Shown: positions 1 through 64,000, counted from the stretch's first letter. The stretch: 64,000 nucleotides of DNA from Bugula neritina (GCA_964035545.1 OZ037766.1:992001-1056000); one strand, 5' to 3'. Translations and numbers: made by a program. Notes: a model not told the origin generated them from the sequence alone.

Positions 1-430
1 TACTACTACTGTACTAACTACTACTACTGTACTCACTACTACTACTGTACTCACTACTACTACTGTACTAACTACTACTACTGTACTAACTACTACTATT
101 ATACTAACTACTACTATTATATTCACTACTACTATTATACTAACTACTACTACTGTACTAACTACTACTACTGTACTCACTACTACTACTGTACTCACTA
201 CTACTACTGTACTAACTACTACTATTATACTAACTACTACTACTATACTAACTACTACTACTGTACTAACTACTACTATTGTACTAACTACTACTACTGT
301 ACTAACTACTACTATTATACTAACTACTACTATTATACTAACTAATACTATTATATTCACTACTACTACTGTACTAACTACTACTACTGTACTTACTACT
401 ACTACTGTACTCACTACTACTACTGTACTA
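1..430. repeat. ~18-bp minisatellite (TACTACTACTGTACTAAC-like) in an intron of the VAT-1-like gene
   Basis: Directly visible tandem units with variants; ends just before the CAG acceptor at 439-441. Confidence 0.95.
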
Positions 431-441
431 CTTGGTCTCAG

Positions 442-1320
442 GTGTGGATGTGATGTTGGATCCAGTTGGAGGTAAAGAATCCGTCAGATCTCACTCCCTA
501 CTCAAACCTCTTGGGAAACATATTCACTATGGTATGTGTGACGCTATATGCTATTATATTATATCATATTATCATTAGCTAATACTACTATATGTTATTA
601 TAGTATATTGTATTATTGTATAGTATATTGTATTGTAGTTGCTGTAATGTCTAATTATTATTACCAGTTATATTTGTCAAAAACATTTTATCCTCCAGGA
701 GGATCTAGCTACGTGGAGGGGGCGGAGAAGGGGTTCCACACGGTGGTGAAAGTCGTAAAGAATTTCTTCACCTCTGGATCTTACAGTGGGTTTGGTCTGA
801 TGGGTCGTAACGTCATGGTGGGTGGTCTGCATGTGGGCAAGTTGATGCTAGATCCGGCCAATCACGACATTGTCAGACGTTGCATGACTCATCTCATGCA
901 GATGTACAGTGAAGGGAAGATCAAACCTGTAGTGGACACAATCTGGCACTTTGAGCAGGTGGGAGCAGCTTGTCACTTGTCAGCTCATGTCATACAACCT
1001 TGAGGTGTGGCCTGTCATTCTATGAGTCAGTTTTGACTATACTGTGTGGTGTGTGCAGACTATACTCTGTAGTGTGTATCCTGTTCAGTCATCTTCTCTT
1101 GTCTCAAATGTCAATAGCATAACTGTTACACATTATTTGTTGATGTAAGCTCATCACTCATTGGCTAAAGTGTTGTAAGGTTCTAAAATAATTAGGACAC
1201 TCGACAGTTCTTCCTTTACTGTAGATCACTGAGGCCATGGACCAGCTCTACAGCCGCAAGAATGTTGGTAAAGTGTTGCTCAACGCTGAGAAGATGGCTA
1301 CAACAGAGCCTGAGAAGTAG
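442..1320 (+). CDS. VAT1: Synaptic vesicle membrane protein VAT-1-like (MDR/quinone oxidoreductase family), 3' part; exons 442-531, 699-958, 1225-1320
   Basis: Spliced translation GVDVMLDPVGG...LLKPLGKHIHYG-GSSYVEG...VGGLHVGKL...MYSEGKIKPVVDTIWHFEQ-ITEAMDQLYSRKNVGKVLL...* matches the VAT-1/VAT-1L C-terminus. GT-AG junctions have consistent phases (1, 0). Stop TAG at 1318-1320. The 5' part lies outside the window. Confidence 0.88.
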
Positions 1321-1357
1321 AGACTTCCTGTGTTGGTGGGTTTATTATGCTCCAGCT

Positions 1358-1902
1358 TCTACAGTATCTACACTACTTTCTATACTCTACAGTATCTACA
1401 CTACTTTCTATACTCTACAGTATCTACACTACTTTCTATACTCTACAGTATCTACACTACTTTCTATACTCTACAGTATCTACACTACTTTCTATACTCT
1501 ACAGTATCTACACTACTTTCTATACTCTACAGTATCTACACTACTTTCTATACTCTACAGTATCTACACTACTTTCTATACTCTACAGTATCTACACTAC
1601 TTTCTATACTCTACAGTATCTACACTACTTTCTATACTCTACAGTATCTACACTACTTTCTATACTCTACAGTATCTACACTACTTTCTATACTCTACAG
1701 TATCTACACTACTTTCTATACTCTACAGTATCTACACTACTTTCTATACTCTACAGTATCTACACTACTTTCTATACTCTACAGTATCTACACTACTTTC
1801 TATACTCTACAGTATCTACACTACTTTCTATACTCTACAGTATCTACACTACTTTCTATACTCTACAGTATCTACACTACTTTCTATACTCTACAGTATC
1901 TA
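1358..1902. repeat. 28-bp minisatellite (CTACAGTATCTACACTACTTTCTATACT), ~19.5 essentially identical copies, just downstream of the VAT-1 stop codon
   Basis: Direct inspection; it explains the three overlapping repetitive ORFs at 1262-1961. Confidence 0.97.
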
Positions 1903-3497
1903 AGACTGTTCCCACCTTATCAGGGATTTTTGTAATGTTTCAGATTCCAGATTTAGCATGATGCGATGGGAAGCCAGCCTTGTAAGTGTTTTGATATTAT
2001 TTAAATCTCTTTACGTAGTTATTAACTTCTATTTTTTTGTTTATATACTTGGGATAGGGACAATAACTTACATATATATATTTTAATTCTATTTTTAATT
2101 CAACATTTCTTTTTCATCAATTGTAACACAAGGTATTTGGGGTTGTTTTATTCTTATAATTCTTTTAAACATTTTTTATGGACAATTTGTTGTTAGGATG
2201 TTAAGTTTTTACTGAATGGCACTGTTGTTATTGATATTTTTTATTAAAATATAATAAAAATAATTTTATTTCATCAAATTTGTTTGTTTTCTGACACACA
2301 ATCTCACCCAGTTTTGAGCACTACAGATTCAGCTGTTTTTGTTTTCACAGGAAATGAGGTTTTAGTGGCTAACGTAAGGTTAGTCATTCCCAGGTGATAA
2401 TATCACTAAACTTTTGGTTGTAGACTATATCCAATATACAGGTAATCTTACTCATAGTCTGCTCTTGTTTTCTATTATGTATGGCTTGTTTGCATTCCCC
2501 CCCCCCCCCCGTCCCCTGACTGTATACACTCCTGGTCTGTATCATCTAATGCCCCCTAGCAGCATACACTCCTGTAGCACAAGGTCATAGAATGAGATCT
2601 GAACATCCAGTCTCCATATGCTGTGTAGTGTGACACTGGTACATTGGTGCACTTACAGCATATTACTTTGTCTAAGGGACAGTAATACAATAATTGTATC
2701 ACAGTTGAGTGGTAGAATGTGCATGTGACTTACAAACCCCTTTACCATCTACTGTCATGTTATACACTCCTCTCTCTCTGTACTCCTCTCTCTCTATATG
2801 CTGTTTTATATATCTATCTATCTGCTAAAACTCTGTAAATAGTGAAAGTGGATTCACTGCTAATTATTATATAACAACTAATAACTGACAAGCTATAACC
2901 TCTCTGTCTGCCAAGATCTGGACTATCCAACATTTATAAAAGAGCAAAATTAACAGTTGACAAAATAATTGCCTAATTTTATTTGCTGAGAGGTGATGTT
3001 GGTGACAGCAGTTCTTTCTACTGAAATTTTCTTACTTTTAGTTTTATTTCAATTGGTGCAGCAACCTAAAATATGTTGGCTAAATTTGATATTTTTTATA
3101 TATTGAAAAGTGTATATTTAAGTTGAGTTGACTTGAGATATTGATTGGTTGACTTGGTATGACTTGAAAATGTTGACAAAATTGCTGCAAATCTTGGGAG
3201 TATGCAGGAGTCTAAGTACAACATTGGATAATTAAATTTTTATAACTAAGTAGATATTGAGATGATTCATGAAATAATAATTAATGAATGAGTTTGAAAT
3301 GATAATCCTGGTAATACAATAAACGTATTGTATTGTGTAAGAATATTTAACTACTATGAATGTTATCAACGCTTATTTTTCCATTGCCTATAGCTAAATA
3401 TTGGTTTTGAAAATTCAACAGCCAATGTTGAAATTTTTTTCAGTCATGCTATAGGTAACAAATACACTGGCAATTTCTGTAAGTTTTACGTTTTGTT

Positions 3498-3575
3498 TTA
3501 AGAAGATCTTACATAATTTGATGCATTTTTAGTAATTACTAAAAATGCATCAAACTATATAAGATCTCCTTTAAA
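3498..3575. repeat. AT-rich palindrome (perfect 38-bp core at 3517-3554, imperfect extension)
   Basis: TTTGATGCATTTTTAGTAATTACTAAAAATGCATCAAA is its own reverse complement and is flanked by AGATCTTA/TAAGATCT arms. Confidence 0.9.
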
Positions 3576-4105
3576 TTTCAGTTTAAATTTACATAAGTTG
3601 TTCAGTTCATATCTTGAATGGACCTAATTTTTATGAGAATGTTTTTGCATCTTGTCTGAGCCATGATTAAAATTACTGCAACTTTAGCCCAGATGTTGTT
3701 ACTACAAGAGATAGAAGCTTTATCATCTCATAAAAAATAATACAACCTTTCTAATTCAAAAGGCCATTTGCCTACGTCATACCCAAGGGCTATTAGCTCA
3801 GCCTGAATTATTATATTCTCTTCTAAGTGTATTCAAGCTATTGGTAGTGTCGAGTAATTTATTATATTCGATTGCATGTGCTATTGTAGTTGTATTTGCT
3901 GAGAATCTTTTGTGTGTAACCATATGAAGTGTTAGCCCAATAGAGCTAGGCGTGGCATTCAATACTGTGAACATCGCATGGCTTGTATAGTCATGCAGTG
4001 CAAGCTTCATTCATAACTCAAAGCTTTTACTCATTGCATTTCAATTCATGCGGTCTATGAACTGCTGCTGATTTTCTGTGCTTTCGGCAGCCAAGAGGCT
4101 AGAGG

Positions 4106-4180
4106 ATGCAGCAGGAATCTGCTAAGAAGAAACCGGCCATATTCCAAGCCACTAAGGACCCGTGGTACGGGCCTCTGGAG
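4106..4180 (+). CDS. Putative first coding exon ([25 protein letters not shown])
   Basis: ATG follows a CAG acceptor at 4088-4090. Strong GAG|GTAAGA donor in phase 0, matching the next exon. No homology support. Confidence 0.6.
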
Positions 4181-7100
4181 GTAAGACCCACACCTTCTGC
4201 ATATTATGTAACACGACTAGTTTAGCCAGCTTACAGTACAAGTCATCTCTGTCAATGCTTCCATCTGAGTTCTACATGAAGACTTACCATCAAATGATGC
4301 AATGCTGGGATAAGTGCTGACTAGGTATATGCTGTCATAATGTGCTCAATGAGCATGCTCAGTATAGCTTGTCTCAAGGGGCTGCCTTAGGCAGCACAAC
4401 AAATATATATACAGTCCTAGTACACTGTTGATCTCTACTTAACCTGCCAAGTGCTCTGCCTTCTACTCAGTGCTGCAGTTAGTTACTCTAATGACTCCAG
4501 TAAGCTAGAGTTGCATTAACTGACACTCAACATCCTGCTCAAAAGTTTTTAGTTTATGCTGTGAAATTTACTAAAGTCATATTATTTTTAGCTCAGCTTT
4601 TAACTGAAAATCAATTCTAGAACGTAATAAAGTTAATTTAATTTTTCTTTAAATGTTTCTAAAATCTGTAATTTTTTTAGCATCTTTAGAGCAATTTTTT
4701 TAAACAATTAGCTTTTCACTAACTACGGTATCTAGTAGAAATACTATTCAGCTGCTACAAGGGAGAAACTATCAATGTGCTGAGTTGCATGACACTATTG
4801 AACAGTTTTTTCGATTGGAATTTTTTACCATCATGCTGTAAAAGGTATTGCAGTAAAAGAGTGGTACAATCTCTGAGAAGGTTGTATCACATAGTTGGTA
4901 ACCGTATCAGACGTAAATAAGCTTTCTCTTTTGTCTCAGCACCTAAGTTGGAAGTTGCCAACATAATATTAATTTCTCTAACTTTAACTTGTGAACTTTT
5001 CAGATTAGTTACCAGATCAATACCCCATTTTGCTAACTAACATAGACTCACGTTATAACATTATAAACAATGTTGAGATGCCACTGAAACTTCCTCCAGG
5101 CATATACAGAGGTTACCAGTTGTATTCTAGACTTGAAAAATCTTATGTATATAAGTATTTGAGGTTAATATTTTTTGCTGCGAGAAATTAGAAAGTCAGT
5201 AATTATTTTGTCCAAGTTTTCCGACTAAAGAAGTTGAACTTATTAGAAAAGTGAAACACTATATATCTTTTAGTGCCGGTGTTTAGTATAGAATATAGAT
5301 GGTGTATACTGTATAGTATGTATACTGTATAGTATGTATACTGTATAGTATGTATACTGTATATAGTATGTATACTGTATAGTATGTTAAGTCACATTAA
5401 ACAGTTTCAAAATCATTCATTTTTTCCAATAAATTCAACTAAATAAATCAACAGTTTCATTGAATAAGAGTTGAGTAAGCAGTTAGTTTGGCCACGCCCT
5501 TCGTATCATCCACACTGGGAGACCTGATGACTCGCTAACTGTTTCTCCCAACTGTTTACACAAGGGGAGCACTGTTTCTCCCAACTGTTTACACAAGGGG
5601 TGCAATATTTACTCTGTAGGAGTCGAGTAGCACCTCATCCAGTAGGAATGAGAAATCTCGTCGCAGTCTCAAAGCGGGGCCCTACACTACGCCCCAGGAT
5701 GCTGTGTACAGAAGTAGCAAGTACCAGGCTAACTCTGGTGTCCCTGTCAGCTACCCCAGCTGGGGGAACAGAGCAGGGGTCTATGTTATGGAGCCAACCA
5801 CTTCTAAACTCAATCCCAGGTATACTTTCTTCCTGTTGAATGTGTAATTCTTGTACATCACAGTTATGTCTTCTTTATGGCTGGTTACCAAATCTTTATA
5901 CCTTACAGTCTAGAGAAACTATTTCGGTTGGAGACAGACTTCTACTGTGTTTGCTTATAAAGTCGAAATACTTCTCATGGAGGTTTAATAGTTACTGGAC
6001 AGAGCATTAAACACCTCAATATTGTATTACTCTGTTGCAATGTCAGTTGAATGTTAAATTTACTGACTTTATTTCTAATATTACTGACTTGAGGTATTTC
6101 AGTGTTATAAACCTAGACTATTTGTCCATATTTATTATGCCAGAAGCAGCACAGAGTTGGGGGTCACAATATTTGACTCACTATATTTCAGTAACACTTC
6201 ATATCACGCAGATATAGTTACATGACATTTTAAATGCTCATTTCTTCATTGATATAAAATACATATAGGTCCTATTAGCTTTTCTGTGAGCAATGTACAA
6301 TGTTTCCTAGGGCATTGAAGATAACTGAAAGCATCCACAACACTTTGTCATCAGTGTATGACGTCTCAACTTGCAGTGTTATATAATTTACTAAGAATAA
6401 CTTGGCTCATATGACTGAATAATCGAAGAATAAAGTGAAACAATTTGATGCAAGCTGGTATTATAGCTACAATCTCTAAACTGAATTGTCTAGGTGTCTA
6501 GGAGCAGCCAGTGAGTGCAGGCTATAGCGGGTAGACAATTGATCAATTGAAAATGTTTAATTTTCTTTCAAGAAACTAAATTACTCAAATTTTACCAGTT
6601 TCATACTTAGGTTGCTGGTATGTCAAAAGAGTCAGCTAAAAATTATTTTCCATTCATTTACATCTTTCTGGTTTATAAGTTTTTTGTCATGTCCCACTAC
6701 TTTTTAAAAGGCTTGAATTTTATTTTAGTTTGATTTGAAACAATTTCCAAAGAAATTAGATGGTCCTAAGTAAAACTATAATTATTATTACATAGATCGG
6801 CTGCTACGTTAAACCTGGAGTTGTTTGCTCTGTTTACCATTTAATATAAACAGTGGAAGTAATATACCTGTATTAATAACTGTTCAAAAGTTTTCTTTTC
6901 ACTTAAGCAGTTATTGATTGAAAAAATTTCAACCTTTCTTTTGATAGTCTTTGCAGAATAAACTTTCAAGTTTTAAATAAAGGATTCTTCATGTTATCAG
7001 GAAAATATTACAAAGCAAAATTTCCAACTTTACACTGGAGAATTTCCACCTGTCTGAAATATATGGTATTGTTTAGCAAATTTGTAGAGATAAAATGTCA

Positions 7101-10100
7101 CTACGTAAGAGTATAGCATCATGCTGTCTTTTAAAGGTGGTGGTACAGTAAAGCCACGGCAGCTTTTCAACGGAAAAGAGAGACGAATAAACGGGCAATT
7201 GCTGCCTTGGTTGGCGTAGCTTTATTATTGCTGCTTGGAGCTGTCATAGCCACAGCTATCCTAGGTATGCAACTTTCTCCTGGTGTTATCCAAAAATATA
7301 CTGAATGTATTTTAATCTGTTATAAAAACCAGGCTCTAAATTTTTACTGTAAATAAATAGAATATTTTACGATTACTCTTTTTCTATTCCTTGTTTAATG
7401 CTAATGTTCTTTATACCAACACATGGGATATGTGTTTTACAGCTTACAGCTAAGATGTCAGAATGATTTGTTTGTGTTGAGCTGAATGTTTAACAATTTA
7501 TGGTTTCATGTACATGTTTAATTTAAATAATTTTATTTTTTAGTTTTACTACCAAAGACGAAGGATGTGTATGGTAAGAGTGTCGTAATTATACATACAT
7601 ATACATATATACATATACATTATACATATATATCTATAATATATATATTATAGGTTTAGCTGGGTATTATGATATGCTAAGTGTTCAGTATACTTTGACT
7701 TTTCCTATTTGTAAGTGATTATATTTAAACAAGGTCAGATTACTCTAGTGACCATTTGTTCTCAGCTGTTTACTCAGGATTTCTACAAACTGGTTTAGCC
7801 AAGCATTTCAAAACAACCCCCTCTTATGATTTGCATATTGTTTCTCCCTCAGCATCATGTGACCATAGTTTGAGGACCTCCTCCCTGTAGTGTCTGCGCT
7901 TAGAGACATGAACCAGAGCCCCCTGGTGTCAGATTGAATAGTTTCTACTTGCATAACTTTGCTATTGTAAATTGTAAATACAATGACAACAGGAAAGTCA
8001 CCTGTACTTTTCCCTGTCTCTAGTCACAGCTATTCTCTTCACATACACCTACACCTAAGATAGCAGGTTTAACATCTACATAGAGCAAGTGAGATAAAGT
8101 ACGTGGAGTTGCTTTCTTCTTGTAACTTCAACTAATAATATTCTTGACATTCTTTAATTGATCAAATGATGGTTTCACTTAAAAGCAGACATCTCTAAGA
8201 TAGCTTGTAGACCTCTGATCTGGTTTTGAGTCTAATACCACAATGCAACACAAACACACCAATAGCCTAGTTGCAGTTTTCATCTCAATAATGGAGGGTA
8301 GAGGCTGCTACTGTTCAGTATTTCATTTAAAATAAGCCAATCATCTTTCTGCTAGCCTGTCTTTTGGCACTAACTATGTTTTGTGTTATTACTATGAACT
8401 GAAACTGTAGCAACTAACTCCCTGCAGAATAATATATTGTCTATACAAATTTCTATATATCTACTTTTAAGTTTGTATTTCTAAATATTTCCCGTAATGT
8501 AGATGTGGCAGTGAATGGAACTTTAAAACTCATCAATGAGAATTACATTTCATCGTATGCAGACGCTTCGTCTGCCGAGTTCATTTCCTTCCAAAATAAA
8601 TTTTGTGCTGCTGTAAGTATTCTACTTTTAATTATTGTAACTTTCAGCTTCAGTTTGAGTAGTTATTGTAACTTTCAGCTTCAGTTTGAGTAGTTATTGT
8701 AACTTTCAGCTTCAACTTATAATTGGAAGCTGATAACTGTGAAAAGCTGTGGGTAGCTGTGAATAATATCTTGGGCTGGTCAGATTGTGCTTAGTTCCTA
8801 AAAGTAACTTTGTTTTTTAATTTCAATATAATTTTAGCTTCAATTTCATAGTTTCACAGGAAAGACTGGACATGTTGGGGTTTGAAGGCTGATGTGAAAA
8901 ATCAAGCCCCTAGCTGTGTGCTAGGTTTAGTCTTATTGTGCTTCTGCATTCTTTTTATTTTATGTGATTCCTTTTTTGGGTTTTCATGAACTAACCATGT
9001 TATTATATATGCACTATCTAGTGTCACCTTGTTCGATGTGAATGCATACTGTTTATGTTGATTAGATGGGAGCTGTGTATAAAGATGACCAGGAGTTATC
9101 TTCTCTCTACAAAGACTGTGAAGTCACTCAACTCAGGTGACTGGCAATGCTTAATTAACTTGGTCTTTGCTCTTTAGAATTATATTATTAAATGAATTAT
9201 GGTATTATGTTGGTCAATAATTATACATGTACTTACTAACAGAGCATGCTGTTCTACAGTACTTGGTCGTAGAGATGTCGTCATGAAAGCATTTGAGTTG
9301 ATTTCCATTGTAAAGCTGCCATATAGTTGAAACTTGTTTGAGACTATATCAGCTGAAACACTAGTATTATGCTCATTTTTATCAGAATCATATTGACTCA
9401 TACTGACTAACACTGATTTACATTGACTCATACTAATTCATACTGACTATCACTGATTTACATTGACTCATGTTGACTCATACAGGCTCATGTTGACTAA
9501 TATTGCATGACTATTATATCGGGCTGAAATTAGCACCACAGTAGTCAACTTATTATGATTTCCATCTTATGTGTGTTTTGATTTGCTTCTAGTGATGGCA
9601 GTGTGATTGTTGAATTTCTACTCGCCTTTGAGAGAACAGATGGTGATATAGCTGCAGTGGAAATACTAGCTCAAGCCACAGATGTGGTTGTGGCAGCCGT
9701 GGCTGATCAAAGTCTGGGCACCTACATAGTTGATCCTAACAGTCTCACTTTAAATGGTGAGTAGATCAAATGGTGCTCCCAAACTGCCTAAAGCTCACAA
9801 ACTACATAATGTCATTTGATTGTTATTATAGTTTGGCTATCACAATGAGAAGTGAATTTTATCGGTAAATGATATGATTGGTCTGTACTTTAGATTTTGG
9901 GTAAATTGTAAAATATTATGTTTTTTCAAGAAATTATAATTTTAGACTTTCAAGTTCTGAAAAAAAATTTAAATTGCAGGAGATGAAATAAAAGTTCCAG
10001 AAACAACTGAAAGTACACCAACTACTACCACTACTACCACTACTACACCAACTACTGCTACTACTACTACCACTACTACTACACCAACTACTACCACTAC

Positions 10101-13100
10101 ACCAATTACTACTACTACACCAACTACCACTACACCAACTACTACCACTACACCAACTACCATTACACCAACTACCACTACACCAACTACTACTACACCA
10201 ACTACTACCACTACACCAATTACTACTACTACACCAACTACCACTACACCAACTACTACCACTACACCAACTACCATTACACCAACTACCACTACACCAA
10301 CTACTACCACTACACCAACTACTACCACTACACCAACTACTACCACTACACCAACTACCACTACACCAACTACTACCATTACACCAACTACCACCATTAC
10401 ACCAACTACCACCATACCAACTACTACCACTACACCAGAACCTAATACAAGTACACCAACTAGTACTACAACAACTGTAGTTCCAACCACAACAAGTACC
10501 ACCACAGTGCCAACAACCACAGTAGCCACTGAAACTGTAGTTGGTAAGAGACGCGGCTCTGTTGTTCATATCTGTTTTCCAATTCTTAAACAAATAGTAA
10601 TTAGCAGAAGCTATCAATATTTAAGTTTTCAGGAGTTTGGTTTGAGAGATGCATGAAGTTCTGTGATCTTCTGTAGCTGCATACAACTCATCCGCAAGTC
10701 TCAACAAGAACTTCACATCTGATCTGATGAACAGTTCATCTCCAGAATTCCAGAGCGAGGCCGAGATATTCTGCGCTGGTGTGGCTGAATCCTACCAGCA
10801 GTCTAATCTCTCCGATTCCTACCAGGGCTGCAAAGTCACTGGGTTTGAGTATGTGTGTAGTGCAGAGCTCATTAGTGCTCGTACATCTCGTCAGCTCCGC
10901 TAATGTTTGTATAAATTCATGATTTCAAATTGATGTTGACTCAAATGTTGTTTGCTAAGTCAATTTTTTTGAGATTCTGAAGTCCCTCAATTTTGTTATG
11001 TTTGGTAGGCTCAATTTTCAATTGATTTTGCAAGCTTGTTTTCAAAATTAAATTAGCAGCAGCATCGTTTCTGACTTTGTTGAAAATGAATCATTAAAGG
11101 TGAAGGGAGCTTACTTTGCAGTATACAATTTTCCCATTGGAATTGATGATCTCTTTTAGATTATTTTATTTGACATGGTTTATGTAATGTTGCAGGTCCG
11201 GATCGATAATAGTAAACTTCATCATAGTCTTCACGTTTATTGTTGAACGACCTGTGACGGACTCACCTGGTACCACCGGCAGCCCTTCATCGACTGCAGA
11301 GGAGCTCCAAATTAATGTGTTGGCAATTCTTGTGATTCAACTTCCTACCAGAATTGATTCAGTATCTGGGAACAGTGTGTCAGTTTCTGGTAAGTTATAG
11401 TGTGTACTACTGTATAGTGTGTACTACTGCATAGTGTGTACTACTGTATAGTGTGTACTACTGTATAGTGTGTAGTGTATACAGTGTAGTGTGTACTGTG
11501 TAGTGTGTACTGTGTAGTGTATACTACTGTATAGTGTGTATGTATCTGTCAGTATCTATATAAGTGATAAGTGATTACGTATTCTGAATGTTTATGTAGG
11601 CGTATGTGTGTTTAATGCATAAATGTGTTATAAAGCAGTTGACTGTTAATTGAAGTTGGATTTGTCAAGAATAAATTTTTGCTTCAGCTATTCCTGAAGT
11701 AGAAGTAAACGTGGTGCTGCAAGTGATAGGATTTGAATTTCCCACCACACCTGAGGCTACGACCTCGACATCCACAGGCCAGCCTAATGTTACAAGTCCA
11801 GTCACTACAGAGCAGACCACAGGCCAGCCTAATGCTACGAGTCCAGTTACTACAGAGCAGACCACAGGCCAGCCTAATGCTACGAGTCCAGTCACTACAG
11901 AGCAGACCACAGGGCTGCCTAATAATACAAGTCCAGTCACTACAGAGCAGACCACAGGCCAGCCTAATGCTACTAGTTCAGTTACTACAGAGCAGACCAC
12001 AGGTCAGCCTAATGATACAAGTCCAGTCACAACAGAGCAGACCACAGGCCAGCCTAATGCTACAAGTGCAGTCACTACAGAGCAGACCACAGGCCAGCCT
12101 AATGCTACGAGTCCAGTTACTACAGAGCAGACCACAGGCCAGCCTAATGCTACGAGTCCAGTCACTACAGAGCAGACCACAGGGCTGCCTAATAATACAA
12201 GTTCAGTCACTACAGAGCAGACCACAGGTCAGCCTAATGCTACAAGTGCAGTCACTACAGAGCAGACCACAGGCCAGCCTAATGCTACGAGTCCAGCTAC
12301 AACAGAGCCGACCACAACCTTAATTCCCGATATTCCAGATGTTTTACCTCAAAATATTGGTCAGTAGAATAGAATAGACCCTTTTCAGAGGTCCCAAGGT
12401 CTTCCTTACAATTGAGAGTTGTGGTCTCCCAAAATGAAGTTTGTTGTGCAAAATAGGCTTGAACTCATTTTTGTGGTTTTGGTTGCTGAGCAATGCTGAA
12501 GTGCCACTTTAGCATTGCTCAGTAACCAAAACCACACAAATGCTTTCAAGATTATTTCTGTCAAAATTATCCATGAAGAAATATTTTTAATTTTTTTTGA
12601 ACTGATAATGTGTGTGCTTATACCGAAATATCAATCTCCTAAAATAAAGATTCTATAACATAATTAGAATTTTAATCAGCAGCCAAACTTTGAATTTTTA
12701 ATGAGTTTGTTCTTTATACACAGGTTTAACCTATTCCCTTTGGGAGACAACTCTAATTGTAAAGGGGATATGAGGAACTTCTGAAAAGGGTCTAGTGCAT
12801 GTAATTAACTCATCGCAAGCTGCACCATTTGCTACCATTTCTAAACTAATACCTAAAAATAGAGTTTAACTAAATCAGTTTATTAATTATTTACTATGTG
12901 CTATATATTTTTATTGTATTTTGTAATTTTAGTGGTATTGATGATGATTATCACAAGTGGTGCACCTACAGCTTCTGAACTGATTAGCCGAAATACAGCT
13001 CAGATGACTGAAGTCTCCCAGCATATTTGCTCCAACATATCTCCTTACTACAACTCCACAGCTGGCTATGTTGGTTGCAGGCTTGCATTTGCAAGGTTTG

Positions 13101-16100
13101 TTTAAATGGTTTTTGAAAATTTTGTTTCTATTTTCCATCCTTTGATTATATAAATTGGATAACATGAAAGTGACTAACATTGATTTTACCGTGCAAGTAA
13201 ACTGATGGGGATGTTTTATTTGTTACATTGCTTCCTCAGGCATGTATGTATTGTTGCAGCTAATGTTAATAGGGTTTGAAGTCGAAGTCTTCACACGTAT
13301 AGCGTCCCCTGTAAGCTCACTATTATACCAATCATACTGTTGAACTGTAGAATTACCTTGAATAACTTTTTGCTAAAGTGAGAGCACAACACGTGGAAGC
13401 ACGGACCTTCATGTGATACTAGTGTTTCGATGGAGCGGTGAAGTTTCTGTATCCATGATTCTGGAGCATGCTCAGCTGGTGACGGAGACAGTTGAGTCTG
13501 CATTGTCTAGTTGGAACATTACATCTGCACCAACACTGGCTGGTAGGGACAGTATTCTGTGATCCATCAACTACATCATGTTCATTTTGGGGATGCAAAC
13601 TAATCTCTATTCCATTACATGTGGATTTTGCCATTGTGCTTTGCTATTGTTTTTTTATGGGAGATACAGGTCATAATTTAGTTTGCCGTTGTTGCTCAGA
13701 ATGGAATTTTGAAAGTATAAAGCATGCGTGCATCTCCCCCATGGTATATACCAGTTTTTTGAAATTCCTCTTATTTTATGAGGTGCCTTCTTTACAGTGA
13801 TTCCAGACTTGACGCTATACATCCGCGCTGTGCGACAGATAATCATTGAAGGAACAGCTAATCTCTGTCCTGGTGATAAGTTCTCATGTGGTGATGGTCA
13901 ATGTATTGAGCTAACCGAAGTTTGTGACTTTTCCTACAACTGTTACAATGGGGCTGATGAACTGCAATGGTGAGTAATAATTTAAATATTAATATCTAAT
14001 ATCTTTTTATAAACTTAACAACTTGAGTAAAGTGTTTAGGCACAATGTTGAAGTTGTAGTTTCAGGTTTGAAAAACCATGAGAGGTTCTCGTAACTTGCG
14101 CACAAAATATGAGACAGGTTTGTCTTGTAAAAATTTAAAAGCAAAGTAAAGCAGATGGAAATATAAATGAACTGTATTAAAAGAGATATTAGTATTAGTA
14201 TTAGTTCATTCGAAGTTTCCGTTAGACATAGAAATAACAATCTTATGAAATTTATGATCCTAGTTAATAAGATGCAAGTCTTGCAGTCTTGGTTTCAACA
14301 TCTTTTGAAGGCACGACTTCAAGTCATTGAAACTACATGGCAAACCAACTTACTTTTTCCATTTAGAAAGGAATTATTTGACTAGGTTTGAAGCAACAGT
14401 TTTTTTTCAGAAAAGATATATACATGAATTTAGCGATTTTTTGTTAGTGTGCAGTTATCTGGAAACGACAACTCAGAGAAAAGCGGATAGAAATTATAGA
14501 TTTGAGAGGCATATTTTGATCCATTTATGTTTATATATATAATTCACATCTATATTTGTAAACTGAGCTTAAAGACTGAAAATTTGCAATGAATTAAACA
14601 GGCGTGATAAACATGGCACCGCAAAATAGTCTTCGTAACCTATATTATGCTTTGATTTAGAACTTACCACTGGAAAGCGAGTTACTCGCATTATGAAAGC
14701 TTGCTTTAAGCACAAATAGTTGCAATAAAATTTGTAGAGAAAGGTCTATAGAAATGATAAAAAGACTGCCTTGTTTCAAGACCAGATACATTAACTTGCT
14801 GCCATGATGTTTGGATAAAGCTCAGTAAATAATTGTACATGCTTGAATGTATTGAAGTCTAATGGTAAAATGATTCATCTATGGTGGTTTCAGCGCAGAG
14901 GTATGCAGCCATGACATACTGGAGGAATGTAGAGATGATATTACGTATACAAAGTCTCCCAATACATTGTTTAACTTGACGAGTGCAGATGACTACAGGG
15001 AATTTCTGAGTAATGTAACAAAGGTGATGGCGGGTTGCTCTATCGATGACTGCTGGATAAGAACTACAACTTGCAGGCTCATGTACCCAATATGTACTAC
15101 AAAACTTGAACAACAGCTATGTAGAAACTCATGTTTAGGTAAGAGCCAAAAGTATATTTCAGAGGTTAATTGGTTGTGTTTGACAATACTACATGTATAC
15201 GAAATTTTAGATTTCAATGGACTATATTGATATAAGCTGCATTGATTGCAGAGCAACTTTTATGATGCAATGTGATGATAAAAGCTTTCATATTGTGTAT
15301 TCTGGAAAACATTGTTGAGGTAGTTAGGTTTTTTGAATGTTGTAGACGGTGTGAGATACTCGTGTCACGGCGAAGGTAGAGACTATCTGGAATCATTATG
15401 TATGAAGTTGCCCGAAGAAGAATGCCTACCCGCAATTGAGTCACCCGTTCAGCCCTGTGGCGAGCATGAGTTTTCTTGTGGGGATGGTCAGTGCATTCCA
15501 GGTCTGGGGGTTTGCAACAATAAGTACGAGTGTCTCAGTGGAGCCGACGAAAAAGAATGGTACGTGATTTTTTATGATTGAGGTTGACAGGTAGACTGTG
15601 GAATTTGTGCAAATCTTTTTTCATAATATGTCAGAAATTCAAAACATAAGTTTTTTATTTGGGCAGGCAAATCTAAACATTGCGTTTTATTGTGTCTTCA
15701 CAGCGACGTGAAATGCTCAGCAGAAGTTCCAGCCCAGTGTGCCGAATTCATCCCATATACAACTTATCCCAACAAGTTGTTTAATCTAACCACAGAAGAT
15801 GAATATGGGAACTTTTCAGCGTCTATAGAGATGATTCTGAGGAATAACTGTACAGGTGTTGATGAGTACTGGGCAACATGGGGTGTATGCAACATGATGT
15901 TTCCACGCTGTCTTCTAGGATTTGAACTTCAGCTGTGCAGAAATACTTGTCTTGGTATGTGCTAGAATTGACTATTGTTTTTTCATAGACAAATCGGTTC
16001 ACTGGGCCAACGGATGGATTACATCGCCAATGTTCAAATGCAATGCGATGCATCGTCAGAGTTTACAATGTCTTCACCATGAAAAGCTGGCTTCTGGCCT

Positions 16101-19100
16101 TCTTCCAAAAGCAAACAGTGAATTTAATAAATTTTTGTATGACAACTTTTCTAGAAAACCTTGTTGAGGTTAGGTTTTTTGAATGTTGTAGACGGTGTGA
16201 GCTACTCGTGTCACGGCGAAGGTAGAGACTATCTGGAATCATTATGTATGAAGTTGCCCGAAGAAGAATGCCTACCCGCAATTGAGTCACCCGTTCAGCC
16301 CTGTGGCGAGCATGAGTTTTCTTGTGGGGGTGGTCAGTGCATTCCAGGTCTCGGGGTTTGCAACAATAAGTACGAGTGTCTTAGTGGAGCCGACGAAGAA
16401 GAATGGTACGTGATTTTTTATGATTGAGGTTGACAGGTAGACTGTGGAATTTGCGGAAATCTTTTTTCTCAATATTTCAGAAATTCAAAACTTTAATTTG
16501 TTTATTTGGGCAGGCAAATCTAAACATTGCGTTTTATCGTGTCTTTACAGCGACGCCAAATGCTCAGCAGAAGTTCCAGCCGAGTGTGCCGAATTCATCC
16601 CATATACAACTTATCCCAACAAGTTGTTTAATCTAACCACAGAAGATGAATATGGGAACTTTTCAGCGTCTATAGAGCTGATTCTGAGGAATAACTGTAC
16701 AGATGTTGATGAGTACTGGGCAACATGGGGTGTATGCAACATGATGTTTCCACGCTGTCTTCTAGGATTTGAACTTCAGCTGTGCAGAAATACTTGTCTT
16801 GGTATGGGCTAGAATTGACTATTGATTTTTCATAGACAAATCGGTTCACTGGGCCAACGGATGGATTACATCGCCAATGTTCAAATGCAATGCGATGCAT
16901 CGTCAGAGTTTACAATGGCTTCACCATGAAACGCTGGCTCGTGGCCTTCTTTCAAAAGCAAACAGTGAATTTAATAAATTTTTTTATAACAAATTTTCTA
17001 GAAAACATTGTTGAGGTTGGCTCTTTTGAATGTTGTAGACGGTGTGAGATACTCGTGTCACGGCGAAGGTAGAGACAATCTGGAATCATTATGTATGAAG
17101 TTGCCCGAAGAAGAATGCCTACCCACAATTGAGTCACCCGTTCAGCCCTGTGGCGAGCATGAGTTTTCTTGTGGGGGTGGTCAGTGCATTCCAGGTCTGG
17201 GGGTTTGCAACAATAAGTACGAGTGTCTCAGTGGAGCCGACGAAGAAGAATGGTATGTGATTTTTTATGATTGAGGTTGACAGGTAGACTGTGGAATTTG
17301 TGGAAATCTTTTTTCTCAATTTTTCAGAAATTCAAAACTTTAATTTGTTTATTTGGGCAGGCAAATCTAAACATTGCGTTTTATCGTGTCTTTACAGCGA
17401 CGCCAAATGCTCAGCAGAAGTTCCAGCCGAGTGTGCCGAATTCATCCCATATACAACTTATCCCAACAAGTTGTTTAATCTAACCACAGAAGATGAATAT
17501 GGGAACTTTTCAGCGTCTATAGAGATGATTCTGAGGAATAACTGTACAGGTGTTGATGAGTACTGGGCAACATGGGGTGTATGCAACATGATGTTTCCAC
17601 GCTGTCTTCTAGGATTTGAACTTCAGCTGTGCAGAAATACTTGTCTTGGTATGTGCTGGAATTGACTATTGTTTTTTCATAGATAACTCGGCTCACTGGG
17701 CCAACGGATGGATTACATCGCCAATGTTCAAATGCAATGCGATGCATCGTCAGAGTTTACAATAGCTTCACCATGAAACGCTGGCTTGTGGCCTTCTTTC
17801 AAAAGCAAACAGTCAGTTTAATAAATTTTTGTATAACAAATTTTCTAGAAAACATTGTTGAGGTTAGGTTTTTTGAATGTTGTAGACGGTGTGAGATACT
17901 CATGTCACGGCGAAAGTAGAGACTATCTGGAATCATTATGTATGAAGTGGCCCGAAGAAGAATGCCTACCCGCAATTGAGTCACCCGTTCAGCCCTGTGG
18001 CGAGCATGAGTTTTCTTGTGGGGATGGGCAGTGCATTCCAGGTCTCGGGGTTTGCAACAATAAGTACGAGTGTCTCAGTGGAGCCGACGAAAAAGAATGG
18101 TACGTGATTTTTTATGATTGAGGTTGACAGGTAGACTGTGGAATTTGTGGAAATCTTTTTTCTCAATATTTCAGAAATTCAAAACTTTAATTTGTTTATT
18201 TGGGCAGGCAAATCTAAACATTGCGTTTTATCGTGTCTTTACAGCGACGCCATATGCTCAGCAGAAGTTCCAGCCGAGTGTGCCGAATTCATCCCATATA
18301 CAACTTATCCCAACAAGTTGTTTAATCTAACCACAGAAGATGAATATGGGAACTTTTCAGCGTCTATAGAGATGATTCTGAGGAATAACTGTACAGGTGT
18401 TGATGAGTACTGGGCAACATGGGGTGTATGCAACATGATGTTTCCACGCTGTCTTCTAGGATTTGAACTTCAGCTGTGCAGAAATACTTGTTTTGGTATG
18501 GGCTAGAATTGACTATTGATTTTTCATAGACAAATCGGTTCACTGGGCCAACGGATGGATTACATCGCCAATGTTCAAATGCAATGCGATGCATCGTCAG
18601 AGTTTAAAATGGCTTCACCATGAAACGCTGGCTTGTGGCCTTCTTTCAAAAGCAAACAGTGAATTTAATAAATTTTTGTATGTCAAATTTTCTAGAAAAC
18701 ATTGTTGAAGCTAGCTTTTTTGAATGTTGTAGACGGTGTGAGCTACTCGTGTCACGGCGAAGGTAGAGACTATCTGGAATCATTATGTATGAAGTTGCCC
18801 GAAGAAGAATGCCTACCCGCAATTGAGTCACCCGTGCAGCCCTGTGGCGAGCATGAGTTTTCTTGTGGGGATGGTCAGTGCATTCCAGGTCTGGGGGTTT
18901 GCAACAATAAGTACGAGTGTCTCAGTGGAGCCGACGAAGAAGAATGGTACGTAATTTTTTATGATTGAGGTTGACAGGTAGACTGTGGAATTTGTGCAAA
19001 TCCTTTTTCATAATATGTCAGAAATTCAAAACATAAGATTTTTATTTGGGCAGGCAAGTCTAAACATTGCGTTTTATCGTGTCTTTACAGCGACGCCAAA

Positions 19101-22100
19101 TGCTCAGCAGAAGTTCCAGCCGAGTGTGCCGAATTCATCCCATATACAACTTATCCCAACAAGTTGTTTAATCTAACCACAGAAGATGAATATGGGAACT
19201 TTTCAGCGTCTATAGAGATGATTCTGAGGAATAACTGTACAGGTGTTGATGAGTACTGGGCAACATGGGGTGTATGCAATATGATGTTTCCACGCTGTCT
19301 TCTGGGATTTGAACTTCAGCTGTGCAGAAATACTTGTCTTGGTATGTGCTGGAATTGACTATTGTTTTTTCATAGATAACTCGGCTCACTGGGCCAACGG
19401 ATGGATTACATCGCCAATGTTCAAATGCAATGCGATGCATCGTCAGAGTTTACAATAGCTTCACCATGAAACGCTGGCTTGTGGCCTTCTTTCAAAAGCA
19501 AACAGTCAGTTTAATAAATTTTTGTATAACAAATTTTCTAGAAAACATTGTTGAGGTTAGGTTTTTTGAATGTTGTAGACGGTGTGAGATACTCATGTCA
19601 CGGCGAAGGTAGAGACTATCTGGAATCATTATGTATGAAGTTGCCCGAAGAAGAATGCCTACCCGCAATTGAGTCACCCGTTCAGCCCTGTGGCGAGCAT
19701 GAGTTTTCTTGTGGGGATGGTCAGTGCATTCCAGGTCTGGGGGTTTGCAACAATAAGTACGAGTGTCTCAGTGGAGCCGACGAAAAAGAATGGTACGTGA
19801 TTTTTTATGATTGAGGTTGACAGGTAGACTGTGGAATTTGTGCAAATCTTTTTTCATAATATGTCAGAAATTCAAAACATGAGTTTTTTATTTGGGCAGG
19901 CAAATCTAAACATTGCGTTTTATTGTGTCTTCACAGCGACGTGAAATGCTCAGCAGAAGTTCCAGCCCAGTGTGCCGAATTCATCCCATATACAACTTAT
20001 CCCAACAAGTTGTTTAATCTAACCACAGAAGATGAATATGGGAACTTTTCAGCGTCTATAGAGATGATTCTGAGAAATAACTGTACAGGTGTTGATGAGT
20101 ACTGGGCAACATGGGGTGTATGCAACATGATGTTTCCACGCTGTCTTCTAGGATTTGAACTTCAGCTGTGCAGAAATACCTGTCTTGGTATGTGCTAGAA
20201 TTGACTATTGATTTTTCATAGACAAATCGGTTCACTGGGCCAACGGATGGATTACATCGCCAATGTTCAAATGCAATGCGATGCATCGTCAGAGTTTACA
20301 ATGGCTTCACCATGAAACGCTGGCTTGTGGCCTTCTTTCAAAAGCAAACAGTCAATTTAATAAATTTATTCATAACAAATTTTCTAGAAAACATTGTTGA
20401 AGCTAGCTTTTTTGAATGTTGTAGACGGTGTGAGCTACTCGTGTCACGGCGAAGGTAGAGACTATCTGGAATCATTATGTATGAAGTTGCCCGAAGAAGA
20501 ATGCCTACCCGCAATTGAGTCACCCGTTCAGCCCTGTGGCGAGCATGAGTTTTCTTGTGGGGGTGGTCAGTGCATTCCAGGTCTCGGGGTTTGCAACAAT
20601 AAGTACGAGTGTCTTAGTGGAGCCGACGAAGAAGAATGGTACGTGATTTTTTATGATTGAGGTTGACAGGTAGACTGTGGAATTTGCGGAAATCTTTTTT
20701 CTCAATATTTCAGAAATTCAAAACTTTAATTTGTTTATTTGGGCAGGCAAATCTAAACATTGCGTTTTATCGTGTCTTTACAGCGACGCCAAATGCTCAG
20801 CAGAAGTTCCATCCGAGTGTGCCGAATTCATCCCATATACAACTTATCCCAACAAGTTGTTTAATCTAACCACAGAAGATGAATATGGGAACTTTTCAGC
20901 GTCTATAGAGCTGATTCTGAGGAATAACTGTACAGGTGTTGATGAGTACTGGGCAACATGGGGTGTATGCAACATGATGTTTCCACGCTGTCTTCTAGGA
21001 TTTGAACTTCAGCTGTGCAGAAATACTTGTCTTGGTATGTGCTGGAATTGACTATTGTTTTTTCATAGATAACTCGGCTCACTGGGCCAACGGATGGATT
21101 ACATCGCCAATGTTCAAATGCAATGCGATGCATCGTCAGAGTTTACAATAGCTTCACCATGAAACGCTGACTTGTGGCCTTCTTTCAAAAGCAAACAGTG
21201 GATTTAATAAATTTTTGTATGTCAAATTTTCTAGAAAACATTGTAAAGGTTAACTTTTTTGAATGTTGTAGACGGTGTGAGATACTCGTGTCACGGCGAA
21301 GGTAGAGACTATCTGGAATCATTATGTATGAAGTTGCCCGAAGAAGAATGCCTACCCGCAATTGAGTCACCCGTGCAGCCCTGTGGCGAGCATGAGTTTT
21401 CTTGTGGGGATGGTCAGTGCATTCCAGGTCTGGGGGTTTGCAACAATAAGTACGAGTGTCTCAGTGGAGCCGACGAAGAAGAATGGTACGTAATTTTTTA
21501 TGATTGAGGTTGACAGGTAGACTGTGGAATTTGTGCAAATCCTTTTTCATAATATGTCAGAAATTCAAAATATAAGTTTTTTATTTGAGCAGGCAAATCT
21601 AAACATTGCGTTTTATTGTGTATTTGCAGCGACGCCAAGTGCTCAGCAGAAGTTCCAGCCGAGTGTGCCGAATTCATCCCATATACAACTTATCCCAACA
21701 AGTTGTTTAATCTAACCACAGAAGATGAATATGGGAACTTTTCAGCGTCTATAGAGATGATTCTGAGGAATAACTGTACAGGTGTTGATGAGTACTGGGC
21801 AACATGGGGTGTATGCAACATGATGTTTCCACGCTGTCTTCTAGGATTTGAACTTCAGCTGTGCAGAAATACCTGTCTTGGTATGTGCTAGAATTGACTA
21901 TTGATTTTTCATAGACAAATCGGTTCACTGGGCCAACGGATGGATTACATCGCCAATGTTCAAATGCAATGCGATGCATCGTCAGAGTTTACAATGGCTT
22001 CACCTTGAAACGCTGGCTTGTGACCTTCTTTCAAAAGCAAACAGTCAATTTAATAAATTTTTTCATAACAAATTTTCTAGAAAACATTGTCGAAGCTAGC

Positions 22101-25100
22101 TTTTTTTAATGTTGTAGACGGTGTGAGATACTCGTGTCACGGCGAAGGTAGAGACTATCTGGAATCATTATGTATGAAGTTGCCCGAAGAAGAATGCCTA
22201 CCCGCAATTGAGTCACCCGTTCAGCCCTGTGGCGAGCATGAGTTTTCTTGTGGGGGTGGTCAGTGCATTCCAGGTCTGGGGGTTTGCAACAATAAGTACG
22301 AGTGTCTCAGTGGAGCCGACGAAAAAGAATGGTACGTGATTTTTATGATTGAGGTTGACGGGTAGACCGTTGAATTTGCGCAAATATTTTTTCATAATAT
22401 GTCAGATATTGAAAACATAAGTCTTTTATTTGGGCAGGCAAATCTAAACATTGCGTTTTATCGTGTCTTTACAGCGACGCCATATGCTCAGCAGAAGTTC
22501 CAGCCGAGTGTGCCGAATTCATCCCATATACAACTTATCCCAACAAGTTGTTTAATCTAACCACAGAAGATGAATATGGGAACTTTTCAGCGTCTATAGA
22601 GATGATTCTGAGGAATAACTGTACAGATGTTGATGAGTACTGGGCAACATGGGGTGTATGCAACATGATGTTTCCACGCTGTCTTCTAGGATTTGAACTT
22701 CAGCTGTGCAGAAATACCTGTCTTGGTATGTGCTAGAATTGACTATTGTTTTTCATAGATAAATCGGTTCACTGGGCCAACGGATGGATTACATCGCCAA
22801 TGTTCAAATGCAATGCGATGCATCGTCAGAGTTTACAATGGCTTCACCATGAAACGCTGGCTTGTGGCCTTCTTTCAAAAGCAAACAGTGGATTTAATAA
22901 AATTTTTTATAACAAATTTTCTAGAAAACATTGTTGAGGTTGGCTCTTTTGAATGTTGTAGACGGTGTGAGATACTCGTGTCACGGCGAAGGTAGAGACT
23001 ATCTGGAATCATTATGTATGAAGTTGCCCGAAGAAGAATGCCTACCCGCAATTGAGTCACCCGTTCAGCCCTGTGGCGAGCATGAGTTTTCTTGTGGGGA
23101 TGGTCAGTGCATTCCAGGTCTGGGGGTTTGCAACAATAAGTACGAGTGTCTCAGTGGAGCCGACGAAGAAGAATGGTACGTGATTTTTTATGATTGAGGT
23201 TGACAGGTAGACTGTGGAATTTGTGCAAATCTTTTTTCATAATATGTCGGAAATTCAAAACATAAGATTTTTATTTGAGCAGGCAAATCTAAACATTGCG
23301 TTTTATTGCGTATTTGCAGCGACGCCAAATGCTCAGCAGAAGTTCCAGCCGAGTGTGCCGAATTCATCCCATATACAACTTATCCCAACAAGTTGTTTAA
23401 TCTAACCACAGAAGATGAATATGGGAACTTTTCAGCGTCTATAGAGATGATTCTGAGGAATAACTGTACAGATGTTGATGAGTACTGGGCAACATGGGGT
23501 GTATGCAACATGATGTTTCCACGCTGTCTTCTAGGATTTGAACTTCAGCTGTGCAGAAATACTTGTCTTGGTATGTGCTGGAATTGACTATTGTTTTTTC
23601 ATAGATAACTCGGCTCACTGGGCCAACGGATGGATTACATCGCCAATGTTCAAATGCAATGCGATGCATCGTCAGAGTTTACAATGGCTTCACCATGAAA
23701 CGCTGGCTTGTGGCCTTCTTTCAAAAGCAAACAGTGAATTTAATAAATTTTTGTATGTCAAATTTTCTAGAAAACATTGTAAAGGTTAACTTTTTTGAAT
23801 GTTGTAGACGGTGTGAGATACTCGTGTCACGGCGAAGGTAGAGACTATCTGGAATCATTATGTATGAAGTTGCCCGAAGAAGAATGCCTACCCGCAATTG
23901 AGTCACCCGTTCAGCCCTGTGGCGAGCATGAGTTTTCTTGTGGGGGTGGTCAGTGCATTCCCGGTCTCGGGGTTTGCAACAATAAGTACGAGTGTCTCAG
24001 TGGAGCCGACGAAGAAGAATGGTACGTAATTTTTTATGATTGAGGTTGACAGGTAGACTGTGGAATTTGTGCAAATATTTTTTCATAATATGTCAGAAGT
24101 TCAAAACATAAGTTTTTTATTTGAGCAGGCAAATCTAAACATTGCGTTTTATTGTGTATTTGCAGCGACGCCAAATGCTCAGCAGAAGTTCCAGCCGAGT
24201 GTGCCGAATTCATCCCATATACAACTTATCCCAACAAGTTGTTTAATCTAACCACAGAAGATGAATATGGGAACTTTTCAGCGTCTATAGAGATGATTCT
24301 GAGGAATAACTGTACAGATGTTGATGAGTACTGGGCAACATGGGGTGTATGCAACATGATGTTTCCACGCTGTCTTCTAGGATTTGAACTTCAGCTGTGC
24401 AGAAATACTTGTCTTGGTATGTGCTGGAATTGACTATTGTTTTTTCATAGATAACTCGGCTCACTGGGCCAACGGATGGATTACATCGCCAATGTTCAAA
24501 TGCAATGCGATGCATCGTCAGAGTTTACAATAGCTTCACCATGAAACGCTGGCTTGTGGCCTTCTTTCAAAAGCAAACAGTGGATTTAATAAATTTTTGT
24601 ATGTCAAATTTTCTAGAAAACATTGTAAAGGTTAACTTTTTTGAATGTTGTAGACGGTGTGAGATACTCGTGTCACGGCGAAGGTAGAGACTATCTGGAA
24701 TCATTATGTATGAAGTTGCCCGAAGAAGAATGCCTACCCGCAATTGAGTCACCCGTTCAGCCCTGTGGCGAGCATGAGTTTTCTTGTGGGGATGGTCAGT
24801 GCATTCCAGGTCTGGGGGTTTGCAACAATAAGTACGAGTGTCTCAGTGGAGCCGACGAAGAAGAATGGTACGTGATTTTTTATGATTGAGGTTGACAGGT
24901 AGACTGTGGAATTTGTGCAAATCTTTTTTCATAATATGTCGGAAATTCAAAACATAAGATTTTTATTTGAGCAGGCAAATCTAAACATTGCGTTTTATTG
25001 CGTATTTGCAGCGACGCCAAATGCTCAGCAGAAGTTCCAGCCGAGTGTGCCGAATTCATCCCATATACAACTTATCCCAACAAGTTGTTTAATCTAACCA

Positions 25101-28100
25101 CAGAAGATGAATATGGGAACTTTTCAGCGTCTATAGAGATGATTCTGAGGAATAACTGTACAGGTGTTGACGAGTACTGGGCAACATGGGGTGTATGCAA
25201 CATGATGTTTCCACGCTGTCTTCTAGGATTTGAACTTCAGCTGTGCAGAAATACTTGTCTTGGTATGTGCTGGAATTGACTATTGTTTTTTCATAGATAA
25301 CTCGGCTCACTGGGCCAACGGATGGATTACATCGCCAATGTTCAAATGCAATGCGATGCATCGTCAGAGTTTACAATAGCTTCACCATGAAACGCTGACT
25401 TGTGGCCTTCTTTCAAAAGCAAACAGTGGATTTAATAAATTTTTGTATGTCAAATTTTCTAGAAAACATTGTAAAGGTTAACTTTTTTGAATGTTGTAGA
25501 CGGTGTGAGATACTCGTGTCACGGCGAAGGTAGAGACTATCTGGAATCATTATGTATGAAGTTGCCCGAAGAAGAATGCCTACCCGCAATTGAGTCACCC
25601 GTGCAGCCCTGTGGCGAGCATGAGTTTTCTTGTGGGGATGGTCAGTGCATTCCAGGTCTGGGGGTTTGCAACAATAAGTACGAGTGTCTCAGTGGAGCCG
25701 ACGAAGAAGAATGGTACGTAATTTTTTATGATTGAGGTTGACAGGTAGACTGTGGAATTTGTGCAAATCCTTTTTCATAATATGTCAGAAATTCAAAATA
25801 TAAGTTTTTTATTTGAGCAGGCAAATCTAAACATTGCGTTTTATTGCGTATTTGCAGCGACGCCAAATGCTCAGCAGAAGTTCCAGCCGAGTGTGCCGAA
25901 TTCATCCCATATACAACTTATCCCAACAAGTTGTTTAATCTAACCACAGAAGATGAATATGGGAACTTTTCAGCGTCTATAGAGATGATTCTGAGGAATA
26001 ACTGTACAGATGTTGACGAGTACTGGGCAACATGGGGTGTATGCAACATGATGTTTCCACGCTGTCTTCTAGGATTTGAACTTCAGCTGTGCAGAAATAC
26101 TTGTCTTGGTATGTGCTGGAATTGACTATTGTTTTTTCATAGATAACTCGGCTCACTGGGCCAACGGATGGATTACATCGCCAATGTTCAAATGCAATGC
26201 GATGCATCGTCAGAGTTTACAATGGCTTCACCATGAAACGCTGGCTTGTGGCCTTCTTTCAAAAGCAAACAGTGGATTTAATAAATTTTTGTATGTCAAA
26301 TTTTCTAGAAAACATTGTAAAGGTTAACTTTTTTGAATGTTGTAGACGGTGTGAGATACTCGTGTCACGGCGAAGGTAGAGACTATCTGGAATCATTATG
26401 TATGAAGTTGCCCGAAGAAGAATGCCTACCCGCAATTGAGTCACCCGTGCAGCCCTGTGGCGAGCATGAGTTTTCTTGTGGGGATGGTCAGTGCATTCCA
26501 GGTCTGGGGGTTTGCAACAATAAGTACGAGTGTCTCAGTGGAGCCGACGAAGAAGAATGGTACGTAATTTTTTATGATTGAGGTTGACAGGTAGACTGTG
26601 GAATTTGTGCAAATCCTTTTTCATAATATGTCAGAAATTCAAAATATAAGTTTTTTATTTGAGCAGGCAAATCTAAACATTGCGTTTTATTGCGTATTTG
26701 CAGCGACGCCAAATGCTCAGCAGAAGTTCCAGCCGAGTGTGCCGAATTCATCCCATATACAACTTATCCCAACAAGTTGTTTAATCTAACCACAGAAGAT
26801 GAATATGGGAACTTTTCAGCGTCTATAGAGATGATTCTGAGGAATAACTGTACAGATGTTGATGAGTACTGGGCAACATGGGGTGTATGCAACATGATGT
26901 TTCCACGCTGTCTTCTAGGATTTGAACTTCAGCTGTGCAGAAATACTTGTCTTGGTATGTGCTGGAATTGACTATTGTTTTTTCATAGATAACTCGGCTC
27001 ACTGGGCCAACGGATGGATTACATCGCCAATGTTCAAATGCAATGCGATGCATCGTCAGAGTTTACAATGGCTTCACCATGAAACGCTGGCTTGTGGCCT
27101 TCTTCCAAAAGCAAACAGTGAATTTAATAAATTTTTGTATGTCAAATTTTCTAGAAAACATTGTAAAGGTTAACTTTTTTGAATGTTGTAGACGGTGTGA
27201 GATACTCGTGTCACGGCGAAGGTAGAGACTATCTGGAATCATTATGTATGAAGTTGCCCGAAGAAGAATGCCTACCCGCAATTGAGTCACCCGTTCAGCC
27301 CTGTGGCGAGCATGAGTTTTCTTGTGGGGGTGGTCAGTGCATTCCAGGTCTCGGGGTTTGCAACAATAAGTACGAGTGTCTCAGTGGAGCCGACGAAGAA
27401 GAATGGTACGTAATTTTTTATGATTGAGGTTGACAGGTAGACTGTGGAATTTGTGCAAATATTTTTTCATAATATGTCAGAAGTTCAAAACATAAGTTTT
27501 TTATTTGAGCAGGCAAATCTAAACATTGCGTTTTATTGTGTATTTGCAGCGACGCCAAATGCTCAGCAGAAGTTCCAGCCGAGTGTGCCGAATTCATCCC
27601 ATATACAACTTATCCCAACAAGTTGTTTAATCTAACCACAGAAGATGAATATGGGAACTTTTCAGCGTCTATAGAGATGATTCTGAGGAATAACTGTACA
27701 GATGTTGATGAGTACTGGGCAACATGGGGTGTATGCAACATGATGTTTCCACGCTGTCTTCTAGGATTTGAACTTCAGCTGTGCAGAAATACTTGTCTTG
27801 GTATGTGCTGGAATTGACTATTGTTTTTTCATAGATAACTCGGCTCACTGGGCCAACGGATGGATTACATCGCCAATGTTCAAATGCAATGCGATGCATC
27901 GTCAGAGTTTACAATAGCTTCACCATGAAACGCTGGCTTGTGGCCTTCTTTCAAAAGCAAACAGTGGATTTAATAAATTTTTGTATGTCAAATTTTCTAG
28001 AAAACATTGTAAAGGTTAACTTTTTTGAATGTTGTAGACGGTGTGAGATACTCGTGTCACGGCGAAGGTAGAGACTATCTGGAACCATTATGTATGAAGT

Positions 28101-31100
28101 TGCCCGAAGAAGAATGCCTACCCGCAATTGAGTCACCCGTTCAGCCCTGTGGCGAGCATGAGTTTTCTTGTGGGGATGGTCAGTGCATTCCAGGTCTGGG
28201 GGTTTGCAACAATAAGTACGAGTGTCTCAGTGGAGCCGACGAAGAAGAATGGTACGTGATTTTTTATGATTGAGGTTGACAGGTAGACTGTGGAATTTGT
28301 GCAAATCTTTTTTCATAATATGTCGGAAATTCAAAACATAAGATTTTTATTTGAGCAGGCAAATCTAAACATTGCGTTTTATTGCGTATTTGCAGCGACG
28401 CCAAATGCTCAGCAGAAGTTCCAGCCGAGTGTGCCGAATTCATCCCATATACAACTTATCCCAACAAGTTGTTTAATCTAACCACAGAAGATGAATATGG
28501 GAAATTTTCAGCGTCTATAGAGATGATTCTGAGGAATAACTGTACAGGTGTTGATGAGTACTGGGCAACATGGGGTGTATGCAACATGATGTTTCCACGC
28601 TGTCTTCTAGGATTTGAACTTCAGCTGTGCAGAAATACTTGTCTTGGTATGTGCTGGAATTGACTATTGTTTTTTCATAGATAACTCGGCTCACTGGGCC
28701 AACGGATGGATTACATCGCCAATGTTCAAATGCAATGCGATGCATCGTCAGAGTTTACAATAGCTTCACCATGAAACGCTGACTTGTGGCCTTCTTTCAA
28801 AAGCAAACAGTGGATTTAATAAATTTTTGTATGTCAAATTTTCTAGAAAACATTGTAAAGGTTAACTTTTTTGAATGTTGTAGACGGTGTGAGATACTCG
28901 TGTCACGGCGAAGGTAGAGACTATCTGGAATCATTATGTATGAAGTTGCCCGAAGAAGAATGCCTACCCGCAATTGAGTCACCCGTGCAGCCCTGTGGCG
29001 AGCATGAGTTTTCTTGTGGGGATGGTCAGTGCATTCCAGGTCTGGGGGTTTGCAACAATAAGTACGAGTGTCTCAGTGGAGCCGACGAAGAAGAATGGTA
29101 CGTAATTTTTTATGATTGAGGTTGACAGGTAGACTGTGGAATTTGTGCAAATCCTTTTTCATAATATGTCGGAAATTCAAAACATAAGATTTTTATTTGA
29201 GCAGGCAAATCTAAACATTGCGTTTTATTGCGTATTTGCAGCGACGCCAAGTGCTCAGCAGAAGTTCCAGCCGAGTGTGCCGAATTCATCCCATATACAA
29301 CTTATCCCAACAAGTTGTTTAATCTAACCACAGAAGATGAATATGGGAAATTTTCAGCGTCTATAGAGATGATTCTGAGGAATAACTGTACAGGTGTTGA
29401 TGAGTACTGGGCAACATGGGGTGTATGCAACATGATGTTTCCACGCTGTCTTCTAGGATTTGAACTTCAGCTGTGCAGAAATACTTGTCTTGGTATGTGC
29501 TGGAATTGACTATTGTTTTTTCATAGATAACTCGGCTCACTGGGCCAACGGATGGATTACATCGCCAATGTTCAAATGCAATGCGATGCATCGTCAGAGT
29601 TTACAATGGCTTCACCTTGAAACGCTGGCTTGTGACCTTCTTTCAAAAGCAAACAGTCAATTTAATAAATTTTTTCATAACAAATTTTCTAGAAAACATT
29701 GTCGAAGCTAGCTTTTTTTAATGTTGTAGACGGTGTGAGCTACTCGTGTCACGGCGAAGGTAGAGACTATCTGGAATCATTATGTATGAAGTTGCCCGAA
29801 GAAGAATGCCTACCCGCAATTGAGTCACCCGTTCAGCCCTGTGGCGAGCATGAGTTTTCTTGTGGGGGTGGTCAGTGCATTCCAGGTCTGGGGGTTTGCA
29901 ACAATAAGTACGAGTGCCTCAGTGGAGCCGACGAAAAAGAATGGTACGTGATTTTTATGATTGAGGTTGACGGGTAGACCGTTGAATTTGCGCAAATATT
30001 TTTTCATAATATGTCAGATATTGAAAACATAAGTCTTTTATTTGGGCAGGCAAATCTAAACATTGCGTTTTATCGTGTCTTTACAGCGACGCCATATGCT
30101 CAGCAGAAGTTCCAGCCGAGTGTGCCGAATTCATCCCATATACAACTTATCCCAACAAGTTGTTTAATCTAACCACAGAAGATGAATATGGGAACTTTTC
30201 AGCGTCTATAGAGATGATTCTGAGGAATAACTGTACAGATGTTGATGAGTACTGGGCAACATGGGGTGTATGCAACATGATGTTTCCACGCTGTCTTCTA
30301 GGATTTGAACTTCAGCTGTGCAGAAATACTTGTCTTGGTATGTGCTAGAATTGACTATTGTTTTTCATAGATAAATCGGTTCACTGGGCCAACGGATGGA
30401 TTACATCGCCAATGTTCAAATGCAATGCGATGCATCGTCAGAGTTTACAATGGCTTCACCATGAAACGCTGGCTTGTGGCCTTCTTTCAAAAGCAAACAG
30501 TGAATTTAATAAATTTTTTTATAACAAATTTTCTAGAAAACATTGTTGAGGTTGGCTCTTTTGAATGTTGTAGACGGTGTGAGCTACTCGTGTCACGGCG
30601 AAGGTAGAGACTATCTGGAATCATTATGTATGAAGTTGCCCGAAGAAGAATGCCTACCCGCAATGGAGTCACCCGTTCAGCCCTGTGGCGAGCATGAGTT
30701 TTCTTGTGGGGGTGGTCAGTGCATTCCAGGTCTCGGGGTTTGCAACAATAAATACGAGTGTCTTAGTGGAGCCGACGAAGAAGAATGGTACGTAATTTTT
30801 TATGATTGAGGTTGACAGGTAGACTGTGGAATTTGTGGAAATCTTTTTTCTCAATATTTCAGAAATTCAAAACTTTAATTTGTTTATTTGGGCAGGCAAA
30901 TCTAAACATTGCGTTTTATCGTGTCTCTACAGCGACGCCAAATGCTCAGCAGAAGTTCCAGCCGAGTGTGCCGAATTCATCCCATATACAACTTATCCCA
31001 ACAAGTTGTTTAATCTAACCACAGAAGATGAATATGGGAACTTTTCAGCGTCTATAGAGATGATTCTGAGGAATAACTGTACAGATGTTGATGAGTACTG

Positions 31101-34100
31101 GGCAACATGGGGTGTATGCAACATGATGTTTCCACGCTGTCTTCTAGGATTTGAACTTCAGCTGTGCAGAAATACTTGTCTTGGTATGTGCTGGAATTGA
31201 CTATTGTTTTTTCATAGATAACTCGGCTCACTGGGCCAAAGGATGGATTACATCGCCAATGTTCAAATGCAATGCGATGCATCGTCAGAGTTTAGAATAG
31301 CTTCACCATGAAACGCTGGCTTGTGGCCTTCTTTCAAAAGCAAACAGTGAATTTAATAAATTTTTTCATAACAAATTTTCTAGAAAACATTGTTGAGGTT
31401 AGTTTTTTTGAATGTTGTAGACGGTGTGAGATACTCGTGTCACGGCGAAGGTAGAGACTATCTGGAATCATTATGTATGAAGTTGCCCGAAGAAGAATGC
31501 CTACCCGCAATTGAGTCACCCGTTCAGCCCTGTGGCGAGCATGAGTTTTCTTGTGGGGATGGTCAGTGCATTCCAGGTCTGGGGGTTTGCAACAATAAGT
31601 ACGAGTGTCTCAGTGGAGCCGACGAAGAAGAATGGTACGTGATTTTTTATGATTGAGGTTGACAGGTAGACTGTGGAATTTGTGCAAATCTTTTTTCATA
31701 ATATGTCGGAAATTCAAAACATAAGATTTTTATTTGAGCAGGCAAATCTAAACATTGCGTTTTATTGCGTATTTGCAGCGACGCCAAATGCTCAGCAGAA
31801 GTTCCAGCCGAGTGTGCCGAATTCATCCCATATACAACTTATCCCAACAAGTTGTTTAATCTAACCACAGAAGATGAATATGGGAACTTTTCAGCGTCTA
31901 TAGAGATGATTCTGAGGAATAACTGTACAGATGTTGATGAGTACTGGGCAACATGGGGTGTATGCAACATGATGTTTCCACGCTGTCTTCTAGGATTTGA
32001 ACTTCAGCTGTGCAGAAATACTTGTCTTGGTATGTGCTGGAATTGACTATTGTTTTTTCATAGATAACTCGGCTCACTGGGCCAACGGATGGATTACATC
32101 GCCAATGTTCAAATGCAATGCGATGCATCGTCAGAGTTTACAATAGCTTCACCATGAAACGCTGGCTTGTGGCCTTCTTTCAAAAGCAAACAGTGGATTT
32201 AATAAATTTTTGTATGTCAAATTTTCTAGAAAACATTGTAAAGGTTAACTTTTTTGAATGTTGTAGACGGTGTGAGATACTCGTGTCACGGCGAAGGTAG
32301 AGACTATCTGGAATCATTATGTATGAAGTTGCCCGAAGAAGAATGCCTACCCGCAATTGAGTCACCCGTTCAGCCCTGTGGCGAGCATGAGTTTTCTTGT
32401 GGGGATGGTCAGTGCATTCCAGGTCTGGGGGTTTGCAACAATAAGTACGAGTGTCTCAGTGGAGCCGACGAAGAAGAATGGTACGTGATTTTTTATGATT
32501 GAGGTTGACAGGTAGACTGTGGAATTTGTGCAAATCTTTTTTCATAATATGTCGGAAATTCAAAACATAAGATTTTTATTTGAGCAGGCAAATCTAAACA
32601 TTGCGTTTTATTGCGTATTTGCAGCGACGCCAAATGCTCAGCAGAAGTTCCAGCCGAGTGTGCCGAATTCATCCCATATACAACTTATCCCAACAAGTTG
32701 TTTAATCTAACCACAGAAGATGAATATGGGAAATTTTCAGCGTCTATAGAGATGATTCTGAGGAATAACTGTACAGGTGTTGATGAGTACTGGGCAACAT
32801 GGGGTGTATGCAACATGATGTTTCCACGCTGTCTTCTAGGATTTGAACTTCAGCTGTGCAGAAATACTTGTCTTGGTATGTGCTGGAATTGACTATTGTT
32901 TTTTCATAGATAACTCGGCTCACTGGGCCAACGGATGGATTACATCGCCAATGTTCAAATGCAATGCGATGCATCGTCAGAGTTTACAATAGCTTCACCA
33001 TGAAACGCTGGCTTGTGGCCTTCTTTCAAAAGCAAACAGTGGATTTAATAAATTTTTGTATGTCAAATTTTCTAGAAAACATTGTAAAGGTTAACTTTTT
33101 TGAATGTTGTAGACGGTGTGAGATACTCGTGTCACGGCGAAGGTAGAGACTATCTGGAATCATTATGTATGAAGTTGCCCGAAGAAGAATGCCTACCCGC
33201 AATTGAGTCACCCGTTCAGCCCTGTGGCGAGCATGAGTTTTCTTGTGGGGATGGTCAGTGCATTCCAGGTCTGGGGGTTTGCAACAATAAGTACGAGTGT
33301 CTCAGTGGAGCCGACGAAGAAGAATGGTACGTGATTTTTTATGATTGAGGTTGACAGGTAGACTGTGGAATTTGTGCAAATCTTTTTTCATAATATGTCG
33401 GAAATTCAAAACATAAGATTTTTATTTGAGCAGGCAAATCTAAACATTGCGTTTTATTGCGTATTTGCAGCGACGCCAAATGCTCAGCAGAAGTTCCAGC
33501 CGAGTGTGCCGAATTCATCCCATATACAACTTATCCCAACAAGTTGTTTAATCTAACCACAGAAGATGAATATGGGAAATTTTCAGCGTCTATAGAGATG
33601 ATTCTGAGGAATAACTGTACAGGTGTTGATGAGTACTGGGCAACATGGGGTGTATGCAACATGATGTTTCCACGCTGTCTTCTAGGATTTGAACTTCAGC
33701 TGTGCAGAAATACTTGTCTTGGTATGTGCTGGAATTGACTATTGTTTTTTCATAGATAACTCGGCTCACTGGGCCAACGGATGGATTACATCGCCAATGT
33801 TCAAATGCAATGCGATGCATCGTCAGAGTTTACAATAGCTTCACCATGAAACGCTGACTTGTGGCCTTCTTTCAAAAGCAAACAGTGGATTTAATAAATT
33901 TTTGTATGTCAAATTTTCTAGAAAACATTGTAAAGGTTAACTTTTTTGAATGTTGTAGACGGTGTGAGATACTCGTGTCACGGCGAAGGTAGAGACTATC
34001 TGGAATCATTATGTATGAAGTTGCCCGAAGAAGAATGCCTACCCGCAATTGAGTCACCCGTGCAGCCCTGTGGCGAGCATGAGTTTTCTTGTGGGGATGG

Positions 34101-37100
34101 TCAGTGCATTCCAGGTCTGGGGGTTTGCAACAATAAGTACGAGTGTCTCAGTGGAGCCGACGAAGAAGAATGGTACGTGATTTTTTATGATTGAGGTTGA
34201 CAGGTAGACTGTGGAATTTGTGCAAATCCTTTTTCATAATATGTCGGAAATTCAAAACATAAGATTTTTATTTGAGCAGGCAAATCTAAACATTGCGTTT
34301 TATTGCGTATTTGCAGCGACGCCAAGTGCTCAGCAGAAGTTCCAGCCGAGTGTGCCGAATTCATCCCATATACAACTTATCCCAACAAGTTGTTTAATCT
34401 AACCACAGAAGATGAATATGGGAAATTTTCAGCGTCTATAGAGATGATTCTGAGGAATAACTGTACAGGTGTTGATGAGTACTGGGCAACATGGGGTGTA
34501 TGCAACATGATGTTTCCACGCTGTCTTCTAGGATTTGAACTTCAGCTGTGCAGAAATACTTGTCTTGGTATGTGCTGGAATTGACTATTGTTTTTTCATA
34601 GATAACTCGGCTCACTGGGCCAACGGATGGATTACATCGCCAATGTTCAAATGCAATGCGATGCATCGTCAGAGTTTACAATAGCTTCACCATGAAACGC
34701 TGACTTGTGGCCTTCTTTCAAAAGCAAACAGTGGATTTAATAAATTTTTGTATGTCAAATTTTCTAGAAAACATTGTAAAGGTTAACTTTTTTGAATGTT
34801 GTAGACGGTGTGAGATACTCGTGTCACGGCGAAGGTAGAGACTATCTGGAATCATTATGTATGAAGTTGCCCGAAGAAGAATGCCTACCCGCAATTGAGT
34901 CACCCGTGCAGCCCTGTGGCGAGCATGAGTTTTCTTGTGGGGATGGTCAGTGCATTCCAGGTCTGGGGGTTTGCAATAATAAGTACGAGTGTCTCAGTGG
35001 AGCCGACGAAGAAGAATGGTACGTAATTTTTTATGATTGAGGTTGACAGGTAGACTGTGGAATTTGTGCAAATCCTTTTTCATAATATGTCAGAAATTCA
35101 AAATATAAGTTTTTTATTTGAGCAGGCAAATCTAAACATTGCGTTTTATTGTGTATTTGCAGCGACGCCAAGTGCTCAGCAGAAGTTCCAGCCGAGTGTG
35201 CCGAATTCATCCCATATACAACTTATCCCAACAAGTTGTTTAATCTAACCACAGAAGATGAATATGGGAACTTTTCAGCGTCTATAGAGATGATTCTGAG
35301 GAATAACTGTACAGGTGTTGATGAGTACTGGGCAACATGGGGTGTATGCAACATGATGTTTCCACGCTGTCTTCTAGGATTTGAACTTCAGCTGTGCAGA
35401 AATACCTGTCTTGGTATGTGCTAGAATTGACTATTGATTTTTCATAGACAAATCGGTTCACTGGGCCAACGGATGGATTACATCGCCAATGTTCAAATGC
35501 AATGCGATGCATCGTCAGAGTTTACAATGGCTTCACCTTGAAACGCTGGCTTGTGACCTTCTTTCAAAAGCAAACAGTCAATTTAATAAATTTTTTCATA
35601 ACAAATTTTCTAGAAAACATTGTCGAAGCTAGCTTTTTTTAATGTTGTAGACGGTGTGAGCTACTCGTGTCACGGCGAAGGTAGAGACTATCTGGAATCA
35701 TTATGTATGAAGTTGCCCGAAGAAGAATGCCTACCCGCAATTGAGTCACCCGTTCAGCCCTGTGGCGAGCATGAGTTTTCTTGTGGGGGTGGTCAGTGCA
35801 TTCCAGGTCTGGGGGTTTGCAACAATAAGTACGAGTGCCTCAGTGGAGCCGACGAAAAAGAATGGTACGTGATTTTTATGATTGAGGTTGACGGGTAGAC
35901 CGTTGAATTTGCGCAAATATTTTTTCATAATATGTCAGATATTGAAAACATAAGTCTTTTATTTGGGCAGGCAAATCTAAACATTGCGTTTTATCGTGTC
36001 TTTACAGCGACGCCATATGCTCAGCAGAAGTTCCAGCCGAGTGTGCCGAATTCATCCCATATACAACTTATCCCAACAAGTTGTTTAATCTAACCACAGA
36101 AGATGAATATGGGAACTTTTCAGCGTCTATAGAGATGATTCTGAGGAATAACTGTACAGATGTTGATGAGTACTGGGCAACATGGGGTGTATGCAACATG
36201 ATGTTTCCACGCTGTCTTCTAGGATTTGAACTTCAGCTGTGCAGAAATACCTGTCTTGGTATGTGCTAGAATTGACTATTGTTTTTCATAGATAAATCGG
36301 TTCACTGGGCCAACGGATGGATTACATCGCCAATGTTCAAATGCAATGCGATGCATCGTCAGAGTTTACAATGGCTTCACCATGAAACGCTGGCTTGTGG
36401 CCTTCTTTCAAAAGCAAACAGTGAATTTAATAAATTTTTTTATAACAAATTTTCTAGAAAACATTGTTGAGGTTGGCTCTTTTGAATGTTGTAGACGGTG
36501 TGAGCTACTCGTGTCACGGCGAAGGTAGAGACTATCTGGAATCATTATGTATGAAGTTGCCCGAAGAAGAATGCCTACCCGCAATGGAGTCACCCGTTCA
36601 GCCCTGTGGCGAGCATGAGTTTTCTTGTGGGGGTGGTCAGTGCATTCCAGGTCTCGGGGTTTGCAACAATAAATACGAGTGTCTTAGTGGAGCCGACGAA
36701 GAAGAATGGTACGTGATTTTTTATGATTGAGGTTGACAGGTAGACTGTGGAATTTGTGGAAATCTTTTTTCTCAATATTTCAGAAATTCAAAACTTTAAT
36801 TTGTTTATTTGGGCAGGCAAATCTAAACATTGCGTTTTATCGTGTCTCTACAGCGACGCCAAATGCTCAGCAGAAGTTCCAGCCGAGTGTGCCGAATTCA
36901 TCCCATATACAACTTATCCCAACAAGTTGTTTAATCTAACCACAGAAGATGAATATGGGAACTTTTCAGCGTCTATAGAGATGATTCTGAGGAATAACTG
37001 TACAGATGTTGATGAGTACTGGGCAACATGGGGTGTATGCAACATGATGTTTCCACGCTGTCTTCTAGGATTTGAACTTCAGCTGTGCAGAAATACTTGT

Positions 37101-40100
37101 CTTGGTATGTGCTGGAATTGACTATTGTTTTTTCATAGATAACTCGGCTCACTGGGCCAAAGGATGGATTACATCGCCAATGTTCAAATGCAATGCGATG
37201 CATCGTCAGAGTTTAGAATAGCTTCACCATGAAACGCTGGCTTGTGGCCTTCTTTCAAAAGCAAACAGTGAATTTAATAAATTTTTTCATAACAAATTTT
37301 CTAGAAAACATTGTTGAGGTTAGTTTTTTTGAATGTTGTAGACGGTGTGAGATACTCGTGTCACGGCGAAGGTAGAGACTATCTGGAATCATTATGTATG
37401 AAGTTGCCCGAAGAAGAATGCCTACCCGCAATTGAGTCACCCGTTCAGCCCTGTGGCGAGCATGAGTTTTCTTGTGGGGATGGTCAGTGCATTCCAGGTC
37501 TGGGGGTTTGCAACAATAAGTACGAGTGTCTCAGTGGAGCCGACGAAGAAGAATGGTACGTGATTTTTTATGATTGAGGTTGACAGGTAGACTGTGGAAT
37601 TTGTGCAAATCTTTTTTCATAATATGTCGGAAATTCAAAACATAAGATTTTTATTTGAGCAGGCAAATCTAAACATTGCGTTTTATTGCGTATTTGCAGC
37701 GACGCCAAATGCTCAGCAGAAGTTCCAGCCGAGTGTGCCGAATTCATCCCATATACAACTTATCCCAACAAGTTGTTTAATCTAACCACAGAAGATGAAT
37801 ATGGGAACTTTTCAGCGTCTATAGAGATGATTCTGAGGAATAACTGTACAGATGTTGATGAGTACTGGGCAACATGGGGTGTATGCAACATGATGTTTCC
37901 ACGCTGTCTTCTAGGATTTGAACTTCAGCTGTGCAGAAATACTTGTCTTGGTATGTGCTGGAATTGACTATTGTTTTTTCATAGATAACTCGGCTCACTG
38001 GGCCAACGGATGGATTACATCGCCAATGTTCAAATGCAATGCGATGCATCGTCAGAGTTTACAATAGCTTCACCATGAAACGCTGGCTTGTGGCCTTCTT
38101 TCAAAAGCAAACAGTGGATTTAATAAATTTTTGTATGTCAAATTTTCTAGAAAACATTGTAAAGGTTAACTTTTTTGAATGTTGTAGACGGTGTGAGATA
38201 CTCGTGTCACGGCGAAGGTAGAGACTATCTGGAATCATTATGTATGAAGTTGCCCGAAGAAGAATGCCTACCCGCAATTGAGTCACCCGTTCAGCCCTGT
38301 GGCGAGCATGAGTTTTCTTGTGGGGATGGTCAGTGCATTCCAGGTCTGGGGGTTTGCAACAATAAGTACGAGTGTCTCAGTGGAGCCGACGAAGAAGAAT
38401 GGTACGTGATTTTTTATGATTGAGGTTGACAGGTAGACTGTGGAATTTGTGCAAATCTTTTTTCATAATATGTCGGAAATTCAAAACATAAGATTTTTAT
38501 TTGAGCAGGCAAATCTAAACATTGCGTTTTATTGCGTATTTGCAGCGACGCCAAATGCTCAGCAGAAGTTCCAGCCGAGTGTGCCGAATTCATCCCATAT
38601 ACAACTTATCCCAACAAGTTGTTTAATCTAACCACAGAAGATGAATATGGGAAATTTTCAGCGTCTATAGAGATGATTCTGAGGAATAACTGTACAGGTG
38701 TTGATGAGTACTGGGCAACATGGGGTGTATGCAACATGATGTTTCCACGCTGTCTTCTAGGATTTGAACTTCAGCTGTGCAGAAATACTTGTCTTGGTAT
38801 GTGCTGGAATTGACTATTGTTTTTTCATAGATAACTCGGCTCACTGGGCCAACGGATGGATTACATCGCCAATGTTCAAATGCAATGCGATGCATCGTCA
38901 GAGTTTACAATAGCTTCACCATGAAACGCTGACTTGTGGCCTTCTTTCAAAAGCAAACAGTGGATTTAATAAATTTTTGTATGTCAAATTTTCTAGAAAA
39001 CATTGTAAAGGTTAACTTTTTTGAATGTTGTAGACGGTGTGAGATACTCGTGTCACGGCGAAGGTAGAGACTATCTGGAATCATTATGTATGAAGTTGCC
39101 CGAAGAAGAATGCCTACCCGCAATTGAGTCACCCGTGCAGCCCTGTGGCGAGCATGAGTTTTCTTGTGGGGATGGTCAGTGCATTCCAGGTCTGGGGGTT
39201 TGCAACAATAAGTACGAGTGTCTCAGTGGAGCCGACGAAGAAGAATGGTACGTAATTTTTTATGATTGAGGTTGACAGGTAGACTGTGGAATTTGTGCAA
39301 ATCCTTTTTCATAATATGTCGGAAATTCAAAACATAAGATTTTTATTTGAGCAGGCAAATCTAAACATTGCGTTTTATTGCGTATTTGCAGCGACGCCAA
39401 GTGCTCAGCAGAAGTTCCAGCCGAGTGTGCCGAATTCATCCCATATACAACTTATCCCAACAAGTTGTTTAATCTAACCACAGAAGATGAATATGGGAAA
39501 TTTTCAGCGTCTATAGAGATGATTCTGAGGAATAACTGTACAGGTGTTGATGAGTACTGGGCAACATGGGGTGTATGCAACATGATGTTTCCACGCTGTC
39601 TTCTAGGATTTGAACTTCAGCTGTGCAGAAATACTTGTCTTGGTATGTGCTGGAATTGACTATTGTTTTTTCATAGATAACTCGGCTCACTGGGCCAACG
39701 GATGGATTACATCGCCAATGTTCAAATGCAATGCGATGCATCGTCAGAGTTTACAATAGCTTCACCATGAAACGCTGACTTGTGGCCTTCTTTCAAAAGC
39801 AAACAGTGGATTTAATAAATTTTTGTATGTCAAATTTTCTAGAAAACATTGTAAAGGTTAACTTTTTTGAATGTTGTAGACGGTGTGAGATACTCGTGTC
39901 ACGGCGAAGGTAGAGACTATCTGGAATCATTATGTATGAAGTTGCCCGAAGAAGAATGCCTACCCGCAATTGAGTCACCCGTGCAGCCCTGTGGCGAGCA
40001 TGAGTTTTCTTGTGGGGATGGTCAGTGCATTCCAGGTCTGGGGGTTTGCAACAATAAGTACGAGTGTCTCAGTGGAGCCGACGAAGAAGAATGGTACGTA

Positions 40101-43100
40101 ATTTTTTATGATTGAGGTTGACAGGTAGACTGTGGAATTTGTGCAAATCCTTTTTCATAATATGTCAGAAATTCAAAATATAAGTTTTTTATTTGAGCAG
40201 GCAAATCTAAACATTGCGTTTTATTGTGTATTTGCAGCGACGCCAAGTGCTCAGCAGAAGTTCCAGCCGAGTGTGCCGAATTCATCCCATATACAACTTA
40301 TCCCAACAAGTTGTTTAATCTAACCACAGAAGATGAATATGGGAACTTTTCAGCGTCTATAGAGATGATTCTGAGGAATAACTGTACAGGTGTTGATGAG
40401 TACTGGGCAACATGGGGTGTATGCAACATGATGTTTCCACGCTGTCTTCTAGGATTTGAACTTCAGCTGTGCAGAAATACCTGTCTTGGTATGTGCTAGA
40501 ATTGACTATTGATTTTTCATAGACAAATCGGTTCACTGGGCCAACGGATGGATTACATCGCCAATGTTCAAATGCAATGCGATGCATCGTCAGAGTTTAC
40601 AATGGCTTCACCTTGAAACGCTGGCTTGTGACCTTCTTTCAAAAGCAAACAGTCAATTTAATAAATTTTTTCATAACAAATTTTCTAGAAAACATTGTCG
40701 AAGCTAGCTTTTTTTAATGTTGTAGACGGTGTGAGCTACTCGTGTCACGGCGAAGGTAGAGACTATCTGGAATCATTATGTATGAAGTTGCCCGAAGAAG
40801 AATGCCTACCCGCAATTGAGTCACCCGTTCAGCCCTGTGGCGAGCATGAGTTTTCTTGTGGGGGTGGTCAGTGCATTCCAGGTCTGGGGGTTTGCAACAA
40901 TAAGTACGAGTGCCTCAGTGGAGCCGACGAAAAAGAATGGTACGTGATTTTTATGATTGAGGTTGACGGGTAGACCGTTGAATTTGCGCAAATATTTTTT
41001 CATAATATGTCAGATATTGAAAACATAAGTCTTTTATTTGGGCAGGCAAATCTAAACATTGCGTTTTATCGTGTCTTTACAGCGACGCCATATGCTCAGC
41101 AGAAGTTCCAGCCGAGTGTGCCGAATTCATCCCATATACAACTTATCCCAACAAGTTGTTTAATCTAACCACAGAAGATGAATATGGGAACTTTTCAGCG
41201 TCTATAGAGATGATTCTGAGGAATAACTGTACAGATGTTGATGAGTACTGGGCAACATGGGGTGTATGCAACATGATGTTTCCACGCTGTCTTCTAGGAT
41301 TTGAACTTCAGCTGTGCAGAAATACCTGTCTTGGTATGTGCTAGAATTGACTATTGTTTTTCATAGATAAATCGGTTCACTGGGCCAACGGATGGATTAC
41401 ATCGCCAATGTTCAAATGCAATGCGATGCATCGTCAGAGTTTACAATGGCTTCACCATGAAACGCTGGCTTGTGGCCTTCTTTCAAAAGCAAACAGTGAA
41501 TTTAATAAATTTTTTTATAACAAATTTTCTAGAAAACATTGTTGAGGTTGGCTCTTTTGAATGTTGTAGACGGTGTGAGCTACTCGTGTCACGGCGAAGG
41601 TAGAGACTATCTGGAATCATTATGTATGAAGTTGCCCGAAGAAGAATGCCTACCCGCAATGGAGTCACCCGTTCAGCCCTGTGGCGAGCATGAGTTTTCT
41701 TGTGGGGGTGGTCAGTGCATTCCAGGTCTCGGGGTTTGCAACAATAAATACGAGTGTCTTAGTGGAGCCGACGAAGAAGAATGGTACGTGATTTTTTATG
41801 ATTGAGGTTGACAGGTAGACTGTGGAATTTGTGGAAATCTTTTTTCTCAATATTTCAGAAATTCAAAACTTTAATTTGTTTATTTGGGCAGGCAAATCTA
41901 AACATTGCGTTTTATCGTGTCTCTACAGCGACGCCAAATGCTCAGCAGAAGTTCCAGCCGAGTGTGCCGAATTCATCCCATATACAACTTATCCCAACAA
42001 GTTGTTTAATCTAACCACAGAAGATGAATATGGGAACTTTTCAGCGTCTATAGAGATGATTCTGAGGAATAACTGTACAGATGTTGATGAGTACTGGGCA
42101 ACATGGGGTGTATGCAACATGATGTTTCCACGCTGTCTTCTAGGATTTGAACTTCAGCTGTGCAGAAATACTTGTCTTGGTATGTGCTGGAATTGACTAT
42201 TGTTTTTTCATAGATAACTCGGCTCACTGGGCCAAAGGATGGATTACATCGCCAATGTTCAAATGCAATGCGATGCATCGTCAGAGTTTAGAATAGCTTC
42301 ACCATGAAACGCTGGCTTGTGGCCTTCTTTCAAAAGCAAACAGTGAATTTAATAAATTTTTTCATAACAAATTTTCTAGAAAACATTGTTGAGGTTAGTT
42401 TTTTTGAATGTTGTAGACGGTGTGAGATACTCGTGTCACGGCGAAGGTAGAGACTATCTGGAATCATTATGTATGAAGTTGCCCGAAGAAGAATGCCTAC
42501 CCGCAATTGAGTCACCCGTTCAGCCCTGTGGCGAGCATGAGTTTTCTTGTGGGGATGGTCAGTGCATTCCAGGTCTGGGGGTTTGCAACAATAAGTACGA
42601 GTGTCTCAGTGGAGCCGACGAAGAAGAATGGTACGTGATTTTTTATGATTGAGGTTGACAGGTAGACTGTGGAATTTGTGCAAATCTTTTTTCATAATAT
42701 GTCGGAAATTCAAAACATAAGATTTTTATTTGAGCAGGCAAATCTAAACATTGCGTTTTATTGCGTATTTGCAGCGACGCCAAATGCTCAGCAGAAGTTC
42801 CAGCCAAGTGTGCCGAATTCATCCCATATACAAGTTATCCCAACAAGTTGTTTAATCTAACCACAGAAGATGAATATGGGAACTTTTCAGCGTCTATAGA
42901 GATGATTCTGAGGAATAACTGTACAGATGTTGATGAGTACTGGGCAACATGGGGTGTATGCAACATGATGTTTCCACGCTGTCTACTAGGATTTGAACTT
43001 CAGCTGTGCAGAAATACTTGTCTTGGTATGTGCTGGAATTGACTATTGTTTTTTCATAGATAACTCGGCTCACTGGGCCAACGGATGGATTACATCGCCA

Positions 43101-46100
43101 ATGTTCAAATGCAATGCGATGCATCGTCAGAGTTTACAATGGCTTCACCATGAAACGCTGGCTTGTGGCCTTCTTTCAAAAGCAAACAGTGAATTTAATA
43201 AATTTTTGTATGTCAAATTTTCTAGAAAACATTGTAAAGGTTAACTTTTTTGAATGTTGTAGACGGTGTGAGATACTCGTGTCACGGCGAAGGTAGAGAC
43301 TATCTGGAATCATTATGTATGAAGTTGCCCGAAGAAGAATGCCTACCCGCAATTGAGTCACCCGTTCAGCCCTGTGGCGAGCATGAGTTTTCTTGTGGGG
43401 GTGGTCAGTGCATTCCAGGTCTCGGGGTTTGCAACAATAAGTACGAGTGTCTCAGTGGAGCCGACGAAGAAGAATGGTACGTAATTTTTTATGATTGAGG
43501 TTGACAGGTAGACTGTGGAATTTGTGGAAATCTTTTTTCTCAATATTTCAGAAATTCAAAACTTTAATTTGTTTATTTGGGCAGGCAAATCTAAACATTG
43601 CGTTTTATCGTGTCTCTACAGCGACGCCAAATGCTCAGCAGAAGTTCCAGCCGAGTGTGCCGAATTCATCCCATATACAACTTATCCCAACAAGTTGTTT
43701 AATCTAACCACAGAAGATGAATATGGGAACTTTTCAGCGTCTATAGAGATGATTCTGAGGAATAACTGTACAGATGTTGATGAGTACTGGGCAACATGGG
43801 GTGTATGCAACATGATGTTTCCACGCTGTCTTCTAGGATTTGAACTTCAGCTGTGCAGAAATACTTGTCTTGGTATGTGCTGGAATTGACTATTGTTTTT
43901 TCATAGATAACTCGGCTCACTGGGCCAAAGGATGGATTACATCGCCAATGTTCAAATGCAATGCGATGCATCGTCAGAGTTTAGAATAGCTTCACCATGA
44001 AACGCTGGCTTGTGGCCTTCTTTCAAAAGCAAACAGTGAATTTAATAAATTTTTTCATAACAAATTTTCTAGAAAACATTGTTGAGGTTAGTTTTTTTGA
44101 ATGTTGTAGACGGTGTGAGATACTCGTGTCACGGCGAAGGTAGAGACTATCTGGAATCATTATGTATGAAGTTGCCCGAAGAAGAATGCCTACCCGCAAT
44201 TGAGTCACCCGTTCAGCCCTGTGGCGAGCATGAGTTTTCTTGTGGGGATGGTCAGTGCATTCCAGGTCTGGGGGTTTGCAACAATAAGTACGAGTGTCTC
44301 AGTGGAGCCGACGAAGAAGAATGGTACGTGATTTTTTATGATTGAGGTTGACAGGTAGACTGTGGAATTTGTGCAAATCTTTTTTCATAATATGTCGGAA
44401 ATTCAAAACATAAGATTTTTATTTGAGCAGGCAAATCTAAACATTGCGTTTTATTGCGTATTTGCAGCGACGCCAAATGCTCAGCAGAAGTTCCAGCCGA
44501 GTGTGCCGAATTCATCCCATATACAACTTATCCCAACAAGTTGTTTAATCTAACCACAGAAGATGAATATGGGAACTTTTCAGCGTCTATAGAGATGATT
44601 CTGAGGAATAACTGTACAGATGTTGATGAGTACTGGGCAACATGGGGTGTATGCAACATGATGTTTCCACGCTGTCTTCTAGGATTTGAACTTCAGCTGT
44701 GCAGAAATACTTGTCTTGGTATGTGCTGGAATTGACTATTGTTTTTTCATAGATAACTCGGCTCACTGGGCCAACGGATGGATTACATCGCCAATGTTCA
44801 AATGCAATGCGATGCATCGTCAGAGTTTACAATAGCTTCACCATGAAACGCTGGCTTGTGGCCTTCTTTCAAAAGCAAACAGTGGATTTAATAAATTTTT
44901 GTATGTCAAATTTTCTAGAAAACATTGTAAAGGTTAACTTTTTTGAATGTTGTAGACGGTGTGAGATACTCGTGTCACGGCGAAGGTAGAGACTATCTGG
45001 AATCATTATGTATGAAGTTGCCCGAAGAAGAATGCCTACCCGCAATTGAGTCACCCGTTCAGCCCTGTGGCGAGCATGAGTTTTCTTGTGGGGATGGTCA
45101 GTGCATTCCAGGTCTGGGGGTTTGCAACAATAAGTACGAGTGTCTCAGTGGAGCCGACGAAGAAGAATGGTACGTGATTTTTTATGATTGAGGTTGACAG
45201 GTAGACTGTGGAATTTGTGCAAATCTTTTTTCATAATATGTCGGAAATTCAAAACATAAGATTTTTATTTGAGCAGGCAAATCTAAACATTGCGTTTTAT
45301 TGCGTATTTGCAGCGACGCCAAATGCTCAGCAGAAGTTCCAGCCGAGTGTGCCGAATTCATCCCATATACAACTTATCCCAACAAGTTGTTTAATCTAAC
45401 CACAGAAGATGAATATGGGAAATTTTCAGCGTCTATAGAGATGATTCTGAGGAATAACTGTACAGGTGTTGATGAGTACTGGGCAACATGGGGTGTATGC
45501 AACATGATGTTTCCACGCTGTCTTCTAGGATTTGAACTTCAGCTGTGCAGAAATACTTGTCTTGGTATGTGCTGGAATTGACTATTGTTTTTTCATAGAT
45601 AACTCGGCTCACTGGGCCAACGGATGGATTACATCGCCAATGTTCAAATGCAATGCGATGCATCGTCAGAGTTTACAATAGCTTCACCATGAAACGCTGA
45701 CTTGTGGCCTTCTTTCAAAAGCAAACAGTGGATTTAATAAATTTTTGTATGTCAAATTTTCTAGAAAACATTGTAAAGGTTAACTTTTTTGAATGTTGTA
45801 GACGGTGTGAGATACTCGTGTCACGGCGAAGGTAGAGACTATCTGGAATCATTATGTATGAAGTTGCCCGAAGAAGAATGCCTACCCGCAATTGAGTCAC
45901 CCGTGCAGCCCTGTGGCGAGCATGAGTTTTCTTGTGGGGATGGTCAGTGCATTCCAGGTCTGGGGGTTTGCAACAATAAGTACGAGTGTCTCAGTGGAGC
46001 CGACGAAGAAGAATGGTACGTAATTTTTTATGATTGAGGTTGACAGGTAGACTGTGGAATTTGTGCAAATCCTTTTTCATAATATGTCGGAAATTCAAAA

Positions 46101-49100
46101 CATAAGATTTTTATTTGAGCAGGCAAATCTAAACATTGCGTTTTATTGCGTATTTGCAGCGACGCCAAGTGCTCAGCAGAAGTTCCAGCCGAGTGTGCCG
46201 AATTCATCCCATATACAACTTATCCCAACAAGTTGTTTAATCTAACCACAGAAGATGAATATGGGAAATTTTCAGCGTCTATAGAGATGATTCTGAGGAA
46301 TAACTGTACAGGTGTTGATGAGTACTGGGCAACATGGGGTGTATGCAACATGATGTTTCCACGCTGTCTTCTAGGATTTGAACTTCAGCTGTGCAGAAAT
46401 ACTTGTCTTGGTATGTGCTGGAATTGACTATTGTTTTTTCATAGATAACTCGGCTCACTGGGCCAACGGATGGATTACATCGCCAATGTTCAAATGCAAT
46501 GCGATGCATCGTCAGAGTTTACAATAGCTTCACCATGAAACGCTGACTTGTGGCCTTCTTTCAAAAGCAAACAGTGGATTTAATAAATTTTTGTATGTCA
46601 AATTTTCTAGAAAACATTGTAAAGGTTAACTTTTTTGAATGTTGTAGACGGTGTGAGATACTCGTGTCACGGCGAAGGTAGAGACTATCTGGAATCATTA
46701 TGTATGAAGTTGCCCGAAGAAGAATGCCTACCCGCAATTGAGTCACCCGTGCAGCCCTGTGGCGAGCATGAGTTTTCTTGTGGGGATGGTCAGTGCATTC
46801 CAGGTCTGGGGGTTTGCAACAATAAGTACGAGTGTCTCAGTGGAGCCGACGAAGAAGAATGGTACGTAATTTTTTATGATTGAGGTTGACAGGTAGACTG
46901 TGGAATTTGTGCAAATCCTTTTTCATAATATGTCAGAAATTCAAAATATAAGTTTTTTATTTGAGCAGGCAAATCTAAACATTGCGTTTTATTGTGTATT
47001 TGCAGCGACGCCAAGTGCTCAGCAGAAGTTCCAGCCGAGTGTGCCGAATTCATCCCATATACAACTTATCCCAACAAGTTGTTTAATCTAACCACAGAAG
47101 ATGAATATGGGAACTTTTCAGCGTCTATAGAGATGATTCTGAGGAATAACTGTACAGGTGTTGATGAGTACTGGGCAACATGGGGTGTATGCAACATGAT
47201 GTTTCCACGCTGTCTTCTAGGATTTGAACTTCAGCTGTGCAGAAATACCTGTCTTGGTATGTGCTAGAATTGACTATTGATTTTTCATAGACAAATCGGT
47301 TCACTGGGCCAACGGATGGATTACATCGCCAATGTTCAAATGCAATGCGATGCATCGTCAGAGTTTACAATGGCTTCACCTTGAAACGCTGGCTTGTGAC
47401 CTTCTTTCAAAAGCAAACAGTCAATTTAATAAATTTTTTCATAACAAATTTTCTAGAAAACATTGTCGAAGCTAGCTTTTTTTAATGTTGTAGACGGTGT
47501 GAGCTACTCGTGTCACGGCGAAGGTAGAGACTATCTGGAATCATTATGTATGAAGTTGCCCGAAGAAGAATGCCTACCCGCAATTGAGTCACCCGTTCAG
47601 CCCTGTGGCGAGCATGAGTTTTCTTGTGGGGGTGGTCAGTGCATTCCAGGTCTGGGGGTTTGCAACAATAAGTACGAGTGCCTCAGTGGAGCCGACGAAA
47701 AAGAATGGTACGTGATTTTTATGATTGAGGTTGACGGGTAGACCGTTGAATTTGCGCAAATATTTTTTCATAATATGTCAGATATTGAAAACATAAGTCT
47801 TTTATTTGGGCAGGCAAATCTAAACATTGCGTTTTATCGTGTCTTTACAGCGACGCCATATGCTCAGCAGAAGTTCCAGCCGAGTGTGCCGAATTCATCC
47901 CATATACAACTTATCCCAACAAGTTGTTTAATCTAACCACAGAAGATGAATATGGGAACTTTTCAGCGTCTATAGAGATGATTCTGAGGAATAACTGTAC
48001 AGATGTTGATGAGTACTGGGCAACATGGGGTGTATGCAACATGATGTTTCCACGCTGTCTTCTAGGATTTGAACTTCAGCTGTGCAGAAATACCTGTCTT
48101 GGTATGTGCTAGAATTGACTATTGTTTTTCATAGATAAATCGGTTCACTGGGCCAACGGATGGATTACATCGCCAATGTTCAAATGCAATGCGATGCATC
48201 GTCAGAGTTTACAATGGCTTCACCATGAAACGCTGGCTTGTGGCCTTCTTTCAAAAGCAAACAGTGAATTTAATAAATTTTTTTATAACAAATTTTCTAG
48301 AAAACATTGTTGAGGTTGGCTCTTTTGAATGTTGTAGACGGTGTGAGCTACTCGTGTCACGGCGAAGGTAGAGACTATCTGGAATCATTATGTATGAAGT
48401 TGCCCGAAGAAGAATGCCTACCCGCAATGGAGTCACCCGTTCAGCCCTGTGGCGAGCATGAGTTTTCTTGTGGGGGTGGTCAGTGCATTCCAGGTCTCGG
48501 GGTTTGCAACAATAAATACGAGTGTCTTAGTGGAGCCGACGAAGAAGAATGGTACGTGATTTTTTATGATTGAGGTTGACAGGTAGACTGTGGAATTTGT
48601 GGAAATCTTTTTTCTCAATATTTCAGAAATTCAAAACTTTAATTTGTTTATTTGGGCAGGCAAATCTAAACATTGCGTTTTATCGTGTCTCTACAGCGAC
48701 GCCAAATGCTCAGCAGAAGTTCCAGCCGAGTGTGCCGAATTCATCCCATATACAACTTATCCCAACAAGTTGTTTAATCTAACCACAGAAGATGAATATG
48801 GGAACTTTTCAGCGTCTATAGAGATGATTCTGAGGAATAACTGTACAGATGTTGATGAGTACTGGGCAACATGGGGTGTATGCAACATGATGTTTCCACG
48901 CTGTCTTCTAGGATTTGAACTTCAGCTGTGCAGAAATACTTGTCTTGGTATGTGCTGGAATTGACTATTGTTTTTTCATAGATAACTCGGCTCACTGGGC
49001 CAAAGGATGGATTACATCGCCAATGTTCAAATGCAATGCGATGCATCGTCAGAGTTTAGAATAGCTTCACCATGAAACGCTGGCTTGTGGCCTTCTTTCA

Positions 49101-52100
49101 AAAGCAAACAGTGAATTTAATAAATTTTTTCATAACAAATTTTCTAGAAAACATTGTTGAGGTTAGTTTTTTTGAATGTTGTAGACGGTGTGAGATACTC
49201 GTGTCACGGCGAAGGTAGAGACTATCTGGAATCATTATGTATGAAGTTGCCCGAAGAAGAATGCCTACCCGCAATTGAGTCACCCGTTCAGCCCTGTGGC
49301 GAGCATGAGTTTTCTTGTGGGGATGGTCAGTGCATTCCAGGTCTGGGGGTTTGCAACAATAAGTACGAGTGTCTCAGTGGAGCCGACGAAGAAGAATGGT
49401 ACGTGATTTTTTATGATTGAGGTTGACAGGTAGACTGTGGAATTTGTGCAAATCTTTTTTCATAATATGTCGGAAATTCAAAACATAAGATTTTTATTTG
49501 AGCAGGCAAATCTAAACATTGCGTTTTATTGCGTATTTGCAGCGACGCCAAATGCTCAGCAGAAGTTCCAGCCAAGTGTGCCGAATTCATCCCATATACA
49601 AGTTATCCCAACAAGTTGTTTAATCTAACCACAGAAGATGAATATGGGAACTTTTCAGCGTCTATAGAGATGATTCTGAGGAATAACTGTACAGATGTTG
49701 ATGAGTACTGGGCAACATGGGGTGTATGCAACATGATGTTTCCACGCTGTCTACTAGGATTTGAACTTCAGCTGTGCAGAAATACTTGTCTTGGTATGTG
49801 CTGGAATTGACTATTGTTTTTTCATAGATAACTCGGCTCACTGGGCCAACGGATGGATTACATCGCCAATGTTCAAATGCAATGCGATGCATCGTCAGAG
49901 TTTACAATGGCTTCACCATGAAACGCTGGCTTGTGGCCTTCTTTCAAAAGCAAACAGTGAATTTAATAAATTTTTGTATGTCAAATTTTCTAGAAAACAT
50001 TGTAAAGGTTAACTTTTTTGAATGTTGTAGACGGTGTGAGATACTCGTGTCACGGCGAAGGTAGAGACTATCTGGAATCATTATGTATGAAGTTGCCCGA
50101 AGAAGAATGCCTACCCGCAATTGAGTCACCCGTTCAGCCCTGTGGCGAGCATGAGTTTTCTTGTGGGGGTGGTCAGTGCATTCCAGGTCTCGGGGTTTGC
50201 AACAATAAGTACGAGTGTCTCAGTGGAGCCGACGAAGAAGAATGGTACGTAATTTTTTATGATTGAGGTTGACAGGTAGACTGTGGAATTTGTGCAAATA
50301 TTTTTTCATAATATGTCAGAAGTTCAAAACATAAGTTTTTTATTTGAGCAGGCAAATCTAAACATTGCCTTTTATTGTGTATTTGCAGCGACGCCAAATG
50401 CTCAGCAGAAGTTCCAGCCGAGTGTGCCGAATTCATCCCATATACAACTTATCCCAACAAGTTGTTTAATCTAACCACAGAAGATGAATATGGGAACTTT
50501 TCAGCGTCTATAGAGATGATTCTGAGGAATAACTGTACAGATGTTGATGAGTACTGGGCAACATGGGGTGTATGCAACATGATGTTTCCACGCTGTCTTC
50601 TAGGATTTGAACTTCAGCTGTGCAGAAATACTTGTCTTGGTATGTGCTGGAATTGACTATTGTTTTTTCATAGATAACTCGGCTCACTGGGCCAACGGAT
50701 GGATTACATCGCCAATGTTCAAATGCAATGCGATGCATCGTCAGAGTTTACAATAGCTTCACCATGAAACGCTGGCTTGTGGCCTTCTTTCAAAAGCAAA
50801 CAGTGAATTTAATAAATTTTTTCATAACAAATTTTCTAGAAAACATTGTTGAGGTTAGTTTTTTTGAATGTTGTAGACGGTGTGAGATACTCGTGTCACG
50901 GCGAAGGTAGAGACTATCTGGAATCATTATGTATGAAGTTGCCTGAAGAAGAATGCCTACCCGCAATTGAGTCACCCGTTCAGCCCTGTGGCGACCATGA
51001 GTTTTCTTGTGGGGACGGTCAGTGCATTCCAGGTCTGGGGGTTTGCAACAATAAGTACGAGTGTCTCAGTGGAGCCGACGAAGAAGAATGGTACGTGATT
51101 TTTTATGATTGAGGTTGACAGGTAGACTGTGGAATTTGTGCAAATATTTTTTCATAACATGTCAGAAGTTCAAAACATAAGTTTTTTATTTGAGCAGGCA
51201 AATCTAAACATTGCGTTTTATTGTGTATTTGCAGCGACGCCAAATGCTCAGCAGAAGTTCCAGCCGAGTGTGCCGAATTCATCCCATATACAACTTATCC
51301 CAACAAGTTGTTTAATCTAACCACAGAAGATGAATATGGGAACTTTTCAGCGTCTATAGAGATGATTCTGAGGAATAACTGTACAGATGTTGATGAGTAC
51401 TGGGCAACATGGGGTGTATGCAACATGATGTTTCCACGCTGTCTTCTAGGATTTGAACTTCAGCTGTGCAGAAATACCTGTCTTGGTATGTGCTAGAATT
51501 GACTATTGTTTTTCATAGATAAATCGGTTCACTGGGCCAACGGATGGATTACATCGCCAATGTTCAAATGCAATGCGATGCACCGTCAGAGTTTACAATG
51601 GCTTCACCATGAAACGCTGGCTTGTGGCCTTCTTGCAAAAGCAAACAGTGAATTTAATAAATTTTTTTATAACAAATTTTCTAGAAAACATTGTTGAGGT
51701 TGGCTCTTTTGAATGTTGTAGACGGTGTGAGCTACTCGTGTCACGGCGAAGGTAGAGACTATCTGGAATCATTATGTATGAAGTTGCCCGAAGAAGAATG
51801 CCTACCCGCAATGGAGTCACCCGTTCAGCCCTGTGGCGAGCATGAGTTTTCTTGTGGGGGTGGTCAGTGCATTCCAGGTCTCGGGGTTTGCAACAATAAA
51901 TACGAGTGTCTTAGTGGAGCCGACGAAGAAGAATGGTACGTGATTTTTTATGATTGAGGTTGACAGGTAGACTGTGGAATTTGTGCAAATCTTTTTTCAT
52001 AATATGTCGGAAATTCAAAACATAAGATTTTTAATTGAGCAGGCAAATCTAAACATTGCGATTTATTGCGTATTTGCAGCGACGCCAAATGCTCAGCAGA

Positions 52101-55100
52101 AGTTCCAGCCGAGTGTGCCGAATTCATCCCATATACAACTTATCCCAACAAGTTGTTTAATCTAACCACAGAAGATGAATATGGGAACTTTTCAGCGTCT
52201 ATAGAGATGATTCTGAGGAATAACTGTACAGATGTTGATGAGTACTGGGCAACATGGGGTGTATGCAACATGATGTTTCCACGCTGTCTTCTAGGATTTG
52301 AACTTCAGCTGTGCAGAAATACTTGTCTTGGTATGTGCTGGAATTGACTATTGTTTTTTCATAGATAACTCGGCTCACTGGGCCAACGGATGGATTACAT
52401 CGCCAATGTTCAAATGCAATGCGATGCATCGTCAGAGTTTACAATAGCTTCACCATGAAACGCTGGCTTGTGGCCTTCTTTCAAAAGCAAACAGTGGATT
52501 TAATAAATTTTTGTATGTCAAATTTTCTAGAAAACATTGTAAAGGTTAACTTTTTTGAATGTTGTAGACGGTGTGAGATACTCGTGTCACGGCGAAGGTA
52601 GAGACTATCTGGAATCATTATGTATGAAGTTGCCCGAAGAAGAATGCCTACCCGCAATTGAGTCACCCGTTCAGCCCTGTGGCGAGCATGAGTTTTCTTG
52701 TGGGGATGGTCAGTGCATTCCAGGTCTGGGGGTTTGCAACAATAAGTACGAGTGTCTCAGTGGAGCCGACGAAGAAGAATGGTACGTGATTTTTTATGAT
52801 TGAGGTTGACAGGTAGACTGTGGAATTTGTGCAAATCTTTTTTCATAATATGTCGGAAATTCAAAACATAAGATTTTTATTTGAGCAGGCAAATCTAAAC
52901 ATTGCGTTTTATTGCGTATTTGCAGCGACGCCAAATGCTCAGCAGAAGTTCCAGCCGAGTGTGCCGAATTCATCCCATATACAACTTATCCCAACAAGTT
53001 GTTTAATCTAACCACAGAAGATGAATATGGGAACTTTTCAGCGTCTATAGAGATGATTCTGAGGAATAACTGTACAGATGTTGATGAGTACTGGGCAACA
53101 TGGGGTGTATGCAACATGATGTTTCCACGCTGTCTTCTAGGATTTGAACTTCAGCTGTGCAGAAATACTTGTCTTGGTATGTGCTGGAATTGACTATTGT
53201 TTTTTCATAGATAACTCGGCTCACTGGGCCAAAGGATGGATTACATCGCCAATGTTCAAATGCAATGCGATGCATCGTCAGAGTTTAGAATAGCTTCACC
53301 ATGAAACGCTGGCTTGTGGCCTTCTTTCAAAAGCAAACAGTGAATTTAATAAATTTTTTCATAACAAATTTTCTAGAAAACATTGTTGAGGTTAGTTTTT
53401 TTGAATGTTGTAGACGGTGTGAGATACTCGTGTCACGGCGAAGGTAGAGACTATCTGGAATCATTATGTATGAAGTTGCCCGAAGAAGAATGCCTACCCG
53501 CAATTGAGTCACCCGTTCAGCCCTGTGGCGAGCATGAGTTTTCTTGTGGGGGTGGTCAGTGCATTCCAGGTCTGGGGGTTTGCAACAATAAGTACGAGTG
53601 TCTCAGTGGAGCCGACGAAGAAGAATGGTACGTGATTTTTTATGATTGAGGTTGACAGGTAGACTGTGGAATTTGTGCAAATATTTTTTCATAATATGTC
53701 AGAAGTTCAAAATATAAGTTTTTTATTTGAGCAGGCAAATCTAAACATTGCGTTTTATTGTGTATTTGCAGCGACGCCAAGTGCTCAGCAGAAGTTCCAG
53801 CCGAGTGTGCCGAATTCATCCCATATACAACTTATCCCAACAAGTTGTTTAATCTAACCACAGAAGATGAATATGGGAACTTTTCAGCGTCTATAGAGAT
53901 GATTCTGAGGAATAACTGTACAGGTGTTGATGAGTACTGGGCAACATGGGGTGTATGCAACATGATGTTTCCACGCTGTCTTCTAGGATTTGAACTTCAG
54001 CTGTGCAGAAATACCTGTCTTGGTATGTGCTAGAATTGACTATTGATTTTTCATAGACAAATCGGTTCACTGGGCCAACGGATGGATTACATCGCCAATG
54101 TTCAAATGCAATGCGATGCATCGTCAGAGTTTACAATAGCTTCACCTTGAAACGCTGGCTTGTGACCTTCTTTCAAAAGCAAACAGTCAATTTAATAAAT
54201 TTATTCATAACAAATTTTCTAGAAAACATTGTGGAAGCTAGCTTTTTTGAATGTTGTAGACGGTGTGAGCTACTCGTGTCACGGCGAAGGTAGAGACTAT
54301 CTGGAATCATTATGTATGAAGTTGCCCGAAGAAGAATGCCTACCCGCAATTGAGTCACCCGTTCAGCCCTGTGGCGAGCATGAGTTTTCTTGTGGGGGTG
54401 GTCAGTGCATTCCAGGTCTCGGGGTTTGCAACAATAAGTACGAGTGTCTTAGTGGAGCCGACGAAGAAGAATGGTACGTGATTTTTTATGATTGAGGTTG
54501 ACAGGTAGACTGTGGAATTTGTGGAAATCTTTTTTCTCAATATTTCAGAAATTCAAAACTTTAATTTGTTTATTTGGGCAGGCAAATCTAAACATTGCGT
54601 TTTATCGTGTTTTTACAGCGACGCCATATGCTCAGCAGAAGTTCCAGCTGAGTGTGCCGAATTCATCCCATATACAACTTATCCCAACAAGTTGTTTAAT
54701 CTAACCACAGAAGATGAATATGGGAACTTTTCAGCGTCTATAGAGATGATTCTGAGGAATAACTGTACAGATGTTGATGAGTACTGGGCAACATGGGGTG
54801 TATGCAACATGATGTTTCCACGCTGTCTTCTAGGATTTGAACTTCAGCTGTGCAGAAATACTTGTCTTGGTATGTGCTGGAATTGACTATTGTTTTTTCA
54901 TAGATAACTCGGCTCACTGGGCCAACGGATGGATTACATCGCCAATGTTCAAATGCAATGCGATGCATCGTCAGAGTTTACAATAGCTTCACCATGAAAC
55001 GCTGGCTTGTGGCCTTCTTTCAAAAGCAAACAGTGAATTTAATAACTTTTTGTATGTCAAATTTTCTAGAAAACATTGTAAAGGTTAACTTTTTTGAATG

Positions 55101-58100
55101 TTGTAGACGGTGTGAGATACTCGTGTCACGGCGAAGGTAGAGACTATCTGGAATCATTATGTATGAAGTTGCCCGAAAAAGAATGCCTACCCACAATTGA
55201 GTCACCCGTTCAGCCCTGTGGCGAGCATGAGTTTTCTTGTGGGGACGGTCAGTGCATTCCAGGTCTGGGGGTTTGCAACAATAAGTACGAGTGTCTCAGT
55301 GGAGCCGACGAAGAAGAATGGTACGTGATTTTTTATGATCGAGGTTGACAGGTAGACTGTGGAATTTGTGCAAATATTTTTTCATAATATGTCAGAAGTT
55401 CAAAACATAAGTTTTTTATTTGAGCAGGCAAATCTAAACATTGCGTTTTATTGTGTCTTTGCAGCGACGCCAAATGCTCAGCAGAAGTTCCAGCCGAGTG
55501 TGCCGAATTCATCCCATATACAACTTATCCCAACAAGTTGTTTAATCTAACCACAGAAGATGAATATGGGAACTTTTCAGCGTCTATAGAGATGATTCTG
55601 AGGAATAACTGTACAGATGTTGATGAGTACTGGGCAACATGGGGTGTATGCAACATGATGTTTCCACGCTGTCTTCTAGGATTTGAACTTCAGCTGTGCA
55701 GAAATACTTGTCTTGGTATGTGCTGGAATTGACTATTGTTTTTTCATAGATAACTCGGCTCACTGGGCCAACGGATGGATTACATCGCCAATGTTCAAAT
55801 GCAATGCGATGCATCGTCAGAGTTTACAATAGCTTCACCATGAAACGCTTGCTTGTGGCCTTCTTTCAAAAGCAAACAGTCAGTTTAATAAATTTTTTTA
55901 TAACAAATTTTCTAGAAAACATTGTTGAGGTTAGGTTTTTTGAATGTTGTAGACGGTGTGAGATACTCATGTCACGGCGAAGGTAGAGACTATCTGGAAT
56001 CATTATGTATGAAGTTGCCCGAAGAAGAATGCCTACTCGCAATTGAGTCACCCGTTAAGCCCTGTGGCGAGCATGAGTTTTCTTGTGGCGATGGGCAGTG
56101 CATTCCTGACATCAAGCTGTGTGATGGCACATTTGATTGTTGTGATTTCTCCGATGAGTCTCAATGGTACCTAATATGTATTTCTTCTCCAGCTCCCAAC
56201 ATTTCTGTTTATATGTCATGAATTGTGGTGCTGTTTTTTTCCTTGGTTCTAATCTCAGCAATTTGATCATACAGTCCTTTTTCATATCAATATTTTTTTT
56301 GTGCCATTTCAAACATCTATCGGCTGTCTGCTTTTCCATCTCAACTTGCATATATGCAAGTGCCAACAGCCTGCCACATTTTTCCCGCATTCTCTCTGGC
56401 CTTGTCTTGCTGTTCATTCAACCTGTTCTTCTTGATGTTCGATATTATATGTTATATAATTCTTTTTTCAGCCCAACCCTCTGTTCCGAGAATGTCTTGC
56501 AAGAATGCAGTCCGTTTGTTTCCTACACTACCCACCCTAACACAATGTTTGGTCTGAATTCAACAGAAGATTATGAGACTTTTGCAGCATCAATCAAAAC
56601 CATCCTTCAGAACAATTGCTCTGGATTTGATTTTTCCCATAGTACACGGGGTGTTTGCCTCATGATGTATCCACTCTGTCTTCTTGGTTATGAGCTTCCC
56701 TTGTGCAGACACGTATGTTTAGGTAGGTATTACAAACAAAGATACATCACAGCTGTTCAAACAGGTCTATTCTCATCAGTCACACTTGTCAAAAATGGGA
56801 AGCCTTTCATCTTGGTTCAGACATGTGTTGTTGCACATTTATATAGTGCGATTACTCTCTGCAGAACTCAATCATTTATCTCTTTTGTCTGAATTCCTTA
56901 GACAATCTATTCCAGCTATGTTTTATGAATGCCTATAGATGGTGTTCGAGGTATCTGTCATGGCGAAGGTAAAGACTATCTAGAGTCATTGTGTATGAAA
57001 TTGCCTGAAGAGGACTGTTTACCTGAAATTGAGTCACCTGATCATTACTGTGGAGAGCATGAATTCTCTTGTGGTGATGGCCAGTGTGCCGAGACTCTTG
57101 CCGTTTGTGATTACAAGTTTGACTGTCTCAATGGCCAGGATGAGGTGAACTGGTAAGTCATTTATTAATTTATCTCACTCACAGCTTTGTATAGTGGTTA
57201 ACCCAGCAGTTGCCTTTGGCCTTTTTTATTGCATAGCTACTAAAGTTTCCAGCTGTTCAGTTTACTAATTGCATTTCTATCACCTTGATATTATTTCAGT
57301 TCATATTCTAGTTGTCAGCAATTTGCTAGTAATTCTACTCAGCAATACTTCAATTTTGGCTTTCAAAGATACTGTTATGTTCTTTCTTTGAAATTAATTG
57401 TTTTCAGTAGTTAGTTGTTGGTTTCACTTAGTTTGGAAAAATAATGAGAGTAGAGATTATAGCCAAATTACTAGATATGTGCAGAGGTGAACTGCGCAAT
57501 GTTGCAGTCCTCACACCTGGAAGTGTATTAAATCTATTTTCACTTAAACAATGACTTATATTGATACTATCCTCTCAAGTATACTTTATGTCTACAGATC
57601 AAAATTTTATGTCTGTTGTGACAGTACCTATTTTCATATTCGGTATCATAAATGTTCATTCTGACTTAGTAATCCTGCCCTACTACCATGCATGGCAAAT
57701 TTGTTGTTTAAAGCATATAATTTTTTGAGTCAGCCCCTACTTTAAATTTCAATCATGCTAATAATTTTACTCCTACTTACAGCTTGGAAGTGTGCAATAA
57801 CAACATTCCATTCGAGTGCAGCGACGTTATACCATATTCCTCTCAAGCCAACCAGCTTTTCAACTTGAACAATTCCATGCAATATGCAAATTTCTCCAGC
57901 TCTATACAAGTGGCATTCTCCAACTGCTCCGTTGATCCCTATCTCTTGCGATGGGGTGTTTGCAATATTTTGTATCCGAGATGTCTACTTGATTTCGAAT
58001 TATACCTGTGCAGATCCACGTGTTTAGGTAAGTGGTATTCTGAATAAAATCAATAGTTTTTCAACATTATGGTGACTATATTGACACTTATATCTGTGAG

Positions 58101-61100
58101 AAGAAAGCTACACATATCCATTTAGTTTTATGATCTGCAGAAAATCTAGTTTTTATGGTGTATGTAACTAGTTGTACATGTAGATGCATGGTTCACTACC
58201 ATATTATATGTGCAAAATTATTCATTCTTATTTTGGTAATCTGTGTAGTCGGTGCTTTCAAAATCAAGCTCCTGATCATTGTTCTGTTTCTAATGCTTCT
58301 AATGCAGTATTATCAGACGCTGGAGTATAAATATTTTCAATGGTTTTTAGCTGCAGTGGTTCATCGCTTTCATATGCTTTGAAGAACAGTTTAATACCAG
58401 TAATAATTACTTTAGAGCATTATTAGCAACTAATAATGTTATCAGTTTTTTTACCAATAGCATAAAAACGGTTTCAACATACCATTCTTATTATAACTGT
58501 ACATTTAAGTTATCATTAACTGATATTTTAGTCATTATTCCCCCCCCCCCCCCCCAAAGACAATCATTATCACTCCATGATGATCTCTGTAATAGAGGTC
58601 AAAGATCTATTTTTTCATGATATTCTATTTACAATTGGTATAAACAATTTATTTAAAATAAGCTTTATGATGCTTCTATTATTAGTTTTTATACCAAAAA
58701 GTATCCCCTAATTTCTACTAATACTTTCTTTTATTACTTTTCTACTGGTGATACTTCATGAAGCAGTACTGTAAAAGTAAAGCATATTGCATCCAGCATC
58801 TTCTTCATGTTGAAACATCTGAGGCTCGCAGCTGTTCAAATCTCAACCAGTAAAACAACTTGCTGCTCCTACAGTTTTTTTTGTGAAATTATCAAAATTT
58901 ATGCTAACTCTGAAGTGATGCCATTTTTAACTTTTCAAATATCTTTTTGACATTTTATTTTTATCTTGTAAAATATAATGCATGGGTGTCCAAATTGTTA
59001 TACTATTGAAATGTAGTAGATCTCACTTTTTAGTGATACCAAAAGTGTTGACTGTTGAAGGCTTTTAGTCAATTACACTTGCATTTCAACTAAACAAAGA
59101 TTCTGATTTAAAGTGCATATGTATGTATGTGAATCAACATCTTTGTTATTTTAAAGGCAGGTTTAAGTGATTATACTTGAGGGGGCTAGTTTAATTATAA
59201 ACACACCCATTTTGGTCTACTAGGCTATTCACTTCAAATAAGTTGGATTTAGAAGTAATATCATTGATATATTCATTACTGCAGGGATCATGTTAGATAT
59301 GTAATTACCAATAGATTCCATGTGTTGAAATGAGAACTTTTGCCTGTAATTAATTATACTTTTTAGAGACTTATATACTATTCAATATTTTGACAAAAAT
59401 TTAAATTTGAAGGAATCAATTCTTTATTTAGTATTAAAATTGATGTGGCTTATATTTTTTCTTGATTTTGATATCACTGTTGGTAGCAAATAAGTTCAAT
59501 GACACTTTTGATTTGATGATTTAAATAGTCTTTATGGTTGAACCTAATTAAAATTTAAATGAATCTTTATGATTTTTTGCAAAATTTCTTTCAAGTATTA
59601 TTATTAGTTTAAATTGTAATATAAATACAATGCTAGTAGAGGTCTTTTCTATAATCACATTCCTATTGACACTTTTCATACTAATCGTAATACCAATAAT
59701 ATTCAAAGCTATTTAAAAAATGAATAAAACTTGGGAAAATATGATTTAAAATAATATTATTAAGCATTAATGCTTCTGCTTAATCTGGTTATCAGTTTAA
59801 TTAGAATATTTTTGTAAGAATAACTATTATATTTTAATTGACATTAGATGCTTCGTTCTTACTATAAATTATAATAATAGTAAGACTATATCCCTATACT
59901 TGCTGTTATAGTGGTAATTATATAGAAGTAAACACCTAATTTGCTCACTAAAACTGTTTGAATATAATACTAAAGCAAACCAAAACCATTTGATATAACC
60001 AGTCTCTGACGATCACACAGATACTATTGCACTATGACTATGCCGTAAAACTAAATCACAATCGAATAATGTAATTGTAAAATAAATACAAATTGATGGG
60101 TAACAATTATAACATATTTGTTTTTTTTTATAATGATAACACAAGCCATATATCATTACAATTTAAATTCGTAAGTGTTAGTATATCTGTAAGTGTTAGT
60201 ATATCTGTAAGTGTTAGTATATCTGTAAGTGTAAGGATAATATTGAATAATAATGGTATAATTATTTATTTATTACATTCACGATATTGCTATTAGTATA
60301 AGTATTAGTACAATTAGTAATTAGTTACACTTAATCTTATTCAATGCAATAATTATCTGATTAATTCATTGCTGGTAGTAACTAGTAATACTTACCATAT
60401 ACTAGCAGTAAATGTAATACTAATAGTAATACTATAGTAGTACCATTAGTTAGTTACTATCATTATTACTAATAATTATGATAGATTATAATGTCAATAT
60501 TATTAGTATTTAATATTAATACTAATAGTAATACTAATACTAATAGTAATACTTATACTAATGACCTTACAGTTACTATAACTATTAATATTTATATTAG
60601 TAACACTAATACTTATAATACTAATACTAATACTAATGAACGTGACTTAGAGAAACAGAGAAATAGTAATAGTAATAACTTGTGGTTTGTTAGTTGCTTA
60701 TAATTTAAATTATATCTCTTAGTAAATTACTATTAGACTTAATATTTATAACTATAAGTATAAGCTTCCAGTTGCAATAGGAATATTTACTAAGCCCTGA
60801 AGTTGTTGTTGTATGAACATAGTTATTTATATTATTTAGCAATTGTAACTGCATAATCGTAACACATTTATGCATAGTTTTTAATATTTTGTGAAAGAAT
60901 AAAATACCTTTAATTATAGTAATGGTAAGAGCAGTAATTCACCAATGACTATCTCAACGAGCAGTTCAGTCTTCTGTGGCAAGTGATCATGTGATCAATA
61001 TAGTCTATATTGCTACTTCTTATTATTTCGTATAATCTCATGACAAAGTTGATAGTCTATTAGTTTCCAACCACAAATATTTTTAAGATTCGGAGTTGTT

Positions 61101-61322
61101 TCTCCTAAAGAAAGTAATTCCTGAACTGGCAACTTCTTCCAATCACTTATTTTAAAGTTACATACTCTAACACATTATCCGTAATCAATTTATTTTTTAG
61201 ACTTTGTGAACGTGAGTTGCAATGGCACATCAACTGGATATCTCCAAGACATATGCATGCAGTTGCCTGACAAAGATTGTATATCAGAGCCTATTGAATA
61301 TGATTACTTTCTCATTCCCTAA
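4106..61322 (+). CDS. Giant type II membrane protein: cytoplasmic tail-TM-SEA-mucin-SEA-mucin-SEA-(LDLa-Frizzled CRD)x51; ~8,830 aa, 116 coding exons; corin/TTSP-like stem without a protease domain
   Basis: Manual splicing gives one open frame from ATG 4106 to TAA 61320-61322. Every junction is GT-AG and phase-compatible. Domains were recognised from cysteine spacing and motifs; see the sub-features. Confidence 0.8.
5620..5819 (+). CDS. Exon 2, cytoplasmic tail ([26 protein letters not shown]...TSKLNPR)
   Basis: TAG acceptor, GC-richer open frame, and AG|GT donor in phase 2, which completes an AGG codon with the TM exon. Confidence 0.72.
7137..7573 (+). CDS. TM exon 7137-7264 ([42 protein letters not shown]) plus 30-nt microexon 7544-7573 ([10 protein letters not shown])
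   Basis: A basic cluster followed by ~25 hydrophobic residues indicates a type II signal-anchor. Donors are GTATGC and GTAAGA; phases 2-1 and 1-1. Confidence 0.82.
8503..9756 (+). CDS. SEA domain 1; exons 8503-8612, 9066-9136, 9593-9756
   Basis: [24 protein letters not shown]...FC...[22 protein letters not shown] shows the SEA pattern, a Cys pair and a G-S-V-I-V motif. Phases are consistent. Confidence 0.85.
9980..10543 (+). CDS. Thr/Pro-rich mucin exon ([11 protein letters not shown] repeats; 188 codons, phase 1-1)
   Basis: CAG acceptor at 9977-9979, open frame [18 protein letters not shown]...TETVV, GTAAGA donor. The ORF track missed it because it has no start codon. Confidence 0.88.
10677..11389 (+). 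CDS. SEA domain 2; exons 10677-10848, 11196-11389
   Basis: [24 protein letters not shown]...FC...[22 protein letters not shown] shows the SEA consensus with GSIIV. Confidence 0.85.
11397..11540. repeat. Intronic ~17-bp minisatellite (ATAGTGTGTACTACTGT)
   Basis: Visible tandem copies. Confidence 0.85.
11688..12359 (+). CDS. Second mucin exon with 12 x 45-bp (15-aa [15 protein letters not shown]) repeats
   Basis: Corresponds to ORF 11711-12367. CAG acceptor at 11685-11687, GTCAGT donor at 12360; 224 codons, phase 1-1. Confidence 0.9.
12377..12792. mobile_element. Non-autonomous MITE (Tc1/mariner-like, TA target duplication) in an intron
   Basis: Imperfect ~55-60-bp terminal inverted repeats (GACCCTTTTCAGA...TCTGAAAAGGGTC), TA on both sides (12375-76 and 12793-94), and no ORF. 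Confidence 0.75.
12933..13542 (+). CDS. Divergent SEA domain 3; exons 12933-13095, 13379-13542
   Basis: Same Cys pair (HIC...YVGC) and phase-2 junction as SEA1/2. The second exon is 164 nt, like that of SEA1. The motif has degenerated to [12 protein letters not shown]. Confidence 0.7.
13798..15138 (+). CDS. First LDLa (exon 13798-13969) and first, divergent Frizzled-CRD N-part (exon 14894-15138)
   Basis: [35 protein letters not shown], with the last Cys split TG|C across the intron. Then [29 protein letters not shown]. Confidence 0.88.
15300..56107 (+). repeat. ~846-bp tandem array (~48.2 units). Unit: exon A (214 nt; FZ C-part + LDLa), ~144-nt intron, exon B (251 nt; FZ N-part), ~237-nt intron
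   Basis: First exon A is 15346-15559, first exon B is 15704-15954, and the 49th exon A is 55953-56166. I counted 49 A and 48 B copies from the ORF track and the 844-847-bp spacing. Each unit encodes 155 aa with a 10-Cys FZ-CRD ([31 protein letters not shown]) and a 6-Cys LDLa. Confidence 0.97.
56472..58027 (+). CDS. Divergent terminal FZ/LDLa exons 56472-56722, 56939-57152, 57783-58027
   Basis: Same phases and cysteine pattern as the array; sizes 251 and 214 nt match the array and 245 nt matches the first FZ exon. Sequence is diverged and the introns are unique. Confidence 0.9.
60170..60232. repeat. 18-bp tandem repeat (GTAAGTGTTAGTATATCT) x~3.5 within an AT-rich intron
   Basis: Visible; it produces the spurious SVSISV ORF. 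Confidence 0.85.
61201..61322 (+). CDS. Terminal exon completing the 51st Frizzled CRD ([40 protein letters not shown])
   Basis: Strong TTTTTTAG acceptor in phase 1. Clearly homologous to the first half of exon A (SC...YL..CM.LP...C), followed by TAA. Confidence 0.88.
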
Positions 61323-62496
61323 CTTTTCTTAAGCAATCTATTTTAATTTATATTATATTTTGTTTTTATACTTGTGTTCTTTTTTATTATCAAGTACTTT
61401 AATAAGGTTCTATAAAATTTCAAAGAAATTTTTAATTGTTATTTATTTTAGGATTGCCTTCCTAATTTGATTATTTAAGACCTATTTGATTCATTTAAAA
61501 ATTACAATCTTTTGCAGTTTTCAAATATTTTTTCATCATAAAAATACAAATAGTTATCTTATTATAAAATGATTCCTTACAGGTTTTATATAGAATGATA
61601 AATAAGATTGTATAACCATATTTCTAGCAGCTAATAAATTTATGGCTTATTAACTCTCCACATACAGAGTCCATAGCTTGTCTACTAGTTTAGTAGAAAA
61701 CTAATGCAAGTTTATAGTCGTGAGAGACTTCTGATAGAAAGGGTTTTATAGATCGGACTATAAAGGACTTAAATTCATAAGTAGCACAGAAGCAATTATG
61801 ACTGGATGCTCTTCCCAACACCATCAATGGCCTTTACTGGGGAACGGGCCCTGACTTCATGTTTTCTAAGCCAGAGTGCTCTAACCCCTAGAGCAGGCTC
61901 AGCTGTTCTCTTCAATAATACTTAGTAGCCTCTTTCTCTTTTGTCAGCCAGAGAGCACAACTCTGAACTACATCAATTTAGCCTCGAAGATATAACTTAT
62001 AATGAGGGTGTGGTTAATGCCTTTTGTATGTGTTTAATTTTGATAAAAATTTGTAGAAAGAGTAAATCGAAAGAGATTATATAAAAAGAGTGTAGAGAGG
62101 GTAGAAACTGAGTGCGATAATGGGGTTGAAGCTCCTATAGGCAGCCAAGAGAGAACACTGATACACTAACTCCAGGCTGTACAGGATACAGTAGATAATA
62201 AACTTGATAAGTCGATACCAATTTACCTAGTGATCACTGGTAGGCATACGTGTGCATAATAGACAATAAATTGACACAGCTGTAACTTCAATATTTTTTC
62301 TTGTTTTTATAAAGTTAAAAGCGGTGGGTTTGAAGATTTGCTCATAACTTGGAATATATATTTGATACTTGAATAATAATATTTTCTAGCAGCTACATAA
62401 TAAAAAAACATATTACTTTTTTAAAAATACATCCACATATATAAAAGAAATGTATTTTTAATAGTGGATAATTTTATTAGGAAAAAATAATTGAGC

Positions 62497-62574
62497 AACA
62501 TTGTAAATTATTACTTTATTTATTTAAAAACAGGTTACCTTGTTTTTAAATAAATAAAGTAATAATACAATGTT
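62497..62574. repeat. AT-rich inverted repeat with perfect 26-bp arms (62507-62532 / 62541-62566)
   Basis: ATTATTACTTTATTTATTTAAAAACA and its reverse complement are separated by GGTTACCT. Confidence 0.9.
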
Positions 62575-62678
62575 CTTTGTTTGTTTATAATAAGAAATAT
62601 GGAAGAAGTAAGTTTAAAAATACATATCATAATTCAGGTGTAAAGAAATTCTGGTTGATAGTTGTTTGAAAATGTTCC

Positions 62679-63034
62679 TCATTTCTTCTGAAGTGTCAGA
62701 AACCTATTTGCAATGCACAGGCTAAGTTGGAGTTGAGGGGGGGGGCTAACAAACTTGTATTTGATGATGTACTCTGGCCAAACTGAGGAGTCATTAAAAA
62801 CTCCATACATTGTAGGATCGTTGACATCATCCACCACAGAATCATAGTGAATGTGTTCAGATTCTGATTTATAAGGAGCCTGTTTGAGACCTGTATGACC
62901 TTGACAGTAATCTCCTGTGATAACTCTAGCCATAATCATATACTTCTCTCCATCCGGTCCCACTTCTCTGTTCCAGTTATTAGAATATTCAGATGTTGTA
63001 GCAAAGTAGCAGCAAGCTCCGAGCAAGTTTCCAC
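62679..63034 (-). CDS. Last exon of a PARP/ARTD catalytic domain, mono-ADP-ribosyltransferase-like (PARP7/10/11/12/14/15 group)
   Basis: GNLLGACCYFATTSEYS...MIMARVITGDYCQG...AP...YDSVVDDVNDPTMYGVFNDSSVWPEYIIKY is a typical PARP C-terminal motif set. Minus-strand TTAG acceptor at 63035-63038. Upstream exons were not found in the window. Confidence 0.88.
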
Positions 63035-64000
63035 CTAAGATTCAGAACAGAGAAAATCAAAGGGGCTAAAAATGGCTAAAAGACTGCACTCTTTAGACTG
63101 TAAGGTTTTAAGGCTTGCAGCAAGCATCACATTAAGGATAAAAAGAGTAATCTGTAACAACAGTTACAACATTCTTGAAAACACTCTAAGATTTAGACTA
63201 TTACCATATATACTGCCAACACTGAGTACCTAGATCTTGCCGTCAAGGGAACTTACTTACAACAGTAGTAATTTAACCAGTTAACAACTATAGATCAGAT
63301 GTTAGCGCTATTATACATTGTAACACTAGAACTGCCAGAAGTAGAAATAAATGCTCAAAGCAGCAACTACTCATTTGATTCAGAGTGTTGCAAACAAAAG
63401 ATTCTTAGCACTAATACAGTTCAAAAGGTTTAAAGAAAGATTGTCAGCCACTTGAGAGAGTTGGCATCCCGTAGAGTTTACTATAATATCAGCCTGTAAC
63501 AAAGTTCTAATAAATGATGAGCAGCTATATCATCAGCGAAAGCAACTAATCAGTTTAGCAGAACTATGAAATGAAAACTTGAAATTTTTTGTTGTTGTTT
63601 ACTGATATTTTGCTGACTGTTCTGAGATTTAACGTAAATACTATACTAAAAGTGTAATATAATGTAGTGTGGTAGATTTTGGGAGTTTTCATTACTATGT
63701 TCTGACAAGTTCTATTTTTATTTGCATTGTTGTTATAATTAAACACCGTCCCCATAAAGTACGAACCTTTGTTTTGGCCAGGTTTCCCTATAAACTGTAA
63801 AGTTGACATCGTGGTCAAGTTTGAAGCCATTGTCTATTCTCTCTGCTTTATTTGCTGTTTCAAAGGGCTTTTCAAATACCTAAAACAAACTAGGAATAAA
63901 AAGTTGTACGTCCTCCTTTAACGATAAACTTTGAAAACTTTGAAATTATGTAATATGTAGGCTCGCTTGAGTTTATAGCAAAATTCTCCATAAAGTTTTA

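Follow-up and report, generated by a model that had tools for sequence, protein, structure and literature searches.

The question raised by a 64,000-nucleotide stretch of the Bugula neritina genome (GCA_964035545.1 OZ037766.1:992001-1056000; hereafter the window) is whether it holds one gene for a giant membrane-anchored protein, what the cysteine-rich module repeated in that protein is, and what function such an architecture could serve. In Frizzled, sFRP, Smoothened, ROR/MuSK, corin and MFRP, FZ-type cysteine-rich domains (CRDs) are known as ligand-binding heads that occur once or twice per protein. The locus is predicted to encode a giant type II membrane-anchored, mucin-stalked protein, most of which consists of 51 modules combining LDLa with a diverged FZ-type domain. 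The best explanation, to which we assign a probability of roughly 0.6, is a lineage-restricted giant type II glycoprotein gene whose product is a structural filament of the cell surface or apical matrix.

The rebuilt exon model of the window describes a 57-kb gene on the + strand (4106-61322; Table 1) with 114 exons, 26,244 coding nt and 8,747 aa. The original prediction of one open reading frame across this interval (116 exons and about 8,800 aa) is upheld with these slightly revised figures. Every boundary is AG/GT, there are zero in-frame stops and the phase is unbroken throughout; the exon chain closes only with the addition of a short exon at 9066-9136, the middle exon of SEA1, which restores the phase. 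As the whole exon set is in phase and stop-free, chance cannot plausibly be the source of so many exons, and an origin as chance ORFs was rejected. The frame ends with TAA directly after the last FZ-like domain, and the His, Ser and activation-site motifs of a trypsin-type protease were found on neither strand over ~16 kb downstream, in line with the predicted lack of a protease. Membership of the corin/TTSP group was rejected, as there is no C-terminal catalytic domain. The next gene downstream encodes a Macro domain.

Table 1. Features of the predicted gene, in coordinates of the window.
Feature	Position	Strand	Basis or remark
Putative first coding exon; starts with ATG, N-terminus hydrophilic, no signal peptide	4106..4164	+	link to TM exon uncertain
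Signal-anchor/TM exon, predicted type II topology	7137..7264	+	hydropathy, charge, AG/GT boundaries
SEA domain 1, three exons (8503-8612, 9066-9136, 9593-9756)	8503..9756	+	Pfam SEA score and motif
Mucin exon 1, Thr/Pro-rich	9980..10543	+	composition
SEA domain 2, two exons (10677-10848, 11196-11389)	10677..11389	+	Pfam SEA; consistent phases
Mucin exon 2, twelve 15-residue repeats, an N-glycosylation sequon in each	11688..12359	+	repeat and composition
Candidate SEA-like region 3 (exons 12933-13095, 13379-13542)	12933..13542	+	inspection
First LDLa exon, module 1	13798..13969	+	Pfam Ldl_recept_a 32.5 bits
First, diverged FZ-like A exon	14894..15138	+	Fz best Pfam family, 17.7 bits
Core array of 48 units, each 844-847 bp	15346..55715	+	blastn of one unit's two exons
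49th B exon, diverged LDLa with canonical acidic calcium cage	55953..56166	+	Pfam Ldl_recept_a 38.7 bits
Penultimate diverged module (A 56472-56722, B 56939-57152)	56472..57152	+	Fz top family, 19.2 bits; LDLa 33.4 bits
Last FZ-like A exon	57783..58027	+	Fz best Pfam family, 14.9 bits
Terminal exon, last 3 Cys of final FZ-like domain, TAA; no LDLa or protease	61201..61322	+	homologous to first half of B exons; acceptor phase shared

The true first exon is uncertain, because the sole phase-matching donor joining exon 1 to the TM exon is a weak phase-2 GTACGG at 4165; a stronger donor, GTAAGA at 4181, is out of phase with the acceptor of the TM exon. The TM exon encodes a strong hydrophobic segment (top 19-aa Kyte-Doolittle mean of 2.86), and the 15 residues that precede it include six K/R and one D/E, a positive-inside charge distribution from which type II topology is predicted. 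Behind the anchor, SEA2 reaches 34 bits with the Pfam SEA profile (PF01390, gathering score of 26.4 bits) from its first exon alone, that is from half of the domain, and contains a G-SIIV motif. SEA1 stays under the cut-off (17.7 bits on its first exon) and carries a G-SVIV autoproteolysis-type motif. Region 3 resembles SEA2 by inspection, with an identical phase-2 intron position and a C...GC...G-S pattern; neither of its exons has a Pfam match and its cleavage motif is atypical. Two SEA domains are supported and the third candidate is not, so that the predicted order (TM, SEA, mucin, SEA, mucin, SEA, array, stop) stands in all but its third SEA. The first mucin exon encodes 187 aa (69% Thr, 16% Pro) with an underlying tandem repeat of 18 bp, and the second encodes 223 aa (30% Thr, 14 sequons) with a 45-bp repeat present 12.1 times. 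Both elements that define a membrane-tethered mucin, the anchor and the Pro/Thr/Ser-rich tandem repeats, are present. The mucin tracts constitute merely ~5% of the protein.

The bulk of the gene is built from two alternating exons. Searches with blastn detected 48 full copies of the 214-nt core B exon (15346..55107), which encodes the last three Cys of the FZ domain and the LDLa, and 48 full copies of the 251-nt core A exon (15704..55465), which encodes the first seven Cys of the FZ domain. All 96 core exons have AG/GT boundaries, are stop-free and keep constant phases, with a split Cys codon at the B to A junction (the sixth LDLa Cys in 48/48 units) and a split Asp codon at the A to B junction. 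All 16 Cys are retained in each of the 48 core units. With the diverged exons at the edges, corresponding to four flanking diverged units, the totals are 51 FZ-like and 51 LDLa domains, and a search of the whole 216-Mb genome with a profile built on the first exon of the module gave exactly 51 matches, all in this gene; blastn counts, edge exons and the genome-wide search all agree with the 51 modules originally proposed. The count could be influenced by the assembly of near-identical repeats. The first A exon shares 40% identity with the A exons of the core array and 93% identity with a fragment from contigs labelled Bugula neritina. One whole unit amounts to 465 coding nt, an in-frame cassette, and as such units can be gained, lost or skipped without a change of frame, their number is probably variable.

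The core units are at least 96.7% identical, 17 pairs of units are fully identical, and a higher-order periodicity of six units (5075 bp) is present. Divergence between units is 1.0-1.6% in exons versus 4.4-6.5% in introns, which makes the exons 3-6 times more conserved; indels between units occur only in introns, and pN/pS between units is 0.26-0.38. A pseudogene or satellite was rejected on the grounds of 26 kb of coding sequence without a stop or frameshift, exon conservation exceeding that of introns and pN/pS below 0.4.

The two halves of the module differ in how readily sequence profiles recognise them. The LDLa domain scores 32.5-38.7 bits in 4/4 exon types, over the Pfam Ldl_recept_a (PF00057) gathering score of 24.1 bits. 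The canonical calcium cage of LDLa consists of an Asp after Cys4, an Asp before Cys5 and Asp-Glu after Ser. By inspection, the core units read C-N-N-K-Y-E-C...A-D-E, in which Asn and Glu replace two of the cage Asp residues, and the LDLa of the 49th B exon has the complete canonical acidic set. Each 155-aa module contains 26 D+E versus 9 K+R (net charge of about -17) and three N-glycan sequons.

The FZ half scores 14.9-19.2 bits against Pfam Fz (PF01392), below the gathering threshold of 32.1 bits, with Fz as the best family in 4/4 exon types; these values refer to the A exon alone, which holds 7 of the 10 Cys and covers profile positions 1-79 of 110. In the modules of relatives the Fz score ranges from 0 to 22.6 bits, with no match in several of them. 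A Pfam Fz scan of the Bugula neritina genome recovered 16 canonical Fz exons elsewhere and none in the giant gene, and a search of the genome with an A-exon profile, even when relaxed, stopped short of those canonical exons. Of the 51 Fz, 51 LDLa and three SEA matches anticipated for the spliced protein, the exon-wise Pfam scan bears out the LDLa domains and SEA2; Fz and SEA1 fall below their cut-offs and the third SEA has no match. Ten Cys with FZ spacing (seven in the A exon and three among the 26 residues with which the B exon begins) are invariant in 48/48 units, and the FZ motifs Y..PN, P.C and CR..C are present and align to FZD8 in HMMER's alignment.

The structure searches point the same way. 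An AF2 model built from an A exon of the window (pLDDT 85.9, pTM 0.74) was compared with 48,161 PDB representatives. Ranks 1-12 were all FZ-type CRDs (Z of 6.3-4.0 over 74-77 aligned residues), and the chains that followed were unrelated, with Z of 3.4 or less. With the same model, the top 15 Foldseek matches were all Frizzled CRDs, and the top three of an ESM Atlas shape search were Frizzled, Fz and corin-like clusters; in a language-model search with the module, all top matches were Fz clusters. The fold search with a modelled module from a relative also retrieved FZ-type CRDs; residues 85-204 of that model are below confidence, so that it does not extend to the last third of the FZ domain. 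In absolute terms the structural scores are modest (Z of 6.3 at best, Foldseek E of about 0.1-0.3). The Pfam sequence score is sub-threshold on the A exon, and the FZ assignment rests mainly on fold. At this level the proposed identity of the 10-Cys module holds, and the models support a strongly diverged FZ-CRD fold of which the first two thirds are modelled.

An equivalent tandem genomic array is found in Watersipora subatra, where the units, at least 32 in number and each 980 bp long (846 bp in Bugula), are ~99% identical. The module, the intron positions, the tandem arrangement and a SEA domain in an upstream model are shared with the Bugula gene; the unit length and the ~99% homogenisation of the array set Watersipora apart. 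RefSeq covers the array with six fragmented, partly mis-spliced models (XP_067935639.1, XP_067935648.1, XP_067935649.1 and neighbours), uncharacterised and automatically named 'low-density lipoprotein receptor-related protein(-8)-like'; an adjacent 6451-aa model joins SEA with LDLa modules. Amino-acid identity of the A exon is ~70% between the Bugula and Watersipora modules versus ~99% within each species. The array is common to at least two bryozoan families and is homogenised in each by concerted evolution. The module intron lies at an identical codon in about 30 relatives, and a tree of the module sequences is mostly unresolved. No match exceeded the threshold in a homologous-protein search with a 765-aa Watersipora model, an outcome that we attribute to repeat and LDLa words swamping the search and not to a lack of homologues. 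Taken at the sequence level, the gene appears to be real and restricted to the bryozoan lineage.

As judged from the architecture, a structural, glycosylated, acidic surface filament is the most likely function, and a Wnt/lipid sink is less likely. A short cytoplasmic N-terminus would be followed by the signal anchor, and then by a stalk in which SEA domains alternate with two heavily O-glycosylated Thr/Pro tracts. Beyond the stalk, the ectodomain would form a rod of 51 LDLa and diverged FZ-type repeats ending without an enzyme domain. Such a filament may serve in the glycocalyx, in cuticle attachment or as a protective coat, and the ligand specificity of single FZ domains would then count for less than length, negative charge, N-glycans and the LDLa beads with their binding of calcium. 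By analogy with membrane mucins, SEA autoproteolysis could let the ectodomain shed under force.

The alternative that survives best, improbable as we consider it, is a calcium-binding matrix protein of the body wall, whose acidic LDLa/FZ beads would bind Ca2+ for cuticle organisation or calcification. The net charge of the module and the presence of 51 LDLa modules, a calcium-binding fold, agree with it. Of the two cheilostomes, one is lightly and the other heavily calcified, and the gene occurs in both. However, the LDLa cage of the core units is partly degenerate (Asn after Cys4, Glu before Cys5), and a proteomics paper on lophotrochozoan biomineralisation mentions nothing similar.

The original prediction had left the choice between a Wnt/lipid sponge and a disulfide-rich structural bead, and the bead fits better. 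In FZD, sFRP and Smoothened, the ligands of FZ CRDs include palmitoleate, sterols and Wnts, and the module has the fold of these domains; FZ-like grooves could accordingly bind lipid-modified Wnts or free lipids, and a polyvalent sink or carrier could buffer, present or transport them at the cell surface. The segment between C8 and C9 is part of the lipid groove of FZD8, where it has about 17 residues; in the core module it has 11 by inspection. MFRP, another protease-less type II protein with LDLa and FZ, is reported to engage lipids (PMC12036977). The sponge is disfavoured by the divergence of the module, which the Pfam Fz genome scan misses while finding canonical Fz exons elsewhere, by the shorter C8-C9 segment, and by the near-identity of the 48 units, a pattern suggestive of concerted evolution or of selection acting on bulk properties rather than on diversified ligand binding. 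We regard a sink as unlikely, and hold it equally unlikely that the 51 FZ-like domains are functional lipid/Wnt sites on a polyvalent, shed-able cell-surface scaffold for morphogens or lipids. Were this so, the protein would give a colonial animal a new means of shaping gradients of Wnt or lipid.

There is a similarly small chance that the locus comprises several genes or isoforms, with the SEA/mucin part and the array as separate transcription units or with few units per mRNA. The weak donor of exon 1, the in-frame 465-nt cassettes and the division of the Watersipora array into six RefSeq models would suit this arrangement, as would the sequence-library search, in which none of the 38 matches was a spliced transcript fragment of the gene. 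However, good splice sites and consistent phases link the SEA3-like region to the LDLa and on to the first FZ exon, within the array there is neither a separate start nor a signal peptide, the 6451-aa Watersipora model unites SEA with LDLa, and the splitting in that species falls where the 99%-identical repeats have plainly been mis-spliced. Non-functional tandem duplication, by recent amplification without selection, or an artefactual copy number is very improbable: long near-identical arrays, here with 17 identical pairs, are difficult to assemble, yet the stop-free coding sequence, the exon conservation and pN/pS, the 16 Cys intact in every unit and the independently homogenised array in another bryozoan family all speak against it.

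The predicted protein adds to the roles known for the FZ fold, which here forms the bead repeated 51 times along a giant membrane-anchored glycoprotein, and it provides a natural experiment on whether lipid binding survives in a diverged FZ domain. It is also a candidate for a major constituent of the surface or matrix, in a phylum whose molecular cell biology has hardly been explored. The Watersipora homolog, split by RefSeq into mis-spliced 'LRP8-like' fragments, illustrates an annotation problem.

Literature searches for multi-FZ proteins, for bryozoan FZ, LDLa or SEA proteins and for bryozoan matrix proteomes found nothing relevant; no described precedent was found for the 51-module LDLa-FZ architecture, as expected from the earlier statement that no protein with tens of FZ domains is known. 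Parts of the architecture do recur in known systems. Enteropeptidase, matriptase and the MUC1/MUC16-type mucins share with the Bugula protein a membrane-proximal SEA domain with the G-S-V/I-V motif and Thr/Pro-rich tracts, and the proteases also share LDLa. Enteropeptidase and matriptase differ in ending with a catalytic domain, and the vertebrate membrane mucins in being type I and devoid of LDLa and FZ. Corin is a type II transmembrane serine protease with two FZ domains, eight LDLa, SRCR and a trypsin-type protease domain. Its type II anchor and an ectodomain mixing FZ-type CRDs with LDLa resemble the predicted protein, and a mollusc corin-like cluster was among the top three structural matches of the module; the Bugula gene differs in its 51 strictly alternating LDLa-FZ pairs and its SEA and mucin regions, and lacks SRCR and protease. 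MFRP, with its Ser/Thr/Pro-rich stalk, CUB, LDLa and single C-terminal FZ CRD, is likewise a protease-less type II protein combining such a stalk with LDLa and FZ, whereas the Bugula protein has no CUB and instead carries SEA domains and 51 FZ-like domains.

The giant gene, on the forward strand, was expected to encode a mucin of ~8,800 aa in 116 exons, and this was essentially reproduced as a phase-consistent model of 114 exons, 26,244 coding nt and 8,747 aa, running from the ATG at 4106 to the TAA at 61320-61322. Every exon boundary carries AG/GT, and the model is free of stops and unbroken in phase, as checked from coordinates and single split codons only. The exons 5' of the first LDLa exon were chained by listing frame-compatible splice pairs among open stretches. 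A short exon at 9066-9136 (phase-0 acceptor, phase-2 donor), which parallels the middle of SEA2, is needed here, as the chain otherwise breaks inside SEA1, on the way from its first to its last exon. The weakest link of the model is exon 1: its in-phase donor to the transmembrane (TM) exon is only GTACGG at 4165, whereas a stronger one, at 4181, does not keep phase. The repeated module is split between an A exon, encoding the first seven cysteines of the Frizzled (FZ)-like domain, and a B exon, encoding the last three and an LDLa domain. The predicted number of 51 modules was recovered exactly, the gene having 51 exons of the A type and as many LDLa modules; when all four types of A exon were combined in one profile and run against the 216-Mb assembly in six frames, exactly 51 matches resulted, all of them within the window. 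The exons at the array edges and the neighbouring genes are listed in the table.

Exons at the edges of the array and neighbouring genes (window positions unless marked L008, the sequence past the window end)
Feature	Position	Strand	Remarks
End of zinc-binding dehydrogenase gene, upstream neighbour	548-1000	+	ADH_zinc_N_2 C-terminal domain, 24.9 bits, slightly below cut-off
Separate LDLa exon	13798-13969	+	5' of array
Diverged A exon	14894-15138	+	5' of array
A exon	56472-56722	+	3' of array
B exon	56939-57152	+	3' of array
A exon	57783-58027	+	3' of array
Terminal exon	61201-61322	+	Encodes just the three C-terminal cysteines of the final domain, then TAA
Macro-domain gene, downstream neighbour	L008:5707-6551 (5.7-6.5 kb past window end)	+	Two open stretches, Macro halves, 26.3 and 28.4 bits, above cut-off

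The absence of a protease also held: the TAA directly follows the last FZ-like domain, and a search of both strands, starting at 58 kb and reaching 10 kb past the window end, turned up neither His nor Ser nor activation motifs of the trypsin type. The open frame upstream of the gene probably represents the final exon of the neighbouring gene. Minisatellites sit on either side of it, at 1-430 (18 bp, 23.9 copies, 92% matches, with a Thr-rich open frame) and at 1358-1902 (28 bp, 19.5 copies, 100% identical), and a long (GT)n microsatellite lies ~1.8 kb beyond the window end.

The core array is even in composition throughout ~15.3-56.2 kb (GC 0.41, GC skew +0.13 to +0.17). The window resembles itself most strongly when shifted by 846 bp, and lesser peaks fall on multiples of this value, notably 5075 bp (6 units); this period is beyond the limit of Tandem Repeats Finder, which made no array call. 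Two open blocks with AG/GT at their edges were delimited in the unit at 23200-24100, and blastn with one unit's blocks returned 48 full A exons of 251 nt (starts 15704 to 55465) and 48 full B exons of 214 nt (starts 15346 to 55107), the copies of each being equal in length and at least 96.7% identical. A 49th B exon at 55953 is diverged in its second half. All 96 array exons have an AG acceptor, a GT donor and no in-frame stop, and the split codon encodes Cys at every B-to-A junction and Asp at every A-to-B junction. The exons encode only 9 distinct A and 13 distinct B peptides, with all 16 cysteines per unit invariant across the array. Among the 48 units the mean pairwise difference is 1.0% in the A exon and 1.6% in the B exon, while the two introns differ by 6.5% and 4.4% and contain all the indels; pN/pS is 0.38 for the A exon and 0.26 for the B exon. 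Homogenisation peaks in the central units, a 6-unit pattern recurs and 17 unit pairs are identical, as is typical of unequal crossing-over and gene conversion. In 41 units the A-to-B intron of the array (15346-55715) has a length divisible by three (237 nt), but it always contains stops. The equivalent intron of P0005, a relative, is open and in frame, and prokaryote-style gene callers therefore made a 223-aa 'protein' across both exons.

Among 1.84 billion representative proteins searched with a profile, only 38 matched, almost all short genomic ORF fragments, and the sole annotated source among them was the cheilostome bryozoan Watersipora subatra. Its models XP_067935639.1, XP_067935648.1 and XP_067935649.1 are automatically named 'low-density lipoprotein receptor-related protein (8)-like'. 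The Watersipora array consists of 980-bp tandem units, ~99% identical, with at least 32 units within 31.7 kb. RefSeq places adjacent models of 6451, 1282, 359, 765, 359 and 2118 aa on it (OY755161.1, 717066-748744); the largest has both SEA and LDLa matches, and the smaller ones are visibly mis-spliced. This six-way RefSeq/Gnomon split, in which models skip or retain parts of introns, is an annotation artefact from near-identical tandem exons. If merged, the six models would exceed 11,000 aa. Core A exons of Bugula and Watersipora are ~70% identical, whereas identity within each array is 98-99%, so that the arrays have evolved in concert. About 30 distinct relatives share with the giant gene the phase-1 intron site that follows cysteine seven and read through it, none of them being a spliced transcript. 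One fragment with 93% identity to the first A exon of the window lies on JGI contigs labelled AY690838, a Bugula neritina mitochondrial genome accession. The most diverged relative, P0034, is present once in a 14-kb scaffold (ENA ERZ23487833, BRYA16-1); thus at least one organism has a single-copy or edge-type FZ-like exon and not a dense array.

The original prediction assigned the ten-cysteine domain to the FZ cysteine-rich domains (CRDs), and here the fold of the modelled part, the cysteines and the motifs agreed with it, with A-exon Pfam scores below the cut-off. Each of the four types of A exon has Fz as its best Pfam family, at just 14.9-19.2 bits (cut-off 32.1), the A exon alone covering profile positions 1-79 of 110. 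Among the relatives, 22.6 bits was reached by a single fragment. A Pfam Fz scan of the Bugula genome found 16 canonical Fz exons, all outside the giant gene, and no match inside it at E <= 0.01. In a PDB sequence profile search 12 of 16 matches were Frizzled-8 or Frizzled-5 CRDs, with E-values of ~1. By inspection, the cysteine pattern (7 + 3) and the motifs Y..PN, P.C and CR..C are FZ-compatible, and the C-terminal loops are shorter than those of FZD8. The sequence evidence for FZ is consistent but weak.

The predicted fold of the window's own A exon (39-sequence alignment; pLDDT 85.9, pTM 0.74) was aligned exhaustively to 48,161 PDB representatives, and ranks 1-12 were without exception FZ-type CRDs: FZD4, sFRP3, Smoothened (three entries), MuSK (two entries), FZD2, ROR2, Nrk, FZD7 and Sizzled. 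Their scores (Z 6.3-4.0, 74-77 residues aligned, rmsd 2.8-3.5) are modest in absolute terms, and Z below 8 carries caution for this method; the chains below rank 12 are unrelated (Z 3.4 or less). Frizzled CRDs filled all 15 top Foldseek matches (TM by query 0.51-0.58), and the three top ESM Atlas shapes were Frizzled receptors, Fz-domain proteins and mollusc corin-like proteins. In a language-model feature search the leading places all went to Fz clusters (best 0.88, 184 of 256 features in common). The same ranking was obtained with an independent whole-module model of a relative, a natural database ORF of A exon, in-frame intron and B exon, the C-terminal part lying outside the model. An FZ fold is argued because, in each of four different searches, one family exclusively fills the top ranks, with matches along the whole model. 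For the modelled part the structural evidence is clear, and we take the module to be an FZ-type CRD that has diverged strongly. On the window's own chromosome (G000:C2:4627290-4649976, minus strand), ~3.6 Mb away, a 23-kb stretch has five Pfam Fz exon matches of 27-51 bits; this locus is either a canonical multi-FZ gene, perhaps corin-like, or an FZ gene cluster, and the module may have evolved from it.

LDLa scores 32.5-38.7 bits in all four exon types, above the Pfam cut-off of 24.1, and the calcium cage of the core LDLa is partly degenerate. Of the three predicted SEA domains, two were supported: SEA2, its first exon by itself scoring 34 bits against a cut-off of 26.4, and SEA1, which reached 17.7 bits and shares the motif G-S-(V/I)-I-V with SEA2; the third candidate is termed SEA-like only, since neither of its two exons gave a Pfam match. 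The first mucin exon encodes 187 aa (Thr 69%, Pro 16%) and the second 223 aa, as twelve 15-aa repeats with 14 N-glycosylation sequons. The TM exon has a 19-aa hydropathy mean of 2.86, six K/R stand among the 15 residues ahead of that segment and exon 1 lacks an N-terminal signal peptide, so that the topology is type II. Each module is acidic (26 D+E vs 9 K+R) and carries three N-glycan sequons.

We favour a structural or protective surface filament, because the units are homogenised in-frame cassettes with these bulk physicochemical features. From typical domain sizes such a filament would roughly extend for several hundred nanometres, and it could be shed if the SEA domains are cleaved. Less likely roles are a sink specific for Wnt or lipids and a calcium-binding matrix component of the body wall. 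All the domain kinds involved are already known. In the searched literature we found no description of the architecture, of this number of FZ-type domains or of a bryozoan-restricted diverged FZ subfamily, and the public record of the family is automatic, fragmented annotation only. Among known proteins, MFRP offers a likeness, as it is type II, has no protease and combines LDLa modules with an FZ domain at its C-terminus. The giant gene product lacks an enzyme and carries 51 iterations of the LDLa-FZ pair.
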